From a virus, in IMG/VR virus record IMGVR_UViG_3300038808_000009, positions 1-47,987 of that record: a DNA stretch of 47,987 nucleotides; one strand, given 5' to 3'. The translations under genes and the position numbers were made by a program. The notes beneath the pieces are model-generated. The model made no database searches. It saw only the letters and a program-made list of their open reading frames with translations, and was not told the DNA's origin. Below, piece by piece: positions 1-47,987 of this stretch. Positions within the stretch are counted from its first letter, which is position 1, and the number at the start of each line of letters is the position of its first letter.

Positions 1-55
1 GGGCGACCATGACGGCCCTCGTCCCGCAAAGCGGGCGATGCGACTGCGGCCCTCG
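1..55. repeat. 55-bp terminal direct repeat, identical to 47933..47987 (assembly overlap of a circular contig, or a short terminal redundancy)
   Basis: Bases 1-55 (gggcgaccatgacggccctcgtcccgcaaagcgggcgatgcgactgcggccctcg) recur exactly as the last 55 bases of the window. Confidence 0.9.
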
Positions 56-84
56 TCCGAAACTCGGACCTGCGCGAGGTATCC

Positions 85-300
85 ATGACCGACACCGCCA
101 ACCGTTCCGACGCCGCCTACGCCCAGATCGAGGCGGCGCACCGCTCGATTGCGCTCCTGCGCGACCATCTCCGGCACCGGGAGGCCAACCGCGGCTTCGC
201 GCTCGCCCAGACGAAGCTCGACGAGGCCCGCCTGTGGCTCGACGAGGCCCTGTCCATCGCCGCTGCGCCCGAGCAGCCGTCCGCCAACGACCGGCCGTAG
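85..300 (+). CDS. small alpha-helical hypothetical protein (71 aa), two-helix hairpin-like
   Basis: ATG with GAGG 6 nt upstream. Helical heptad-like sequence ...ALAQTKLDEARLWLDEAL. First gene after a candidate promoter at 47802. Confidence 0.6.
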   Translation: MTDTANRSDAAYAQIEAAHRSIALLRDHLRHREANRGFALAQTKLDEARLWLDEALSIAAAPEQPSANDRP

Positions 301-592
301 TGAGTGGGCACGTCATGGATAGTAGGCGCCCGATCACATGGCCGCGGCTGCTGATCGCCGTGCCCGGGAAGCTGCCCCGGCATGAACTACACATGAACGC
401 CCTTGATTTGGGCCGAGCGATAGTGTTCGCTGTGCCGCCCGAACGTCTCGGGCCGTATGGACGCGAGGAATACGCGATCAAGACTATCCTGAACGACGTA
501 TATCTCGGTCTAGTAATCGAGGTTCCGACTGAAAGCAGTGTTTGGCAACGCGCAGTGCCCCATACGGGCCCATTTTTAGAGGAGTAGTCGCC

Positions 593-1480
593 ATGATGGA
601 CCGTTATCCGGCGAAAGCCTTCAATCAGAACAGGCTCGTCACCGAGGCCGAGCTTGAGAGCGGCGTTCCGGCCGTCTGCGACGGCTGCGGATCTCGCGAG
701 AGCTTGCTCGCGATCAATGTGCGCGGGCACATGACATGCTGCCCCGAGCGCCGGATGATCCATGACCCGGGCCGCGCCGGGCTGGCGGTGCGCCGGCCGG
801 TCGCCCTGGCCGTCGTCGAGCCTTCGGAGGATCACAGCGGCGCGGCCTGCGCCGAGAAGTGCGCCGAGACCTACGGCCGGACCGATGTGGTCTGCCGCGA
901 GGCCGAGCGGGCGCTGGAGAGCCCGCGCCACGTCCGCTGCGGGCTGGCGACGTGCCAGGAGGACGAGGAATGCGCCTTCCCCGACCGCTGCTGCGCCGTC
1001 GCGGGCGAGCGGGGCCGGGCCTTCGACGAGGGCATGAAGGCTGTCGGGGCGGCGGTCGATCAGATGGCCGCGTTCGAGGGCGATCCGAAGCTGATCGACC
1101 CGGCCCGCCGGGCGTTCTCGGACGGCGGCGACCGGCCCGGTGACGCTGTGCCGGTCGATATCCGGACCGGCTTCCCGATCCGGGCGACGCCGGAGAACAA
1201 CCGGCCCGGGATCCACGCGCCGATCTCGGCCAGCATGGTCGACCCTGCGGACCCGAACGAGTTCAACTGGCGGATCGAGGGCCGCGATCACGGCTACACG
1301 GCCCCTGACCGGCGCGTCTGGTGGAAGCGGCTCCCCCTGATCCGCCACATCTGCGCGGTCTGGCTCTCCTGGCAGGTTCACAACTACGCCGGAGCCTGGG
1401 CCGAGGTCGGGATCGGCGTGGGCGGGCCCAACCCGCATGACCTGTGGGTCGTCGAGGGGGCGTGGCACGGCTACTGGTAG
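593..1480 (+). CDS. hypothetical protein, Cys-rich N-terminal half and Trp-rich C-terminus
   Basis: ORF 542..1480 trimmed to ATG 593, which has GAGGAG 8 nt upstream. About 17 Cys in the first 150 aa. No family recognised. Confidence 0.65.
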   Translation: MMDRYPAKAFNQNRLVTEAELESGVPAVCDGCGSRESLLAINVRGHMTCCPERRMIHDPGRAGLAVRRPVALAVVEPSEDHSGAACAEKCAETYGRTDVVCREAERALESPRHVRCGLATCQEDEECAFPDRCCAVAGERGRAFDEGMKAVGAAVDQMAAFEGDPKLIDPARRAFSDGGDRPGDAVPVDIRTGFPIRATPENNRPGIHAPISASMVDPADPNEFNWRIEGRDHGYTAPDRRVWWKRLPLIRHICAVWLSWQVHNYAGAWAEVGIGVGGPNPHDLWVVEGAWHGYW

Positions 1481-1534
1481 GCTGCTATGTGAGCGGGACG
1501 GCGCATGTCGCGCCCGAAGTCAAGAGGACGTGAT

Positions 1535-1960
1535 ATGTCTCGCTTTCCGCTCACCGCTGCTGCTATCGAAGGGGAACTGGAGGGCTTCGCCGAAGCTCTC
1601 CTGACGAGCCCGGCCTTCATCGCGAAGGTCGAAGCCCTGTTCGGCATCAAGCCGGACGCACCCGCGGCACCCGCCGCAAGTACAGGAAGTGTGGACATGG
1701 CAACCGTCAAGGAACTCCAGGACGCCCTCGCCTCGACCCGTTCGAGCGTGGACGGCCTCACCGCCAAGATCGGCCAGGGCAACACCGGGATCGACCCGGC
1801 CGACCTCGATCCGATCCTGACCGAACTGAACGACCTCCGCGGCACCGTCGAGGCCATGTCGAAGTCGCTCGACAAGCCGGAGGCCGCCGCCTCGACCGTC
1901 CAGACCGGCGAAGGCGCGACCGCTACGGGCCCGGTGCCGACCCCGACCGCCGGCGCCTGA
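1535..1960 (+). CDS. hypothetical protein (141 aa)
   Basis: ORF 1505..1960 trimmed to ATG 1535 preceded by AGAGGA. Ala/Pro-rich linker and predicted helices. Confidence 0.6.
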   Translation: MSRFPLTAAAIEGELEGFAEALLTSPAFIAKVEALFGIKPDAPAAPAASTGSVDMATVKELQDALASTRSSVDGLTAKIGQGNTGIDPADLDPILTELNDLRGTVEAMSKSLDKPEAAASTVQTGEGATATGPVPTPTAGA

Positions 1961-2051
1961 ATATACGCCAGTGTCCCGCCGCTTCGGCGGCGGGGCGTCC
2001 CAAGCATTCGCGAGCAGTATCTATCCAGGTTCTACGAGAGGAACGACAGCA

Positions 2052-2789
2052 ATGACCGCACGTAATTTCGAGCACATCGTCGAAGTCGTCTACGAGGTCA
2101 ATCGCGCGTACTGCGCCTCGCTCGGCGACAACTCGTTCAAGCCTTGGGCCGAGGCCGACGAGTGGCAGAAATCCACGATCCGCCAGGGCATAGCCTTCGT
2201 GATCGAGAACCCGCAGGCCGGGCCGGGCGACAGCCACCGCTCCTGGCTCGACGTGAAGCTGGCCGAAGGCTGGAACTATGGGCCCGTCAAGGATCCCGAG
2301 CGCAAGACGCACCCGTGCATCGTGCCCTACGAGGATCTTCCGGCCGAGCAGAAGGCGAAGGACTACATCTTCCTGTCCGTCGTCAAGACGAGCCTCAATC
2401 AGATGTACGAGGCGGACGTGAACGACACCATCCGCAGCGATATTCGCCAGAATAGCGCGCCGCGGCCCGTGTCCGAGGCCGAAGTCGAGAAGGCTATCCA
2501 GGCGGCCGGTAAGACTGCGCCGCGCCTGACGCCCGCCGATATCGACGACGTGATTGTCGGCGAGGACTACTACGTCTTCCCGGGCACGACGATGACCGTC
2601 TGTTGCTTGACCCTGCGCAACGGGTTCAATTCGATCGGTTACTCGGCCGCGGCCTCGCCGGAGAACTTCGACGCGCAGATCGGCCGGGACGTGTCCCGCC
2701 GCAATGCCCGGGAGAAGATCTGGGCGCTGGAGGGCTACCTGCTCAAGAACAAGCTGTGCGAGCAGTCGCAGCTTAAGACGCTTGACTGA
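2052..2789 (+). CDS. RyR-domain protein fused to a Gp49-like (N4 gp49 / Sf6 gp66 family) C-terminal domain
   Basis: SHRSWLDVKLAEGWNYGPVKDPERKTHPCIVPYEDLPAEQKAKDY matches the RyR repeat signature. The C-terminus TPADIDDVIVGEDYYVFPGTTMTVCCLTLRNGF...REKIWALEGYLLKNKL is Gp49-like. ATG 2052 preceded by GAGAGGAA. Confidence 0.75.
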   Translation: MTARNFEHIVEVVYEVNRAYCASLGDNSFKPWAEADEWQKSTIRQGIAFVIENPQAGPGDSHRSWLDVKLAEGWNYGPVKDPERKTHPCIVPYEDLPAEQKAKDYIFLSVVKTSLNQMYEADVNDTIRSDIRQNSAPRPVSEAEVEKAIQAAGKTAPRLTPADIDDVIVGEDYYVFPGTTMTVCCLTLRNGFNSIGYSAAASPENFDAQIGRDVSRRNAREKIWALEGYLLKNKLCEQSQLKTLD

Positions 2790-2854
2790 CGAGGAGCGGG
2801 CCGCTACGTGACTTTCTACGGCTGTGGCGGCCGTTCCTCACCGTGGATGCGAGG

Positions 2855-2888
2855 CGGCCCCCGGAGCTTTAGTCGGCTCCGGGGGCCG
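2855..2888 (+). terminator. strong hairpin (13-bp perfect stem, 8-nt loop) between the accessory block and the tail fibre gene
   Basis: cggcccccggagc (2855..2867) pairs with gctccgggggccg (2876..2888). Followed by acttgtgtct, a weak U-tract. Confidence 0.5.
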
Positions 2889-2918
2889 ACTTGTGTCTAG
2901 GCCCAGGAGAACAACGCC

Positions 2919-4244
2919 ATGCCGACCCTGCCGAGCTTCATTCGCCGCCTGTTCAGCTTCACGGCATTCCAGCAAGGGCAGGGCGACAACTCGTTCCCTG
3001 GCACCCAACTCGACGCTGATCTCGACCAGATCGACAACGCCGTCACCGGGCTCCTACAGCAGATGGGCGGCCTGATCCGGGCGGACGGCAAGCTCGCCAA
3101 CGGGATCGTAACCCGCAACAGCCTCGCGTCGGACCTTCTAATCGGCGTCGGCTCGGCCCGGCCCTGGAAAGCCGGCGTCCCGTACCTCGACGGCGAGAGC
3201 GTCACCCGCGGCTACCTGATCTATCAGGCGGTCCAGAACAGCATCGGCGTCGACCCGGCGGCCGACGTGACGGGCGCCTTCTGGGAGGTCGTCGCAGACC
3301 TATCCCAGGCCGTCACCATCGCTGCGGGCGGCGTCGGGACTGCGGCAATCGCAGACGGCGCCGTGACGGCCGCGAAGCTGGCCGGGCCCATCCCGGGCTC
3401 GATCCTGGGCGACGGCTCGGTGCCGGCCGCCAAGATCGCCCCCGGCCTGGGCGTCGTCCCCATCGGCGCTCGCATCGCCTACGCCGGCCTCCGGGCGCCG
3501 GCCGGGTGGATGCTGGAGGCCGGACAGGCAATCTCGCGAGCCACCTACGCGAACCTGTTCAACGCCATTACCGAGACCTTCAAGGCGGACATTTCGTCCG
3601 GGCAGACCGCCCTCACCAACGCCAGCAAGTCGATCCAGGGGATCGGGCTCGGCGCCGCCTACGTCGAGGGCCCCGGCATCCCCCTAGGCACCCGCCTCGT
3701 CTCGGACGCGGACGGTGGGCTCGCGATCAACAATCAGGCGACCGCGACGACCGCCCAGGCGACGATCAGGGTGCTTCCCTACGGGCAGGGTGACGGTGTA
3801 TCGACCTTCAACGTGCCCGACAGCCGCGGCCGGGCCGACTTCGGCCGCGATAACATGGGCGGGAACGGCTCCGGCCGCCTCGTGGCGACCGTGGACGGTT
3901 CGGCCCTCACCAACAGCGCCTTCGACGCAGGCGCCGGAAAGGAGCGTACCACACTCGGCGTCACGAACCTGCCGACCTCCATGCCGGCAGGCGGCAAGGT
4001 CACGGTCAGCTACCCCGGCTACGCGTCGTCGAAGTACGGCGCCCTGGCGAATATACTGTCGGCCGCGCAGGGCGCGCTCGTGCAGAACGTCTGGGTCCAG
4101 GAAGTCGGTCTGACCCTGACGACAGCAGAGACCCGTGACTTTCAAGCCACGGGAACCGCGAACAACCCGGGAGGCGGGCAACCGTTCAACACCCTCCCGC
4201 CCGCAGCGATCACGAACAAGATCATCTTTCACGGAGTGCAGTAA
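2919..4244 (+). CDS. tail fibre protein with phage tail-collar domain
   Basis: AGGAGA RBS. Collar-type motifs PIGARIAYAGLRAPAGWMLEAGQAISRATYANLFNAI, FNVPDSRGRADFG and GGGQPFNTLPPAAITNKIIF. Confidence 0.85.
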   Translation: MPTLPSFIRRLFSFTAFQQGQGDNSFPGTQLDADLDQIDNAVTGLLQQMGGLIRADGKLANGIVTRNSLASDLLIGVGSARPWKAGVPYLDGESVTRGYLIYQAVQNSIGVDPAADVTGAFWEVVADLSQAVTIAAGGVGTAAIADGAVTAAKLAGPIPGSILGDGSVPAAKIAPGLGVVPIGARIAYAGLRAPAGWMLEAGQAISRATYANLFNAITETFKADISSGQTALTNASKSIQGIGLGAAYVEGPGIPLGTRLVSDADGGLAINNQATATTAQATIRVLPYGQGDGVSTFNVPDSRGRADFGRDNMGGNGSGRLVATVDGSALTNSAFDAGAGKERTTLGVTNLPTSMPAGGKVTVSYPGYASSKYGALANILSAAQGALVQNVWVQEVGLTLTTAETRDFQATGTANNPGGGQPFNTLPPAAITNKIIFHGVQ

Positions 4245-4246
4245 TC

Positions 4247-5440
4247 ATGGCCGCCAAAGTCAACCGTACCCCCGAGATCTGCCAGACGTTCGGCGTTCGG
4301 GCCCAGAACGATCTCGGCTACTCGCGGAAGAAAGTCGCCGGTCTGTTCGGCAACGGCGATATCGAGAGCCAAGGCTTCAACACGCTCCAGGAGATCAACC
4401 CGGTCGTGTCGGGCTCGGCCGGCGGCTTCGGGTGGATGCAGTGGACCGGGCCGCGGCGCCGGGCCTACCTCGCCTGGGCGTCGGCGCTCGGCCTCGATCC
4501 GGCCGCCGACGAGACGAACTACCGCTACATGGTCCACGAGCTTCTGACCATCGAGACGGCCGCGCACCGGGCGATCCTGGCGTGCGCCGACGACGAGGCC
4601 GTGGCCGCGACCGTCGTCTGCACGAAGTACCTGCGGCCCGGCACCCCGCACCTGGACAAGCGCATCGCCAGCGCGAAGCGGAACCTCGTCTACGTGCCGC
4701 CGGCCAAGGGCGCCGCGAGCCCGGACACGGGTCCAGTGGGCACGATCCAGCCGGCGGCGCCCGTCGCACCGCAGGAGCCCGTTAATCAGGCGGCCCCGGC
4801 GGTCCAGGTCGAAGCCGGCCGCTGGCCGGAGGACAGTTTGTCCGCCTTCGAGATCAAGGCGATCCAGCAGCGGTTGCTCGATCTCGGATACCACGTCGTC
4901 GGCTTCGCGGACGGGAAGTGGGGCAAGCGCACGTCGGCCGCTCTGACGGCCCTCCAGCAGCAGGCCGTGAACGAAGGCGCCCAGGTCGCAATCGACGGCC
5001 ACTACGGGCCCCAGACCCGGGCGCTGCTGTCCAGCGACGCCATGAAGGCCACCGTCTCGCCCGAGCGTGCGGCCGTCACGTCGAAGGTTCTGGCGAAGCT
5101 CGGCAACCCGACCGTCCTGGCCGGACGGAAGATCACATGGGCCTCCGCAGGCGCCGTCCTGGCAGGAGTGGGCACGCTGGCGGGCGCCCTGTCGACCGGA
5201 TGGACGACTGAGCTTCCCTGGCCGTTCTCCATGTTCACGGCCTTCCTGCCGCCGTGGGCTCTGCCGCTCGTCATCGTGGCCTTCAACCTCTACACGGCCG
5301 CCAAGTCGACGGGCCTGATCGGTTCGGCCGTCGAGCGGGTCCAGCAGGGGATAGACAATACCGGGGCGCCGGCCGCACCGGGGGCGACTGCGCCCATTTC
5401 CCTGCCCTTCGGGCTCGACAAGCTGTTCCAGCGGTCATGA
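4247..5440 (+). CDS. cell-wall hydrolase: tail-lysozyme-like domain, peptidoglycan-binding repeats and two C-terminal transmembrane helices
   Basis: GLFGNGDIESQGF...GGFGWMQWTGPRRRAYL (tail lysozyme family signature). IKAIQQRLLDLGYHVVGFADGKWGKRTSAAL and IDGHYGPQTRALL (PG_binding_1-like). Hydrophobic stretches AGAVLAGVGTLAGAL and FLPPWALPLVIVAFNLYTAA. Confidence 0.75.
   Translation: MAAKVNRTPEICQTFGVRAQNDLGYSRKKVAGLFGNGDIESQGFNTLQEINPVVSGSAGGFGWMQWTGPRRRAYLAWASALGLDPAADETNYRYMVHELLTIETAAHRAILACADDEAVAATVVCTKYLRPGTPHLDKRIASAKRNLVYVPPAKGAASPDTGPVGTIQPAAPVAPQEPVNQAAPAVQVEAGRWPEDSLSAFEIKAIQQRLLDLGYHVVGFADGKWGKRTSAALTALQQQAVNEGAQVAIDGHYGPQTRALLSSDAMKATVSPERAAVTSKVLAKLGNPTVLAGRKITWASAGAVLAGVGTLAGALSTGWTTELPWPFSMFTAFLPPWALPLVIVAFNLYTAAKSTGLIGSAVERVQQGIDNTGAPAAPGATAPISLPFGLDKLFQRS
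4831..4843. repeat. perfect GGACA-N3-TGTCC palindrome (GGACAGTTTGTCC)
   Basis: Read directly. Lies in the hydrolase gene, codons E-D-S-L-S. Confidence 0.9.
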
Positions 5441-5453
5441 TCGCCGAGGCGTT

Positions 5454-5948
5454 GTGGCGGCCGGGTCTCCCCCGGCCGTCCCCACGGGCATTCCGACAGG
5501 CGTGCCAGCGGGTGCCGTCCTCGACAACGCACAGACACACGCACCGGCCACCATGCAACTCGACGTAGCGACCATCTTGTCCATCGCGGCGTTCCTGCTG
5601 TCGATTGGCACCCTGATCTGGAAGTCGAGCGCCCTGGCGGCCCAACAGCGGGCGTTCGAGGCGTATTCGACCAAGCGGGACACCGAGCGCGAGGAGTGGC
5701 GAAAGGCGCACGAGGCGTCGGTCGACGCGCGCTTCGCGGCCGTCACCGGGTCCACGACGCTTCTGCGCGAGCAGATCGCCGAGGTCCGCGAAAACCTCGC
5801 CAAGAACTACATGATCAAGAGCGAGATCGCAGCAATCGAGCAGCGGGCCACGAACGGTCAGGAGCGTATCTTTACGATGCTTGACAAGATGAACGCCCGG
5901 CTGGACAGTTTGTCCGAGAAGGTACTCCAGGCGCTACAGAAGTCATGA
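5454..5948 (+). CDS. membrane protein with N-terminal TM helix and coiled-coil tail (holin or i-spanin-like lysis candidate)
   Basis: GTG 5454 has GAGG upstream; an alternative ATG is at 5553. ILSIAAFLLSIGTLIW TM segment followed by a charged helical region. Overlaps the terL start by 4 nt. Confidence 0.5.
   Translation: MAAGSPPAVPTGIPTGVPAGAVLDNAQTHAPATMQLDVATILSIAAFLLSIGTLIWKSSALAAQQRAFEAYSTKRDTEREEWRKAHEASVDARFAAVTGSTTLLREQIAEVRENLAKNYMIKSEIAAIEQRATNGQERIFTMLDKMNARLDSLSEKVLQALQKS
5903..5915. repeat. perfect GGACA-N3-TGTCC palindrome (GGACAGTTTGTCC)
   Basis: Read directly. Ends 30 nt upstream of the terL ATG. Confidence 0.9.
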
Positions 5949-7567
5949 AGACACGAGCAGAGATCGACGCGGCGGCGGAACGTCAGAAGCGGATCGCCGC
6001 CGCCAAAGCGCAGCTACGGGCAATCGAGCGCGAGGAGATCGTATCGAATGCGCGCGAACACTTCATGCCGTTCGTGAAGTTCACGCAACCGAGCCCGCAG
6101 GATCCCGACGACGCCTCGCTCAGTAGCTACGACAATCAGTATTTCCACGACGCTATCGCGCGGACGCTGGAGGAAGTCGAGAAGGGCGCCATGCCCTTCC
6201 TGATCCTGACCGTGCCGCCCAGGCACGGCAAGAGCGAACTGACCTCGCGCCGTTTCCCCGCCTGGATCGCCGGGCGCAACCCGCGCCGGCAGATCGTCGT
6301 CGCCGCGCACACCGATCAGCTTGCCGAGGACTTCGGCGCCGACGTGCGCAACATCATGTCGACGCCGCAGTACCGTCAGGTGTTCCCCGAGTTCAAGCTC
6401 GCCCGGGGCGGGTCGGCCAAGGATCGCCTCCAGACGACCCAGGGCGGGCTCCTCGTATTCGTCGGCCGCGGCACGGCGCTGCTCGGCCGAGGCGCAGACT
6501 TCCTGATCCTCGACGACCTTATCAAGAACGCCGAGGAAGCTCGCTCGCCGACCGTGCGCGAGGAAGTCTGGCAATGGTTCATCAAGGTCGCGATGACCCG
6601 GCGCATGAATGCTGAAAGCCCGGTCATCTTGATTATGCAGCGGTGGCACGAGGACGATCCGGTCGGCCGGATTACGGACCCGACCAACCCGCATCACGAC
6701 CCGGAACTGGCCGCGAAGTTCAAGATCATCAACCTGCCGGCGCTCGCCGAGGACGACGACCCGCTCGGACGCCCCAAGGGCACCGCCCTTTGGCCGATCT
6801 CCGGCGGCAAGCGGAAGTTCGACGAGGAGTTCCTGGAAGGTCAGCGCAGGCTAGATCCGACCGGCTTCCCGGCGCTCTATCAGCAGAACCCGGGCGCCGT
6901 GGACGGTATTATGTTCAAGCGCGAATGGTTTCACCTGTACGGGCCGGACGATCTGCCGAAGAACCTGTCCATGTACTGCTCAAGCGATCACGCGGTGGGC
7001 ACGGACAAGAACAAGAACGACGCCACGGTCCTGCTCGGGGGCGGCGTCGACAGCGCGGGCGATCTGTGGCTCACGGACTGCATCTGGGATCGGCTCCCGT
7101 CAGACCGGGCCGTCGAGCACATGCTGTCCATGGCGCGGACGATCAAGCCGATCCTGTGGGCCGGCGAGAAGGGCCAGATCAGCATGTCTATCGGGCCGTT
7201 CCTGCGCCAGCGCATGTCCGAGACGAGCAATTTCTTCGCGATCCGCGAGATGGTTCCGATCTCGAACAAGGAAGCGCGGGCCCAATCCATCTCCGCTCGA
7301 TCCGCCCAGGGCAAGGTCCACTTTCCGCGGACCGCTTGGTGGACCGAGAAGGCCATGGATGAACTGATGAAGTTCCCAGGCGGCCGACACGACGACTTCG
7401 TGGACGCCTTCGCTTGGTTCGGCCTGCTGATCCAGTCCATGCATGGCGCGAGCGCGAAGGCGGAAACCCCGAAGTCGGCCCCTAAGTACGGGTCATACGC
7501 CTGGGTCAAGGCGCAGCAACGCCGGCAGGCGACCGAGGACGCGATCCGCGCGGGTGGAGGATACTGA
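5945..7567 (+). CDS. terL: terminase large subunit
   Basis: Walker A-like PPRHGKSE, Walker B FLILDDL, C-terminal nuclease motif GGRHDDFVDAFAW. Sits immediately upstream of the portal gene. Confidence 0.93.
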   Translation: MKTRAEIDAAAERQKRIAAAKAQLRAIEREEIVSNAREHFMPFVKFTQPSPQDPDDASLSSYDNQYFHDAIARTLEEVEKGAMPFLILTVPPRHGKSELTSRRFPAWIAGRNPRRQIVVAAHTDQLAEDFGADVRNIMSTPQYRQVFPEFKLARGGSAKDRLQTTQGGLLVFVGRGTALLGRGADFLILDDLIKNAEEARSPTVREEVWQWFIKVAMTRRMNAESPVILIMQRWHEDDPVGRITDPTNPHHDPELAAKFKIINLPALAEDDDPLGRPKGTALWPISGGKRKFDEEFLEGQRRLDPTGFPALYQQNPGAVDGIMFKREWFHLYGPDDLPKNLSMYCSSDHAVGTDKNKNDATVLLGGGVDSAGDLWLTDCIWDRLPSDRAVEHMLSMARTIKPILWAGEKGQISMSIGPFLRQRMSETSNFFAIREMVPISNKEARAQSISARSAQGKVHFPRTAWWTEKAMDELMKFPGGRHDDFVDAFAWFGLLIQSMHGASAKAETPKSAPKYGSYAWVKAQQRRQATEDAIRAGGGY

Positions 7568-7767
7568 TGGGCAAGATCACGGATCAGGACGTTTTGGCCG
7601 CCACGGACAACGGCGACGGAACCCACGACGGGGTGAAGCTCGCACAGTGGCTCTACGAGGCGACAACTGGTAAGCCTCTCGCGCGGGACGACGCCGAAAG
7701 GCTTGTCCAGGAGGGCATTCGCCGTGCCCGGATCCGACGCGATCAGGAGGCCAGGGCCAATGTTTGA
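7567..7767 (+). CDS. small hypothetical protein (66 aa)
   Basis: ATG overlaps the terL stop (ATGA-type junction). No family recognised. Confidence 0.5.
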   Translation: MGKITDQDVLAATDNGDGTHDGVKLAQWLYEATTGKPLARDDAERLVQEGIRRARIRRDQEARANV

Positions 7768-9997
7768 CGAGACCGATGGGGAGATGGGCCCGCTCGACGT
7801 GTCCGGCGCCACCGCGCCGGCCGCGACGGATGACAAGGCCGACACCAAGCCCCAGAAGGCGCCGCTCTCGCCGCAGGATCGGGCGCTCGCCGCGCAGATC
7901 CGCAAGAACATCCGCGACGACAAGGGGCACTTTCGCAAGGTGTTCCGCCGTATGCGCCGCGATATGCGGATCGCCATGACAGGACACGATAGCACCTGGG
8001 GCGAGGAGAAATACAAGGCCAATATCACCGGGCGCCACGTCAAGGCCAAGACTGCCTCGCTCTACGCGAAGAACCCGAAGGCGGTCGCGCGGCGCATCGA
8101 AAAGATGGATTTCGCGATCTGGGACGAGAACCAAAGCTCGCTCCAGATGGCGATGCAGACGATGCAGGCCGCCCAGCAGGCCGCAGCGGTCCCGACCGAG
8201 CAGGCCGGCGTCGACCCGGCGACCGGCGCCCCCGCGCCCGTGCCGCAGCTTCCGCCCGGGTTCGAGCAGGCCCAGGCGCTCCTCGACGACTTCCAGCAGG
8301 GCTACGCGGCTCGGCAGGCGGCGACGAAGGTCGCTAAGACGCTGGAGAAGCTGTTCGCGCACGCGATCAAGGAACAGCAGCCACTTGGCTTCAAGGAAAG
8401 CATGAAGGCGACCGTTCGGCGCGCTTGCACGACCGGCGTCGGCTACGTGAAGCTCGCGTTCCAGCGGACAACTGGTCCGGCCCCGAGCGTCGACTACCGC
8501 CTGGAGGACAGCCGGACCCGCCTGGAGCACCTGGAGACCCTGATCCAGCGCCAGCAGGAGCAGGACGCCGATACTGGCGACCTCGACGCCGAGAAGGCCG
8601 AGATCGAGGCTATGATGGTCGCGCTCCAGGCCGAGCCCGAGGTCGTCGTGTCCGAGGGCGTGATCTTCGACTTCCCGCAGTCGACGAAGGTCATCCCGGA
8701 CATGCTCACGAAGTCGCTGGAAGGCTTCGTCGGCGCCCGGCACCTGACCGTCGAATATCTCTACACGCCGGAGGAAGTGAAGAACCTGTTCGGCGTCGAT
8801 CTCGGCCGCTCGTTCAAGCCGTACAACGCCAGCGGCAAGTCGAACGACACGGACGGCGAGTACACCGGGCAGTCTGACCTGTTCAACCGCGAGGAAGGCG
8901 ATACCTCCGACACATACGAGGACAAGCCGAAGGGCGATCTCGCGTGCGTCTGGGAGTATTTCGACAAGTCGGCGGGCCTCGTCTACTATATGTGCGACGG
9001 CTACGAGGGCTTCCTAAAGCCCCCGGCGCCGCCGGATATCTACGTCGATCAGTTCTGGCCGGTCTGGGCTCTGACGTTCAACGCCGTCGAGAGCGAGGAA
9101 GATCTATACCCGCCGTCCGACGTGACCCTGCTGCTCGACATTCAGCGCGAGTACAACCGGAGCCGCGACGGCAAGCGCGAGCACCGCAAGGCCGCTCGGC
9201 CGCGGTGGGTCTATCCGAAGGGCGCGTTCCCGGACGAGGATCTGGATTGGCTGGCGAGCGCCGCGGCGTTCACGGCCACCGGGCTCAACATGGACCCGAA
9301 CCGCGATATCAAGACGGTCCTCCAGTCCGTGCCCGTTCCCGGCGTCGACCCGAACCTCTACGACGTGGGCGAGATCATGCAAGATCTCCAGTTCGTCGTC
9401 GGCAACTCGACGGCCGGTCTCGGCGCCCCGCAGAAGGGCACCGCTACGGCCAATCAGATCGCGGCCGGCGCCAACGCCACGTCGGACCAAAGTTCCGTGG
9501 ACGACCTCGACAACTTCCTGACCGCCCTCGTCCGGGGCGTCGGACAGGTCATGCTTCGCGAGTACAGCGAGGAGACCGTGATGAAGCTCGTCGGCCGCGG
9601 CGCGTCCTGGCCGCAACTGACGCTCCAGGATATCGCGGACGAGATCTACCTGGAGATCGAGGCGGGCTCGACGGGCAAGCCCAATCAGGCCGTCGAGATC
9701 GCCAATTGGGAGAAAATGCTGCCCCTGCTGATGCAGATGGGCGGGATCGCGCCGGCTTGGCTGGCGCGCGAGACGCTTCGCCGCCTGGACGACCGCATGG
9801 ACCTGACCGACGCCTTCGTGGACGATCTGCCGTCCATCGTGGCGCAGAACCGTCAGGTCGCCGCCCAGGGGGCCGATCCGAATGCCGACCCGACCGCGCA
9901 GGGCCACAACGGGCCTGCGAATGGGCCCGCCCCTCCGGGTGGGCCTGCCGGCCGCGGCGCACCGATGGGAGCACAATCAGCCCCCGCACCCGTCTAG
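7760..9997 (+). CDS. portal protein
   Basis: About 745 aa, placed between terL and scaffold/capsid. ORF 7703 (TTG) trimmed to ATG 7760, which has CAGGAGG 10 nt upstream. Acidic N-terminus and Gly/Pro-rich C-terminus. Confidence 0.8.
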   Translation: MFDETDGEMGPLDVSGATAPAATDDKADTKPQKAPLSPQDRALAAQIRKNIRDDKGHFRKVFRRMRRDMRIAMTGHDSTWGEEKYKANITGRHVKAKTASLYAKNPKAVARRIEKMDFAIWDENQSSLQMAMQTMQAAQQAAAVPTEQAGVDPATGAPAPVPQLPPGFEQAQALLDDFQQGYAARQAATKVAKTLEKLFAHAIKEQQPLGFKESMKATVRRACTTGVGYVKLAFQRTTGPAPSVDYRLEDSRTRLEHLETLIQRQQEQDADTGDLDAEKAEIEAMMVALQAEPEVVVSEGVIFDFPQSTKVIPDMLTKSLEGFVGARHLTVEYLYTPEEVKNLFGVDLGRSFKPYNASGKSNDTDGEYTGQSDLFNREEGDTSDTYEDKPKGDLACVWEYFDKSAGLVYYMCDGYEGFLKPPAPPDIYVDQFWPVWALTFNAVESEEDLYPPSDVTLLLDIQREYNRSRDGKREHRKAARPRWVYPKGAFPDEDLDWLASAAAFTATGLNMDPNRDIKTVLQSVPVPGVDPNLYDVGEIMQDLQFVVGNSTAGLGAPQKGTATANQIAAGANATSDQSSVDDLDNFLTALVRGVGQVMLREYSEETVMKLVGRGASWPQLTLQDIADEIYLEIEAGSTGKPNQAVEIANWEKMLPLLMQMGGIAPAWLARETLRRLDDRMDLTDAFVDDLPSIVAQNRQVAAQGADPNADPTAQGHNGPANGPAPPGGPAGRGAPMGAQSAPAPV

Positions 9998-10057
9998 CCG
10001 GAGTTGCCCGGCCGGACATATTGTCGTATCGCAGCATCACGGGAATAGAGGATCGAA

Positions 10058-11116
10058 ATGCCCGGCGAAAACGAAGATCTCTCGCTCGAACTGGACGCGG
10101 CCCTGGAAGAACAGGCCGCCGCGGCTGGCGAAGGCGGGACGGACGGACAGGGCGGTGCCGATGGCGCCGCTCCTGCCAATGGCGAGGGCTCGTCCGCCTC
10201 GCAGACGCAATCCGACGATGACGGTCTCCTGGGCGTGGTCCGCGATGCGGCCAAGCCGAAAGAGCCCGACGCGGCGGCGGCGGCCTCGTCAGCCGATGGC
10301 GCCGAAGGCAAGGGCGACAAGCCCGGCGAAGGTGCTCCCAAGCGGGACGACGAGAACTTCTCGGACGTTCCGTTCAACAAACACCCACGGTTCCGTCAGC
10401 TTCTAAGCGAGCGGAACACCTTCAAGACCGATGCTGGCAAGTATCGGCAGATCGACACGTTCCTCCAGGACAACGGCATGTCGAACGAGGAGGCCGCAAA
10501 CCTCCTGACTGTCGGCGCCATGGCGAAGACTGACCCGGCGAAAGCCTGGGAAATGGCTCGTCCGTGGGTGGAGAACCTGTTGAAGGCCGCGGGTGAAGTG
10601 CTGTCGGACGAACTGGTGGCGGCGGTCCGCGAGGGCCGCATGACCCAGGAGGCCGCGCTCGAACTGAGCCGGTCGCGAGCCGCTGTCGCCTCCGCGGGCG
10701 CCATGCGGACGTTCGAGCAGCAGCGTCAGGAGCGGACCGCCGCGACCGACCATCAGCGGTCGATCACGGATGCCGCCCAGACTTGGGAGGACACGCGCCG
10801 GGAGCGAGACCCGAACTTCGACGCGAAGGTAGAGCAGATCCACCGCGAACTCGCGTGGCGCCACCGTAACGGCGACATTCCGAAGGATGCGGCTGGCGTC
10901 ACTGCGCAGCTTAACGACGTTTACAAGGTCGTTAACGCCGCCATGAAGCCCGCCACGCCTCCGGCCGCCGCTACGGCCCCCGCGGGGCGCCCCGCAGCCC
11001 CCAAGCCGGCGCCCAAGCCGGCCGTCAGGGCTGTCGTCGGTGGATCGGTCGCTTCTGGTCAAGCGAAGGCGGCGCCGAAGAACATGCTGGAAGTAGTCCA
11101 GGGTGCGGCCCCGTAA
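10058..11116 (+). CDS. scaffolding protein (putative)
   Basis: Position between portal and capsid. Acidic, Ala-rich, helical and low-complexity. Confidence 0.65.
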   Translation: MPGENEDLSLELDAALEEQAAAAGEGGTDGQGGADGAAPANGEGSSASQTQSDDDGLLGVVRDAAKPKEPDAAAAASSADGAEGKGDKPGEGAPKRDDENFSDVPFNKHPRFRQLLSERNTFKTDAGKYRQIDTFLQDNGMSNEEAANLLTVGAMAKTDPAKAWEMARPWVENLLKAAGEVLSDELVAAVREGRMTQEAALELSRSRAAVASAGAMRTFEQQRQERTAATDHQRSITDAAQTWEDTRRERDPNFDAKVEQIHRELAWRHRNGDIPKDAAGVTAQLNDVYKVVNAAMKPATPPAAATAPAGRPAAPKPAPKPAVRAVVGGSVASGQAKAAPKNMLEVVQGAAP

Positions 11117-11145
11117 TCTTCGGATAGCGTAGGAAAGATAAGGAC

Positions 11146-12225
11146 ATGCCTTTTACCGCAGCAGAACTGGCGAACATCGGCAACTCGGCCCTCGACTACT
11201 ACCTGGAGAAGGGCAAGGTCGCCAAGCAGAACGTCCAGGACAAGCCCATGCTCCAGGCGTTCGAGGCGGCCTCCGGGACGTTCCCGGGCGGCAAGGGCCT
11301 CGTGTCGCTCGGCGTCAAGGGCGGCCAGGGTGGCGGTCGCTTCATGGGCTACACCCATGACGATCAGGTCACGTACTACAACCCGGCGGCCAACCTCCGG
11401 GCCGGCTTCCCCTGGAAGGAACACCACATCGGCCTGGGCATCACGCACACCGAACTCAAGATCGACGGTATCACCGTCACCGAGAGCGGCGGTGAGCAGG
11501 AGACCTCCGAGAAGGACGGCCGCGAGCAGGCCGCCCTGGCGAACCTCCTGGAGGGCAAGCTGGAGGACTTCGACGAGGATCGGAAGGCGTCGTGGGACAA
11601 GCTGATCCACGGCGACGGCACGACCGACGCGAAGGCCCTGGCCGGCATCGGGTCGATCATCCTGGCGGACCCATCCCTGGGCTCGACGGGCGGTCTGTCC
11701 CGCACGACCTACCCCTTCTGGCGCAACCGGGCTGCTACGGCCGCCGCGTTCGCTGCGGGCTCGGGTCCGGACGCCATCGCCTCGTCGGCGGCGGGCGGCG
11801 GTGTGCTGGCGCAGTTCCTCCAGAAGGAAAGCCGCCAGATCCGGCGCTTCGCGCAGGGCGGCGTCCGTCACCGCTGGTTCGCGGGCTCGGACTTCATCGA
11901 CGCCTACGAGCGGGAGATCCGCGCGAACGGCAACTACTCGCTCAACGGCTTCCGCGGGAACAACGTGGACGCCGCCATGGACGATCCGAAGTTCGGCGGC
12001 TCGCCGTTCATCTACGATCCGACCATGGACGATCTGGGCCTGTCCAAGCGGTGCTATGTGATCGACATGCGCCGCATCCGACTGCTCTACATGATCGGCG
12101 AGCGGAACAAGAAGGCGCAGCCCCCGCGCCCCTACGACCGTTACGTCATGTACCGCGGCCTGACTTCGACCGCTGTCATGATCGCGCAGCAGCTTAACAC
12201 GTCTGCTGTCTACGATATCAAGTAA
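11146..12225 (+). CDS. major capsid protein
   Basis: 359 aa at the canonical position, followed by a hairpin terminator. N-terminus MPFTAAELANIGNSALDYYLEKGK is typical of podoviral coat proteins. Confidence 0.8.
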   Translation: MPFTAAELANIGNSALDYYLEKGKVAKQNVQDKPMLQAFEAASGTFPGGKGLVSLGVKGGQGGGRFMGYTHDDQVTYYNPAANLRAGFPWKEHHIGLGITHTELKIDGITVTESGGEQETSEKDGREQAALANLLEGKLEDFDEDRKASWDKLIHGDGTTDAKALAGIGSIILADPSLGSTGGLSRTTYPFWRNRAATAAAFAAGSGPDAIASSAAGGGVLAQFLQKESRQIRRFAQGGVRHRWFAGSDFIDAYEREIRANGNYSLNGFRGNNVDAAMDDPKFGGSPFIYDPTMDDLGLSKRCYVIDMRRIRLLYMIGERNKKAQPPRPYDRYVMYRGLTSTAVMIAQQLNTSAVYDIK

Positions 12226-12231
12226 GGCCAG

Positions 12232-12257
12232 GGGCGGCGGTTTACGGGCCGCCGCCC
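12232..12257 (+). terminator. hairpin terminator after the capsid gene
   Basis: gggcggcgg (12232..12240) pairs with ccgccgccc (12249..12257). Followed by ttcgtccgtctt. Confidence 0.5.
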
Positions 12258-12318
12258 TTCGTCCGTCTTGGTAGGACTGCCGCCCTCCAATCCCTTTACC
12301 TGAAAAGAGACCGTCATC

Positions 12319-13050
12319 ATGGAACAGGCCACCGCTCTCGTCGCTCTCGCCGGAGATCTCGGCAACAGCGTCCCCAAGACCGTCACGCCCGCCGAGATCC
12401 AGGTGCTCCAGGCCGAGCACGGCCCCGGCGCCGTCCATAACATCTTCCAGATCGAGGACGTGGACCGCTCGCGCGCCGCGGAGCTTACTCGTCTGAACGA
12501 GACCTATCAGGGCTACGATGACGACGGGAAGCGGCGCGTCAACGCCATGTTCCCGAGCGCCACGCTCCTGCCCCTGACCATCGCCGAACTCGATCTGCCC
12601 GAGGATCTGTTCAAGGCGACCGCACGCGCCCTCCCGGTCCGCAAGGCGGTCGTCCAGACCGAGCAGACCCACGGCGCCCCGGGCACCGAGCCGGTCCGCG
12701 TCGCGCTCGACAATACCGAGTTCGAGCCCGTCGAAGTGCCGGCCGATCCCGAGGACGAGGCCCGGCGCGGGACGATGACCGATCCGCGGACCCAGCATCA
12801 GGTCGACAAGGCGCCCGGCGACGCGCTCCTGGCGGCCGGTGGCGGCCAGCCCTCGTCCGATCTCGACGCCCTCAAGTCCGTGGCCGACACGGGCCCTGGC
12901 GAGGCTCCGTCGCAGACCGGGGCGCCGGCCGGCGCATTGGGTGGGCACGTCGAGACCCGCGGCGCCAAGACGGCCGCCGAGAAGACAGCCGAGGTTGCCC
13001 CGGGCCGTCAGGCGGCGCAGGGTGAAGGCGCCAACTCGCTGTTCGCCTAA
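12319..13050 (+). CDS. hypothetical virion-module protein
   Basis: ORF with AAGAGA RBS. Folded N-terminal part, then a disordered Pro/Ala/Gly tail. Confidence 0.55.
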   Translation: MEQATALVALAGDLGNSVPKTVTPAEIQVLQAEHGPGAVHNIFQIEDVDRSRAAELTRLNETYQGYDDDGKRRVNAMFPSATLLPLTIAELDLPEDLFKATARALPVRKAVVQTEQTHGAPGTEPVRVALDNTEFEPVEVPADPEDEARRGTMTDPRTQHQVDKAPGDALLAAGGGQPSSDLDALKSVADTGPGEAPSQTGAPAGALGGHVETRGAKTAAEKTAEVAPGRQAAQGEGANSLFA

Positions 13051-13059
13051 GAGGTCGTC

Positions 13060-13752
13060 ATGCGCAACCGGACCCTGCTGAAACTGCTGGACGATTACCG
13101 TTCCGAGTGCCGTCTATCGACGAACCCGGCGCATAACGCCCAGCAGCGCGACACACAGGTCAGGCTCCTCCAGCGTATGCAGGAGTGGCTATACGATGAC
13201 TTTGCTTGGCCGCATCTGCGGATCGAGCGTGTCGTGCCCGCAGGGTCCGGCCAGCGTTACTACAACGTACCTTCCGACATGAACCTGGAGCGGATCCTTC
13301 ACCTGGAGGTCCGCACGCAGCAGCGTTGGCTCCCTATCGAGGCCGGCATCGGGCCCAGGGAATACGCGGCTATCGACAGCGACAGCGGCTACACGGGCTC
13401 CCCGATCTCGCGCTGGCGGATCTGGGAGGACGACCGGATCGAGGTCTGGCCGGTCCCGGATCTGACCTCGACGGACCTGGAGGGCTCGATCAAGTTCGTC
13501 GGGATCCGCAACCTCCGGAAGTTCGTGGACGACGCCGACGTGTGCGACCTGGACGACCGCCTGATCGTCCTGTACGCCGCGGCCGAGACCCTGGGGGCGA
13601 GCGGCGCGAAGGACGCGAAGCTCAAGCTCGATCAGGCTCAGAAACGCTACGAGACGATGAAGTCGGACCTGACGCCCCGACGCACGATCAAGCTGTTCAC
13701 GGGGCACCGGCCGCGCATCCCGCTCCGGGGGCTCCCCCTGCCGCGAGGATAG
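13060..13752 (+). CDS. head-tail adaptor (putative; position of T7 gp11-type protein)
   Basis: 230 aa. Called from its position after the capsid block; no motif-level proof. Confidence 0.45.
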   Translation: MRNRTLLKLLDDYRSECRLSTNPAHNAQQRDTQVRLLQRMQEWLYDDFAWPHLRIERVVPAGSGQRYYNVPSDMNLERILHLEVRTQQRWLPIEAGIGPREYAAIDSDSGYTGSPISRWRIWEDDRIEVWPVPDLTSTDLEGSIKFVGIRNLRKFVDDADVCDLDDRLIVLYAAAETLGASGAKDAKLKLDQAQKRYETMKSDLTPRRTIKLFTGHRPRIPLRGLPLPRG

Positions 13753-13755
13753 ACG

Positions 13756-15366
13756 ATGGGCACGATCTGGGTTCGCGAGTTCACCGGGGGACTAGACACC
13801 CGGCGCCTCCCGGAGACCTCGAAAGGGGGCACCCTCGTCAAGGCAGTCAACGGCCACATCAACCGGGGCGGCGAGTTCGAGCAACGCGCCGCCTTCGTGC
13901 CTGTCTACACCCTGCCCAAGGGCACGAAGGCCCTGGCCTACACGCCCGCCGGCCTCGTCGTGTTCGGTTCGATCGGTCGCCCGGAAGGCTTGCCGGCCGA
14001 CGTGATCTATCAGCAGCTAGAGGCGCCCAACGGCGCGGATCTGGTCAAGGTCGTCAGCTACGACCTGTTCTCCGGCAAGCTGTTCGTGTCCGCGCAGTTC
14101 GCGGACGGGGCTCTGCATCAGTTCTACGACGGTAACAGGGTCACGAACTACGGCTCGAACTCTGCCGTAGTTCCTGGACGTTTTGTCCTGACCTACGGCC
14201 GTAAGCTGTACTACCTGACCGGACCGAACGTCATCTACTCGAACCTCGCGGATCCGACCAACTTCGACGCCGACAGCGGCACGAAGATCCCGGACGGGAC
14301 CACGACGACGGTCAGCGCGCCGGACGGCAACGGCAAGACGACCACGACCGAGACGACCCGCAAGACCAATGCGGACGGTTCTGTCGAAGTGACCGTGAAG
14401 GTTACGGCGACGGACGGCTCGGTAACGACCACAACGTCGACCTTGCCGGCGCAGTCTACAGGCGTGGGCGCAGGCTTCAACGATCTGTCCGAGGAAGACT
14501 ACGGCTCGGAAGATCTCGCCGCTATCGGTCGATACCAGAACTACCTCGCGTTCTTCTCGGACCGGACAATCCAGATCCGCTACATGGATCCGGACCCGTC
14601 CCTGTCGAAGGCTATCCAGGCGCTTCACAATACCGGGACGATTGCTCCTCGTAGCGTGACGCAGTTCGGCGACGCGGATCTGTTCTACCTCGACACGACT
14701 GGACTGCGGTCGCTCCGCGCCCGTGACGCGTCGAACTCGGCCTCGACTTCGGATATCGGGTCGGCAATCGACGTGCTCCTGACCGACTACGTGCGGGGCG
14801 CGAGCGCCGACGACGTGCTCGGCGCCATCGGTCTGATCGAGCCCCGCGACGGCCGCTTCTGGCTCTCGCTCGGAACGCAGATCTTCGTGTTCTCCTACTT
14901 CCCGGCCGCGAAGGTCTCGGCGTGGTCGCTCTACGAACCCGGCTTCCATGTCGACGACATGGCAGTCTACAAGCGGCGCGTCTACCTGCGCTCGGGCGAT
15001 CAGATCTACGCCTATGGCGGCATCGGCCAGCAACAGGTCTACGACAATACGCCGGCCGTGGCGTGGCTACCGTATCTGGACGGGGAAAAGCCCACGGAGA
15101 CCAAGCAACTCCAGGGGATCGACGCCGCGATCCGCGGAACGTGGCTGATCGAGCTTGGCATGGACCCGGGCAACGTCCTGGCGAGCGATAAGATCGCCAC
15201 GGTCGATCAGACGACCTACATGGACAACCGCATCCCCGGCGCCCACGCCGCGACCCACTTCTCCGTCCGGGTCACGTCGAAGGCGCCCGAGAGCGAGACC
15301 AAGCCGGCCGTGCTCTCAAGCGTGGCCTTGACGTACAGCGCCGAGAGCGACAAGGCCAAGGCATGA
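13756..15366 (+). CDS. tail tubular/nozzle-like protein (putative)
   Basis: 536 aa directly after the adaptor candidate. Beta-rich sequence with a Thr-rich insertion. Confidence 0.4.
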   Translation: MGTIWVREFTGGLDTRRLPETSKGGTLVKAVNGHINRGGEFEQRAAFVPVYTLPKGTKALAYTPAGLVVFGSIGRPEGLPADVIYQQLEAPNGADLVKVVSYDLFSGKLFVSAQFADGALHQFYDGNRVTNYGSNSAVVPGRFVLTYGRKLYYLTGPNVIYSNLADPTNFDADSGTKIPDGTTTTVSAPDGNGKTTTTETTRKTNADGSVEVTVKVTATDGSVTTTTSTLPAQSTGVGAGFNDLSEEDYGSEDLAAIGRYQNYLAFFSDRTIQIRYMDPDPSLSKAIQALHNTGTIAPRSVTQFGDADLFYLDTTGLRSLRARDASNSASTSDIGSAIDVLLTDYVRGASADDVLGAIGLIEPRDGRFWLSLGTQIFVFSYFPAAKVSAWSLYEPGFHVDDMAVYKRRVYLRSGDQIYAYGGIGQQQVYDNTPAVAWLPYLDGEKPTETKQLQGIDAAIRGTWLIELGMDPGNVLASDKIATVDQTTYMDNRIPGAHAATHFSVRVTSKAPESETKPAVLSSVALTYSAESDKAKA

Positions 15367-15854
15367 TCCTCCATCCTGTCACCCCCGAGGCGGCCTATGC
15401 GGTCGGCCTCGCCTGCCGCGAGCGCGACCGGCTGGAGTTCGGCGCCGCGACCGGGATCCGCCAGCCGGACGAACTGGCGCAGTGGATGGGCACGCGGTAC
15501 GGCCAGATCGACGGAATGCTCACGGCGACCGACGACGAGGGCGAGCCCATCTGCATCGGCGGCGCGCTCCACATCCGGCCGGGCTCCTGCGCGCTCCTGT
15601 TCTACGCGACCGACCGCTTCCCCGAGATCGGCCTACCCATGACCCGGTTCATCAAGCGCCGGTACTTCCCGCAGCTTGAGGCGGCCGGCTACCACCGTAT
15701 CGAGGCGATCACGTCGGCCAGCTACCCCGAGATGCACAAGTGGCTGGAAGTGCTCGGCATGAAGCGTGAAGGGCTTCTGCGCGCGTATGGTGCCGGCGGC
15801 GAAGATTTCGTCCAGTATGCGAAGGTGAGCTATGCTAGTCCGACTTGCCATTGA
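15363..15854 (+). CDS. GNAT-like / T7 gp13-like protein (putative)
   Basis: C-terminal HKWLEVLGMKREGLLRAYGAGGEDFVQYA resembles the GNAT C-terminal beta-alpha-beta. ATGA overlap with the upstream gene. Confidence 0.45.
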   Translation: MILHPVTPEAAYAVGLACRERDRLEFGAATGIRQPDELAQWMGTRYGQIDGMLTATDDEGEPICIGGALHIRPGSCALLFYATDRFPEIGLPMTRFIKRRYFPQLEAAGYHRIEAITSASYPEMHKWLEVLGMKREGLLRAYGAGGEDFVQYAKVSYASPTCH

Positions 15855-16290
15855 AGGCGACCGCCGCGAGCTAGTCGGGCTCTGCGCCGACGCTGTGCGC
15901 GAAAGCGTGCGCGGGATCGAGCCGGACGAGGCGATCATTAACGAGACCTTCGACGCTTACTTGTCGAGCGCCGAACCGACATTCTTCGTCGTGGAGGGGG
16001 CTGGCCGGCGGCTGGTCGGCTTCATGATGTGCTCTATCGGCGGCTACGCCTTCGCGTCTGGCATCTTCACGACGCAGCAGGTAATGTACGTCGTGCCCGA
16101 CAAGCGTGGATCTCGGGCGGCCACACTCCTCATCCGCAACCTGATCGACTGGAGCAAGCGCCTGGGCGCCCTGGAGATCACGGGAGGCAATAACAACGGG
16201 CTCCACACCGCTCAGACCGTCCGGCTCCTGGAGAAGCACGGGTTCGAGCAAGTGGGCACGTTCATGCGCCGGAGTATGGCTAATGTCTAA
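15832..16290 (+). CDS. GNAT-family N-acetyltransferase
   Basis: Motif A-like VVPDKRGSRAATLLIRNLIDWSKRLG and C-terminal RLLEKHGFEQVG. AAGGTGA RBS. Confidence 0.75.
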   Translation: MLVRLAIEGDRRELVGLCADAVRESVRGIEPDEAIINETFDAYLSSAEPTFFVVEGAGRRLVGFMMCSIGGYAFASGIFTTQQVMYVVPDKRGSRAATLLIRNLIDWSKRLGALEITGGNNNGLHTAQTVRLLEKHGFEQVGTFMRRSMANV

Positions 16291-16903
16291 GAAGGACGGA
16301 GGCGCCTCAAAGCAGGCGGCAATCGCTCGGGCAGACGAGGCGCAGCGTCAGGCGACTATCCGCCAGGGCACCGATCAGATCAACACGCAGTTCGACAGTC
16401 AGTTCACGCCGGACTTCTATAACAAGCAGCGCGATAACTTTCTGTCGTTCCAGATGCCGCAGCTTGACCGTCAGTACGGCGATGCGCAGCGGCAGTTGAC
16501 GTTCGCGCTCGCCCGAGGCGGCAATCTCGACAGTTCTACGCGCGGTTTCCAGCAGGGTCAGCTACAGCAGACCTACGATACGCAGCGGACGAACGTCGCC
16601 GATCAGGCGAACAGCTACGCGAATACTGCCCGCTCGAATGTCGAGCAGGCCAGGAACAACCTCGTCGCCACGCTCAACGCGACGGGCGACGCGACCCAGG
16701 CCGCGACCTCCGCGACGAACCAAGCGGCCGTCCTGGCGCAGCCGCAGGCGTACTCGCCGCTGGCCGACGCCTTCTCCTCCGTCACGGGGGCCCTGGCATC
16801 GCAGGCGCAAGCCGACCGTGCCCAGGCTATCGCGAACGGAACCTACACTGGCGGCTCGGGGCTGTTCGGTTCGTCCGGCGGCTCCGTCAAGATCACGAGG
16901 TAA
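16283..16903 (+). CDS. internal virion (ejection) protein candidate, Gln/Asn/Ala-rich
   Basis: Composition and position upstream of the very large internal protein, as for T7 gp14/15/16. Confidence 0.45.
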   Translation: MSKKDGGASKQAAIARADEAQRQATIRQGTDQINTQFDSQFTPDFYNKQRDNFLSFQMPQLDRQYGDAQRQLTFALARGGNLDSSTRGFQQGQLQQTYDTQRTNVADQANSYANTARSNVEQARNNLVATLNATGDATQAATSATNQAAVLAQPQAYSPLADAFSSVTGALASQAQADRAQAIANGTYTGGSGLFGSSGGSVKITR

Positions 16904-16908
16904 GGCCC

Positions 16909-17733
16909 ATGTGCGATCCCCTGACCATCGCAGGCGCGGCCCTTGGTATCGGCGGCGCAGCGGCCAACGCGGTCGGCCAGTCGCAGGCCGCCGCGGCGTC
17001 GAACCGCGCCTACAACGCCGAGCGCCAGCGGCAGGCCCAACTCCAGCAGGAAGCGGCCCAGGTCCAGCAGCACTCGAACGCGATCTACCAGAACTTCGCG
17101 GACAAGCAGGCCGACCGCGGCAAGGATCTGTCCGCCTACCTCCAGGGCAATCAGCTTGGGGCGCAGGGGCAGAGCGCCGTGATCGAGGCGCCGACCGGCG
17201 CCGCGGGGAGCGGAGGCGGCGGGGCCGGGACGAACGGGAACGTCTCGATCACGGCCCAGGGCGAGGCGTCGCAGCGCGCCCGTGCCGACACGGCGGCCAG
17301 TCAGCAGGCCAACGCGCTCGGCACGATGCGCTCGCTCGGCGATCTCCTGGGGACGAGCGCCCTGACCCAGGCTCGCGACGCCGGGCAGATCGGCCAGATC
17401 GGCGGCTTCATGAAGGGCTCGGCGTCGGTCCTGCCGACCGAACTCAACGCGGCCAGCCATGCCGGCGACACGTTCAAGACGCTCGGCGGCCTCGCGGGCG
17501 GCCTGGGCAAGGTCGGCGTGGCGGCGGGCACGTCCGGGAGCACCCTGGGCGGCCTTCTGGGCGGCGCGAGCGCGTCGAGCGGCAACATCGCTCTGCCGAC
17601 CTTCGCGGCCACCCCGAGCCTGGGCGCCGGCTCCATCGCCAGCGCCTTCTCGGGCTTGCCTTCGTCGCCCCTGTCGCTCAACACCGGGTTCGGCGGGGCG
17701 CCCTCGTTCGCCTCGTCACCGTACCGGCTCTAA
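16909..17733 (+). CDS. internal virion protein candidate, Gly/Ala-rich
   Basis: Position and composition. Confidence 0.45.
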   Translation: MCDPLTIAGAALGIGGAAANAVGQSQAAAASNRAYNAERQRQAQLQQEAAQVQQHSNAIYQNFADKQADRGKDLSAYLQGNQLGAQGQSAVIEAPTGAAGSGGGGAGTNGNVSITAQGEASQRARADTAASQQANALGTMRSLGDLLGTSALTQARDAGQIGQIGGFMKGSASVLPTELNAASHAGDTFKTLGGLAGGLGKVGVAAGTSGSTLGGLLGGASASSGNIALPTFAATPSLGAGSIASAFSGLPSSPLSLNTGFGGAPSFASSPYRL

Positions 17734-17745
17734 GGGGATCGGCCC

Positions 17746-19236
17746 ATGCCCACGTTCCGCAACACCGCTGTCGATCCGTCGCAGATCTCCGGCGCCTTCG
17801 ACAGCATCGCGGCGGCCTTCAAGCCGCCGAGCGCGTCCGAGATCCTGGCCGGCGCCAAGGTCGCCGAGACCCGGCAGAAGGTCCAGCAGATCGCGGACCT
17901 CTACGCGCGTGGCCTCGCCAAGACGCCCGAGGAGCAACAGCTTCTCGATCAGCAAGCCAGCATCGCCGGGATCTACAACCCGAGCGCGTCCCTGACGGCC
18001 GTCGACCGGAACAACGCGACGACCCGTTCCACCAACGCGGCCGACAACGCCCGCGCGCTCCAGGTCGCCCGCGAGACCCAGACCGGCGAGACCACGCGCT
18101 CGCTCCTGGCGCCCGTAGGCGAGGGCGCGACCCGCTTCGTGCCGCCGTCCATCGCGAGCGCCTACGGGATCCCCGGGCAGCAGGTTGGCGCCCTCAAGGC
18201 CAGCGAAGGACAGATTGTCCGGGCTCCGGACGGCACGACCCTGGCCGGACCCGAGAAGCCCCTGTCGACCGATCAGCAGAACGCCAAGACGATCTCGGGC
18301 CTGGGGCCGGAGGCGCTTCGGCAGTCGGCGATGGGCTCGCTCCCTATCGAGCAGATTATCGACGCCACGACCGGCAAGCCGAAGTATGTGACCCGGGCCG
18401 ATGCGGTCGGGCAGTCGCCGGTCCCGGACACGACCAAGGCCCAGGTCGGCAACTACAAGCTCCCGGGCGGCGGGACGGGTTCGGCGCGCCTCGATCCGAA
18501 CACCGGGTCGTGGGTCGACACGCAGACCGGACAGCCCTTGCCGACCGGCATCAACATCTTCGGCGCCACGCTCCAGGGCGGGAAGGACGAGACGGGCCTG
18601 GGCGCCGCAGGCGCGAACAGCGTGACCCAGAAGCTCCTCGACATGAAGGCGCTCGGGACGACGCTGGACGCCTACGAGCGGCTGGTGACGGCCGACCCGA
18701 ACGCTATCGGGATCGTCGGCACCGTCCGCGGCGCCGTGCAGGACGTGGGCGCCACGCTCCAGGAAGGGTCGAAGCTCCTGACGCCGCTCCAGCAGCAGTT
18801 CGAGAAGGATATGGCGTCCGGCATCGTCTCCCCGGAGGTCCAGCAGAAGTATCGGGCTCTCATGCCTGCGGACGGGAAGTATAACGACCGTATCCCGCAG
18901 GCCCAGATGCTCCAGTTGCTCCTCGCGTCGCAGTACGCGAAGTTCCTGGACCCGAACGGCCGCATCTCGAACGACCGCCTCGAACAGGTACAGAACTCGC
19001 TCGGCCACGGAAGTATGCTGTCCAACGGCCAGCGCACCAAGGCTACACTGTCGCAGATGCGGGAACAGCTTCGGGCGCAGCAGGAGTACCTTACGCAGTC
19101 GAACCCGGACGCCGCCAAGGCGCTCGGGCTCACGGTCGGCGGGGCTGGCGCGCCGGCCGCCCCGGCTGCTACACCCGCTCCTGCCGCGGCCCCCGGGACG
19201 CGGCGCAAGTTCTCCGCTGATGGGACGCTGCAATGA
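17746..19236 (+). CDS. internal virion protein candidate
   Basis: 496 aa in the ejectosome block. ATGA overlap with the next gene. Confidence 0.5.
   Translation: MPTFRNTAVDPSQISGAFDSIAAAFKPPSASEILAGAKVAETRQKVQQIADLYARGLAKTPEEQQLLDQQASIAGIYNPSASLTAVDRNNATTRSTNAADNARALQVARETQTGETTRSLLAPVGEGATRFVPPSIASAYGIPGQQVGALKASEGQIVRAPDGTTLAGPEKPLSTDQQNAKTISGLGPEALRQSAMGSLPIEQIIDATTGKPKYVTRADAVGQSPVPDTTKAQVGNYKLPGGGTGSARLDPNTGSWVDTQTGQPLPTGINIFGATLQGGKDETGLGAAGANSVTQKLLDMKALGTTLDAYERLVTADPNAIGIVGTVRGAVQDVGATLQEGSKLLTPLQQQFEKDMASGIVSPEVQQKYRALMPADGKYNDRIPQAQMLQLLLASQYAKFLDPNGRISNDRLEQVQNSLGHGSMLSNGQRTKATLSQMREQLRAQQEYLTQSNPDAAKALGLTVGGAGAPAAPAATPAPAAAPGTRRKFSADGTLQ
18208..18220. repeat. perfect GGACA-N3-TGTCC palindrome (GGACAGATTGTCC)
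   Basis: Read directly; codons G-Q-I-V-R. Confidence 0.9.
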
Positions 19237-22200
19237 GCATCGAAGTCGAGGGGCCGGACGGCGCGATCAATGAGTTCCCGGACGGCACCCCCGACGCCGT
19301 GATCCAGAAGGCGCTACGCGGCGTCTACGGGATCCCGGATAAGGCGCCCGCCCAGGCCGCTCCGGCACCGGGCGGGCCTTCGCTCGCCGGCCGGCTCAGC
19401 GACGCCGCCAGCGGGGCCCTGGGCACCGTCGAGAGCGCCCTGGGCATGGGCGCCAAGCCGGTCGCCCCGCCGAGCGTCCAGCAGTCGTCCGACCTCGACG
19501 CCATGATGCGGGGCGGGGCGCCCGCGCCGTCCGAACCGCCGCGGCCCCCGGAGACGATGGGCTCGCGCCTGCTCGATCTCGGCCGCGGCGCGCTCGGCGT
19601 GCTCGATCAGGGCGTGCGCGGCGCGGCCGAAGGGGCGATCAACGTCGCCTCGCTCCCGGCCGACGCCATGGGCGCCATCCTGAACCGCGACCCGGACTAC
19701 ATGCGCCTGCGGGCGGCCCTGACGGGGCGGACCGATCCGGTCGCCCCGTTCAGCAGCGTCGTCAAGGCCGGCGTGAACGAGGCGAACGACCGGACGAGCG
19801 ATCTGGCGAGCGCCCTGTCGCAGGCGGTCGGCGGGCCGCAGATCGACCGTGCCCAGCGGGAGCCGGCGAACATCCTGGAGCGCGGCGCCAATCGGATCGG
19901 CCAGGAGATCGGCGGCGCCGCGATCCCGGCCGGTGCCGGCGTGGCCGCGGCCGGTGCGCTCGGGCGCGAGGGCGTCAAGGAACTGCCGGCGCTCGCGCGC
20001 CTGTTCGCCGAGCCGGCGGCCGTCGACCGTGGCCGCTTCGTCTCCCGGGAACTGACCCAGGGCGCCGCGGCCGGTACGGGCGCTGCGGCCGTCAACGAAC
20101 TCAACCCCGCCCAGGAAGGCTCAGTCGGCCACGCAGCCGGCGACCTCGCGGGCGCCCTGGCCGGCGCAGGATCGCTCGGCGCCGTCAAGGCTGTCGGCGG
20201 CAAGGCCGTGGATGTGGTCAAGGCCGTCACGGGCTCGCCGACCTTCTCCAATCAGATCGTGAAGGACGAGGCGGTCGCCAAGCTCGCCCAGGAGTTCGGC
20301 CTGGAGCCGACGATGGTCGGCAAGACCAACGTGGCCGACGTGTCCCCCATCGTCGACGCGATCAATCGCGGCCGGCGCCCTGGCGAGGTCGTCCCGGGCT
20401 ATCAGGAGACCTTGGCCGACCGGACCTCGAACCCGGGCCTCGCGGCCCTGGAGTACAGCCGCGAGACCGCCGGCTCCGCGCCCCTGCGCCAGCGCACCGA
20501 TGCGAACGCCAAGGCGGTCGACGACGCGCTCCAGGCCGCCGCCCCGCAGGGCAATCCCGGCGCCTTCCGCGGCGCGCTGGAGGACCGCCGCGCCGACGTG
20601 CTCGGTTCGGCCGAGGCGGATCGCGTAGCAGCCCAGGCCCGGTTCGACGAGGCGAACGCAAACCTCCAGGCGCAGATGCACGGCGATGCCCGAGGCTCGG
20701 ATATCCGCAACGCCCTGGAGACCGCGCTCCAGCGGGCCAGGGACGTGGAGGAAGGCGCGTGGCACGGCGTGTCGGCCGGCTCGGCGGACATTCGTCCTCT
20801 CGCGGACGAGTTCTCCCGGATCCGGGCGTCCATGCCGGTCGCGACGCGCGAACTGATGGATCTGATGGACCCGACGCACCTGACGGCCGTGCCGAGCCGC
20901 TTCCTGCCGCCCCCGGCAGAGGCCGCCAAGGCTGGAGCGAGCGCCGCGGCGCGAGGGCCGGCGCCGAGCGCATTGGATGGGCTCGCCCCCGAGGAGCGCG
21001 CCACGGCCGAGCGGCTGTTCCGGGACGCCCCGGCGCCGGCCGCCCCTGCGCCCGCCATGTCGGTCGCGGATCGGATCGCACAGGCGGCCGACGAGGTACC
21101 GAAGGACCCGCGCGCCGGCCTGGGAAAGGCGGTCTGGGATATCCGCGCCAAGATCCCGGACGTCTCGGACGAGGACTTCGCCAATGGCCTTCGCGAACTG
21201 ATGCGCGACAAGCGCGGCATGGTCTCCTCGCTCAGCGATACCAAGTCGATCAAGCCGACCGAGCGCGGGATCGACCTGGGCGGCGGCGAGCAGCACCTTT
21301 GGGTGCCGGGCGACGAGGCGGGGCGCGGCGACTTCGCGTCCTGGCCGAACGGCCGCCCCCAGGCGCCGGCTCCCGCCCCCGAGGCTCCTGCCGCCGGTAC
21401 GGCCGCTCCTGACGCTCCTGCGCCGGCTCCCGAGATCGGTCCCGTCAACGTGCCCATTCGCGAGGCTGTCGCGATCCGGAAGGCCCTGACCGACGCCCAG
21501 CGCGTCGCGGGGACTGCCGGCGAGCACGACCGCGCCCGCGTGATCGGCCAGTATGTCGACGCGATGGACCGCTACTTCGCCGAGCACCACCCGAACGTGG
21601 AAGCCTACGATCAGGCCCGCGCCGTCAGCCGCGACCTGAACGACCGCTTCACCCGGCCCCAGACCGACGTGGCTCAGTCGCTCAACCGCAATCAGGGCAT
21701 GTACTCGATCCCGAACAGCGAAGTCCCTGGACGTTTTGTCCGTCCGGACAACGCCGATCAGGGCGGGATCGAGGCCCTGGTTCGAGAGGCCGGCAACGAT
21801 CCGCGCGCCATGACGGCGCTCCAGGATCAGATCCGGTCGGACGTGAGCGCCCTGCGAAGCCCCGAGGCGGTGGACCGATACGTCCAGCAGCACAGCCGCG
21901 TGTTCGACCGCTTCCCGGATCTCCGCACACAGGTCCAGGACGCGACGGCCGCCGGCCGGGACGCGTCGGCCGCCGCGCGGTCCGAGCGCGAGGTCCAGGG
22001 GCGGCTCGGGACGACCGCGACGCCCGGCTCGTCGCCGGTCGGGAAGTACCTGCGGTTCGGGGACGAGGCGACCGACACGGCGATCAGCGGCGTGCTCTCC
22101 TCGCCGAAGCCGGCAGAGGCCATGGACGAACTGCTCAACTTCGCGGGCAACGCCCCCGAGGCCGTCGAGGGCGCCCGGCGCACCTTCTGGAACTTCGTCG

Positions 22201-22853
22201 AGAAACGGGCCCGTTCCCGAGGCGAGACCACGGGGTCGGTCGTCGAGGGGCAGCAGCCCTGGCAACCCGCGCGCCTCGCCCGGCTCCTGGAGGAGCCCCG
22301 GAACCGGGCCGTGGCCGAGCGCCTGTATCGGGACGATCCCGAGCAGTTGCAGCGGGTCCACGATATCGCCGAGACCCTACGCGGCGTCGACCTCCGGGTG
22401 CGCGGCAGGGCCCGCAACGCCTCCGGCACCGCCCAGGGCGTGCTTTCCTCGACGCTCTCGCCGGAAAGCCTCCAGAGCCGGTTCTACGCCTATCAGCGCG
22501 GTCAGGTCGGCGCGGCCTACCTGGGAACCTCGATCCTCGCCACCATCGCCCGCAAGAGCATCGCCAGGGCGCAGGGCGGTGCTATCGAGCGGCTGGTCGA
22601 CGAGGCCCTGGCGAACCCGGACATGGCCGCAAAGCTCCTGGCCGAGAACAACCCGGCCAACCGAGCGGTGTTCGACCGGGCGACCCGCTCCTATCTGGGC
22701 GACGAGGCGTCCAAGGTCGTCAACGCGCTCGGGAACGACGAGCCCGGCGCGGGCGCGAACGATATCGTCTCGCAAGCCCTGTCCCGTGGCGGGCGCGAGG
22801 CGGTCGATAGGGTCGGACAAACTGTCCGCGGCGCATTCCAGGGGAGGTTCTAG
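19233..22853 (+). CDS. large internal virion/ejection protein (1206 aa)
   Basis: Size and position match T7 gp16-type core proteins. No catalytic motif seen in this ORF. Confidence 0.55.
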   Translation: MSIEVEGPDGAINEFPDGTPDAVIQKALRGVYGIPDKAPAQAAPAPGGPSLAGRLSDAASGALGTVESALGMGAKPVAPPSVQQSSDLDAMMRGGAPAPSEPPRPPETMGSRLLDLGRGALGVLDQGVRGAAEGAINVASLPADAMGAILNRDPDYMRLRAALTGRTDPVAPFSSVVKAGVNEANDRTSDLASALSQAVGGPQIDRAQREPANILERGANRIGQEIGGAAIPAGAGVAAAGALGREGVKELPALARLFAEPAAVDRGRFVSRELTQGAAAGTGAAAVNELNPAQEGSVGHAAGDLAGALAGAGSLGAVKAVGGKAVDVVKAVTGSPTFSNQIVKDEAVAKLAQEFGLEPTMVGKTNVADVSPIVDAINRGRRPGEVVPGYQETLADRTSNPGLAALEYSRETAGSAPLRQRTDANAKAVDDALQAAAPQGNPGAFRGALEDRRADVLGSAEADRVAAQARFDEANANLQAQMHGDARGSDIRNALETALQRARDVEEGAWHGVSAGSADIRPLADEFSRIRASMPVATRELMDLMDPTHLTAVPSRFLPPPAEAAKAGASAAARGPAPSALDGLAPEERATAERLFRDAPAPAAPAPAMSVADRIAQAADEVPKDPRAGLGKAVWDIRAKIPDVSDEDFANGLRELMRDKRGMVSSLSDTKSIKPTERGIDLGGGEQHLWVPGDEAGRGDFASWPNGRPQAPAPAPEAPAAGTAAPDAPAPAPEIGPVNVPIREAVAIRKALTDAQRVAGTAGEHDRARVIGQYVDAMDRYFAEHHPNVEAYDQARAVSRDLNDRFTRPQTDVAQSLNRNQGMYSIPNSEVPGRFVRPDNADQGGIEALVREAGNDPRAMTALQDQIRSDVSALRSPEAVDRYVQQHSRVFDRFPDLRTQVQDATAAGRDASAAARSEREVQGRLGTTATPGSSPVGKYLRFGDEATDTAISGVLSSPKPAEAMDELLNFAGNAPEAVEGARRTFWNFVEKRARSRGETTGSVVEGQQPWQPARLARLLEEPRNRAVAERLYRDDPEQLQRVHDIAETLRGVDLRVRGRARNASGTAQGVLSSTLSPESLQSRFYAYQRGQVGAAYLGTSILATIARKSIARAQGGAIERLVDEALANPDMAAKLLAENNPANRAVFDRATRSYLGDEASKVVNALGNDEPGAGANDIVSQALSRGGREAVDRVGQTVRGAFQGRF
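22815..22827. repeat. perfect GGACA-N3-TGTCC palindrome (GGACAAACTGTCC)
   Basis: Read directly and frame-checked against ...VGQTVRG. Ends 26 nt upstream of the GTG of the transglycosylase gene. Confidence 0.9.
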
Positions 22854-23536
22854 TGAGCATCGCAGATGCGTTCCGCCAGACGGCGGCCCGGATCGGGGCG
22901 ACGCCCCAGGATCTCGCGACCGTGGCGTCCTATGAGAGCGGGGGCACCTTCGCGCCCTCGACCCGGGGCGGCGCCGGCAACCGCTACGTCGGCATGTTCC
23001 AGTTCGGCCCGTGGGAGCAGCAGCACTACGGCGTGACACAGCAGACGCCGGCCGAGCAGCAGATCGCCGCGGCCGGCAAGTTCCTCCAGGACCGCGGCTT
23101 TCGCCCCGGGATGGGGATCCTCGATATGTACTCGGCGATCAACGCCGGCCGGGTCGGGCGCTACAACGCGAGCGACGCAGGCAACGGGGGCGCCCCGGGC
23201 ACCGTCCGAGACAAGGTTGAGAAGCAGATGGGTGGGCACGCCCAGAAGGCCGCCGCGCTCCTGGGCGGGACCTACACGCCGCCGAGCATCGCCCGGACGA
23301 TGGGCGAGGCCGCAACCGGGGCGACCGGGCAGGCGCCGCAGGCCGGGACGAGCCTCGCGGACGCGCTCGGGGCCGGCGTGACCTTGCCGACCTTCGCGCC
23401 TACCGTCATCGTGCCGCCGGCCGGTCCGGACCCGCAGGTAGCGGCTCTCCAGGATCAGCAGCGGCAGGCCCAGGCGCGGCAGGCCGATCAGGACCGGAAG
23501 CAAGCTCTCCTGTCCATCTCGGCCTTCTACCGCTAG
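22853..23536 (+). CDS. virion-associated lytic transglycosylase-like protein
   Basis: SLT-like N-terminus ...LATVASYESGGTF...YVGMFQFGPWE...MYSAINAG. Last gene of the plus-strand structural block; GTG start overlaps the upstream stop. Confidence 0.7.
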   Translation: MSIADAFRQTAARIGATPQDLATVASYESGGTFAPSTRGGAGNRYVGMFQFGPWEQQHYGVTQQTPAEQQIAAAGKFLQDRGFRPGMGILDMYSAINAGRVGRYNASDAGNGGAPGTVRDKVEKQMGGHAQKAAALLGGTYTPPSIARTMGEAATGATGQAPQAGTSLADALGAGVTLPTFAPTVIVPPAGPDPQVAALQDQQRQAQARQADQDRKQALLSISAFYR

Positions 23537-25797
23537 TCCTTGCGATATCTTTTTCCTCTCCAACCGCCGGCAGTGAGGGGCAAGCCGCGTGCCCACTCCG
23601 GTAGCTCACAGATCGCCTTCTCGAACCAATCGAGGTCGCCCCAGCCGGCGGGGACTTCGGCCACGATCTCGTCGTGGACGTGCGCGATCACGGGGTAGCC
23701 GGCGCGCTCGGCGATCTCGATCCCGTTGTCCAGGAGATCGAGCGCGATGGCCTGGACGAAGTTCTCGAACAGCAGGCCGCCGTAGAGGGGGTAGCGGACC
23801 ATCCGCCGGGTCTGACTGTCCACGCCCATGCACGTCACGACCGGGCGCTTCTCGCGAAGCTCCGGCGTGAGGGCTCGATCCGCCCACGGAACCTCGACCT
23901 CGCGGATCTGAGCGCGCTGGTAGGACAGGCACCGACCGGACGGCAGGCGCGCGTAGAGCGTCGTGCCGACCATGCGGTATGTGACCTTGAGCACCGTCAC
24001 CTGGAGCCCCGGCTCCTCGACGGCCGCCTTCGCCCCGTTCTCCAGCGCCTTCCAGGCCGCCACGGTCGCCGGGTGCGCGGCGCGCCAGCCGACCTTAATC
24101 AACTCGGCGCCGATCCACTCCTCGCGGGTCAGGAGCTTCGTCAATAGTTCTCCGCGGGACGAGCATTCCGCGTGGCGCTCGACGGCGCGCTCGCGGCGCT
24201 CCGGGTCGGCCGCCTCCCAAGCCGGGGCGAAGATGGGCCCGAGCTTGAGCGAGTAGTTCCGCGCCATGGACCGGAAGGCGCCGACGCCGCCTTGGTAGCC
24301 CAGGCTCAGTTCCGAGACCTTGCCGACCTGACGCCGGGGATCCTTTTTCGTCAGTTCATCCGTAGTCGTATTGTAGATCCCGGCGGCTGATCGGCGGTAC
24401 ATATCAGGCAACGTCGGGTCGGCGATCAGGTCGAACAGCGCCTTGAGCTTCCACTCCTCGCCGACAAACCACGCCTGTACTGCGCCCTCGATACCGCTAT
24501 AGTCGGCCGCGAGCAGTTCGTGGCATGGGCCCGCCCAGATGAAGCCGCGGATCGCGTCGGACAGGAGCGATAGCGTCCGGCCCAACTCCTCGCCGTACAG
24601 GAACTTGAGCCACGACGGGTCCGCCTGCCGGATCGCCTCGAACAGGATCATCGCGTCCGGGTGCTCGTCGCCGAAGATCTTCCGCGGGCGCGGCATGTTA
24701 TGGACCTGGGCGCCCGTAGAGGAGTAGCGGCCCGTGCCGGCTGCGCGGAACAGGAACGAGTTGCGGATCCTGCTGTCCTCGTCCGCGCGCTTGAGGAACG
24801 ACTTGATCTTCGACACGCTCGTCTTGGCGTACTCCTGCCGGAGCGAGAGCACCTTGCGGACATTCTCGGGGAGATCGTCGCGCTCCAGCATGTCCTCCAT
24901 GTCGGCCTTGGCGAGGCTGTCGAAGTCGACCGGGCTCTCGACGAGGGCGGACACGTTCACGTCGTCACCGAAGAACGCCGACGCGGCCTCGATCAGAGCC
25001 GGGTCCTGTAGCTGCGCCCGGCACCACTTTTTGATCTCGGCGACCTGGGAACAGGACTGGACGGCGCCTCCGGTCGCGGCCCGCAGTTCCTTGTCGAGGA
25101 GCCCCTTGGCGCGGTCGGCCAGGATCAGGGCCGCGCGGGCGCTTTCCGTGTCGATCCGGATACCGCGGGCATTGATGCGCTCGTTCCGAGTATAGGCGGC
25201 CTGACATTCTGTCCGGAGACGGATTACCTTATGGTCGACCCGCTCCTCGACCTCCACGTCGATTGAGCAGTACCGCTGGAACTTCTCAAAGTCCTCCGGA
25301 AAGTCCTCCGGCTCGTTCCAGTAGACGCCGTTCGGATCCTCGCCTTGCTTCACGCGGGGCTTGCGCGGCTTGGAGAACAGGTCGATCAGGCGCTTGCCTT
25401 CCTTGTCCTTCTGGATCGCGAGGTTCAGGAACGAGCCCACATCGTCGAGGGACCGCGGCAGGGAGTTCGCGGCGCTCTGCGCGGCCGTGCAGACGTACTG
25501 CTCGATCCGCGGGAGCGGCCAGCCCTCGCGCTTGTGAAGCTGCTCGAAACACTGGCGCTCGAACGAGGCGTTGAAGGCGCGGATGGTCGCGCCGGCCTCG
25601 ATAGCCTCGCGCAGGCGGGGCGGGCACGGCTCGCCGTAGCGCCACCGCTCAATCGTATAGGGCCCGATCCGGTAGGACGCGCACAGGGCTTTCCAATGCG
25701 GGGAGTTGAAGTAGGGGCCCTGACCGCGCGTTTTCAGGTCTACGTCGCTTCGCGTCTCGAAATCGACGCGGATCTCAAGCGGAGTAGAGTGCATCAT
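23533..25797 (-). CDS. family A DNA polymerase with 3'-5' exonuclease domain
   Basis: Exo I VDFETRS, motif A LLAADYSGIEG, motif B RRQVGKVSELSLGYQGG, motif C HVHDEIV. Start set at the ATGATG at 25797, just before Exo I; the ORF extends to 25866. Confidence 0.92.
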   Translation of the reverse strand: MMHSTPLEIRVDFETRSDVDLKTRGQGPYFNSPHWKALCASYRIGPYTIERWRYGEPCPPRLREAIEAGATIRAFNASFERQCFEQLHKREGWPLPRIEQYVCTAAQSAANSLPRSLDDVGSFLNLAIQKDKEGKRLIDLFSKPRKPRVKQGEDPNGVYWNEPEDFPEDFEKFQRYCSIDVEVEERVDHKVIRLRTECQAAYTRNERINARGIRIDTESARAALILADRAKGLLDKELRAATGGAVQSCSQVAEIKKWCRAQLQDPALIEAASAFFGDDVNVSALVESPVDFDSLAKADMEDMLERDDLPENVRKVLSLRQEYAKTSVSKIKSFLKRADEDSRIRNSFLFRAAGTGRYSSTGAQVHNMPRPRKIFGDEHPDAMILFEAIRQADPSWLKFLYGEELGRTLSLLSDAIRGFIWAGPCHELLAADYSGIEGAVQAWFVGEEWKLKALFDLIADPTLPDMYRRSAAGIYNTTTDELTKKDPRRQVGKVSELSLGYQGGVGAFRSMARNYSLKLGPIFAPAWEAADPERRERAVERHAECSSRGELLTKLLTREEWIGAELIKVGWRAAHPATVAAWKALENGAKAAVEEPGLQVTVLKVTYRMVGTTLYARLPSGRCLSYQRAQIREVEVPWADRALTPELREKRPVVTCMGVDSQTRRMVRYPLYGGLLFENFVQAIALDLLDNGIEIAERAGYPVIAHVHDEIVAEVPAGWGDLDWFEKAICELPEWARGLPLTAGGWRGKRYRKD

Positions 25798-26248
25798 CGG
25801 TGCCGGCCCTGTACTTGACGGTGTTTCGAGCGTTGAGCGCCTTGCTCGCCCAGCGAAGGTTGACACGGCGGTTGTCCAGCGTGTCGCCGTTTCGATGATC
25901 CCCGACCCAGGACGCGTCCGGCGGCTCGCCGCACATCCTGACGAGGATCGCCCGGTGAAGCCATAGGTTGCCGTAGGCTTGCCGGCCGCTCGGCGTCACC
26001 CGCCCGGGGATGGGCACGCTCCGACGGGCGTAGATCCCGTCCGGCCGGCTGATCGTCCAGGTCTCGGGGTCGAAGCTCCCGGATCCGTAGCTGTGGCACC
26101 AGAGCCAGCGCCGGGCCCAGAGGTAGTCCTGCCGATCGAGCAGGCAGTAGCAGTCGATCCGGTCCGAGAGCTGGAGGCAGACCGTCTCGTCGGGCGACGG
26201 ATCAGACGGCCAGAAGCGCGGATCGAAGTCGAGGCCCGGCGAGAGCAT
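25775..26248 (-). CDS. HNH endonuclease (free-standing, homing-type)
   Basis: WLHRAILVRMCG...VGDHRNGDTLDNRRVNLRWASKALN. Overlaps the polymerase start by about 23 nt and shares TGATG with the ASCH gene stop. Confidence 0.8.
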   Translation of the reverse strand: MLSPGLDFDPRFWPSDPSPDETVCLQLSDRIDCYCLLDRQDYLWARRWLWCHSYGSGSFDPETWTISRPDGIYARRSVPIPGRVTPSGRQAYGNLWLHRAILVRMCGEPPDASWVGDHRNGDTLDNRRVNLRWASKALNARNTVKYRAGTDDALYSA

Positions 26249-26541
26249 CAGTCGAACAGGCCTTCGTCAGAGGCCCGAACGTCAATGGCGAACACCTCGA
26301 CCGGGTTGGGGCCGAAGTGCGGGTGTATAATCGTGGCCCTCCGAAAGCCACGCCAGGGTCTTTCCAAGCGACGATGAACGTCGTCGGCACTTGGGTAGCC
26401 AAGGGTCAAGATTATCCCGTCGTAGGTTCGACCTTCAAGACGCTTGCACCAGTACGGCGTAACCAGCCGAAACTCCTCCAGCTTCTCCCCGCTGCGGATA
26501 GCGACGAAGTATTCGGTCTTGAGCGGTAAAATTAGCTTCAC
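26248..26541 (-). CDS. ASCH-domain protein (putative RNA-binding) ending in GLFD
   Basis: VKLILPLKTEYFVAIRSGEKLEEFRL is ASCH-like. GTG 26541 has AGGGGA upstream. Lower GC than its neighbours. Confidence 0.6.
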   Translation of the reverse strand: MKLILPLKTEYFVAIRSGEKLEEFRLVTPYWCKRLEGRTYDGIILTLGYPSADDVHRRLERPWRGFRRATIIHPHFGPNPVEVFAIDVRASDEGLFD

Positions 26542-26551
26542 GGCGGTCCCC

Positions 26552-26851
26552 TTAGTCGAACAGCCCGGTGGCGTCGGCCGGCGCTTCGCCCAGCTCGTCA
26601 TCGTCGAACAGGCCGCCCTTCATGCTGGCCGGCGCCTGGGCGGGCGGCGTGAGCGCGTCCATCATTGCCTCGATCAGGTCCGGCTTGATCGAGATGTGGT
26701 AGTCGCCGCTGTCGCGGAACCGGGTCGATACCTGCCATTGCGGCTCGCTCTCGCCGATCTGGACGCAGAGCATCTTGCGGAGACCCTTCGCCTTGGCGGA
26801 CCGCAGCGCGTCCATCAGGTAGCCCGGGATATCGTCTTCGTGGAGGTCCAT
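26552..26851 (-). CDS. small acidic protein with two GLFD motifs (one internal, one C-terminal)
   Basis: ...SMKGGLFDDDELGEAPADATGLFD-stop. Confidence 0.6.
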   Translation of the reverse strand: MDLHEDDIPGYLMDALRSAKAKGLRKMLCVQIGESEPQWQVSTRFRDSGDYHISIKPDLIEAMMDALTPPAQAPASMKGGLFDDDELGEAPADATGLFD

Positions 26852-26912
26852 GGCGGCGTTCTCTCATTGCGTCAGATGTGGTTGTAGCGGCACCGTAGCG
26901 CCGCCACAAGTC

Positions 26913-27101
26913 TTATCCTTTCGGATGGTCGACCATCATGCTCCGCTGGTGCGGCCGGACCGGATACTCGGGCGGCGCGCCCACGGTGAACAGCCACCAG
27001 AAGAACAGGCCGTAGAGGGCGATCATGCCGAAGATCGCCCAGAGTATCCCGGAGGCGGGCTTAAGCTTCTCGCCGGCCTCCGGGTCGATATCGGTGTTCA
27101 T
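26913..27101 (-). CDS. small membrane protein (62 aa)
   Basis: ILWAIFGMIALYGLFFWWLF TM helix. ATGA overlap with the upstream gene. Confidence 0.5.
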   Translation of the reverse strand: MNTDIDPEAGEKLKPASGILWAIFGMIALYGLFFWWLFTVGAPPEYPVRPHQRSMMVDHPKG

Positions 27102-27382
27102 GCGAACAGGTTATCCATTCCGAGCGCCTGGCAGTACAGTTCCACGATCGCGTGGAACTCCTGCTGTTCGCTGTGGTCTTGCTTCCGCATCTTGAGGATC
27201 GCCCGCAGAGCTTTGGCGTCGAACCCGCGGCCTTTCAGTTCCGCGAATACCTCTTTGATATCCGACGCGATGCCGGCCTTCTCCTCCTCCAGGCGCTCGA
27301 TCCGCTCCAGGAACGAGCGAAGCTCGTCCGCGGCGATCGAGTTGTCCCCGGGCGTGGCGCCCCCGTCAGCCTTGCGTGCCAT
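27098..27382 (-). CDS. gapR: GapR-family (DUF2312) DNA-binding protein
   Basis: LRSFLERIERLEEEKAGIASDIKEVFAELKGRGFDAKALRAILKMRKQD closely follows the GapR/UPF0335 signature. Confidence 0.85.
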   Translation of the reverse strand: MARKADGGATPGDNSIAADELRSFLERIERLEEEKAGIASDIKEVFAELKGRGFDAKALRAILKMRKQDHSEQQEFHAIVELYCQALGMDNLFA

Positions 27383-27809
27383 TCGCCTTCTCCCTGTTCG
27401 CGGCCCGGGTGCGAGCCGCCTTCTGCGCCGCCTCGCGCCGCTTCGCCCGGCGCTCGGCCTCCAGGCCGTTCTCGATCAGCGCGGCCGACGAGATCGCCTC
27501 GCCGACGCCGGCCTGCGGGATGGGCTCGCTCCGGGGCGCCTCCGGCGTCCAGCAGCGGAGTTGGCCGTTGAGCATCTGGCGGATGCGCCGGGTCTGCTCG
27601 CGCTCGCCCTGGTGGGGCATGTAGCGGCTGCGACCGTAGCCGCGGTAGCGCATGGTCCGGCGGAACGCGGCCGGTGTCCAAACGCGCCCATTCCTGTCGG
27701 TCGGGGCGTCCGGGCCGCCAGCGATGATCTTGCCGAGCGTGGCGACCGCGCCGGCCGCCAGGGTGCCGGCGGCGACGATGCGGGTCATGATGTTCTTCAT
27801 GCGGGACAT
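27366..27809 (-). CDS. hypothetical protein with N-terminal signal/TM segment and basic C-terminus
   Basis: ORF; N-terminal IVAAGTLAAGAVATLG; no family recognised. Confidence 0.5.
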   Translation of the reverse strand: MSRMKNIMTRIVAAGTLAAGAVATLGKIIAGGPDAPTDRNGRVWTPAAFRRTMRYRGYGRSRYMPHQGEREQTRRIRQMLNGQLRCWTPEAPRSEPIPQAGVGEAISSAALIENGLEAERRAKRREAAQKAARTRAANREKANGTQG

Positions 27810-27849
27810 GCTAACCTCTTGTGGCGGATGCTGAAAAACGATTCGCTAT

Positions 27850-27877
27850 GGGGCGCCGCAGACGGCCGCGACGCCCC
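27850..27877 (-). terminator. possible hairpin downstream of the SSB gene
   Basis: Minus strand: GGGGCGTCG...CGGCGCCCC, with a TTTTT run 11-15 nt further on. Atypical spacing. Confidence 0.3.
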
Positions 27878-27884
27878 GGCTTGG

Positions 27885-28493
27885 TCAGTCGAACAGCGCG
27901 GAGGCGCCGTCGCCGCCCTGGGTCTCCTCCGGGGCGTCGCCGGCCTCGTTCTTGAAGAACTGGTCCGGATCGGCCTCGCGCCCGCCCAGCTTCTCGCCGT
28001 CCTTCACCATCTGGCACATGGACAGGCCGATGGAGACGCCCTTGCCGTTCTCGGCGTTATCCCAAGTGTAGGCGTGGATGACGGCGTAGCCGTAGCAGCC
28101 GGAGTAGAGGTCGGTGCCCTCGATAGCGGGCTTGACCTTCTTATTGTAGAGCTTCGGCTGGAGGTTCGAGGCGGTCCGGATGAACCACATCCCCTCCAGT
28201 TCGGGGTACTGTTCCTCGGTCGTCTTGTTCATCCCCTGCGGGCCGTCGCCGTCGAGGATCGGGTTCTTGATCGTGCCCTTTTTCAGGCTCTCCCGGGCCT
28301 TCTCGCCCCACTCGGCGACGGCCGCCTCGATGATCGCCGCCTTGATCTCGGACAGATCGCCGTCCTTCGGGATGATAAGGTTCGCCTCGAACTTGAGCTT
28401 GGTCGGATCCTTTTTATTGGCCCGGGGCTTGAAGACGTTCATCCGCGAGAAACGGACGAGCGGCGAGCGGAAGTCTGCGGTACGCGAGGTCAT
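27885..28493 (-). CDS. ssDNA-binding protein, T7 gp2.5 / Enc34 DUF2815 type, acidic tail ending ALFD
   Basis: SPLVRFSRMNVFKPRANKK...KFEANLIIPKD is DUF2815-like. Sits in the canonical DUF2800-DUF2815-PolA neighbourhood. Confidence 0.8.
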   Translation of the reverse strand: MTSRTADFRSPLVRFSRMNVFKPRANKKDPTKLKFEANLIIPKDGDLSEIKAAIIEAAVAEWGEKARESLKKGTIKNPILDGDGPQGMNKTTEEQYPELEGMWFIRTASNLQPKLYNKKVKPAIEGTDLYSGCYGYAVIHAYTWDNAENGKGVSIGLSMCQMVKDGEKLGGREADPDQFFKNEAGDAPEETQGGDGASALFD

Positions 28494-28504
28494 CTGGTGT
28501 CCTT

Positions 28505-29842
28505 TCAGTCGTCTACGGCGTCAAAGAACGCGTTAGCGGCAGGTTCGTCTTCAACAGGCGTGAAGAACTTGTTCACGGGCGGCTCGATTGCCGGCCGTGT
28601 CGTCTTTTCGACCGAGACTAGACTTGTCCCGGTACGGGGCACCGTCGACAATCCGTCGATCAGCGACCCATGCTTCCCGAGCGCCTTCCGCACCTGTTTG
28701 GGCGTCCGGAGCTTGGGAGCAATCTGGTAGGCGTCCTCTGCGACGCCGAAAAGCTCGCACGTCGCCCTGGCCTGGGCGGCGGCGTCATCGTCGGTCCACT
28801 TCTCCCGGCCGTGGCGCTCGACAAGCTGGTAGCCCGGGATCTCGACGCCGCTCTCGGCCTCCCGCTGTGCCCAGGCGCGGCAGGCGTTGAGCCAGTTCTG
28901 GACCATGTCGGCGTTGTCCAGGACCCGGGCCAACTGTGCGGGGGACAGTTTGTCCGGGCGCAGTTCCGTCTTGAGCACGGCGACGCCGGTCTCCTCGTCC
29001 CGGAAGAACGCCTGCGCCTCCCGCTCGGACTTCTCGGCGAGCGCCGGGCAGAAGCCGGCGGCCGGGCAGAACTGGCAGTGATCGCCGGCCGACAGATAGG
29101 CGGCAACCCAATCCTGGAGGTCCCCGGGATCGCCGGCCGTGGCGCCGCCCTTGTAGTCGATCTCGGCATGGTGGGCACGCTTCCACGCTTCCTTGAGGTC
29201 GGCAGTCCAATCCAGGAGGTCCAGGTAGGAGATCGTCTCGGACCGGATCCGGCCGTCCGGGTGCTCCATCCGCGGCTGGACAATCGTGACCTTGACGTTC
29301 GTGATCGCCTTGCCGGCGAGCGTCAGGACCGAGCCCACTCCGTAGGTCCGTGCTTGCTTGTTCGCCTTCGCCTCGACCCGCACGCCCCGGCCGCCCTTAA
29401 GGTCGACGACCTCGACAAGCTCGTCCACCGGGAAGTACAGAACGGCGTCGGACGTGCCGCCGGCCTCGAACGGCGGCGACAGGCTGGCGAGCGAGAAGTT
29501 CTGTTCCAGCAGACACCCGCCGCCCTGCTCGCAGGCGATAGCAGTCCGCTCGTTCACGTAGTCGATATAGACCTGGGCGGTCTCGGCCAGTTCCTCGTCG
29601 ACCTCGATCTGGTGGGCCTTCGTCTTGACGATACGGCCGATGTACTCGACCGCATCCTGATTGCCCCGGAGACACATCTCCGAGACCTCGTGACAGGCGG
29701 TGCCCCAGGCCGCCGCCTCGCTCTCAACGTCGGCCGCGCCGTGGCGGCCGACGAGCGTCATGGAACCCGGGCACCCCCAGAGGCGTGCCGACGCGCTGGC
29801 GGACCATTTCGCGTGCCCGCGTGAGGAGTGCCCGGCGCCCAT
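28505..29842 (-). CDS. PD-(D/E)XK-type nuclease, DUF2800 family
   Basis: N-terminus GHAKWSASASARLWGCPGS is the DUF2800 hallmark. C-terminus ...NAFFDAVDD. Confidence 0.8.
   Translation of the reverse strand: MGAGHSSRGHAKWSASASARLWGCPGSMTLVGRHGAADVESEAAAWGTACHEVSEMCLRGNQDAVEYIGRIVKTKAHQIEVDEELAETAQVYIDYVNERTAIACEQGGGCLLEQNFSLASLSPPFEAGGTSDAVLYFPVDELVEVVDLKGGRGVRVEAKANKQARTYGVGSVLTLAGKAITNVKVTIVQPRMEHPDGRIRSETISYLDLLDWTADLKEAWKRAHHAEIDYKGGATAGDPGDLQDWVAAYLSAGDHCQFCPAAGFCPALAEKSEREAQAFFRDEETGVAVLKTELRPDKLSPAQLARVLDNADMVQNWLNACRAWAQREAESGVEIPGYQLVERHGREKWTDDDAAAQARATCELFGVAEDAYQIAPKLRTPKQVRKALGKHGSLIDGLSTVPRTGTSLVSVEKTTRPAIEPPVNKFFTPVEDEPAANAFFDAVDD
28943..28955. repeat. perfect GGACA-N3-TGTCC palindrome (GGACAGTTTGTCC)
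   Basis: Read directly; minus-strand codons P-D-K-L-S. Confidence 0.9.
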
Positions 29843-30324
29843 CAGACGGTCTCGCGCTCGAACGGGTTCTGCTCGATAGCCGCCTTCATGGCGTTGTAGG
29901 CGACCTCCAGCTTGTCGGCCGGGACGACCTTGAACGAGGCGAAGCCGATGATCTTCGGACCGTCCTCCAGGGCCGCCGGCATCCCGTAGAGCTTGGCGTA
30001 CTCGCCGCCGACCGCGCGCAGGGTGTCGACCGTGATGGCCGTGGTCTCGGCCGCCTTGCTTTCCTTGGCCTCGTCCGCCTTGTCGGCGGCCTTGGTCTCG
30101 GCGGTCTCGGGCTTGGCGGCCGTCGAGGCGTCCGCGGCCTTGGCGGCGGCCTTGGCCTTGGCGGTCGTCTTGGCGGGCTCGGCCTTCGGCGTCTCGGGCT
30201 CGGCCGGCGCGGCGGCCGGCAGGGTCACGACCCCGATCGTGCCGAGCAGGGCCGCGGACAGGGCCCGCAGATCGGCCAGGGTGGTGGCGGCGTCGTCGCC
30301 GAAGATCTCGATCTTGATGCTCAT
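29842..30324 (-). CDS. hypothetical protein with central Ala/Lys/Pro-rich low-complexity linker
   Basis: ORF with ATGA junctions on both sides. Contains AKTTAKAKAAAKAADAS..., a histone H1-like composition. Confidence 0.55.
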   Translation of the reverse strand: MSIKIEIFGDDAATTLADLRALSAALLGTIGVVTLPAAAPAEPETPKAEPAKTTAKAKAAAKAADASTAAKPETAETKAADKADEAKESKAAETTAITVDTLRAVGGEYAKLYGMPAALEDGPKIIGFASFKVVPADKLEVAYNAMKAAIEQNPFERETV

Positions 30325-31616
30325 TGTAAAACCTCAGCTATGGATGCGACTTTGCGCGTTAACACCGCAGTAACAGCCTCGTCTATCGAGCCCGCCAGAG
30401 CGGCTACTCTCACTAACACCCGGCCAGTCTGACCGAAGTTAGTGACCCGGAGCGCGGCCTGTTTCATATCCTTCGGAGTAAACGAACTCTCGACGAAGAT
30501 CAGGTCGCGGGAAAGGCTTAGGTCGATCGCCTCGCCGGCCGCGAGCATCTGCCCGAGGAAGACTTGGCTTCGATTAGTCTGGAAAGTCTCGACGGCTATA
30601 CCACGCTTTGCGGCGGGTGTGCGGCCGTCGAGGATGACCGGGTTGTACTTGTGCAGCAACTTCGCGAGCGTGTCTATCGCTTCGGTGTGCCAACACATCA
30701 GGACGACCCGGTCCATCTTGCCGTCTTCGATCTCCTCTTTCACGACGTCGGCGACGGCGTGGGCCTTGGCTACGGCGGTCACGCGGCGCAGCGTGCCCAG
30801 GTGGTGTTCGAGCGCGGCCGTGTCGCCGGTCTCGACGGCGTCCAGGATCTCGTCGGCCTCCGGGAGATGCGCGAGCGCGTCGCGGAGGGCCTTCGCCGCC
30901 ATGGCGCTCGGATCGAGGGCCAGGACGGAGTAGATGGGCTCGGTAATCCCGACGTCTTGCTGCGTCCTACGAAGCCACAAACCGTCGAGCCGCTGCTTTA
31001 GTTCCTGCTCGTTCTTACCGCGCAAGACGATTTTCTTCATCTCGCCCGCGACCCACTTACGCTTATAGACAGCGTACCGCTCGAAATACTGATCGTAGGT
31101 CATATCCGCGACGACGTGCGGCGCGAATGCTTTCAGCATGGCGTACAGATCTACCGGACTATTCGGCATAGGCGTGCCGGATAGAAGGAACTGCTGCTGC
31201 GCCGACATGCCGATCTGAATGGCCGCGACCGTCCTCTGCGCCGTGATCGACTTCCCGTAGTGGAACTCGTCGAGGATGCAGAGTTCGGCGCCCCAGGCGA
31301 TCAGGTGTTGCTTCTGGCACGGGTCGATAATCGTGCTCCAGGCGACGACCGCAACGTCCGTGTCCGGAGCGATACGGTCCTTCGACGAGAACAAGACCTG
31401 GACCTTCCGCGGGAACGCCTGCCACTCCCGGAAGTCTCGTCCGAAGTTGGCCCGGTTCGAGGCGGTCGTGACGACGAGGATCTTCCGGTAGAGGCAGAGG
31501 TCCGCCCCGATGATCGAGGCGCCTGTTTTTCCGACCCTTGGCTGATCTGCAAGTATAAGACCGCCCTTCGCAAGCCAAAGCCCGCCCTCTACTTGATGCG
31601 GCTTAGGTGTAATCAT
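30321..31616 (-). CDS. SNF2/DEAD-like helicase
   Basis: LADQPRVGKTG (Walker A), ILDEFHYGKS (DExH), C-terminal helicase lobe ...VFLGQMLAAGEAIDLS. Confidence 0.85.
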   Translation of the reverse strand: MITPKPHQVEGGLWLAKGGLILADQPRVGKTGASIIGADLCLYRKILVVTTASNRANFGRDFREWQAFPRKVQVLFSSKDRIAPDTDVAVVAWSTIIDPCQKQHLIAWGAELCILDEFHYGKSITAQRTVAAIQIGMSAQQQFLLSGTPMPNSPVDLYAMLKAFAPHVVADMTYDQYFERYAVYKRKWVAGEMKKIVLRGKNEQELKQRLDGLWLRRTQQDVGITEPIYSVLALDPSAMAAKALRDALAHLPEADEILDAVETGDTAALEHHLGTLRRVTAVAKAHAVADVVKEEIEDGKMDRVVLMCWHTEAIDTLAKLLHKYNPVILDGRTPAAKRGIAVETFQTNRSQVFLGQMLAAGEAIDLSLSRDLIFVESSFTPKDMKQAALRVTNFGQTGRVLVRVAALAGSIDEAVTAVLTRKVASIAEVLQ

Positions 31617-32119
31617 CGGCCGACCCCGCGAACTACTTCAAGTCCGCTCGGTTTGGTCCAGTTCCGTCCGTTCAATACATTCCAGATCGCGCGCTGCGAC
31701 ACGCCGTACAGGTCGGCGATATCGCGTTGCTTGGTGACGCCCGGCACGTAGCCGGCTCGGATCGCAACAGCCGCCTCGTCCGAGAGCTTGGCTTGGGTCT
31801 GAGCGGTGCCGCGGCGACGTTGAACGGTCGCCCGCGAGCGCGCCCACATGTCGTCCACGTTCTCCTGCGTCGACCCCGCCGCGAGATGCGAGGGCTCGAC
31901 GCAGGCCGGGGTGTCGCAGCGGTGCCGCACGTCCTGATCGTCGGCGACCGACACGCCGGAGGCGCGCAGCGCGAACCTATGCGCTTTCTCCAGGCGCTCG
32001 CCGTTCCAGAACACGCCATAGCCGTGCTCGTTGCAGCCGCCGAACCAGAGCTTGCACCCCGAGTTGGGCTCGGGAATGCACTTCGCCTCGAAACGGGCAA
32101 TGCGGTCCGCGGAGATCAT
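31613..32119 (-). CDS. HNH endonuclease with C-terminal HTH (free-standing, homing-type)
   Basis: GYGVFWNGERLEKAHRFA...HRCDTPACVEPSHLAAGSTQENVDDM, then QRDIADLYGVSQRAIWNVL. Confidence 0.8.
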   Translation of the reverse strand: MISADRIARFEAKCIPEPNSGCKLWFGGCNEHGYGVFWNGERLEKAHRFALRASGVSVADDQDVRHRCDTPACVEPSHLAAGSTQENVDDMWARSRATVQRRRGTAQTQAKLSDEAAVAIRAGYVPGVTKQRDIADLYGVSQRAIWNVLNGRNWTKPSGLEVVRGVGR

Positions 32120-33033
32120 CAGCGGCGCGTGAGGACGAGCGAGCCGACGACGAGGCCCAGGCCGGCGAGCAGCGAACCGAGCAGGGCCGGCGCGAGGCGG
32201 GCCTTGAGCGACTTACCCCCTGCGGGCACGAGTAGGACTGTCGGCATACCGTCCTCGACGAACACTGAGACCAGATCGACCTTTATGACCTGTTCCGAAT
32301 ACGGCCCATCCGGGAGGGCGTCAAGACGTTTTGTCCGCTCCTCCAGATCGAGCCGCCGCGCCTCGTCCGTCCGGCGGGCGATCCCCGCCAGGGCGTCGAT
32401 ATCCTCCGGGGAGAACAGCGGCTCCGGTCCGGGGGACTTATCCTTGTCCCGGGCGACCCGATCCTCCGCGACGGCCCGCCGGCAAGCCGCCTCGATCAGC
32501 CGGAGGACGGGCCCGCGCTGCGCCTCCGTCAGGCCGCAAAGCGCCGGGCTGTTCGGATCGACCCGGCGAGCGCCGGACTGGAGCTTCACGTCCGAGCAGC
32601 CCTGCATCTCCCAGGGCAGAGCGCGGCTGTCGACGCCGTAGCCGGCCGCCAGGATCGCTGCGCCTTCCTCCGCGAGTTCCGACCGCTCGGCGCGCGAGAG
32701 CGTCCTGCGGGCCCATTCTCCGGCAGGCTCGCGCATCATGTCGGCCACGGCCGTGTAGATATCGCCGGTCTGGTGCTCGGCCTCGATCCGCGTCGCGTCG
32801 ATCTCGTCGTGGGCGGCGCGAACGCCCGCCAGCATCGCCTTCCTGCCGGCCTCCGTTCCTTCCCGAAGCTCCCGCATGACCCGGAAGCCTTCGGCCTGTA
32901 TCTCGTCGATAGCGGCAGGGACGGACAAAGTGTCCGGCGGGCAGTGGCACGTCTCGCCGGTCTGCATCCCGCAGTCGCAGGGGCGCGGGGCCTCAGTCGA
33001 AAAGGCCGGGTCGGTCTCGTTCTTCGTCGTCAT
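32119..33033 (-). CDS. hypothetical protein with C-terminal membrane anchor
   Basis: ORF trimmed to ATG 33033, which has GAGGAG 10 nt upstream. C-terminus APALLGSLLAGLGLVVGSLVL. Overlaps the RuvC tail-coding region by 41 nt. Confidence 0.55.
   Translation of the reverse strand: MTTKNETDPAFSTEAPRPCDCGMQTGETCHCPPDTLSVPAAIDEIQAEGFRVMRELREGTEAGRKAMLAGVRAAHDEIDATRIEAEHQTGDIYTAVADMMREPAGEWARRTLSRAERSELAEEGAAILAAGYGVDSRALPWEMQGCSDVKLQSGARRVDPNSPALCGLTEAQRGPVLRLIEAACRRAVAEDRVARDKDKSPGPEPLFSPEDIDALAGIARRTDEARRLDLEERTKRLDALPDGPYSEQVIKVDLVSVFVEDGMPTVLLVPAGGKSLKARLAPALLGSLLAGLGLVVGSLVLTRR
32923..32935. repeat. perfect GGACA-N3-TGTCC palindrome (GGACAAAGTGTCC)
   Basis: Read directly; minus-strand codons P-D-T-L-S. 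Confidence 0.9.
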
Positions 33034-33502
33034 GGCGGTCTCGCTCCTCAAGTCTGCCGTATTCGGCGATCAGCGCGGCTTCCGAGAAGTCGGGGCGGCG
33101 CTTCCTGAACTCTGCGGCCAGGGCGGGGAACCGCCGCATAGCCTCGATCCTGGCGTCATCCTTGCCGCCCTTGATCCGCAGAGCTTTCTTCCACCTAGTC
33201 GGCGGCACCCGCAGGAGCCGCACGCCCAGGCCCATCAGCAGGTATTCCGGCGCGCCGGCCGCCCTGCCGAAGTTGAAGGCGGACGAGGCCGATTGGCCCT
33301 CGATCCCGCCGACCTGTTCGAGGTAGGCCACGTCCGGCCGTAGCTCCCGCAGGAGCGCCAACAGGGCCCACCCGTCGATCTCGTCCTTATCGGACCGCCC
33401 GCGGCGGACGGACAGGCTCGGCATGTCGTGGATCGAGCAGGCGTGCCCCTCCACGAGCGCGAGCGCGCCGGCCGCCCCCGGGTCGATCCCGAGCACCCTC
33501 AC
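32993..33502 (-). CDS. ruvC: RuvC-like Holliday junction resolvase ending in GLFD
   Basis: VRVLGIDPG (first catalytic Asp), AYLEQVGG, DFSEAALIAEYG. The GTG 33502 overlaps the upstream TGA (GTGA). Confidence 0.78.
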   Translation of the reverse strand: MRVLGIDPGAAGALALVEGHACSIHDMPSLSVRRGRSDKDEIDGWALLALLRELRPDVAYLEQVGGIEGQSASSAFNFGRAAGAPEYLLMGLGVRLLRVPPTRWKKALRIKGGKDDARIEAMRRFPALAAEFRKRRPDFSEAALIAEYGRLEERDRHDDEERDRPGLFD

Positions 33503-33723
33503 CGGACGATGAACGGCGTGACCGAGATGGGCCCGCCGTTGTCCAGTTCGAGCACCCCGAGCAGGATGGGGAACCACGACCCGGGGATGGCGCCTCTACG
33601 GAACCATTTCGACGCCGTGTCCAGCAGCGGCGGCTCGAACCCGTAGGCGGCGATCAGGTGGCACATCTCGGCATGGCCGCCGAAGTAGGCGCCCAGGAAC
33701 TTCACGTCGTCGAACTTTGCCAT
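33499..33723 (-). CDS. Cro/YdaS-like small DNA-binding protein (putative)
   Basis: 74 aa, first gene of the leftward operon. ...ASKWFRRGAIPGSWFPILL resembles YdaS/Cro-type HTH proteins. GGAGG RBS. Confidence 0.4.
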   Translation of the reverse strand: MAKFDDVKFLGAYFGGHAEMCHLIAAYGFEPPLLDTASKWFRRGAIPGSWFPILLGVLELDNGGPISVTPFIVR

Positions 33724-33742
33724 AGCGGCCTCCGTCTCGGCC

Positions 33743-33815
33743 TACATGCCGGACAAAACGTCCGGCGTCAATCGGTTCCCCGGGGCTTGCGCGGAACTTT
33801 TGTCCGGGCTATGCC
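33743..33815. promoter_or_regulatory. divergent promoter pair with an operator-like site filling each 17-bp spacer
   Basis: Leftward: TTGACG (33771..33766), 17 nt, CATGTA (33748..33743), with GGACAAAACGTCC at 33751..33763. Rightward: TTGCGC (33787..33792), 17 nt, TATGCC (33810..33815), with GGAACTTTTGTCC at 33793..33805. Confidence 0.55.
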
Positions 33816-33847
33816 TTGTTAGTTCGCATCGTGACGAGGAAAACGCC

Positions 33848-34093
33848 ATGACCCAGATCGACACCGAAGCCTTCACCGAAGATGCGCAGTTCGCGCTCTC
33901 CCGGTTCCGCCAGACGCTCACGCACCTGGAGAACGTCCTGGAGGCGGTCAGCCACGTCCTGCCGACCAACCGGAAGGCCGGGCTCAACATGCTCGACGAC
34001 ACGATCAACTACGCCCGGCAGATCCACGCCCAGATGGCGGCGATCCGCTCGGCCGAGACCCTTGTCCAGCAGCGGAAGGACGCCGGCCTGTGA
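33848..34093 (+). CDS. small helical hypothetical protein upstream of the integrase
   Basis: ATG 33848 preceded by GAGGAAAA; overlaps the int start (GTGA). Confidence 0.5.
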   Translation: MTQIDTEAFTEDAQFALSRFRQTLTHLENVLEAVSHVLPTNRKAGLNMLDDTINYARQIHAQMAAIRSAETLVQQRKDAGL

Positions 34094-35121
34094 GCACCCC
34101 CTTCATCAAGCGCGACGCCGGCTCCGGCCGCTGGCACATCTTCTGGCAGGAGGGCGGCAAGACCCGCAAGCGGTCGACCGGCACCGTCGACCGGCGCGAG
34201 GCCGAGAAGGCGCTCGGGCGCTTCCTGCTCGACGACCGGCCGGCGGCCGAGAAGGGCGAGGCGAGCAAGCCGGCCGCCACGGTCGCCCAGATCTGGCCCG
34301 CCTACGCCCTGTCGCTCCGCGGGACGCCGACCCACGTCCGGCTGCAATCGGTATGGGCCCGCCTGGAGCCCGCGTTCGGCGAGACGCCTGTCGTTAGTCT
34401 CGCGCAGGACGATCTCGACGGCTACGTGGCCGCCCGGACCCGGCACGGCGCCGGCCTGGGGACCGCGCGCCTCGAACTGGTGAAGCTCCAGGCGGCGATC
34501 AATCGCGCCGTCCTCGACCGGGTGCTCGACAAGGCCGACCGGCCGCGCCTCGTCATCCCGAGCGCCCCGGAGCCGCACGACCGTTGGCTGTCCCGGGAGG
34601 AAGCCGGCCGGCTCCTGGCGGCCTGCGCGCAGCAGCGGGAGGCGGACGGCCGCATGTCGAGGTCCGAGCGGTTCGTCTGGATCGCGCTCGGGACCGGCGC
34701 CCGGCGGCGCGCTATCGAGACCTTGACCTGGGATCAGGTCGATTTCGAGACAGGCGTGATCCACTTCAAGCCGGACGGGATCGCCCAAACCACGAAGCGC
34801 CGGCCGAGCGTGCCCATTTCCAAGGCCCTGCGCGAGACCCTGGAGGTCGCCTACGCGCAGCGGGGCGCCGGCAACGCCTACGTCCTCGACGGCACCCGGG
34901 AGGTCTACAGCAAGGTCGTCCGGGCCGCCTCCCTGGCCGGCGTGCGGGACGTGACGCCCCACGTCCTGCGCCACACCGCGGCGACCTGGATGGCGCGCAA
35001 GGGCGTGCCGATCTGGAGGATCGCCGGGATCCTGGGCAACACGGTCGCCGTGACCGAGGCCGTCTACGCGAAACACTGCCCGGACGATCAGCGGGCGGCC
35101 GTCGAAACCCTGTTCTCGTGA
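34090..35121 (+). CDS. int: tyrosine integrase
   Basis: C-terminal catalytic box HVLRHTAATWMARKGVPIWRIAGILGNTVAVTEAVYAKH, upstream ...ALGTGARRRAIETLTW (Arg I). Confidence 0.9.
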   Translation: MSTPFIKRDAGSGRWHIFWQEGGKTRKRSTGTVDRREAEKALGRFLLDDRPAAEKGEASKPAATVAQIWPAYALSLRGTPTHVRLQSVWARLEPAFGETPVVSLAQDDLDGYVAARTRHGAGLGTARLELVKLQAAINRAVLDRVLDKADRPRLVIPSAPEPHDRWLSREEAGRLLAACAQQREADGRMSRSERFVWIALGTGARRRAIETLTWDQVDFETGVIHFKPDGIAQTTKRRPSVPISKALRETLEVAYAQRGAGNAYVLDGTREVYSKVVRAASLAGVRDVTPHVLRHTAATWMARKGVPIWRIAGILGNTVAVTEAVYAKHCPDDQRAAVETLFS

Positions 35122-35129
35122 GGTCCGCC

Positions 35130-35399
35130 ATGCAAGTCGATTGGATACCGCGCTCGCGACACTACAGTCAGCGGGTCCACGCTTATATCGACCATCCGCC
35201 TTACGCCACGTTCAAGTCCAGTATAGGGCGGCTGCGCGTGACCTGGATGTATGAGCGATGGTTCAAGGTCCAGGTTAACTGGCGAGACGAATACTGGCCG
35301 CGTGGCTTCCTCGTCGACGCCTACGAACTCTCCCAGATCCTCCACTACTGCGGCGCGGTGCAGAACCCGCGCCGCAGGAAGCCCGAGACTACGCCATAG
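35130..35399 (+). CDS. hypothetical protein (89 aa), lower GC
   Basis: ATG 35130 within ORF 34584..35399. Trp/Tyr-rich; no family recognised. Confidence 0.45.
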   Translation: MQVDWIPRSRHYSQRVHAYIDHPPYATFKSSIGRLRVTWMYERWFKVQVNWRDEYWPRGFLVDAYELSQILHYCGAVQNPRRRKPETTP

Positions 35400-37200
35400 G
35401 CTTGATGAGGTAGATCCGGGCCGACGCGCTGTCCGGGGCGGATGGGTTCTGGAACGTCGGATACATGACGAACCGGATCTGCTGCCCGACTACGAGCCGC
35501 CGAATGTTAATGTTCTGGAAGGTGTACCGAGTAACGCTCGGCCGCCAGTCCCACTTGAAGTAGTTTCCGTCTTGCTCGGCCACGTCCAGACCGAACCCGA
35601 ACTCGAACGACCCGCTACTGTCCCGCCAACGCAGCGCCGCAGCGCAGTAGTATAGCCCGGTCTCCGGGACGTTATACCAGAAGTTCGTGCTGTCCCATAG
35701 GTTCTCGGTGTCCGAGACCTTAGTGCCCATACCGAGCTTGTAGAACCCGTTAACTGGATTGACCCAACCGGCACCATTCCCGGAGATGTCGACGAAGTGC
35801 GCGCCCGGCAGGCCGGCGCCGAAGAACTTTACCATCTTCTGTCGGTTGAGCCGGCCCTGCGCGCGGTTGCCACCTGCGAGGCTGTAGTCGGACAGGACCG
35901 CGCCGAGGTCGGTCCCATCGACCGACGACTTCATGATCGCTTCGGCGTTGCCGTCCGCGTTCGTGTCGGAGCCCCAGCCGAACGAGACGGTGTTACCGCC
36001 CTGGCCGGGCCCGGTGCCCTGCTGGACGGGCGTGAAGCCGTAGGAGCCCGCCGGCCCCGTGGCGCCGGTATCGCCCTTCGGGCCCTGGGCGCCCGTGTCG
36101 CCCTTGTCCCCCTTCACGCCCTGAATGCCCTGGATACCCTGGGCGCCCGTGTCGCCCTTGGCGCCGGCCGCCCCCGTGTCGCCCTTGACGCCCTGGATAC
36201 CCTGATCGCCCTTCGGCCCCTGGATACCCTGGGCGCCGGCCGCGCCCGTGTCGCCCTTCGGCCCCTGGATACCCTGGATACCCTGGGCGCCGGCCGCGCC
36301 CGTGTCGCCCTTGGGGCCCTGAATGCCCGGGTCGCCCTGATCGCCCTTGGCGCCGGCCGCGCCCGTGTCGCCCTTCGCGCCGGCAGGCCCGGCCGGGCCC
36401 TGAATGCCCTGCGGCCCGCGGATCTGGCCGACGTTGACGAACCCGTTGGCCGGACCGGCATAGGCGTAGCCGTCACCCGCGTTGAAGCCGGCGCCCGAGG
36501 TCGTGACGATGTAGGTGTCCCCGGCCGTGTTGCCGGCCGCCGGGAGGTCGGCAGGAGTGGGCACGCTCCCCTTGATGACGACGCCGGCACCCTGCGGCCC
36601 CTGCGGGCCCTGATCGCCGGTATCGCCCTTGTCGCCCTTGGCGCCGGGCGCGCCTTGGGCGCCCGTGTCGCCCTTGACGCCCTGGATCCCCTGATCGCCC
36701 TTGGCGCCGGTCACGCCCTGGATCCCCTGATCGCCCTTGGCGCCGGTCGCGCCCGTGTCGCCCTTGTCGCCCTTGGGCCCCTGGAGCCCGGTATCGCCCT
36801 TGGCGCCCTGCGGCCCCGTATCGCCCTGCGCGCCGCGCGAGCCGGTGTTCCCCTGCGGGCCCACATCCCCCTTCGGCCCCTGGGCGCCAGGATCGCCCTT
36901 GTCGCCCTTCGCGCCCGTCGAGCCGGTATTGCCTCGATCCCCTTTGTCGCCCTTGGGCCCCTGGACGCCCTGATCGCCCTTGTCCCCCTTGTCGCCCTTC
37001 TGACCCTTGAGCGTCGCGAGCCATTCGACGACCGAGCCTGCGAACCCCTGCTGGACCGCGAGGTCATAGGCGGACACCGCCATGTCGAACACGGCCTGCG
37101 CCAGGGCGTCGAGTTCCTTATCGACCTCCTGGCCGGGGAGCGGCCGGTTCGGATTGTTGGCCTGGAAGCCGGAGAAGCTGTATTCGCGCCTGTACGCCAT
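35389..37200 (-). CDS. collagen-like (Gly-X-Y) tail fibre with a C1q/TNF-like globular C-terminal domain (putative)
   Basis: Two long GXY tracts (GDKGDKGDQGVQGPKGDKGDRG... and GPQGIQGPAGPAGAKGDTG...). N-terminus shares F-x-F...PG..LD..LD with the fibre at 2919. C-terminus ...PETGLYYCAAALRW...IRFVMY. Confidence 0.85.
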   Translation of the reverse strand: MAYRREYSFSGFQANNPNRPLPGQEVDKELDALAQAVFDMAVSAYDLAVQQGFAGSVVEWLATLKGQKGDKGDKGDQGVQGPKGDKGDRGNTGSTGAKGDKGDPGAQGPKGDVGPQGNTGSRGAQGDTGPQGAKGDTGLQGPKGDKGDTGATGAKGDQGIQGVTGAKGDQGIQGVKGDTGAQGAPGAKGDKGDTGDQGPQGPQGAGVVIKGSVPTPADLPAAGNTAGDTYIVTTSGAGFNAGDGYAYAGPANGFVNVGQIRGPQGIQGPAGPAGAKGDTGAAGAKGDQGDPGIQGPKGDTGAAGAQGIQGIQGPKGDTGAAGAQGIQGPKGDQGIQGVKGDTGAAGAKGDTGAQGIQGIQGVKGDKGDTGAQGPKGDTGATGPAGSYGFTPVQQGTGPGQGGNTVSFGWGSDTNADGNAEAIMKSSVDGTDLGAVLSDYSLAGGNRAQGRLNRQKMVKFFGAGLPGAHFVDISGNGAGWVNPVNGFYKLGMGTKVSDTENLWDSTNFWYNVPETGLYYCAAALRWRDSSGSFEFGFGLDVAEQDGNYFKWDWRPSVTRYTFQNINIRRLVVGQQIRFVMYPTFQNPSAPDSASARIYLIKPMA

Positions 37201-37284
37201 GGCGACCTCGCAAGAGAAAGGGCCCGCCGGTCGCCCGGCGAGCCCTCCCTATAGCCTACCGCCCCGAGGGGCGACAGACCCGCC

Positions 37285-38868
37285 TTAGATCGCGATGTTG
37301 CCGCCGCCGTCCGTGACCGCACCGGCCAGGATCAGGCCGCCGCCCGTCTTGCGGACGTGGTGGGCCATGACGCCGCCGCCACCGCCCGCGTTGAACACCG
37401 CGGCAGAACCGGCCGCGAAGCCCATGCAGTCGATATCGTGAGCGTTGACGATCGTAGTCCCGGCAGCAGCCGCGACGCCGAAGATGCCCGCGCCAGTATC
37501 CGGGCCGTAAGCCTGCGCCAGGTGGATCATCTCGATATCGTGGACGTCGATCTGGGTGCTTCCGTTTAGCAGGACGAAGCCTTGCTTGAACGGCGAGCCC
37601 GCGTCGATATACATCTCGATATCGGAGATGCGGAACTGCGCGATGCTGTCCAACTGGACCGCGACCTTCGCGCAGTTGATGTGGCCGCCCTTGAGCGAGT
37701 GGCCGGGGCACTGGTAGCCGGACGCCGAGTAGCGAAGGCCGGTCTGGACGCCGTAGGCGACGAGATCGGTGACGGAGATGCCCTCGATCTGCTGATTGCC
37801 GCCGACGCCGTTGCCGCCCTCGATCACGATGCCCGTGTCCACGCCCGCCACGGTCACGCCGTAGACCGAACTATCGCCGACCGAAGCCTGGATCGCCTGA
37901 TGTTCCGAGAAGATCAGGATGCCAGTGCCCTTGGTGCCGAAGCTCTCGTTCGAGTAAGACACGACGTCCACGCCGTTGATCCGGCCGTGCTGACCGTTCT
38001 GGTAGGCGAGGAAGTTCTGCGGCCGAGCGTCGGGACGCCCCTCGAACGACACATCCGTGACGAACAACTTGCCGGGCGATGCCGGGTTGCTGTTGCCGCG
38101 CATGTAGATCACGGACCCGTCGCCGATATCCGGGCACGCCGAGACGATCGCCCGGAAGCCCTCGATCTTGGACGCGAACATGTTGAGGATCAGACCGTTG
38201 TGGATCCCCGCGCCGGACCAAATCAGACGGCTCTCGGTATCGGCGCCGTACATCTTGATCGCCGCCGTGGTGCTCTCGAACTGGAGCGTCTCGTTGAGGT
38301 TGAACGACCCGCCCGGGAGGACGAAGGCGCCACCGCCGGCATTGATGAGGTCAGCACCGGCCGCCCGGAACGCCGCGACGTTCTGCGCGGGCGCAGCGTT
38401 CTCGTCGGCGCCGTAGTCGCGCGGGTTGAACTTCCGCTCGCGGAAGTTGATCGCCTTGGAGATCGCAACCTCGTCGAAACCGCCCGTGCCGCCGCCCGTG
38501 CCGGGATCGCCCTTGTCGCCCTTCGGACCGGGAGGACCCTGCGGACCGGGAACGCCCTGCGGGCCGGGGGTGCCAGCGCCACCGCTGCCGGGAAGCGGAT
38601 GCGCCGCGGACGGGATGCGATCCCAGGCGTACCAGTTGCCGTCCTGGCGCAGACGACGCCAGGAGAGCGGGAGGTCGTTCGTGGGGTTGAGTTCGGTCGC
38701 GACCTGCATGACGAAGGTCGGGCCGTAGCCCCAGGTCTCGACGTCCACGTAGAGCCACTGCGTGCGGGCGCCGGGCGGATGATTACCGGCGTCCGGGACG
38801 ACGTACTGCCCGGTGTCCGTGACGCCGTTCAAGTCCGTAAACTGCGGGAGTGTTTGGTTCGTGGGCAT
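37285..38868 (-). CDS. tailspike/depolymerase with pectate-lyase-type beta-helix and a short collagen-like segment
   Basis: FNPRDYGADENAAPAQNVAAFRAAGADLINAGGGAFVLPGGSF (Pectate_lyase_3-like entry motif). GTPGPQGVPGPQGPPGPKGDKGDPG. Start set at ATG 38868. Confidence 0.72.
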   Translation of the reverse strand: MPTNQTLPQFTDLNGVTDTGQYVVPDAGNHPPGARTQWLYVDVETWGYGPTFVMQVATELNPTNDLPLSWRRLRQDGNWYAWDRIPSAAHPLPGSGGAGTPGPQGVPGPQGPPGPKGDKGDPGTGGGTGGFDEVAISKAINFRERKFNPRDYGADENAAPAQNVAAFRAAGADLINAGGGAFVLPGGSFNLNETLQFESTTAAIKMYGADTESRLIWSGAGIHNGLILNMFASKIEGFRAIVSACPDIGDGSVIYMRGNSNPASPGKLFVTDVSFEGRPDARPQNFLAYQNGQHGRINGVDVVSYSNESFGTKGTGILIFSEHQAIQASVGDSSVYGVTVAGVDTGIVIEGGNGVGGNQQIEGISVTDLVAYGVQTGLRYSASGYQCPGHSLKGGHINCAKVAVQLDSIAQFRISDIEMYIDAGSPFKQGFVLLNGSTQIDVHDIEMIHLAQAYGPDTGAGIFGVAAAAGTTIVNAHDIDCMGFAAGSAAVFNAGGGGGVMAHHVRKTGGGLILAGAVTDGGGNIAI

Positions 38869-39000
38869 GTTGCACTTTCGGTTACTGTGAACCGCGCGCA
38901 ACATCTGCCGTGAACATTGCCGGCTAAAGCGGGCAAGGGGACGCGGCGATGCTGTGGCGGCCCGATGACCCTGGCATGATCCGAGTGGGCACGCAAGGGC

Positions 39001-39029
39001 TTGACGGCCTGTTCATCGGTGTGCATATT
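39001..39029 (+). promoter_or_regulatory. sigma-70-like promoter of the RHH/primase operon
   Basis: TTGACG (39001..39006), 17 nt, CATATT (39024..39029). Extended -35 CTTGACGGCC is shared with the promoter at 47057. Confidence 0.5.
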
Positions 39030-39065
39030 GGCGCCGTTACCAACCGTACCGACTAGGAGACCGAC

Positions 39066-39257
39066 ATGGCTGCCCCCAAGGCCCGACAGGCGAAAGCCAA
39101 GACCGGCGCCTCGACCCTCACCCGCGCCTCGATCCACATGGACGCCGCGCTCCTGAAAAAGCTCGACGGCCTCGCCGACCTGGAGGGCCTGTCGCGCTCC
39201 GCGGTCATCACGCGCTTCGTCAAGGCGGGGCTCCAGGCCGCGGGCAAGACGAAGTGA
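39066..39257 (+). CDS. ribbon-helix-helix (CopG/Arc/MetJ-type) DNA-binding protein
   Basis: TRASIHMDAALLKKLDGLADLEGLSRSAVITRFVKAGL fits a beta-alpha-alpha RHH. TAGGAGA RBS. Confidence 0.72.
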   Translation: MAAPKARQAKAKTGASTLTRASIHMDAALLKKLDGLADLEGLSRSAVITRFVKAGLQAAGKTK

Positions 39258-39448
39258 CCGGCGCGTTCGAACACTTCGTCGGCGCCGTCCTGATGGCCGC
39301 GCTCGCTATCGCCGCTTGCCGTGAAGGCGAGGCCAACCTAAAGCATTACGTCGACCACGCAGGTATTCGCTACCTGTTCAGCGGTTGGGGGTATTGGCTT
39401 CTCGGTATCCTGATCGGTTATCTCGCACTCAAGATCCTGGTGACATGA
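39254..39448 (+). CDS. small membrane protein (64 aa, two TM segments)
   Basis: FVGAVLMAALAIAA and YWLLGILIGYLALKILV. GTGA and ATGA junctions with its neighbours. Confidence 0.5.
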   Translation: MTGAFEHFVGAVLMAALAIAACREGEANLKHYVDHAGIRYLFSGWGYWLLGILIGYLALKILVT

Positions 39449-39807
39449 TGGCACTACAGCCCCGATCCCTCGACGAGGCGCGGATCATGTATCCGGCGCT
39501 CCAGTTCTACATCACTGCCCAGGACGCGGGCGGCGAAGTCACGCTCGAACTGATCGAGCCCAACACCGACGACGACCCGGAGACGGCCGGGCAGTCCTAC
39601 TCGTGCTCGGCGCCGACCGAGCGCGAGTGCTGGGAGAAGGCGTTCCCGCCCGTCGACCTGGAGAGCGTTCCGGAGGCCGAGCGGTTCGCCAGCGCCGAAG
39701 GCACGCGAGCCCATGCCGAGGCCGCGGTCTCGTTCCCCGAGCCTGACGAAGTGCCGGCCGACGAGCCGCCACTGGAGGACCCGGCCGTGCCGGGCCTGTT
39801 CGACTGA
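39445..39807 (+). CDS. acidic hypothetical protein ending in GLFD
   Basis: ATG 39445 overlaps the upstream stop. C-terminus ...EPPLEDPAVPGLFD. Confidence 0.6.
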   Translation: MMALQPRSLDEARIMYPALQFYITAQDAGGEVTLELIEPNTDDDPETAGQSYSCSAPTERECWEKAFPPVDLESVPEAERFASAEGTRAHAEAAVSFPEPDEVPADEPPLEDPAVPGLFD

Positions 39808-40346
39808 TGGAGACCTTCGACACGCACGAACTGGCATGGTGCGCCGGGTTCTTCGACGGCGAGGGCTCGACGTGCCTACAGCGCAAGGGCGGCTGGCGCG
39901 AGCTATGGGTCCAAGTGCCTCAGTCCGAGCTATCGACGCTCGAACGCTTCCAGCGCGCAGTCGGCGGTCGTGGCAAGATCGGCGGCCCCTGGCAACCGAA
40001 GTACGCCGGCAGTAAGCCGACGTATAGACTAGACTTCCGAGGCTACCGCGAGGCGCAGTTCGTCCTCGCTCTGCTGTGGCGGTTCCTGTCCGAGCCGAAG
40101 CGCCAGCAAGCCACGGTGTGCCTCGTCGAGGCCGCCGCCTACTTCAAAGAACGAGCCGCCTACGCGCGCAAGGGCCCTTCCAAGCTCACGCTCGCGCAGG
40201 CCGCAGAGATCCGCGCGGCGCGAGATCAGGCCAGGATCGGCCGACAGCGCGTTCCGCGGAATTGGGTCGTTCAGGTTGCCGACCTGTACGGCGTTTCCAC
40301 TCACTGCATCGCCACGGTGCTATCAGGTAGAGGCCACATCCAATGA
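39807..40346 (+). CDS. LAGLIDADG-type homing endonuclease with C-terminal HTH
   Basis: ELAWCAGFFDGEGST motif. C-terminus VQVADLYGVSTHCIATVLSG. TGATG junction with the upstream gene. Confidence 0.72.
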   Translation: METFDTHELAWCAGFFDGEGSTCLQRKGGWRELWVQVPQSELSTLERFQRAVGGRGKIGGPWQPKYAGSKPTYRLDFRGYREAQFVLALLWRFLSEPKRQQATVCLVEAAAYFKERAAYARKGPSKLTLAQAAEIRAARDQARIGRQRVPRNWVVQVADLYGVSTHCIATVLSGRGHIQ

Positions 40347-41158
40347 CCGATAAGACGTTCCGTCCGACACTTCTTTGTGACTTTGACGGAGTAATCAATT
40401 CGTACTCGTCCGGCTGGCAGGGTATCGCCAACTTGCCGGACCCGCCCGTGCCGGGCGCCGCCGCGTTCCTCATCAACGCGTCCAAGTATTTCGACGTGGC
40501 GGTCTACTCCTCCCGCAGCCGCGATCCGGCCGCTATCGAGGCGATGCGCGAGTACATCCGCGTCGCGATCTACCAAGAGTTCTCCGAAGAACTGAAAGAG
40601 GAGACCGCGAGCGGCCTGTCCTACGAACTGATCGAGCAGTTCGACTTCCCGACCGAGAAGCCGGCCGCGTTCCTGACGCTCGACGACCGTTGCCTCACCT
40701 TCACCGGCACGTTCCCCGATCCGAAGGCGCTCCGGGAGTTCAGGCCGTGGAACAAGGTCTCGGACGCGGACCGGAAGATCGAGCGCGATCAGACGATCCT
40801 CCTGCTCGGGGACACGCCGGTCGGGAACGACGCCATGGACGACACGCCGATCAGCCTGCGCAACATCCTCGACGCCGGGTTCAAGAGCTTCGGTTGGGAG
40901 AACCCGAGCACCGTGACGGACGAGGCAATCGGCCGGCTGATCGACGAGCTTCCGCACGAGATGCGGGCACGCGCGGCCTTCATCCTGGGCGAGACGGTCT
41001 CGAACATCATCGCCGACGAGAAGGAACTGATCCGGCAGGCCGAAGCCCTGCCCGATCCACAACGCTCGCTCCTGTCGTCGAGCGAGCGCGAGAGCATCGC
41101 CCTGGCGAAGCGGCTGGCCCGAGCCCTGGGCGGTCGCTACGTCGGCAACCGGCGGTAA
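40343..41158 (+). CDS. HAD-superfamily phosphatase-like protein with an extra C-terminal domain
   Basis: Motif I LLCDFDGVINSY, motif II VAVYSSRS, motif III/IV KPAAFLTLDDRCL. Confidence 0.68.
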   Translation: MTDKTFRPTLLCDFDGVINSYSSGWQGIANLPDPPVPGAAAFLINASKYFDVAVYSSRSRDPAAIEAMREYIRVAIYQEFSEELKEETASGLSYELIEQFDFPTEKPAAFLTLDDRCLTFTGTFPDPKALREFRPWNKVSDADRKIERDQTILLLGDTPVGNDAMDDTPISLRNILDAGFKSFGWENPSTVTDEAIGRLIDELPHEMRARAAFILGETVSNIIADEKELIRQAEALPDPQRSLLSSSERESIALAKRLARALGGRYVGNRR

Positions 41159-41239
41159 TCAGTCCCGCTTGCACGACAGCCGGCGGCCTGTATAGGGTCG
41201 CCGGCTCATCCACGTTCACCGCCACAACCGGAGATCATC

Positions 41240-41476
41240 GTGTTGCATCGTAAGCTCACGCCCGCAGAAGTTGCGGAAGCTCGTGCTCTGCTGATCGCAG
41301 ACATTATCATCACCACTAAGATGCCGGGAACTTCGTCTCTCGCAACAATTCTGCGGACGCGATACCACTTTCTCGCACAGAAGATCTGGCCGGACGCTAA
41401 AGCGCGAGACTACGACACGCAGACGAAGCGGGCTATACTCGATCTAGCCCGTAAAATTGTCGCCGCGGGTCTGTGA
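41240..41476 (+). CDS. hypothetical protein (78 aa), low-GC islet
   Basis: GTG start with GGAGA RBS. GTGA overlap with the primase gene. Confidence 0.5.
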   Translation: MLHRKLTPAEVAEARALLIADIIITTKMPGTSSLATILRTRYHFLAQKIWPDAKARDYDTQTKRAILDLARKIVAAGL

Positions 41477-43821
41477 TCGTGAATGCTCACCCGAACCTCC
41501 CGAACGTCGCCAAGGCAATAGAACTGCTCAAGGCGCTCGACGAGCACGGACGGCACAACGTAGTCGCGCTCGATCCGAACGAACAACAGGGCCCCATAGG
41601 TCGGACATTTGAGCCCGGCCAGTGGGACGCTATCGCTGATTGGCTACGTGCCCATCTCGACTACAACCTGTACTTCTCGCGCAACGAACCGCGGGAAGGC
41701 GCCCCGCACGGCAAGCTGTCCGAGGCCGATATCGTCGCGGTCCGCGCGCTCGGGATCGACCTGGACATAGCCGGCGGCACGCCCGAGGAGATCGAGGCGC
41801 AGCGCGTCGAGCTTCACGATACCGTTGAGCGGATCGTCAACGGCCGCGCGCCGCCCACGGTCATGATCGAGACCGGCAACGGCGCGCAGGGCTTGTGGCT
41901 GCTGCCCGAGAAGGTCGCGGTGGACAAAGTGTCCGGGCCGAACGCCAAGGCGCTCGGGCTCGGAATGCGCAAGGCGATGGGCGGCGACAGCATCGCCAAC
42001 CTCGACCGCATCATGCGCCTGCCCGGCCTGATGAACCATTCGAGCGTGAAGAAACGCGCGCTCGGCAAGACGGGCGGGATGACCAAAGTCATCTACGCTG
42101 ATCGCCGGCAGGCGAACAAGGCGGTGCGGCTCGATATCGACGCGCTCGGGGCGGTCTACGGCTTCATCTCGTCGGCCGAGATCACGGATAGCGCCGTCGC
42201 GGCCGTGGCGGACCAGATCGACCTCGCCCAGGCCCGGGAAGGCGTGAGCGCGGAGCTACAGGCCCGGCTCGACGCGGCGCCCATCGTCAAGGGCGTGCTC
42301 TCGGGCGAGACGCCGCCCCGGGACACGTCGGGCTCGGGCTGGCGGGCGGCGCTCGCCGGGAACATGGCGCGGGCGGGCTTCACGCTCCAGGACTACGCGG
42401 CGACGGTGCTCGGTTGGGAGCCCGGCCAGCCGAAGCAAGGCGACCTCGACCTCCGCACCCTGGCGCGGGATTGGGCTCGCGTCGGCGAGACGGCCGCCAC
42501 GGCGGCTGCGGCCGAGACGCACCTGTCCGAGGTTTCGGAAGCGGATATCGACGTTTCGGCCTGGAACGAACAGCGCGTGAAGCAACGCGAGGACGAGATC
42601 GAGGCGAAGCTGGAGGCCAAGACAGATATCGTCTGGGAAGACCCGGCCGACTGGAAAGACGTGGAGATCCCCGAGCGGGTGTTCTACGTCGACAGCCTCG
42701 TCCCGCAGGGCGGCTCTACTCTCGTCACCGGCATCGGCGGCGTCGGCAAGTCGAACCTCGTGCTCCAGATGCTCGTCTGCATCGCGCTCGGGCGCCCGTT
42801 CCTGGGTCTCGCGACGCGGCAGGCCAAGGTCTGCGCGTTCTTCTGCGAGGACGACCGGAACGAGATCGGCCGGCGCCTCCAGCGGGTGTGCGCGGATCTC
42901 GATATCGACCTGGAAGATCTGCGCGGCCGGATGATCTGGACGAGCCGCATCGGCGAACTCAACACCCTGGCCGAGTTCGAGGCGAAGAACGGCGGCGCCA
43001 TGCGGCTGTCGAAGCTCCACGGCAAGCTGCTCAAGGCGGCCGTGGACTTCGGCGCCGAGGTCGTGGCGCTCGACACTATCGCCGACGTGTTCAGCGGGAA
43101 CGAGATCGACCGGCAACAGGTCTCGGCGTTCGTGAAGCGGTGCGCCGGCTCGTTCGTGGATCGCTGCGGCGCGTGCATCCTGCTCGGCCACCCGTCCAAG
43201 TCGGGCTCGGCCGAAGGCGGCGACATGACCTCCGGCTCGACGGCCTGGAAGGGCTCGGTCCGGTCGCATCTGGCGCTCGGCTACGATGGTGACGACGAGG
43301 ACGCCCAGAAGTCCCCGTTCCGCAAGCTCTCGAACCTCAAGGCCAACTATGCCGGCACGCTCGGCGCCATGAAGCTCCTGTTCTCGGGCCGGGCCTTCTC
43401 GGTGTTCTCGGTCGCCAAGGCCCCGAACAGTGACGCGCCGACCCTCGCGACCCCGCGCGTGCCCATTACCTCGACGGTGCTGGAGGGCGCTATCGCAGAG
43501 GCCGTGGCGCGGGCCGATATCGACGGCGTGATCCTGGCCGCAGCGGCGCAGAGCCCGCACTACATCGTGTCGGCGCTCAAGGCTCGCGAGAAGGATGCGC
43601 TGCGCCCGTTCAAGGCCGCAGAGGTCGCCGCGGCTGTCAAGGCCATGGTACTCGCCGGGACGCTGATCGAGGTCTCGGCCAAGTCGGCGAGGCGGCATCC
43701 GATCAAGGCGTATGCGCTGCGGCCGGTGTCGGACGAGGCGGCTGCTCGGTTCTTTACGGCAGAGGAGGACCACTCGGACAGTTTGTCCGACGGGGAGAAT
43801 GAGCCGGGCCTGTTCGACTGA
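41473..43821 (+). CDS. bifunctional primase-polymerase (AEP) and RecA-fold (AAA_25/RepA-like) helicase, ending in GLFD
   Basis: AEP motifs LGIDLDI and IETGNGAQGLWLL. Walker A GIGGVGKSNL and Walker B VVALDTIADV. C-terminus DGENEPGLFD. Confidence 0.87.
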   Translation: MIVNAHPNLPNVAKAIELLKALDEHGRHNVVALDPNEQQGPIGRTFEPGQWDAIADWLRAHLDYNLYFSRNEPREGAPHGKLSEADIVAVRALGIDLDIAGGTPEEIEAQRVELHDTVERIVNGRAPPTVMIETGNGAQGLWLLPEKVAVDKVSGPNAKALGLGMRKAMGGDSIANLDRIMRLPGLMNHSSVKKRALGKTGGMTKVIYADRRQANKAVRLDIDALGAVYGFISSAEITDSAVAAVADQIDLAQAREGVSAELQARLDAAPIVKGVLSGETPPRDTSGSGWRAALAGNMARAGFTLQDYAATVLGWEPGQPKQGDLDLRTLARDWARVGETAATAAAAETHLSEVSEADIDVSAWNEQRVKQREDEIEAKLEAKTDIVWEDPADWKDVEIPERVFYVDSLVPQGGSTLVTGIGGVGKSNLVLQMLVCIALGRPFLGLATRQAKVCAFFCEDDRNEIGRRLQRVCADLDIDLEDLRGRMIWTSRIGELNTLAEFEAKNGGAMRLSKLHGKLLKAAVDFGAEVVALDTIADVFSGNEIDRQQVSAFVKRCAGSFVDRCGACILLGHPSKSGSAEGGDMTSGSTAWKGSVRSHLALGYDGDDEDAQKSPFRKLSNLKANYAGTLGAMKLLFSGRAFSVFSVAKAPNSDAPTLATPRVPITSTVLEGAIAEAVARADIDGVILAAAAQSPHYIVSALKAREKDALRPFKAAEVAAAVKAMVLAGTLIEVSAKSARRHPIKAYALRPVSDEAAARFFTAEEDHSDSLSDGENEPGLFD
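41922..41934. repeat. perfect GGACA-N3-TGTCC palindrome (GGACAAAGTGTCC)
   Basis: Read directly; codons V-D-K-V-S. Confidence 0.9.
43776..43788. repeat. perfect GGACA-N3-TGTCC palindrome (GGACAGTTTGTCC)
   Basis: Read directly; codons S-D-S-L-S, 31 nt before the primase stop. Confidence 0.9.
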
Positions 43822-44160
43822 TACGGTGCCGCTACGGTGTGCGCGGTTCTCTGCGCGCTTCTCGGATGGGGTGCGCGGTTCTCCGCTAAGTGCTTGAAAT
43901 CATTTGCGCGGTTCTCGTGCGCGGTTCTCGCTCAGTTGTGCGCTACGGCGCCGCGCGGTTCTTGCGCGGTTCTAGTATCAACCCCCGGCTACCATTACGT
44001 TTTTCGGTTGCGCGGTTCTCGGTGCGCGGTTGCGCGGTTCTACCCCTATATCCTAAAGGATATATCCGGGGGCCTGGAGGCGCCCCGTCTAATCCACCGG
44101 AGTATATCCGCTCCGCGGCGGGTCGGCCGGAAATTCCGGACAAAAGTTCCAAAACCTTTT
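43822..44160. other. putative origin of replication (iterons plus A/T-rich palindrome/DUE-like segment)
   Basis: Immediately downstream of the primase-helicase gene. TATATCC-TAAA-GGATATA palindrome at 44047..44064, further TATATCC copies at 44061 and 44103, A/T-rich stretch at 44125..44162. Confidence 0.65.
43840..44041 (+). repeat. iteron array: about nine same-orientation copies of (T)GCGCGGTTCT(C)
   Basis: GCGCGGTTCT at 43841, 43873, 43906, 43919, 43953, 43964, 44010 and 44032. Truncated copy at 44024, degenerate GCGCGCTTCT at 43853. Spacing is irregular (11-46 bp). Confidence 0.85.
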
Positions 44161-44456
44161 TGGGGCTCCTCGATCCCGAGGCGATGGGCACGCCCCGAGG
44201 AGATCAGCCCCGCGGGCCGAACGCGCTCCCAGGCACGCCCCGGGGCGCCCGCACCCGCCGCGGCAGGCCCCCGGGCGAGGAGATGGGCACGCCCCGGGAC
44301 AGCCGCGGCGCCTAGGATCGCTAGAAACGGCCCGCCAGGGGCCGCCAGGGGTGCCGCGGCTAGTCCGGGAGCTTCCGAGCCCTTCGCGGCCGTTCTAGGC
44401 CCGTTTCTGGCGATTTGCGGCGCGAGCGCCCCGCGACGGGATACCCCGCAACGGAA

Positions 44457-44486
44457 AACGCCCCGACGCGGGAGCGTCGAGGCGTT
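44457..44486 (-). terminator. rho-independent-type terminator of the leftward operon
   Basis: Minus strand: AACGCCTCGACGC-TCCC-GCGTCGGGGCGTT (13-bp stem including one G-U), followed by TTCCGTT. Confidence 0.5.
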
Positions 44487-44681
44487 CAGGTCGTCGAGGT
44501 CGGTGCGGGGCGCTACTCCCGGAACACCCATCGCAACAGGCGCTCGACGCCTAGCAGCGGGGCGAACGCGGCGAGGAACACCGCGGCGAGGATGAGGAGC
44601 GCCAACATCAGGGCAGGAACCACACCGCGCACGCGGCGACCATGGGCGCAACGATCAGCGCGGCCGTGAGAAGGGCGCCGG

Positions 44682-45713
44682 TCACGCGACGCGCTCGCAC
44701 ATGACGAGGTAGCCGGACAGCTTGACCTCGACTTGCCGCGCCCCGGCGCTCAACTGCTCCGCGGCGCTGATCCCGTCATGGTGCGCGGTCCAGCCGCCCG
44801 CGGTGTCCCGCAGCGATAGGCTGTGCATGATATCGAACACGCGATCCCGCAGCGCGGCGCCCGCAGCGTCGGCCCGCTTGCGGATGATGGTCCGGCGGGC
44901 GGTGTCGGCGAACCCGCCCGGTGTCCAGGTTGTGATGTGGTATTCGGCCATGCTGCAATCCTCGCTTTGCTCGTCTTGAGGTCGCGCCCGCCTTCGGCGG
45001 TCACGCGGTCCGGCTCCCGTGAGTGTGGCGCGCTCGCGCTCGACGCGGGCCGCCGCGGCTTCGGCCTCGCGGGCCGCCTTGGCGACGGCCGCGGCTTCGG
45101 CGCGAGCCGCACGCGCGGCGATCCGCTCCGGAGTGTTGCGGGCGCTCCAGGTCCGGAAGGCCGCGGCCTCGTCCGCGTCGGTGTCATAGGCCGGGACGGG
45201 GAGGCCGAACGCTTCGGCATAGTCGCAAGCCGGGTTGGCGATGCGGTTCAGGCTCTCCAGAGCGCGCGAGCGGTCATAGTCGCGCTTACGGGGCAGGCGC
45301 TCGACGGCGACCGTGTATTCAGCGAAGTAGTGCGCAAGGTTCGCGGCGTGGATCTGAGCGGTCGCGTCGGGGTTAGCCGTGCCGTCCGGAGCAAAGGCGT
45401 TCACATCGCCGCGGTTTTGACCGCCGAAAGCGCCGATGAACGGGACCGTAAAGGACTTGCGAACGCGGCCATAGCCGAGCGCGGAGTGAATGGGCCCGAT
45501 ATGCTTGCCGCGGGTCGTGACGCTGTAGTCCCGCGAAGTGACGAGCGCGACCAATTCGCCCTCGACGTTCGGAACGAGATGCGCGACGGGCGTGGAATAG
45601 CTGTAAATCTTGCGGCCGTGGAACGAGAAGTTACCGTTGTGCGAGCGGGCTTCGTCCTGAGCCTGATGGGCCCAGATGTGAGCGACCTGACGGTTTGCGA
45701 CAACTTTAGCCAT
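44682..45713 (-). CDS. hypothetical protein (343 aa): conserved-looking N-terminal domain, Ala-rich coiled coil, C-terminal domain
   Basis: ORF. N-terminus MAKVVANRQVAHIWAHQAQDEARSHNGNFSFHGRKIYSYSTPVA. No family named with confidence. Confidence 0.6.
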   Translation of the reverse strand: MAKVVANRQVAHIWAHQAQDEARSHNGNFSFHGRKIYSYSTPVAHLVPNVEGELVALVTSRDYSVTTRGKHIGPIHSALGYGRVRKSFTVPFIGAFGGQNRGDVNAFAPDGTANPDATAQIHAANLAHYFAEYTVAVERLPRKRDYDRSRALESLNRIANPACDYAEAFGLPVPAYDTDADEAAAFRTWSARNTPERIAARAARAEAAAVAKAAREAEAAAARVERERATLTGAGPRDRRRRARPQDEQSEDCSMAEYHITTWTPGGFADTARRTIIRKRADAAGAALRDRVFDIMHSLSLRDTAGGWTAHHDGISAAEQLSAGARQVEVKLSGYLVMCERVA

Positions 45714-45796
45714 GGGTCCGGTTCCTGTGATGCGAGGGCGTTGCGAAGTAACGACGCCATAGTGGCGTCGCTACGGTGTCGTGTCAAGCGTGATTT

Positions 45797-46027
45797 TCAG
45801 ACGAAGCGGCCATTCCCGCGGCGGAGCTTCACGGCCTTGATCCGGTCCGCGGGAAACAGCGCGGCGAACGCCTCGCGCGCCTCGCGCGGCGTCGAGGCCG
45901 CAACGTCGCCCTCAAAGGCGATCCGGCGACGCCCCGCAGGGGGCGCCTCGCGATGCGTCCAGAGGACGACGAAGGGGCGCAGAGACGCTTCGCGCGGCTT
46001 CGCCGCTCTCGCGCTAAGGGGCGCCAT
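45797..46027 (-). CDS. hypothetical protein (76 aa)
   Basis: ATG 46027 overlaps the stop of the upstream ORF (TGATG). Part of ORF 45797..46384. Confidence 0.4.
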   Translation of the reverse strand: MAPLSARAAKPREASLRPFVVLWTHREAPPAGRRRIAFEGDVAASTPREAREAFAALFPADRIKAVKLRRGNGRFV

Positions 46028-46323
46028 CAGCGCGCCACCTTCACGAAACGGCCGGTGACGGGGCAACGCGGCCGGGGCGCCCGTCCGGCCTTGATCGCGG
46101 CCGTGACGGGGCCGCCGCTCGCGATGATGGGCTCGACCTGTCCGCGATGGCGCGCGTCGAGGGGCGAGGCGAAGGCGACGCGGGCGCCCGACAGCGCCGT
46201 GAACACGACGAGCGCGGCGAAGGCGAGAAAGAACGCGGCTAGGCCCGCGTCGCCGTCGAGGGCGAAGCCCGCGAGATGGGCCGGAACGTGCGAGGGGAGC
46301 GGAGCGGTGTAAGCGAAGTGCAT
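46027..46323 (-). CDS. hypothetical membrane protein (98 aa)
   Basis: AGLAAFFLAFAALVVFTAL hydrophobic segment. First gene of the leftward operon. Confidence 0.45.
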   Translation of the reverse strand: MHFAYTAPLPSHVPAHLAGFALDGDAGLAAFFLAFAALVVFTALSGARVAFASPLDARHRGQVEPIIASGGPVTAAIKAGRAPRPRCPVTGRFVKVAR

Positions 46324-46443
46324 GGCGTGGCTTCCTGTGCCGTGGTGACGGTGCTGTTATGGCGCCACTACGGCGCCACGTCAAGCGCCATTTTCAGGCT
46401 TTTGTGCGGTAGCCTGTTACCGCGTTGTGGTAGCCCGATACCG

Positions 46444-46470
46444 CGAACGATAGGCCGCATCTATCGTTCG
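46444..46470. repeat. perfect 10-bp inverted repeat with 7-nt spacer
   Basis: cgaacgatag (46444..46453), gccgcat, ctatcgttcg (46461..46470), in the divergent region between the leftward operon and terS. Confidence 0.85.
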
Positions 46471-46506
46471 GGGCAGGATGTGATAGGTTGCGCCTATCCG
46501 GACAAC

Positions 46507-46535
46507 TTGTCTGGGACAGTCGCCCGGACATAAGT
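46507..46535 (+). promoter_or_regulatory. candidate terS promoter overlapped by two operator-like sites
   Basis: TTGTCT (46507..46512), 17 nt, ATAAGT (46530..46535). GGACAACTTGTCT at 46500..46512 and GGACATAAGTTCC at 46526..46538. Confidence 0.4.
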
Positions 46536-46560
46536 TCCGACAGCGAAAGGGAAAACTGTC

Positions 46561-47049
46561 ATGCCGGAAAAAGGTGGTCGACTAACCGAGCAGGAAACGG
46601 CATTCATCGCCGAGATGACGCGCGTCGGCGATCCGGTCAAAGCGGCCGAACTGGCGGGCTACGCTCACCCACGGCAGGCGGCTCACAAGCTCAACGCTCG
46701 TCCCGAGATCGTCCGGGCGGTGTGGGAAGCGACGGAGCTTGTGCTGCGCGGCGAGGGCGCGGCCGTTGGCGTCGGGACGCTGATCGAGATCGCCCGGGAC
46801 GAGAAGGCGCCGAAGAACGCTCGCGTTGCCGCGGCGGGTCATCTCGTCAAGCTCAACGGCTACGGGGAGGCGATAGGCGCGAGCGGGAGCGCCAAGCCGC
46901 TGTCAGAGATGACGCGAGCCGAGCTTGCGGAGGCGCGAGCGCGGGCTGTGCTCTACCTCGACGAGTTGCAGCGGGGCGGAACGACTATCGAGGGCGAGGC
47001 GGTCGCGCTCCCGGCTCCGGACGTTTCGTCCGGCGGGCTTTTCGACTGA
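46561..47049 (+). CDS. terS: terminase small subunit ending in GLFD
   Basis: LTEQETAFIAEMTRVGDPVKAAELAGYAHPRQAAHKLNARPEIVRAV is Terminase_2-like. C-terminus PDVSSGGLFD. Confidence 0.78.
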   Translation: MPEKGGRLTEQETAFIAEMTRVGDPVKAAELAGYAHPRQAAHKLNARPEIVRAVWEATELVLRGEGAAVGVGTLIEIARDEKAPKNARVAAAGHLVKLNGYGEAIGASGSAKPLSEMTRAELAEARARAVLYLDELQRGGTTIEGEAVALPAPDVSSGGLFD

Positions 47050-47056
47050 TCGCCAC

Positions 47057-47085
47057 TTGACGGCCGGCTAAGCCTCTGATATCGT
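47057..47085 (+). promoter_or_regulatory. sigma-70-like early promoter
   Basis: TTGACG (47057..47062), 17 nt, TATCGT (47080..47085). Extended -35 CTTGACGGCC is identical to that at 39000..39009. Confidence 0.45.
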
Positions 47086-47253
47086 TGAGGAATTGCTAGT
47101 CATCTAGTGACTATCGAGCGCCCCGGGCGCCTCGTCCGCGCCGTCGAGCGCCGGCCGGGGCGCGCCCAGGCGCCCGCCTCCCGGTACACCCGCGCGGGCG
47201 CGCCGATGACCTCGCCTGCCGCGCCGACGAAAATTCCCGCCAAAATCGAAACT

Positions 47254-47266
47254 GGACATTCTGTCC
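47254..47266. repeat. perfect GGACA-N3-TGTCC palindrome (GGACATTCTGTCC), intergenic
   Basis: Read directly. Followed by a 9-bp-stem inverted repeat, ggcccggcc (47267..47275) and ggccgggcc (47291..47299). Confidence 0.9.
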
Positions 47267-47447
47267 GGCCCGGCCTATCAGATCGCCCAGGGCCGGGCCG
47301 CCGACGCGCGGTGTAGTGAAGCGAACGCGACTACCGCTCCGGACCCGGGGCTATCGTCCGCGAAGCCCGGCCCGACAAAACGGTTCTTCGTCATAACGGG
47401 TTGATAGGTCGATCCCGAAGCTCACCGGCCAAATTGAAGAGGACGAG

Positions 47448-47777
47448 ATGCGTCAGACAGATGGAAAAATCATCTGCGATCACTGCCATACGGACATTAC
47501 GAACGCATACCTCATGTGCGACCGCTTGACCGGCGAGTGGTGTCGTAAGTGCTTCGCTGACTGCCCTTTGCCGCTGACATCAGACAAGTGTTGGGGCGAG
47601 GGCTGCCCGACCCTCGTGGCTGAAGCGGGTCCTGACTTAGAAGCAACCAAAGTCCCGGCCGCCAAACCGGTCTGGGTCCGGCTCTACGAAGCTGAATGCA
47701 GACGCGTGCGATCAACCCGAAACGACGAAGCGACAGACGACCCCCTCACTCAGCCATCAACCCCGAATGACGAATGA
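47448..47777 (+). CDS. Cys-rich zinc-finger-like small protein (109 aa), lower GC
   Basis: CDHCH...C..........C..C and C...C patterns. GAAGAGGA RBS. Confidence 0.6.
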   Translation: MRQTDGKIICDHCHTDITNAYLMCDRLTGEWCRKCFADCPLPLTSDKCWGEGCPTLVAEAGPDLEATKVPAAKPVWVRLYEAECRRVRSTRNDEATDDPLTQPSTPNDE

Positions 47778-47801
47778 CCGACAAAACGTCCGCCCAGGCC
47801 C

Positions 47802-47829
47802 TTGACGCCGACCCAGATCCCGCTACCTT
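47802..47829 (+). promoter_or_regulatory. weak candidate promoter for the gene at 85
   Basis: TTGACG (47802..47807), 16 nt, TACCTT (47824..47829). CGACAAAACGTCC operator-like site at 47779..47791. Confidence 0.3.
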
Positions 47830-47932
47830 CCGCTCCGTCCTATCCCGACCGAAACGCAGGGCTGCACGACCCTGCCCTAGGTCGGTACGGACACCTTGCC
47901 CGCCGCGCACGAACTGGTCCTCCGAGCGCGGC

Positions 47933-47987
47933 GGGCGACCATGACGGCCCTCGTCCCGCAAAGCGGGCGATGCGACTGCGGCCCTCG
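47933..47987. repeat. 55-bp terminal direct repeat, identical to 1..55
   Basis: Exact identity read from the sequence. Confidence 0.9.

Follow-up and report, generated by a model that had tools for sequence, protein, structure and literature searches.

The palindrome GGACA-N3-TGTCC is over-represented in a viral DNA of 47,987 nucleotides (IMG/VR record IMGVR_UViG_3300038808_000009; this whole stretch is referred to here as the window), where it occupies the promoter of a cro-like gene in a layout kept among related phages and recurs in about 15-20 dispersed, mostly intragenic copies in the lytic genes. On balance we think it probable, though by no means certain, that the motif is a Cro/CI-type switch operator and that its dispersed copies are stoperator-like roadblocks or silencers of lytic transcription. 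Under this explanation, a dimer of a phage helix-turn-helix regulator, for which the only candidate conserved next to the motif is a 74-aa cro-like protein, would bind the 15-bp palindrome cGGACA-N3-TGTCCg. Two copies, one of them inside the -35/-10 spacer, would control the cro-like promoter, and further copies lie in a second divergent control region, where the portal and scaffold genes meet, and immediately ahead of the replication origin. Within the window's clade, copies of this sequence would have arisen de novo at many places in lytic genes, and regulator bound to these intragenic copies would block or dampen transcription along the lytic operons and on into the origin, making them palindromic equivalents of the mycobacteriophage "stoperators."

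Definition and enrichment of the motif

The window holds nine exact copies of GGACA-N3-TGTCC. Dinucleotide shuffles predict 0.00, and synonymous-codon shuffles, in which every protein and the codon usage of each gene are kept, predict 0.26 ± 0.47 (maximum 2). Because shuffles preserving proteins and codon usage give so few copies, the constraint lies on the nucleic acid. Sites with up to one mismatch number 20 (1.21 expected), and those with up to two number 55 (20.3 expected). Among all 5-mer inverted repeats the motif is unique: half-site frequencies predict 0.09 copies where 9 are observed, and the 5-mer repeat is enriched at a spacing of 3 only. The core that is conserved, GGAC-N5-GTCC, occurs 15 times (1.84 expected), and its centre is 77% A+T, compared with 32% for the genome. 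The full element is the 15-bp palindrome cGGACAnnnTGTCCg, and its flanks are symmetric in relatives (C in 13/16, G in 16/16).

An earlier, sequence-only reading of the window had proposed both the over-representation and a constraint on DNA or RNA rather than on protein; the former is upheld by the two kinds of shuffle, and the latter is borne out by the codon shuffle and by the rare-codon use described below. Its nine coordinates were all correct, a G follows every exact copy as it had said, five of the nine are indeed the identical 13-mer GGACAGTTTGTCC or its complement, and each of its one-mismatch sites was found again. Absent from its list were the sites at 7117, 47889 and 47019 (GGACGTTTCGTCC), the first two of which are probably due to chance. 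Its "weaker relatives" proved to carry two mismatches at 32324, 33793, 44138, 46526 and 47779, and three at 40353. The sites fall in reading frames 0, 1 and 2 and on genes of both strands, again as claimed, and the proximity to start codons that it had pointed out holds for 5903, 10014, 22815, 33751 and 46500, which end 25-48 nt upstream.

The operator pair beside the cro-like gene

The 74-aa cro-like gene (33499..33723, minus strand) lies beside the operator in every relative and encodes the candidate binding protein. On the minus strand its promoter reads TTGACG-cc-GGACGTTTTGTCC-g: the proximal operator (33751..33763), 27 nt upstream of the cro-like ATG, occupies the -35/-10 spacer and lies 2 nt from a -35 hexamer with no mismatches (33766..33771, minus strand), an arrangement that is the same in R1. 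The distal, weaker operator (GGAACTTTTGTCC, 2 mismatches; 33793..33805) lies 29 bp from the proximal site and 43 nt upstream of the start of the divergent p81 gene. Judged by its sequence, this pair of sites around a TTGACR -35 element, with the proximal site in the promoter spacer, is an O_R-type operator. A consensus promoter scan of this 67% GC genome did not recover the cro promoter itself.

The model of the cro-like protein is a confident four-helix fold (pLDDT 96.8), in which the segment TASKWFRRGAIP resembles the recognition helix of Cro/YdaS. In sequence and in fold the protein comes closest to Cro, CI and XRE HTH domains, with non-significant matches at E of about 1-2 (C.EcoT38IS is one of the fold matches), and no family in Pfam or PHROG matched it. 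The sequence-only reading had listed operators for a dimeric phage DNA-binding protein among its explanations, with RHH, Cro-like and Zn-finger proteins as candidates. The Cro-like candidate stands, given its conserved promoter-spacer context, while the other two fall away as conserved binders: tblastn found no homolog of the RHH protein in L009 or L010, both of which have the operators, and the Zn-finger ORF is without a homolog in any locus.

Operator layout was compared across the window and a set of 13 relatives (R1, the cultured Rhizobium phage RHph_N65 and 11 loci), a search of related phage genomes that the sequence-only reading had proposed. The full order, namely distal site, 10-25 bp, TTGACR, 1-3 nt, proximal site, RBS and the ATG of the cro-like gene, is found in the window, R1, L009, L010, L011, L012, L040 and RHph_N65. 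In L016/17 and L020/21/23 a full site lies beside the -35 hexamer in a looser form, either without a clear distal site or with the proximal site reduced to a half-site, and L022, the most distant relative, matches the layout only in part. All relatives with a clear cro-like homolog have the motif in the cro-like promoter spacer adjoining TTGACR, and the genomes with the operator layout span 59-69% GC, with cro-like identity down to about 35%. Dispersal is distributed differently. R1 has 28 copies vs. 7.2 ± 1.6 in codon shuffles, while the complete genome of RHph_N65 has the operator pair, only 2 copies genome-wide and no excess, from which it follows that the window's clade acquired dispersal secondarily, by amplification of the operator. 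The form of the motif co-varies between operator and dispersed copies: in the window both have GGACA...TGTCC, and in R1 both have a relaxed GGACn5GTCC, with the inner pair not kept and GGAC/GTCC invariant.

The divergent partner of the cro-like gene is less constant, being CI-like, p81 or none across relatives while the operator is conserved. Where it is CI-like it is a Pfam HTH_3 protein (E = 7e-10), and this XRE repressor probably shares the same sites. In the window the slot is taken by p81 (33848..34093, plus strand; 81 aa), upstream of and overlapping the integrase gene and predicted to form a two-helix antiparallel hairpin. Protein domain scans found no canonical CI-type repressor in the window. 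A Cro-type protein alone would be an odd choice for silencing a prophage.

Dispersed copies in the lytic genes

The second control region (46500..46538), at the boundary between the leftward and the long rightward operon, contains two imperfect copies, GGACAACTTGTCT at 46500 and GGACATAAGTTCC at 46526, and has 2-5 copies in relatives. Two other copies are conserved in position. The intergenic copy between portal and scaffold (10014..10026, plus strand; GGACATATTGTCG followed by TA) lies 31 nt ahead of the scaffold ATG, framed as TTGnnn-4nt-site-TAnnnn, and is kept in 6/6 clade genomes. An exact copy near the end of the primase-helicase gene (43776..43788, plus strand), which precedes the stop codon by 33 nt and the first iteron by 48 nt, keeps its position just upstream of the iteron array in L010 and RHph_N65, even though few sites are present there; this position agrees with transcription being blocked before it enters the origin.

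Most dispersed copies are not conserved in position. On the plus strand, intragenic copies are found in the genes for the tail-collar protein (3587..3599, GGACATTTCGTCC; missing at the homologous position in relatives), the tail lysozyme (4831..4843, exact) and the portal (8466..8478, GGACAACTGGTCC), at 14176..14188 (GGACGTTTTGTCC, with rare codons GGA, CGT and TTT), at 18208..18220 (exact, GGA CAG ATT GTC CGG), in the gene for a 1206-aa protein (21729..21741, GGACGTTTTGTCC) and in the primase-helicase gene (41922..41934, exact). The copy at 4831, in which D-S-L-S is encoded with the rare codons AGT and TTG, is the only one common to the window and R1 (R1/L001:8785). Others, also on the plus strand, lie near gene ends: an exact copy at 5903..5915, at the 3' end of gene 5553-5948, is 29 nt before the terL ATG with a perfect TTGACA 16 nt upstream; that at 22815..22827, also exact, precedes the end of the 1206-aa gene by 26 nt and the next gene start (22853) by 25 nt; and GGACGTTTCGTCC at 47019..47031 is 18 nt before the last base of gene 46561-47049. 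The exact plus-strand copy at 47254..47266 lies in an apparently non-coding stretch (47050-47447), with analogous copies in R1, L002 and L005. Within minus-strand genes are a one-mismatch copy in the DNA polymerase gene (25202..25214), exact copies in the DUF2800 nuclease gene (28943..28955) and near the 5' end of gene 32119-33033 (32923..32935; the JGI gene call starts at 32965), and a one-mismatch copy 33 nt from the end of gene 44682-45713 (44715..44727).

Codon choice at the sites shows that selection acts on the DNA. Each of the three D-S-L-S peptides is encoded as GAC AGT TTG TCC, with rare codons, and D-x-x-S is encoded as the site in 8/57 cases vs. 1.5 expected; between the window and R1 the amino-acid sequence differs exactly at the site in several places. 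It is the number of sites, not their position, that seems to be under selection. No strict copy falls in the integrase/p81, collagen-like or leftward operons (0/15 in the window, 0/28 in R1), for which the joint probability is about 0.003; the statistics are modest and the grouping of units was post hoc, and with one-mismatch sites included, these units hold 1/21 (window) and 2/36 (R1). TTGAC -35-like sequences accompany the dispersed copies at close to the random rate, without excess (window 2/21, R1 3/36). In a genome of 67% GC, some copies may be ordinary operators of unrecognised internal promoters.

Alternative explanations and comparison with known systems

The regulator-bound copies might, although we consider it unlikely, be a distributed reservoir or a looping or bridging scaffold rather than roadblocks, buffering free regulator or condensing the phage genome, possibly together with p81, the coiled-coil hairpin that takes the place of the CI-like repressor in this lineage. 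Only the window and R1, the two genomes with p81 instead of CI, show dense intragenic dispersal, the apparent selection on site number would suit such a role, and an antiparallel two-helix hairpin, as predicted for p81, is a typical oligomerisation module. However, the association is based on two genomes only, contact of p81 with DNA or with the cro-like protein is purely hypothetical, p81 may simply be an unrelated gene or a recombination directionality factor, and a pure sink model does not predict the absence of sites from the non-lytic units. A host-encoded protein recruited by the phage, for instance a global regulator or a nucleoid protein from a probably alphaproteobacterial host, would account for an operator that outlasts its variable divergent partner and for the missing canonical repressor. 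We regard this as improbable, since the operator is kept across relatives of about 59 to 69% GC, whose hosts probably differ, always adjoins the phage's own cro-like gene, and has details that track phage lineage (strict in the window, relaxed in R1).

The sequence-only reading had also raised small RNA hairpins and nick or modification sites, and neither has fared well. A GGACA-loop-UGUCC hairpin in lytic mRNAs, read by an RNA-binding protein or RNase, could form a 5-bp stem and triloop at every copy, and most copies do lie in transcribed lytic genes, several of them shortly upstream of start codons. Yet at 8/9 sites the hairpin is no more stable than in shuffles, an Rfam search gave no family match, compensatory stem variants are not enriched (only the one 5-mer is), R1 keeps only 4 base pairs, losing the inner one while GGAC/GTCC stays invariant, and the best-conserved copies lie in the promoter spacer, upstream of the transcript; we think this very improbable. 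Hardly credible is a role as strand-specific nick, base modification or restriction-modification sites in virion DNA, for which one could cite the invariant plus-strand 3' G (9/9 exact copies), a core containing GAC-N5-GTC, which is shaped like an interrupted type II site, and the several HNH/His-Me endonucleases encoded by the genome. GAC-N5-GTC alone shows no enrichment (30 copies, 24 expected), a scan of 40 mostly non-structural proteins turned up no DNA methyltransferase domain, and phages normally avoid restriction sites rather than amplify them. The nick consensus sequences of T5, phiKMV and tf are asymmetric and on one strand, unlike this palindrome with its symmetric flanks, and the promoter-embedded copies would be left unexplained.

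For the switch-operator reading, the closest precedent is found in Cluster A mycobacteriophages. Their stoperators, bound by repressors such as L5 gp71 and Bxb1 gp69, are 13-14 bp sequences in 20-30 genome-wide copies, of which a few are true operators in early lytic promoters and most have no promoter association (PMC6550527, PMC9283540); they lack dyad symmetry, are oriented with transcription and bind a monomeric two-domain repressor (PMC6550527). Like the window, these are temperate phages of about 50 kb and high GC with dispersed regulator-type sites, and from one related phage to another the motif changes along with the regulator. In contrast, the window's site is palindromic, most of its copies are inside ORFs, the candidate regulator is a small Cro-type HTH protein with no similarity to gp71, and its relatives infect Proteobacteria (Rhizobium phage RHph_N65) rather than Actinobacteria. 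The putative roadblock action of the window copies has its precedent in stoperators (PMC6550527).

In Cluster O mycobacteriophages, 17-bp repeats (5'-TGTTCGG-NNN-CCGAACA) occur in >30 copies, about a third in ORFs and mostly off predicted promoters, with an A/T-preferring 3-bp centre and a predicted dimeric binder (PMC4351075). The window motif is likewise a dispersed inverted repeat with an A/T-preferring 3-bp centre, although the Cluster O arms are 7-N3-7 and of other sequence. Cluster O phages are not obviously temperate and their repeats have no known operator context or function, whereas the window motif can be tied to a cro/CI switch, and the direction of its evolution can be read from a cultured relative that lacks dispersal. 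Phage P1 has 22 dispersed C1 operators with a 17-bp asymmetric consensus (PMC8546580). As predicted for the window, one immunity regulator there has operators scattered genome-wide, including at replication and late functions; the asymmetry of the P1 sites sets them apart from the window palindrome. P1 C1 operators are mostly promoter-associated control points, not intragenic copies built from codons.

The switch itself resembles the O_R regions of lambdoid and P2-like phages (lambda, 434, P22; P2 C-int/cox), in that the repressor and cro genes diverge from dyad-symmetric sites, one of which overlaps the lytic promoter, and in that the repressor gene of relatives is co-oriented with int. It differs from lambdoid switches in having two sites instead of three, a cro-like protein outside Pfam and PHROG families and a non-HTH hairpin protein in the window's repressor slot, and genome-wide operator amplification is not a lambdoid feature. 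In restriction-modification systems, the C-boxes of controller proteins, predicted in mycoplasmas as GGAC-N5-GTCC (PMC5282649), have an identical inverted-repeat core and a small XRE-type HTH dimer as predicted binder. However, a C-box is a single promoter element and not a dispersed family, no restriction or methylase genes were found here, and the identity of the cores is most likely coincidental. Stoperator silencing sites have so far been known mainly from mycobacteriophages, and a similar pattern is seen here in a different temperate phage.

Enrichment and extent of the palindrome

The window contains nine exact copies of the palindrome GGACA-N3-TGTCC where dinucleotide shuffles predict 0.00, and relaxed versions are likewise in excess (20 sites versus 1.2 expected with at most one mismatch; 55 versus 20.3 with at most two). 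The sequence-only reading had located these sites by eye and considered them over-represented; its coordinates are all correct, and the comparison with shuffled controls that it proposed, run with both dinucleotide and codon shuffles, gave counts far below those observed. Codon shuffling, in which synonymous codons were permuted within each gene while protein sequences and per-gene codon usage were kept, produced 0.26 +/- 0.47 exact copies, and none of the 300 trials yielded more than 2. In a survey of every 5-mer inverted repeat, covering spacers of 0-8 nt, the motif was the sole outlier (9 copies versus 0.09 expected from half-site frequencies), and enrichment was confined to a spacing of 3. 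Together, the dinucleotide shuffles, the codon shuffles and the inverted-repeat survey rule out chance and dinucleotide or codon artefacts. A conserved core, GGAC-N5-GTCC (hereafter the strict form), occurs 15 times versus 1.84 expected, its centre being 77% A+T versus 32% genome-wide; strict and one-mismatch sites together number 21. The exact copies of the window and its relatives carry a 3' G in 25 of 25 cases and a 5' C in 16 of 25, so the element is a 15-bp palindrome, cGGACAnnnTGTCCg. The 5' C is weak in the window (3/9, with the 3' G in 9/9) compared with the relatives (13/16, with G in 16/16), which may be attributable to coding constraints, because a C at this position needs an xCG codon before GAC. 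A search for the exact motif in the literature returned only an unrelated mycoplasma C-box prediction.

The window is an entire contig from JGI metagenome 3300039091. Positions 1-55 are identical to 47933-47987, and this 55-bp overlap of the contig ends indicates a complete circular assembly of ~47.9 kb, with no host DNA or flank. The genome (67.5% GC) is that of a temperate tailed phage, encoding an integrase, a family-A DNA polymerase, a DUF2800/PD-(D/E)XK nuclease, an Enc34-type SSB, an SNF2 helicase, an AAA_25 primase-helicase, a GapR-like protein, TerL, a portal protein and tail proteins. No DNA-level match to deposited phages was found by megablast with 20 kb of the window; by TerL, the closest cultured relative is Rhizobium phage RHph_N65 (49% identity). 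The primase-helicase gave no confirmed match as an anchor for finding related loci, and a scan of genome contigs for the host returned only a distant marine MAG. The GapR-like DNA-binding protein (27098-27382, minus strand; Pfam GapR_DNA-bd, E = 8e-31) is kept in related loci L009-L012 and L040 and in R1, a relative with dense motif copies. The GapR family is typical of Alphaproteobacteria, and the gene fits an alphaproteobacterial host.

Several further features of the genome were observed. R1 and the window differ by the inversion of a whole block that runs from the integrase through the cro-like and replication genes to the polymerase (window 23533-35121, R1 27998-39272), the remainder being collinear. 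Three free-standing HNH/His-Me-type endonuclease genes are inserted among the replication genes (25775-26248 and 31613-32119, both minus strand; 39807-40346, plus strand), as homing endonucleases would be, and RHph_N65 likewise has several such genes. A 71-aa protein (85-300) weakly matches the Pfam Acb2/Tad1 hairpin domain, which belongs to sponge proteins of the anti-CBASS/anti-Thoeris type, with a score short of the curated cut-off (E = 7e-4; 20 bits versus 27). Five otherwise unrelated proteins (41473-43821; 46561-47049; 39487-39807; 26552-26851 and 26248-26601, both minus strand) share the C-terminal tail GLFD, directly before the stop codon, and the primases of L010 and RHph_N65 end similarly in DLFD and GIFD, respectively. 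The tail looks like a common short docking peptide for one partner, perhaps a clamp- or SSB-type hub.

The probable operator at the cro-like gene and its candidate binders

The minus-strand copy at 33751, which has one mismatch, lies before the cro-like gene (33499-33723, minus strand; 74 aa). It starts 2 nt after a perfect TTGACG and occupies the 17-bp spacer of a predicted promoter, and a weaker, distal copy is found at 33793, 29 bp further upstream. The resulting layout (distal site, 10-25 bp, TTGACR, 1-3 nt, proximal site, RBS, ATG) recurs in full before the cro-like homolog of R1, L009, L010, L011, L012, L040 and RHph_N65, and in looser form in L016/17 and L020/21/23, where a full site still lies beside a -35 hexamer. 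The two sites are 20-40 bp apart in most relatives; L016/17 has one clear site only. Among genomes with this layout, cro-like identity extends down to ~35% and GC ranges over 59-69%. The site shows dyad symmetry, at least two neighbouring copies and overlap with the predicted core promoter of the cro transcript; judged by sequence, it is an O_R-type operator arrangement, to which a protein would bind.

An operator for a dimeric phage protein had been among the explanations proposed from the sequence alone, with a cro-like and an RHH protein among the candidates. The cro-like candidate is strengthened by the promoter layout kept in relatives. The RHH protein (39066-39257) was rejected as binder, since it has no tblastn homolog in L009 or L010, both of which carry the operators. 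The cro-like protein, of a family with 171 representatives, has no match in Pfam (even at E <= 10) or PHROG; it is predicted to form four helices (pLDDT 96.8), and its best matches, non-significant but consistent, are Cro of Xfaso-1, XPH1, the TP901-1 CI N-terminal domain, the 434 repressor and C.EcoT38IS.

In L009, L010, L019-L027, L040 and RHph_N65, a CI-like HTH_3 gene (product ~150 aa; Pfam HTH_3, E = 7e-10) lies divergent from the cro-like gene. In the window, the repressor slot upstream of int is instead occupied by p81, an 81-aa protein (33848-34093, plus strand) predicted to form a two-helix hairpin (pLDDT 84). No CI-like homolog was found in the window by tblastn and no CI-type repressor by family scans and tblastn; among the window proteins scanned for repressor families, the RHH protein was the sole match. 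As an HTH repressor p81 was rejected, its modelled helical hairpin matching only generic coiled-coil folds. Among genomes with a visible immunity region, p81 is confined to the window and R1, the same two that show dense intragenic dispersal of the motif. With n = 2 this association may be coincidence, and it leaves room for a different silencing mechanism. In one such mechanism, which we consider improbable, a Cro-type HTH protein would occupy dozens of operator copies inside the lytic genes, and p81, as a replacement for CI, would bridge or stabilise it into a genome-wide repressive nucleoprotein that silences the lysogen. If true, this would be a phage-encoded, sequence-specific 'self-silencing' system, unlike promoter-centred switches and unlike monomeric stoperator repressors.

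Dispersed copies in relatives and in coding sequence

RHph_N65 (complete, 48.7 kb) carries the operator pair, yet has only 2 copies of the strict form genome-wide, approximately the chance level. Copy numbers are 0-4 per 20 kb in those relatives that carry a CI-like gene, and 9 in the 33.6 kb of the L003/L040 genome, most of these lying in control regions. R1 (contig 3300038809_000016; 42.1 kb assembled from L001, L015 and L018) has 28 strict copies versus ~1.6 expected from composition and 7.2 +/- 1.6 (maximum 14) in codon shuffles. A search of related phages, as suggested from the sequence alone, recovered an operator pair in most relatives and dense dispersal in R1. In R1 the centres of the dispersed copies are unconstrained, as are those of the cro operators GGACGCGATGTCC and GGACCTGATGTCC, while in the window they are strict in operator and dispersed copies alike; operator and dispersed copies therefore co-vary between phages. 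The dispersal is a derived amplification, and an evolutionary path can be read from an ancestral state with the operator pair only (RHph_N65) to a derived state with 15-28 copies.

Most strict copies are intragenic (13 of 15 in the window; 24 of 28 in R1). TTGAC lies within 45 nt of 2 of 21 sites in the window and 3 of 36 in R1, about the random level, although weak GC-rich promoters could escape such detection. The -35 context is limited to the cro operator in the window, and no general -35 association of dispersed copies was found in the window or R1. A consensus sigma-70 scan returned nothing at the sites and is uninformative at this GC, because the cro promoter was also missed; a sigma-54 or ECF promoter was dropped as a reading, since the spacing is wrong for either. 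Positional conservation is mostly absent, the copy at 4831 being the sole shared dispersed copy, and with R1 only. At 3587, 5903, 8466, 14176 and 28943, the amino acids of the window differ from those of all relatives exactly at the site. The cheapest coding routes are used, namely (xxG) GAC NNN NNG TCC or GGA CAN NNT GTC CGN, and 17 of the 24 intragenic copies in R1 are in frame 2. All three D-S-L-S peptides are encoded GAC AGT TTG TCC, and D-x-x-S is encoded as a site in 8 of 57 cases versus 1.5 expected; codons used in sites include the rare AGT (2.9% of Ser), TTG (4.4% of Leu) and GGA (5.1% of Gly). Shifting positions, rare codons and amino-acid departures argue for selection on the presence of the site in DNA and not on its exact location, and give direct evidence, from the sequence itself, of selection placing sites within ORFs despite the price paid in codon usage and even in the protein.

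Strict copies are located in the structural/late, replication and primase operons and are absent from the p81-integrase operon, the collagen-like genes and the leftward operon 44682-46323, with the same distribution in the R1 equivalents. The copy-free units account for 13.9% of the window and for 11.6% of R1; by our own arithmetic, the joint chance that neither genome has a strict copy in them is ~0.003. The grouping was made post hoc, and its units do include a few one-mismatch sites. The collagen-like genes, which have no motif copy, are on the minus strand, opposite to their neighbours; one (35389-37200) encodes a 603-aa protein with long collagen-like Gly-X-Y repeats (Pfam Collagen, E = 5.5e-41), and the next (37285-38868) encodes a 527-aa protein with collagen-like repeat DNA.

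Other copies are conserved in position. The divergent region upstream of 46561-47049, which opens a long rightward operon, has two imperfect copies in the window and 2-5 per clade member. The portal-scaffold intergenic copy at 10014 is kept in all six clade genomes and lies within a TTGnnn-4nt-site-TAnnnn frame, which accounts for its conserved TGTCG|TA variant. L010 and RHph_N65 share the copy at 43776, which lies 33 nt ahead of the primase stop, and in each genome an iteron array follows. In the window, seven iterons TGCGCGGTTCT (43836-44041) come directly after the primase-helicase stop codon; RHph_N65 and L010 have iterons of their own at the equivalent place (GGCGGAGAT and ACGTAACAAG, respectively), and RHph_N65 shares the box 'ctaagt..ttgaaatcatt' with the window. 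Replication probably originates in this region, and ORF 43837-44595, at least over its first 200 nt, is unlikely to be a gene. A further stretch of ~400 nt (47050-47447), which contains the copy at 47254, is without a convincing ORF (the Arg/Pro/Ala-rich ORF 47107-47316 is probably spurious) and begins with the best sigma-70-like promoter of the genome (TTGACG-17-TATCGT at 47057-47085, with TG upstream). The stretch may represent a leader or small RNA.

Alternative readings and known systems

The best-supported reading is a palindromic, stoperator-like amplification of a switch operator, with a function suggested by sequence, in the family of the cultured Rhizobium phage RHph_N65. The palindrome would be bound by a dimeric HTH regulator of the phage, the cro-like protein being the one partner conserved beside the site, and the CI-like repressor of relatives probably shares the same sites. 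Initiation would be controlled by regulator bound at the cro promoter, at the second control region and at the scaffold junction; regulator on intragenic copies without -35 context, and on the copy that precedes the origin, would hinder transcription through the lytic operons.

Small RNA hairpins and nick or modification sites had also been proposed from the sequence alone, and neither was borne out. An element bound or processed as an RNA hairpin is very improbable: stem stability does not exceed that of shuffled sequence for 8 of 9 sites (fold z-scores -0.5 to -1.7), sequence and not pairing is conserved, the inner pair is lost in R1, compensatory variants are not enriched, no Rfam family matches, and the conserved copies lie in promoter spacers. 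Localized single-strand nick sites, as in T5, phiKMV and tf, have an asymmetric consensus on one strand only, whereas the element here has a palindromic core with symmetric flanks in relatives. We give hardly any credence to nick, modification or restriction sites in virion DNA, which would leave the promoter layout unexplained; no methyltransferase was seen among the window proteins scanned, and the broader AhdI-like GAC-N5-GTC is not enriched (30 versus 24 expected). Recognition by a host factor is unlikely, because the motif accompanies the phage cro-like gene in what are probably different hosts, and it co-varies with phage lineage.

To our knowledge, prophage silencing by repressor sites that are arrayed across the genome and block elongation is well documented in essentially no group other than Cluster A mycobacteriophages. 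The stoperator-like amplification proposed here would represent the same strategy, independently arisen in the RHph_N65 family. For the dyad-symmetric dispersed repeats of other phages it offers an explanation that can be tested, as well as a simple computational rule for finding regulons in uncultured phages: seek the switch operator elsewhere in the genome.

The stoperators of Cluster A comprise 20-30 sites, of which few are true operators and many are non-promoter sites that block elongation (PMC6550527). The window resembles them in having tens of operator copies, far above chance, most of them not promoter-associated and few of them true operators. Conversely, the window sites lack stoperator-type asymmetry, being palindromic, with the 3' G/5' C bias of the window largely gone in relatives; they also differ in lying mainly within ORFs, in having an apparently unrelated candidate binder and in belonging to a family of which the cultured member infects Rhizobium. 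The closest formal analogue is the 17-bp repeat of Cluster O (TGTTCGG-NNN-CCGAACA; >30 copies, A/T centre, ~1/3 in ORFs), whose function is unexplained (PMC4351075). The 22 dispersed C1 operators of P1 (PMC8546580) are a further precedent for the motif of the window.

Follow-up and report, generated by a model that had tools for sequence, protein, structure and literature searches.

The window analysed here, a 47,987-nucleotide stretch of viral DNA (IMG/VR record IMGVR_UViG_3300038808_000009), encodes several proteins of different folds that end in the same short peptide, and it raises the question of why this peptide is shared and what it binds. The proteins concerned, together with other genes used for comparison, are collected in Table 1.

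Table 1. Tail carriers and reference genes in the window, with domain matches and C-terminal ends
Protein	Position	Strand	Match	C-terminal end
terL (large terminase)	5945-7567
243-aa protein, directly downstream of the major head protein gene	12319..13050	+		GANSLFA
Family A DNA polymerase (PolA)	23533..25866	-	Pfam DNA_pol_A; phrog_17, 1e-81
97-aa protein	26248..26541	-	phrog_625 (unknown function)	DEGLFD
99-aa acidic protein	26552..26851	-		ATGLFD, plus internal GGLFDDDE
Phage GapR homologue	27098..27382	-	Pfam GapR_DNA-bd, 8e-31	MDNLFA (5-residue extension DNLFA)
DUF2815/Enc34-type (T7 gp2.5-like) SSB	27885..28493	-	Pfam PF10991, 4e-35	ASALFD
DUF2800 PD-(D/E)XK nuclease	28505..29842	-	Pfam, 2e-60	NAFFDAVDD (sub-terminal variant)
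SNF2-family helicase	30321..31616	-	Pfam SNF2-rel_dom and Helicase_C
RuvC-like Holliday junction resolvase	32993..33502	-	phrog_1770, 2e-24	RPGLFD
Tyrosine integrase (weak possible carrier)	34090..35121	+	Pfam Phage_integrase, 6e-18	VETLFS
120-aa acidic protein	39445..39807	+		VPGLFD
Prim-pol/RecA-type (AAA_25) helicase	41473..43821	+	Pfam AAA_25, 1e-24; PHROG primase/helicase	EPGLFD
162-aa protein, N-terminal helix-turn-helix	46561..47049	+		SGGLFD

A C-terminal peptide shared far above chance

The shared tail is real and lies far above chance. In the gene set of the window, 7 of 53 proteins end in LFD, against 0.008 expected, and Phe occupies position -2 in 10 of 53, against 1.66 expected; Phe is at background frequency at position -1 and at positions -3 to -6, and so is LFD inside the proteins (2 observed, 2.3 expected). 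What the genes share is the peptide and not the DNA: the tails use CTG or CTT for Leu and GGC or GGG for Gly, and the DNA on either side of the tail codons, upstream and downstream, is unrelated between genes. In its general form the tail reads [G/S/D/N]-[L/V/I]-F-x-COOH and follows a disordered linker. Phe stands at -2 in every full-carrier tail, and a few SSBs have one or two extra residues.

Re-reading of the protein ends recovered all seven exact tails listed by the first-pass annotation (its title spoke of eight), as well as the variants that it gave for the GapR homologue and the DUF2800 nuclease. Its statement that no protein of the structural block is tailed fails at the 243-aa protein, whose orthologue in Rhizobium phage RHph_N65 (40% identity) ends in DDNLFK. 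Two of its names are also unsupported. For the 97-aa protein, called ASCH, no match was found in Pfam or the PDB, and the sole match is the phrog_625 family; the 162-aa protein, called terS, has no match in Pfam or PHROG and lies about 7 kb from terL, and its L001 homologue gives a sub-threshold match to Terminase_2. The linkers, described as probably disordered and either acidic or Pro/Gly-rich, are indeed disordered; they are, however, not always acidic, being basic or Pro-rich in EBPR siphovirus 2.

The tail is conserved outside the folded domains

The tail is conserved and sits on a disordered C-terminus. The phrog_625 profile stops at residue 90 of the 97-aa protein, which places the tail outside the domain, and the phrog_1770 profile stops at residue 155 of the 169 residues of the RuvC-like resolvase. 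Bacterial GapR chains in the PDB stop 1-2 residues past the conserved Gly. The AlphaFold2 model of the SSB predicts an OB fold whose pLDDT stays above 88 as far as about residue 170 and falls to 53-66 in the tail; with Foldseek matches to 4KLK, 5ODJ, and 1JE5, the modelled protein has the gp2.5/Enc34 fold. In the model of the prim-pol/helicase, residues 754-782 have pLDDT below 50, and the tail is not docked in cis.

In orthologues, at 26-70% identity, the tail persists behind linkers of varying length and composition; purifying selection acts on the tail alone. The L087 and L089 orthologues of the 99-aa acidic protein have the first ~70 residues in common, differ greatly in linker length, and end in ALFD and SLFD, and orthologues of the 120-aa acidic protein (L081, L082, L089, L087) end in GGLFD or SLFD behind variable linkers. 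Twelve homologues of the prim-pol/helicase, at 26-43% identity, all keep its Phe781. Orthologues of the 162-aa protein end in GGLFD (L081, L082), GGFFD (L001), and SDIFE (N65). The tail is present in 60 of 62 phage GapR homologues, 20 of 24 RuvC homologues, and 47 of 70 members of the SSB family in the per-family carrier count; about 60 of 67 SSB homologues end in [GAS][LF]F-x. A terminal tail occurs in only 2 of 85 DUF2800 homologues, the orthologues keeping a sub-terminal x[FLH]F-x-x-[IV]-[DE]. Integrase orthologues in L087 and L089 are without the tail, and the integrase of island L006, which is unrelated, ends in SGVFA. No tail was found on any of 50 homologues of PolA, whose C-terminus ...KRYRK[DE] is conserved among relatives, or on any of 77 homologues of the SNF2-family helicase, which is conserved in the module.

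The tails of one genome also change in concert. Carriers other than the SSB agree on L, V, or I before the Phe with a within-genome concordance of 0.67, against 0.35; none of 5000 shuffles came up to the observed value. In the PolA alignment, no column tracks the L/V/I type more closely than do columns in control proteins. The first-pass annotation had proposed asking whether the terminal motif is conserved in homologues and co-varies across its carriers. It is retained in orthologues, and the residue before Phe is concordant within genomes. Its core idea, that one C-terminal peptide borne by unrelated folds past disordered linkers implies a common receptor, is supported by the retention of the tails in orthologues, by their lack of structure in AlphaFold2 models, and by their recurrence in related genomes.

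The network tracks a T7-like replication module

More than 80 related genomes, of phages and mobile elements, have the network. In 80 viral contigs, 228 of 1628 ORFs around DUF2815-type SSB genes (14%) end in the motif, compared with 5 of 1413 (0.35%) in 74 control loci. Carriers number 13 in the isolated phage RHph_N65 and 11 in EBPR siphovirus 2. In the window and its relatives they include the SSB, primase-helicase, RuvC/RusA resolvases, phage GapR, nucleases, DNA methylases, an integrase, small acidic proteins, and a helix-turn-helix protein.

The network tracks the T7-like replication module and not the host. It is present in phages of Alpha- and Betaproteobacteria that have this PolA/DUF2815 module and reduced in Bacteroides and Enterococcus phages. 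Among other alphaproteobacterial phages, RcKemmy lacks both the network and such a module, and 7-7-1 lacks the network and has different PolA and SSB subtypes. Two relatives with the same PolA subfamily differ: Caulobacter phage Jess A has other shared tails (...DDQV and ...FRDLV), and L175, a locus without the network, has an SSB with a host-type ...DDEIPF tail. The integrative islands L098, L099, L005, and L006 carry 3-4 tailed proteins (the prim-pol/helicase, two small proteins, and one integrase), with no PolA or DUF2815 SSB within 10 kb.

Candidate receptors

We tentatively read the tail as a docking motif for one receptor in the element's own T7-like replisome (probability about 0.45), for which PolA is probably the candidate to consider first and the prim-pol/helicase second. 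A short linear motif at the tip of a flexible linker would tether many DNA-transaction proteins to a common receptor, and the T7 logic, in which the gp2.5 and gp4 tails dock on the polymerase, would be widened from two carriers to 7-13. The tail would act as an address label through which many enzymes reach one partner. That the receptor is single, that it is phage-encoded, and that it is PolA are separate steps, each of which we infer. PolA cannot be the receptor in the four islands, as these have none within 10 kb, and its untailed end may only reflect a structural constraint on the C-termini of family A polymerases, such as that at His704 of T7 gp5. Also weighing against the replisome reading are the lack of a PolA alignment column that tracks the L/V/I type beyond the controls, the basic linkers of EBPR siphovirus 2, where those of T7 are acidic, and the likeness of the tail core to part of the beta-clamp motif.

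The main rival receptor, though an unlikely one, is the host beta sliding clamp. The tails would then be minimal motifs for clamp binding that lack the usual Gln, and the clamp would be a toolbelt, on the replicating DNA of the element, onto which phage and island proteins are loaded. Their core [S/D/G/N]-[L/I/V]-F corresponds to positions 3-5 of the clamp motif QL[SD]LF (PMC11139829), but among 70 tails neither Gln nor aliphatic residues are enriched at positions 1-2, which supply most of the affinity of the motif, and Val or Ile at position 4, common in the tails, is not seen in canonical motifs (PMC11139829). The C-terminal motif of E. coli Pol III alpha, QVELEF-D-COOH, has a like geometry, Phe and then one residue, its terminal Asp side chain and carboxylate touching Arg246 (PMC11139829), and T4 gp43 ends in ...LDFLFG. 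However, DinB of Rhizobium, Mesorhizobium, and Methylocella (sampled from the Rhizobiales, the order of these phages' hosts) has canonical QLxLxF/L-type ends, and DnaE ends in ...VEVN in Methylobacterium and ...VELV in Sinorhizobium. The carrier set of methylases, nucleases, resolvases, integrase, and primase-helicase resembles known clamp clients, tails occur on islands without their own polymerase or SSB, and there is precedent for phage and transposon proteins on the host clamp, such as MuC of Mu (PMC12867686). Against this, other alphaproteobacterial phages and the 74 control loci are without the network, and the acidic ...QV/...LV tails of Jess A, in an alphaproteobacterial host, are unlike any clamp motif. 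The concordance of L/V/I within genomes argues for a receptor that differs between lineages and against the clamp.

It is improbable that the hub is the prim-pol/helicase hexamer, with the tails of neighbouring subunits as well as those of other proteins docking there, as T7 gp2.5 also contacts gp4. No other replication protein is shared by the phages and the PolA-less islands, the penultimate Phe of the prim-pol/helicase is invariant, and a hexamer would offer many sites; yet the prim-pol/helicase is a carrier itself, its monomer model leaves its own tail undocked, and EBPR siphovirus 2, BT24, and phiFL4A have other helicase types and nonetheless keep their SSB tails.

We regard as very unlikely a third alternative, in which the tail would mark early proteins for a host protease, as a C-terminal degron or adaptor tag, and limit their lifetime. 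In its favour are the short hydrophobic tail itself, exposed at the C-terminus by a flexible linker, the early or lysogeny-related nature of many carriers, the integrase among them, and the common use of unstable regulators by temperate phages. However, the tails are unlike ssrA-like ends (...LAA/...VAA), the SSB is tailed though needed stoichiometrically throughout replication, and the tail is conserved from Bacteroidota to Proteobacteria, whose protease specificities differ. The protease adaptor offered by the first-pass annotation is a poor fit, since it is the replication module, and not the host, that the network follows.

Least credible is that each tail is a DNA-mimicking autoinhibitory peptide folding in cis on its own DNA-binding surface: nearly all carriers are DNA binders and the tails of T7 gp2.5 and Enc34 ORF6 touch DNA-binding grooves (PMC5686142), but an identical motif on unrelated folds and its concerted L/V/I change are unexpected from independent contacts, linkers can be basic, and AlphaFold2 leaves the SSB and prim-pol/helicase tails undocked in cis.

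Comparison with known systems

The closest parallel is the T7 replisome, and the analogy drawn in the earlier annotation is apt. The module is of the same type, with a family A polymerase, a gp2.5-fold SSB (Foldseek 1JE5), a primase-helicase, and an exonuclease; unrelated proteins have a common aromatic C-terminal tail (gp2.5 ...DEDGDF, gp4 ...NDTDF); and the polymerase is untailed in both. T7, however, has only two carriers, and its Phe is the last residue, behind a strongly acidic stretch, whereas the Phe of the tails here is penultimate, with an aliphatic residue before it and a small one before that, and the linker is not necessarily acidic. Endonuclease I and the gp6 exonuclease of T7 are tail-less, whereas resolvases, nucleases, methylases, and GapR are tailed here, and the T7 tails have gp5 as receptor where ours is only presumed.

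In T4, the interchangeable hydrophobic/acidic C-terminal peptides of gp43, gp55, and gp33 are borne on divergent unstructured linkers and bind the clamp gp45 (PMC2988020). As here, several functionally different proteins are tailed, and the gp43 end has the aliphatic-Phe-x-COOH form. T4, however, encodes its own clamp and loader, while neither a tblastn search of 2.9 Mb of related loci nor Pfam matching of the window's non-structural proteins gave a DnaN homologue; the polymerase is the main carrier in T4 and never a carrier here. The bacterial clamp-binding motif is likewise short, linear, and often C-terminal, with negative flanks, similar last three core residues, and, in E. coli alpha, an Asp after the Phe. 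It differs in the Gln and aliphatic residue of its first two positions, in lacking at position 4 the Val and Ile that are common in the tails, and in placing no constraint on Phe, which is fixed at -2 here.

The bacterial SSB tip, D-D-D-I-P-F, differs in sequence and also combines a disordered linker with a conserved hydrophobic tip that recruits proteins. Some DUF2815 SSBs, such as that of L175, carry this host-type tip in place of the tail, and one, P0074 (...ALFGGDDDHPPF), carries it in addition. In the bacterial system one tail serves many receptors, whereas here many tails would converge on one.

A shared tail at the C termini of unrelated window proteins

The seven proteins that the first-pass annotation listed as ending in [G/A]LFD end exactly as written there, and the variant ends it described for the DUF2800 nuclease and the GapR homologue are correct as well. 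We refer to the general form, [G/S/D/N]-[L/V/I]-F-x-COOH, as the tail, and to proteins ending in it as carriers. Given the window's own amino-acid composition, 0.008 LFD ends were expected against the seven observed. Phe is the second-to-last residue in 10 of the 53 window proteins, where 1.66 were expected; all other terminal positions are at background, including position -1 (1/53), and internal LFD occurs at background level. A motif in the DNA itself, whether terminator, coupling signal or recombination site, was ruled out because the flanks are unrelated, the Leu and Gly codons vary, and relatives swap L for V or I and D for A, G or S.

Carriers are not confined to the nonstructural genes, as had been claimed: a protein in the head-gene block ends GANSLFA, and its orthologue in RHph_N65, an isolated Rhizobium phage with a tail network, ends DDNLFK. 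The window's integrase ends VETLFS, an end that its orthologues lack. Two labels in the first-pass annotation could not be upheld. "ASCH" found no support in Pfam, PHROGs or the PDB. The 162-aa carrier called "terS" has no Pfam or PHROG match and lies ~7 kb from the large terminase gene (terL), its sole small-terminase signal being a sub-threshold Terminase_2 match on a 44%-identical homologue. Directly upstream of terL, and overlapping its start, is an ORF equally without family support, which by position is the better small-terminase candidate.

The window is a complete circular contig of ~47.9 kb with a G+C content of 67% and an exact terminal direct repeat (table below). Its gene content is that of a temperate tailed phage: an integrase, terL, a major head protein, tail fibre genes and an endolysin are encoded, together with a replication block comprising a family A polymerase (PolA), a DUF2815 SSB, a DUF2800 nuclease, an SNF2 helicase, a GapR homologue, a RuvC-like resolvase and a prim-pol/AAA_25 helicase. 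The SSB, which has a disordered C-terminal segment, belongs to the DUF2815/Enc34 ORF6/T7 gp2.5 family (PF10991, 4e-35), and its model resembles DUF2815 structures, Enc34 ORF6 and T7 gp2.5 (Foldseek: 4KLK, 7e-12; 5ODJ, 9e-10; 1JE5, 1e-7). GapR was identified by PF10073 (8e-31) and by PDB entries 6CFY, 6OZZ and 6CG8 (up to 2e-23). The closest relatives are Methylobacterium prophages and metagenomic contigs; megablast against isolated phages found none close at the DNA level, and single-protein scans of genome and viral contigs returned nothing.

Several other genes were noted. One contains a long run of 9-nt (Gly-X-Y) repeats and has homologues in relatives with a Pfam Collagen domain, indicating a putative collagen-like tail-fibre protein. 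Within the replication block, three HNH homing-endonuclease-like genes look like mobile insertions, because all three products lack the tail and two of the genes have no counterpart in relatives. A gene shared by all close relatives, located between those of the SNF2 helicase and the DUF2800 nuclease, encodes a conserved 160-aa protein in which a long low-complexity linker rich in Ala, Lys, Glu and Pro separates small N- and C-terminal domains.

Coordinates of features in the window and in related loci
Feature	Sequence	Coordinates (strand)	C terminus
Terminal direct repeat, 55 nt, exact	window	1-55 = 47933-47987	
ORF upstream of terL	window	5454-5948 (+)	
Large terminase, terL	window	5945-7567	
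Protein in head-gene block	window	12319-13050	GANSLFA
HNH homing-endonuclease-like genes	window	25775-26248; 31613-32119; 39807-40346	no tail
GapR	window	27098-27382	
DUF2815 SSB	window	27885-28493	GDGASALFD
DUF2800 nuclease	window	28505-29842 (-)	
Conserved 160-aa protein	window	29842-30324 (-)	...EQNP[F/Y]
Putative collagen-like protein	window	35389-37200 (-)	
Tailed 162-aa protein	window	46561-47049 (+)	
ORFs noted for shared tails	Jess A (L184, MK942064)	1662-2228; 7603-7824; 9808-10434; 18560-18931	
DUF2815 SSB	L175	9971-10651	...GDDEIPF
Island core (Mesorhizobium, Devosia)	L098	7687-13558	
Island core (Mesorhizobium, Devosia)	L099	2377-9092	
Island core (Mesorhizobium, Devosia)	L005		
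Island core (Mesorhizobium, Devosia)	L006		
Island core (Mesorhizobium, Devosia)	L002		

The tail is conserved across related replication modules

Together, the tails form a short linear motif network that is genuine and strongly conserved. Among prim-pol/helicase homologues, those at 39-43% identity end GLFD, those of Mesorhizobium elements, at 26-33% identity, end [G/S]VF[A/E/S/G], and the Phe was invariant in 12 homologues. GGLFD ends a small acidic protein, the helicase and a 154-aa helix-turn-helix protein in two Methylobacterium-type relatives, while [L/V/F]F[D/S/A] is found on the resolvase, SSB, GapR and small acidic proteins of three more. About 60 of 67 DUF2815 SSB homologues end in [G/A/S][L/F]F-x, so that the tail characterises this entire SSB branch. 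RHph_N65 has 13 carriers, including RusA, an HNH nuclease, an endonuclease, a PAPS-reductase-like protein, the SSB and the helicase-primase. The phage EBPR siphovirus 2 has 11, two of them large DNA methylases and another an exonuclease; we interpret its annotation, "CAP CRISPR match," as a sign of a betaproteobacterial (Accumulibacter) host. Near SSB homologues in 80 viral contigs, the motif occurs on 228 of 1628 ORFs (14%), at most eight per 20 kb, compared with 5 of 1413 (0.35%, chance level) in 74 other, mostly alphaproteobacterial loci used as a control. Together with the window statistics, this control frequency rules out chance or composition as the cause of the tails.

By family, tails were found on 60/62 GapR, 20/24 RuvC-like resolvase and 47/70 SSB homologues, some of the other SSBs having one or two extra residues. 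They were found on 2/85 DUF2800 nucleases, 0/50 PolA and 0/77 SNF2 helicases; PolA has its own conserved basic end, ...KRYRK[D/E]. The DUF2800 nucleases of the window and of its orthologues in related loci L086-L090 share a conserved sub-terminal x[F/L/H]F-x-x-[I/V]-[D/E], 5-8 residues before the end, which may be a second, related docking peptide.

Among 70 tails, in which Phe (position 0) is fixed by selection of the tails, the preceding residue is L29 V26 I13, position -2 is G34 S12 D10 N8 A4, and the last residue (+1) is D28 A17 G11 S6 E4; no enrichment was detected upstream of -2. The tails lie outside conserved domains, as PHROG and Pfam profiles stop before them. Bacterial GapR chains in the PDB stop one or two residues past the last conserved Gly, where phage GapR adds DNLFA. 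Among orthologues, linkers vary greatly in length and composition, with the folded parts and the last four residues kept. AlphaFold2 models support predicted disorder of the tails: the SSB has a confident OB fold to about residue 170 and a tail pLDDT of 53-66, helicase residues 754-782 have a pLDDT below 50, and cis docking of either tail was not seen in the monomer models. The proposal of disordered, acidic or Pro/Gly-rich linkers thus held for disorder and, in the window, for a moderately acidic composition, whereas the linkers of EBPR siphovirus 2 are basic or Pro-rich.

The tail follows the replication module

Co-variation across carriers, which the first-pass annotation had suggested looking for, was seen in part. 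Among non-SSB carriers, the residue before Phe was concordant within genomes (0.67 versus 0.35 in shuffles, with 0 of 5000 shuffles reaching the observed value), but the last residue was not. Tails are of the Leu type in the window and its Methylobacterium relatives, of the Ile type (DIF-x) in RHph_N65 and of the Val type in EBPR siphovirus 2; the SSB nearly always retains Leu, and the type is largely in line with phylogeny. No column in the PolA, SNF2, DUF2800, SSB or GapR alignments tracked the type cleanly, and co-variation therefore names no receptor.

In Bacteroides and Enterococcus phages with the same module, the SSB ends in aliphatic-Phe-x, as do one or two further proteins. No network was found in Rhodobacter phage RcKemmy, which has an alphaproteobacterial host and a lambda-like early region, or in Agrobacterium phage 7-7-1, which has a different PolA and SSB subtype. 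Caulobacter phage Jess A, whose PolA is of the same subfamily, has other shared tails: ...DDQV ends the SSB and a 123-aa protein, and ...FRDLV ends the small terminase and a 73-aa protein, which suggests that tail codes may be specific to each lineage. In the viral contig L175, the DUF2815 SSB has a bacterial-type tip and none of the 28 ORFs has a Phe tail, and the DUF2815 SSB of P0074 ends ...ALFGGDDDHPPF, with both tips present; the host-type tip was seen only in these other lineages (L175, L174 and P0074). Taken together, these findings link the tag to the replication module and indicate that its code can change, pointing to an element-encoded receptor.

Small integrative islands of Mesorhizobium and relatives also have tails: the prim-pol/helicase ends in one, as do two small proteins encoded downstream and, in a single case, the integrase. 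In the conserved island core, an integrase and a small protein accompany three tailed products, namely the prim-pol/helicase, a protein of ~190 aa (86 aa in L098) and one of ~100 aa; apart from the helicase and integrase, island proteins had no Pfam match. Neither PolA nor a DUF2815 SSB was found within 10 kb of the islands, which argues against PolA being simply the hub.

Candidate receptors

Judged from sequence and distribution, the presumed common binding partner of the tails would most likely be an element-encoded receptor, with PolA the first candidate and the prim-pol/helicase the second. Docking on PolA has indirect evidence in the absence of tails from all 50 PolA homologues. Five PolA columns (R138, V336, R366, G715 and G741 in the numbering of the 777-aa ORF) are conserved in 35/35 Phe-type polymerases and changed in Jess A and L175, only two contrast sequences; two of the columns being Arg, they hint weakly at a possible carboxylate-binding site.

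The main rival is the host beta clamp. In its core the tail is similar to the final three residues of QL[S/D]LF; the C terminus of E. coli Pol III alpha is QVELEF-D, whose terminal Asp contacts clamp Arg246 (PMC11139829), and T4 gp43 ends ...LDFLFG. However, when the tails were compared with the bacterial beta-clamp binding motif (CBM) as defined in PMC11139829, the resemblance was partial. CBM positions 4-5, [L/M][F/L], are filled by Leu, Val or Ile and the selected Phe, with Val and Ile not canonical at position 4. Across the 70 tails, Gln at CBM position 1 is not enriched (tail position -4, A18 E8 D7 G6 T6), nor is the aliphatic residue, preferably Leu, at position 2 (tail position -3, G13 E11 S6 D6 A6 N5 L5); these two positions are the source of most CBM affinity (PMC11139829). 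DinB of Rhizobium, Mesorhizobium and Methylocella has canonical clamp motifs at its end, and a universal host clamp would not readily account for the module-linked distribution or for the Jess A code. The DnaE proteins of Methylobacterium and Sinorhizobium end ...VEVN and ...VELV, unlike the phage peptide, and mimicry of the host DnaE C terminus was rejected on these ends, despite the ...LEFD of E. coli alpha.

A phage-encoded clamp was rejected: tblastn found no DnaN-like sequence in 176 related loci (2.9 Mb), Pfam found no clamp domain in the window's nonstructural proteins, and the conserved 160-aa protein, with small domains at either end of a long low-complexity linker, is not clamp-like. 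Mimicry of the host SSB tip was dismissed because the two sequences are unlike and genuine host-type tips occur separately.

A bolder reading, with a probability of roughly 40%, is that a widespread family of temperate phages and related integrative islands would run a clamp-less replisome toolbelt, in which a four-residue C-terminal tag would recruit up to 13 proteins to a phage-encoded receptor and, being lineage-specific, would form a private, evolvable interaction code. The recruits would include the SSB, primase-helicase, resolvases, nucleases, DNA methylases, nucleoid protein and integrase. The tag would take the form L/V/I-Phe-x here, acidic ...QV or ...LV in Jess A, and the host-type ...IPF elsewhere.

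Significance and comparison with known systems

If true, one portable peptide tag would physically organise phage replication, recombination, modification and perhaps packaging. The tail would serve as a sequence-only flag for replisome-acting "hypothetical" early phage proteins, as a handle to engineer recruitment or block replication by peptide, and as a test case for the spread of short linear motifs over unrelated genes of one genome. Direct testing is feasible in RHph_N65, for which both an isolate and a culturable host, R. phaseoli, exist. Full-text searches of the literature yielded no account of this network, and the precedents are small: T7 has two carriers, T4 three.

The bacterial SSB tip, D-D-[D/E]-[I/L]-P-F-COOH, is not matched by the SSB end in the window. 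The nearest known systems are the SSB and helicase tails of T7, which dock on the polymerase, and the clamp-binding tails of T4. In T7, suppressors of a gp2.5 that lacks its terminal Phe map to gene 5. The context is T7-like, in that Pfam and Foldseek place a tailed gp2.5-fold SSB and a tailed replicative primase-helicase in a family A polymerase replisome. However, T7 gp2.5 and gp4 end in Phe, whereas here Phe is at -2, and the strongly acidic run before the T7-type tip compares with moderately acidic linkers in the window and basic or Pro-rich ones in EBPR siphovirus 2. The tails differ from those of both T7 and T4 in sequence and in breadth, with up to 13 carriers that include methylases, resolvases and a nucleoid protein.

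Follow-up and report, generated by a model that had tools for sequence, protein, structure and literature searches.

The gap between two divergent operons at positions 33724..33847 of the window, the whole 47.9-kb stretch of DNA analysed here, is best explained as the lysis/lysogeny control region of a temperate phage. It carries two copies of the palindrome cGGACA-www-TGTCCg, the most over-represented gapped palindrome in the genome, and comparison with related phages supports the view that these two 13-mers behave as promoter-embedded operators. The −35/operator architecture was conserved among distantly related phages. The window is a circularly assembled, complete temperate phage genome; it is a metagenomic contig from an uncultured phage, and all readings of the switch rest on sequence and predicted structures.

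The gap is bounded on one side by the minus-strand ATG of a 74-aa ORF (33499..33723), which heads the leftward early/replication operon in the place expected of Cro, and on the other side by the plus-strand ATG of an 81-aa ORF (33848..34093), which occupies the position of the CI repressor of relatives and has the same orientation as the integrase. The tyrosine integrase gene (34090..35121, plus strand; Pfam Phage_integrase PF00589, 6e-18) lies 3′ of the 81-aa gene, which overlaps its start. An earlier sequence-only reading of this gap had proposed two back-to-back promoters with a variant of a 13-bp motif inside each 17-bp spacer, and every sequence and coordinate that it gave for 33724-33847 was present in the window. 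The putative leftward promoter, P_L, reads TTGACG (33771-33766), cc, the O_L operator GGACAAAACGTCC (33751..33763), gg and CATGTA (33748-33743) on the minus strand, and a regex scan recovered the same arrangement. The putative rightward promoter, P_R, located upstream of the 81-aa/integrase operon, reads TTGCGC (33787-33792), the O_R operator GGAACTTTTGTCC (33793..33805, one arm mismatch), gggc and a weak TATGCC (33810-33815) on the plus strand. Both 13-mers were found inside their spacers with centres 42 bp apart, and the operator offset within P_R differed from that within P_L. A scan of 33000-35000 with the E. coli sigma-70 consensus yielded no promoter and missed TATGCC; the −10 hexamers are poor by E. 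coli criteria. The phage probably infects one of the Alphaproteobacteria, perhaps a Rhizobium-like host.

Of the two proposed promoters, the leftward one was strongly conserved in relatives. A four-way alignment of the window, L005, L139 and L144 gave the invariant block TTGACG.CGGAC.T..TGTCCG.CA, despite only 42-81% identity among the 74-aa homologues of these four phages. The −35 hexamer TTGACG was invariant, O_L was conserved in L005 (GGACAAAATGTCC), L139 and L144, and the putative −10 hexamer was identical in L139 and read CATCTG in L005 and CAGTGT in L144. At 9/10 loci, including that of the cultured Rhizobium phage RHph_N65, a −35 element with TTGAC was located at the palindrome or overlapped it. 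The operator-adjacent hexamer was TTGACT in L140 (TTGACT-gt-GGACGATTTGTCt), TTGACA in both L141 (TTGACA-g-GGACAAGATGTCC, two copies) and RHph_N65 (AGACATTTTGTCC plus TTGACA-c-GGACAAAATGGCC-gat-TACAAG), and TTGACG in L145 (TTGACG-cggc-AGACAAAATGTCC); the L143 locus carries TTGACAAGATGTCC. Elsewhere in the window, TTGACG serves as the −35 of the few other promoter-like sites before operons, at 39001 and 47057, and the first of these, TTGACG-N17-CATATT at 39001-39029, has a −10 resembling the CATGTA of P_L.

The rightward promoter was less well conserved: its −35 was partly retained (the window has TTGCGC, L005 has TTGACC in the corresponding position and L139 has TTGAGG, a loose match offset by 3), and its −10 was not, being TACAGC in L005 and without conservation in L139. 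The O_R sequence itself was identical in L005, and the L139 equivalent is GGACATCGCGTCC. Between the window and L005, which share 77% DNA identity, both operators and both −35 elements were kept and 12 bp between the operators were deleted. The distance between operator centres was 42 bp in the window, 30 bp in L005, 37 bp in L139, 30 bp in RHph_N65, 23 bp in L140 and 14 bp in L141; this range among relatives ruled out the suggestion that 42 bp represents a fixed geometry of about four helical turns. A likeness between TTGCGCGGAAC at O_R and the origin iteron TGCGCGGTTCT was also considered and rejected as probably a coincidence, because L005 has TTGACCGGAAC instead.

Palindromes with all 4-mer arms and gaps of 0-9 were ranked across the window. 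GACA-N3-TGTC (12 copies vs 0.61 expected) and GGAC-N5-GTCC (15 vs 1.9 expected) were among the most over-represented, and CGGA-N7-TCCG was 4th (12 vs 2.3 expected); the three are facets of a single motif. In 100 dinucleotide shuffles, the 15 exact matches to GGAC-N5-GTCC compared with 1.84 ± 1.48 expected and a maximum of 6. A symmetric position weight matrix detected 28 sites scoring at least 12 bits in the whole window, compared with ~1.0 in shuffles. O_L, at 23.4 bits, was the best site of the genome and O_R scored 17.7 bits, which bears out the proposed tie between the switch and a genome-wide palindrome. The sites fell in all three reading frames and encoded unrelated peptides, indicating that the constraint acts on DNA and ruling out a protein-motif artefact. 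Non-coding DNA was enriched for sites (8/28 vs 7% expected, p = 5e-4), as were the regions within 60 bp of gene starts (13/28 vs 18% expected, p = 5e-4); coding sequence held 20/28 sites, and 15/28 had no gene start within 60 bp. An exact-pattern scan of viral contigs for CCGGACANNNTGTCCGG returned almost entirely single chance matches, and the multi-copy loci that it found were unrelated, for example a low-GC tandem repeat in a coding region of L070. The motif was absent from the integrase relatives L126-L136 (29-43% identity) and is thus not tied to the integrase lineage.

Beyond the switch, several sites occupied non-coding positions. The O_R 13-mer recurred, as had been claimed, as its exact reverse complement GGACAAAAGTTCC at 44138..44150, in the non-coding origin region ~100 bp past the iteron array, and both this copy and its flanks were conserved in the relative L147 (7363). 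Immediately 5′ of the small-terminase gene, where the late operon begins, were two sites: GGACAACTTGTCT (46500..46512, 19.0 bits) and GGACATAAGTTCC (46526..46538, 18.5 bits), the terS ATG (46561) being 29 bp downstream of the latter. A further site, GGACATATTGTCG (10014..10026, 19.0 bits), lay in the short stretch separating the 7703-9997 gene from a scaffold-like gene, inside TTGCCC-N17-TATCGC; others were found in a non-coding gap at 7587..7599 (14.0 bits) and 5′ of gene 47448 (GGACATTCTGTCC, 47254..47266, 20.2 bits, non-coding).

The remaining sites were mostly dispersed within genes, at 3587..3599, 4831..4843, 8466..8478, 9484..9496 (13.3 bits), 14176..14188, 18208..18220 and 21729..21741, and within the genes for a DNA polymerase (25202..25214), a DUF2800 nuclease (28943..28955), an SNF2 helicase (31430..31442, 13.5 bits), a 282-aa protein (32324..32336) and a primase/helicase (41922..41934). 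Others stood near gene ends or starts: 5903..5915, with the next gene start (5945) 36 bp downstream; 32923..32935, 38 bp into the 282-aa gene and just past a RuvC-like gene; 40353..40365 (13.0 bits), where genes 39807-40346 and 40343-41158 meet; 43776..43788, in the primase/helicase gene 39 bp from its end, a position common to L147 (7049) and RHph_N65 (34892); 44715..44727 (12.4 bits), near the 3′ end of a 343-aa gene; 47019..47031, 24 bp before the terS stop and followed by the promoter-like TTGACG-N17-TATCGT at 47057-47085; and 47779..47791, where gene 47448-47777 adjoins gene 47774-47944. The site at 22815..22827, located 32 bp before a 1206-aa gene joins the next gene, was the sole intragenic position clearly common to the window and its sister phage L139 (7620).

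The sister L139 contained 13 sites versus 0.91 expected (20 kb), RHph_N65 contained 2 versus 0.94 expected (48.7 kb), and the motif was not enriched in L140 or L141; among the phages compared, only the window and L139 demonstrated a genome-wide spread of the operator. About half of the window sites lay deep inside genes and their positions were mostly not conserved between the sister phages, a pattern that points to selection for site density. From this distribution, roadblock silencing or titration of a regulator may be inferred for the dispersed, mostly intragenic sites. The motif centre was A/T-rich in the window and unconstrained in L139, and the helix of the family protein described below changed alongside.

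An exhaustive HMMER search identified 183 relatives of the 74-aa protein, with KW..RG.IP..W conserved in the alignment and K39, W40 and R43 invariant; word-indexed protein searches using the 74-aa, 81-aa and 63-aa ribbon-helix-helix (RHH) proteins returned one relative each. The 74-aa family protein was the sole gene product common to all operator-carrying loci, and we infer for that reason that it is the operator binder; the question of the binding protein, left without a candidate by the earlier reading, is narrowed to this family. The description of the gene as cro-like held for its position: in L140, L143, L145 and RHph_N65 the family homologue diverges from a canonical HTH_3 CI-like repressor, the four pairs lying beside an integrase or at a contig end and the four CI proteins being mutually homologous. 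It did not extend to the protein itself, which HMM, PDB sequence and Foldseek (PDB and BFVD) searches did not link significantly with an HTH family or fold; the family likewise had no Pfam or PHROG entry. Its best PDB profile matches were the Cro structures 3bd1 and 5w8y, non-significant (E 1-2) and aligned over ..A.s.W.aRGrvP, and hhalign gave a probability of 4.7% against P22 Cro. In the 67-member alignment used for the domain and HTH tests, 14 weak HTH Pfam matches were recorded at E ≤0.1 (HTH_48, 7; HTH_17, 3; Phage_CI_repr, 2; MerR, 1; DUF4817, 1), these being per-family counts that may represent fewer than 14 distinct members. The AF2 model, built from a two-sequence alignment, contained four helices at a moderate pLDDT of 72; the protein is slightly acidic by residue count, and single-protein PDB sequence searches produced spurious ankyrin and gp41 matches alone. 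The NCBIfam model NF046037 (‘carph-isopro’) matched the window protein at 23.1 bits (E 6.4e-5), below its curated cut-off of 38 bits, and 63/67 family members at E ≤0.1 (best E 1.8e-7). The name of this model carries no functional information, and literature searches turned up nothing pertinent to RHph_N65, to ‘carph-isopro’ or to operators of rhizobiophages.

A tblastn search with the CI proteins of four relatives found no significant CI homologue in the window or in the 20-kb part of L139 (best E 0.037, in an unrelated region), in agreement with the earlier report that no CI-like repressor gene could be recognised. A CI-type HTH_3/Xre repressor was thus present beside the switch in RHph_N65, L140, L143 and L145 and absent there from the window; the window, its sister L139 and a close relative carried the 81-aa helical-hairpin gene in CI's place.

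On balance, we consider it probable that the 74-aa Cro-type protein binds the operator and autoregulates, and that CI was lost and the operator multiplied to ~28 copies. A dimeric regulator would bind cGGACA-www-TGTCCg. O_L would act between TTGACG and CATGTA of the leftward early promoter, which would transcribe the 74-aa gene together with the recombination/replication genes, and O_R on the core of a weaker rightward promoter serving the 81-aa gene and the integrase; RNA polymerase would be excluded when either operator is occupied. The 74-aa protein, on this view a divergent helix-turn-helix protein of the Cro type, would regulate its own promoter, P_L. In the relatives, the operators may be shared between the 74-aa homologue and the canonical CI-like repressor opposite; in the window clade, the 81-aa gene would have taken the place of the CI gene and the operator would have spread to ~28 copies. 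The dispersed sites may work in the manner of stoperators, as roadblocks to transcription or by silencing lytic operons, or, alternatively, as a sink coupling regulator availability to genome copy number.

A Cro-type protein acting in the lytic phase on at least 14 late-operon sites would be expected to hinder late genes, and the dispersed sites appear a better fit for a lysogenic repressor. It is conceivable, if rather unlikely, that the main binder is such a repressor, either the 81-aa hairpin protein or the 63-aa RHH protein (39066-39257), with the 74-aa protein being just a Cro that perhaps shares the sites, and with the dispersed sites in lytic operons serving multi-site prophage silencing, a role better suited to a maintenance repressor. 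The 81-aa gene stands in for CI at the same locus in exactly the phages showing the spread, the window and L139, and its orthologues are 59% (L005) and 57% (L139) identical. Against its candidacy, the AF2 model was a plain antiparallel two-helix hairpin (pLDDT 85) whose structure matches were generic coiled coils alone, no DNA-binding fold or Pfam or PHROG entry was matched, the protein is net acidic by residue count, and the gene is missing in L140, L141, L143, L145 and RHph_N65, all of which keep the operator. The RHH protein is strongly basic by residue count and matches Pfam RHH_1 (1.5e-5) and a PHROG annotated ‘transcriptional repressor’, and RHH proteins such as Arc and CopG bind short pseudo-palindromes within promoters; yet the promoter-like site of its own gene (39001-39029) lacks the operator, and the searches recovered its relatives only from the close relative L147.

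The half-site (A/G)GACA...TGTCC was kept although the switch proteins are only 35-46% identical and the partner genes differ, a slower divergence than is usual for the immunity specificities of phages. Such conservation would also fit a conserved alphaproteobacterial host transcription factor that binds the palindrome, the phage switch being plugged into a host regulon. We regard this as improbable: to our knowledge, no alphaproteobacterial regulator has a GGACA-N3-TGTCC-type box, those of LexA, CtrA, FixK, RirA and Irr being different; the 74-aa family has a putative recognition stretch that is near-invariant too, which would account for the operator conservation with no need of a host factor; and the motif centre shifts between the window and its sister together with the helix of the family protein.

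That the palindromes are instead RNA hairpins or terminators, or packaging, partition or recombination sites, is very improbable even though some copies can form 6-7 bp hairpins (a short T-run follows 47019, and 47254 was flagged as terminator-like) and dispersed palindromic centromere sites are known in phage N15, since the arm sequence is conserved beyond mere pairing, most copies have no T-tract, terminator-like matches are at background (7 vs 6.2), on which ground the terminator/hairpin reading was rejected, no ParA/ParB-type gene was seen among the proteins scanned, and the conserved, fixed placement of the palindrome from phage to phage, between −35 and −10, is an operator signature.

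Little is known about the immunity switches of phages that infect Alphaproteobacteria, and the design TTGAC-nn-GGACA-N3-TGTCC is defined here; it is tied to a small-protein family of ~180 members that is covered only by an uninformative NCBIfam model below its cut-off. The presence of this family in a minimum of one cultured phage, RHph_N65, makes the prediction directly testable, and the occurrence of the same operator in 2-7 copies in RHph_N65 versus ~28 in the CI-less window constitutes a natural experiment. A compact repressor/operator pair, if the reading is true, would provide genetic tools for high-GC Alphaproteobacteria.

The region resembles the CI/Cro switch of lambda in being a divergent control region, with a small first early gene opposed to the lysogeny/integration side, and in having palindromic operators of 13-17 bp over promoter cores: O_L and O_R lie in 17-bp spacers, are non-random and occupy the same place in relatives. 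The 74-aa gene fits a Cro-type first gene of the early operon in position and size, its similarity to Cro being sub-threshold. In RHph_N65, L140, L143 and L145, the homologue of the 74-aa gene is opposed by a canonical CI-like repressor of the HTH_3 type. Unlike lambda, the window and its sister lack a CI homologue and have the 81-aa coiled-coil gene there instead, the switch has just two operators at variable spacing with ~26 further copies elsewhere, and the protein in the Cro position has no significant Cro or HTH match.

The mycobacteriophage BPs (Cluster G) has an integration-dependent immunity switch in which O_R, the 12-bp palindrome CGACATATGTCG, lies between the −35 and −10 of the lytic promoter, about four extra copies are all located in small intergenic gaps, and the repressor, of the HTH type, bears a degradation tag and has attP within its gene (PMC4557955). 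The window shares the order of integrase, small gene, control region and divergent cro-type gene, a half-site similar to that of CGACATATGTCG, and an operator between −35 and −10. It differs in having ~26 further, mostly intragenic sites rather than about four intergenic ones and, in place of the HTH repressor, an 81-aa protein predicted to be a helical hairpin and ending in ...KDAGL. By reading, no ssrA-like ...LAA-type tag was seen on this protein (...QQRKDAGL) or on the integrase (...AAVETLFS). The layout of Clusters G, I, N and P, with a repressor gene that precedes the integrase in the same orientation and a divergent cro, matches the window in gene order and operator position; a repressor role for the 81-aa protein is putative. 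In these clusters the attP core lies within the repressor gene, and integration therefore shortens its product.

Work on dispersed repressor sites has to date been limited essentially to actinobacteriophages (L5/Bxb1, phiC31 and BPs). Besides the operator of the early lytic promoter, Cluster A phages such as L5, Bxb1 and TipsytheTRex carry a 13-bp repressor site in 20-30 copies across the genome; these stoperators, proposed to block elongation through lytic operons, are asymmetric, bound by a two-domain monomer, oriented with transcription and placed in short intergenic gaps (PMC9283540, PMC6550527). The window likewise has more than 20 dispersed sites (28 at ≥12 bits in 47.9 kb vs ~1 expected). 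In contrast to stoperators, its sites have the two-fold symmetry of GGACA-N3-TGTCC, 20/28 lie in coding sequence instead of being confined to gaps and promoters, and their positions turn over between sister phages; scans of ~40 window proteins against Pfam and PHROGs gave no match of the L5 gp71 repressor type, with an N-terminal HTH and a stoperator domain. We propose, as a tentative reading more doubtful than the binding itself, that a CI-less clade of alphaproteobacterial phages that acquired the 81-aa gene uses ~30 symmetric, mostly intragenic, fast-turnover sites for an independent form of stoperator-like silencing or copy-number-sensing titration, run by the 74-aa protein, possibly with the 81-aa protein as partner. 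If true, this symmetric, intragenic and fast-turnover version would test the generality of genome-wide silencing or titration.

The Streptomyces phage phiC31 is described in PMC4557955 as having ~18 dispersed inverted-repeat repressor sites in a high-GC temperate genome. The window is similar in having multiple inverted-repeat sites dispersed over a high-GC temperate phage genome and different in that the phiC31 repressor is large, multi-isoform and encoded 3′ of the structural genes. The sole phiC31 match in the window was to the collagen-like repeat of the tail-fibre gene.

The window is the entire JGI metagenome contig Ga0418684_00205, and the exact 55-bp overlap between its ends indicates a circularly assembled genome of ~47.9 kb with 67.5% G+C. 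In gene content it is a temperate tailed phage. The late/structural block lies on the plus strand and extends from 46561-47049, a gene that reads from its sequence as small-terminase-like (terS), across the contig junction to 23536. The early block runs on the minus strand from 33723 down to 23533 and encodes a RuvC-like resolvase, an HNH endonuclease, an SNF2 helicase, a DUF2800 nuclease, an Enc34-type SSB, a GapR-like protein, and a family-A DNA polymerase. The tyrosine integrase gene is located at 34090-35121 and the primase/helicase gene at 41473-43821 (+); directly 3' of the latter, an array of about 11 TGCGCGGTTCT iterons occupies 43830-44040, so this is a likely replication origin. The phage-encoded, GapR-like DNA-binding protein (27098-27382, minus strand; PF10073, 7.8e-31) was kept in the sister phage (contigs L137/L139) and in two more distant loci, L141 and L146. 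Its gene, which we take to indicate an alphaproteobacterial host from where GapR is known to occur, and Rhizobium phage RHph_N65, the sole cultured relative found, point to such a host.

All sequences that the sequence-only reading reported for the 124-bp gap (33724-33847) were present at their coordinates, including the 13-bp operators O_L (GGACAAAACGTCC, 33751-33763) and O_R (GGAACTTTTGTCC, 33793-33805), whose centers are 42 bp apart; the exact reverse complement of O_R was likewise confirmed at 44138-44150. GGAC-N5-GTCC occurred 15 times in the genome versus 1.84 expected, a count reached by 0 of 100 shuffles. When every combination of 4-mer arm and gap length (0-9) was surveyed without bias, the top over-represented palindromes were GACA-N3-TGTC (12 vs. 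0.61) and GGAC-N5-GTCC (15 vs. 1.9), with CGGA-N7-TCCG at rank 4 (12 vs. 2.3); these are views of a single motif, cGGACA-www-TGTCCg. A symmetric weight matrix (threshold of at least 12 bits) recovered 28 genome sites compared to about one in shuffled sequence, and O_L was the top-scoring site of the whole genome. The motif is no chance feature.

The putative leftward promoter reads TTGACG-cc-13mer-gg-CATGTA and the rightward one TTGCGC-13mer-gggc-TATGCC. A consensus scanner using E. coli criteria detected no promoter at the switch, and the -10 hexamers were poor against the E. coli consensus. The close relative L005, a 940-bp contig with 77% DNA identity that is without 12 bp found in the window between the two promoters, kept both operators: O_R was identical, O_L was a perfect palindrome (GGACAAAATGTCC), the leftward -35 was kept, and the rightward -35 was improved to TTGACC. 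The leftward promoter of L139, TTGACG-ac-GGACCTGATGTCC-gc-CATGTA, has both hexamers of the window, and a four-way alignment yielded the invariant block TTGACG.CGGAC.T..TGTCCG.CA. More distant loci carried TTGACG-cc-GGACTTTTTGTCC (L144), TTGACT-gt-GGACGATTTGTCt and a second site (L140), TTGACA-g-GGACAAGATGTCC-g-GGACAAGATGTCC (L141), TTGACG-cggc-AGACAAAATGTCC and AGACATTTTGTCT (L145), TTGACAAGATGTCC (L143), and AGACATTTTGTCC with TTGACA-c-GGACAAAATGGCC-gat-TACAAG (RHph_N65). Among the fetched family loci, only L146 was without the motif; its family gene does not lead the operon. Because neutral non-coding DNA would be randomized at 35-46% protein identity, the shared design, a -35 element whose spacer holds or adjoins an operator, is a genuine phylogenetic footprint. 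Of the two back-to-back promoters proposed earlier, the leftward one is supported by a design kept in relatives, and the rightward one is less secure, as its -10 was not conserved and the best -35 of L139 was offset. The four helical turns claimed between the operators represent no conserved constraint, since the spacing was 42, 30, 37, 30, 23, and 14 bp in six phages. The few other promoter-like sites before operons, likewise with a TTGACG -35, were TTGACG-N17-CATATT (39001-39029, +), upstream of a ribbon-helix-helix (RHH) gene and the primase operon, and TTGACG-N17-TATCGT (47057-47085, +), just 3' of terS; with no operator in their spacers, they may be constitutive or differently regulated.

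Fast protein searches returned a single relative (L005) for each of the 74-aa (33499-33723, -) and 81-aa (33848-34093, +) proteins flanking the gap. An exhaustive HMMER search revealed the family of the 74-aa protein, about 180 small proteins with the signature FD..FL...YG..P...KWF.RG.IP..W..LL..LE..G.PVS, in which K39, W40, and R43 are invariant. The sister phage, on a 47.8-kb contig assembled from a sibling sample, encodes a member 46% identical to that of the window and matches the window in local gene order (integrase, 82-aa gene, control region, 75-aa gene, resolvase, SNF2, etc.). Transcription of the family gene diverges from that of a 140-162-aa HTH_3/HTH_31 protein in L140, L143, L145, and RHph_N65, next to an integrase where the contig reaches that far; these four CI-like proteins are mutually homologous (32-62% identity), and the 74-aa family therefore sits where Cro does in a lambda-type switch. 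The most conserved stretch, ..KW..RG.IP, could be aligned to the helix-turn-helix of Cro proteins 3bd1, 5w8y, and P22 Cro, though not significantly, and 67 aligned members gave 14 weak matches to HTH Pfam families; the tally is per family, and some matches may share a member. The 74-aa protein had no significant match in Pfam or PHROGs and no significant functional match in any library; NCBIfam gave only an uninformative 'carph-isopro' domain below cut-off, and Foldseek with a moderate AF2 model returned no significant hit.

No homologue of the relatives' four CI proteins was found in the window or in the 20 kb covered of the sister phage, in agreement with the initial reading, which recognized no CI-like repressor gene. 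The CI position in both is held by the 81/82-aa gene, whose product is predicted to form a two-helix antiparallel hairpin (pLDDT 85). Among the 28 sites, 8 were in non-coding DNA (7% of the genome; p = 5e-4), 13 were non-coding or lay no more than 60 bp from a gene start (p = 5e-4 against 18% expected), and 15 were deep inside genes; all three reading frames were used, encoding unrelated peptides. Two sites (46500 and 46526) lie immediately upstream of terS, where the late operon begins. In the origin region, ~100 bp beyond the iteron array, the O_R-type 13-mer at 44138 is conserved in relative L147, and a site late in the primase gene, close to its 3' end, has a position common to L147 and RHph_N65. 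The longest stretch without sites (33806-40352) spans the integrase operon and tail-fibre genes. The sister phage, in which the motif center tolerates G/C, had 13 sites versus 0.91 expected in 20 kb, and no shuffle reached 13. Only one or two intragenic positions were common to the two phages, so site density rather than position appears to be maintained. The complete, CI-bearing genome of RHph_N65 showed no motif excess (2 vs. 0.94; seven weight-matrix hits, two at the switch), nor did L140, L141, or phages with related integrases. Thus, in the two phages that allowed the measurement, operator proliferation goes together with the 81-aa gene having taken the place of CI.

The conserved promoter/operator design, the co-occurrence of operators with the 74-aa family, the only gene found in every operator-carrying locus, and the clade-specific dispersal are established. 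We infer that the 74-aa protein is the operator binder: a dimer would sit on O_L and O_R, which in relatives would also be occupied by the CI-like repressor, and occupied operators would block RNA polymerase at the early-left and integrase-side promoters. The dispersed copies would serve as roadblocks silencing lytic operons, or as a sink tying free regulator to genome copy number. The main difficulty is that dispersed sites suit a maintenance repressor better than Cro, and for this reason the main rival is kept that the true repressor is the 81-aa protein or the 63-aa RHH protein (39066-39257), another possible operator binder; the 81-aa hairpin model matched generic coiled coils only, and the promoter-like site of the RHH gene carries no operator. 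Binding of the palindrome by a conserved host factor is a less likely rival, as is a structural or non-transcriptional role.

Functionally, the proposed switch is of the lambda type, but the CI protein defining that arrangement is missing from the window. The nearest described architectures are the switch of mycobacteriophage BPs, with int-rep/cro order, a 12-bp palindrome (CGACATATGTCG) that separates -35 from -10, and a few extra intergenic copies (PMC4557955), and two systems with dispersed sites, the stoperators of L5/Bxb1 (PMC9283540, PMC6550527) and the sites of phiC31. The window falls outside the stoperator family because its sites are symmetric, mostly intragenic, and orientation-independent. 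For integration-dependent immunity, the hallmarks were not demonstrable in its switch.

Relative to the structural genes, the module of integrase, 81-aa gene/74-aa gene, and replication genes is inverted between the window (23533-35121) and L139 (8628-19902), and the sister integrase adjoins the end of the structural block. Directly 3' of the window integrase, an 89-aa ORF (35131-35399, +), by eye lower in G+C than its surroundings, may be a moron and occupies the space where attP might be expected. A 71-aa protein (85-300, +) gave a weak, below-cut-off match (E 7e-4, 20.2 bits vs. cut-off 27) to the Acb2/Tad1 hairpin domain, an anti-CBASS/anti-Thoeris sponge. The C-terminal peptide [G/A]-L-F-D is common to seven window proteins: a 120-aa protein (39445-39807, +), the primase/helicase (41473-43821, +), the small terminase (46561-47049, +), the SSB (27885-28493, -), the RuvC-like resolvase (32991-33494, -), and two small proteins (26552-26851 and 26248-26601, both -). 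Five proteins of RHph_N65, its primase among them, end in a similar [GSD][IL]F[DE], and the peptide looks like a shared docking tail, perhaps clamp- or SSB-tip-like, of proteins for replication, recombination, and packaging. In the window genome, the 8-bp palindrome CGATATCG ranked third in over-representation (13 vs. 1.9 expected). A different palindrome, (C)GTTTAAAC(G), was strongly over-represented in L133, L134, and L135 (10 vs. 0.3 in 16.8 kb), viral contigs of 51-53% G+C with integrases 33-34% identical to that of the window, and a dispersed palindromic site may also be present in this other phage lineage.
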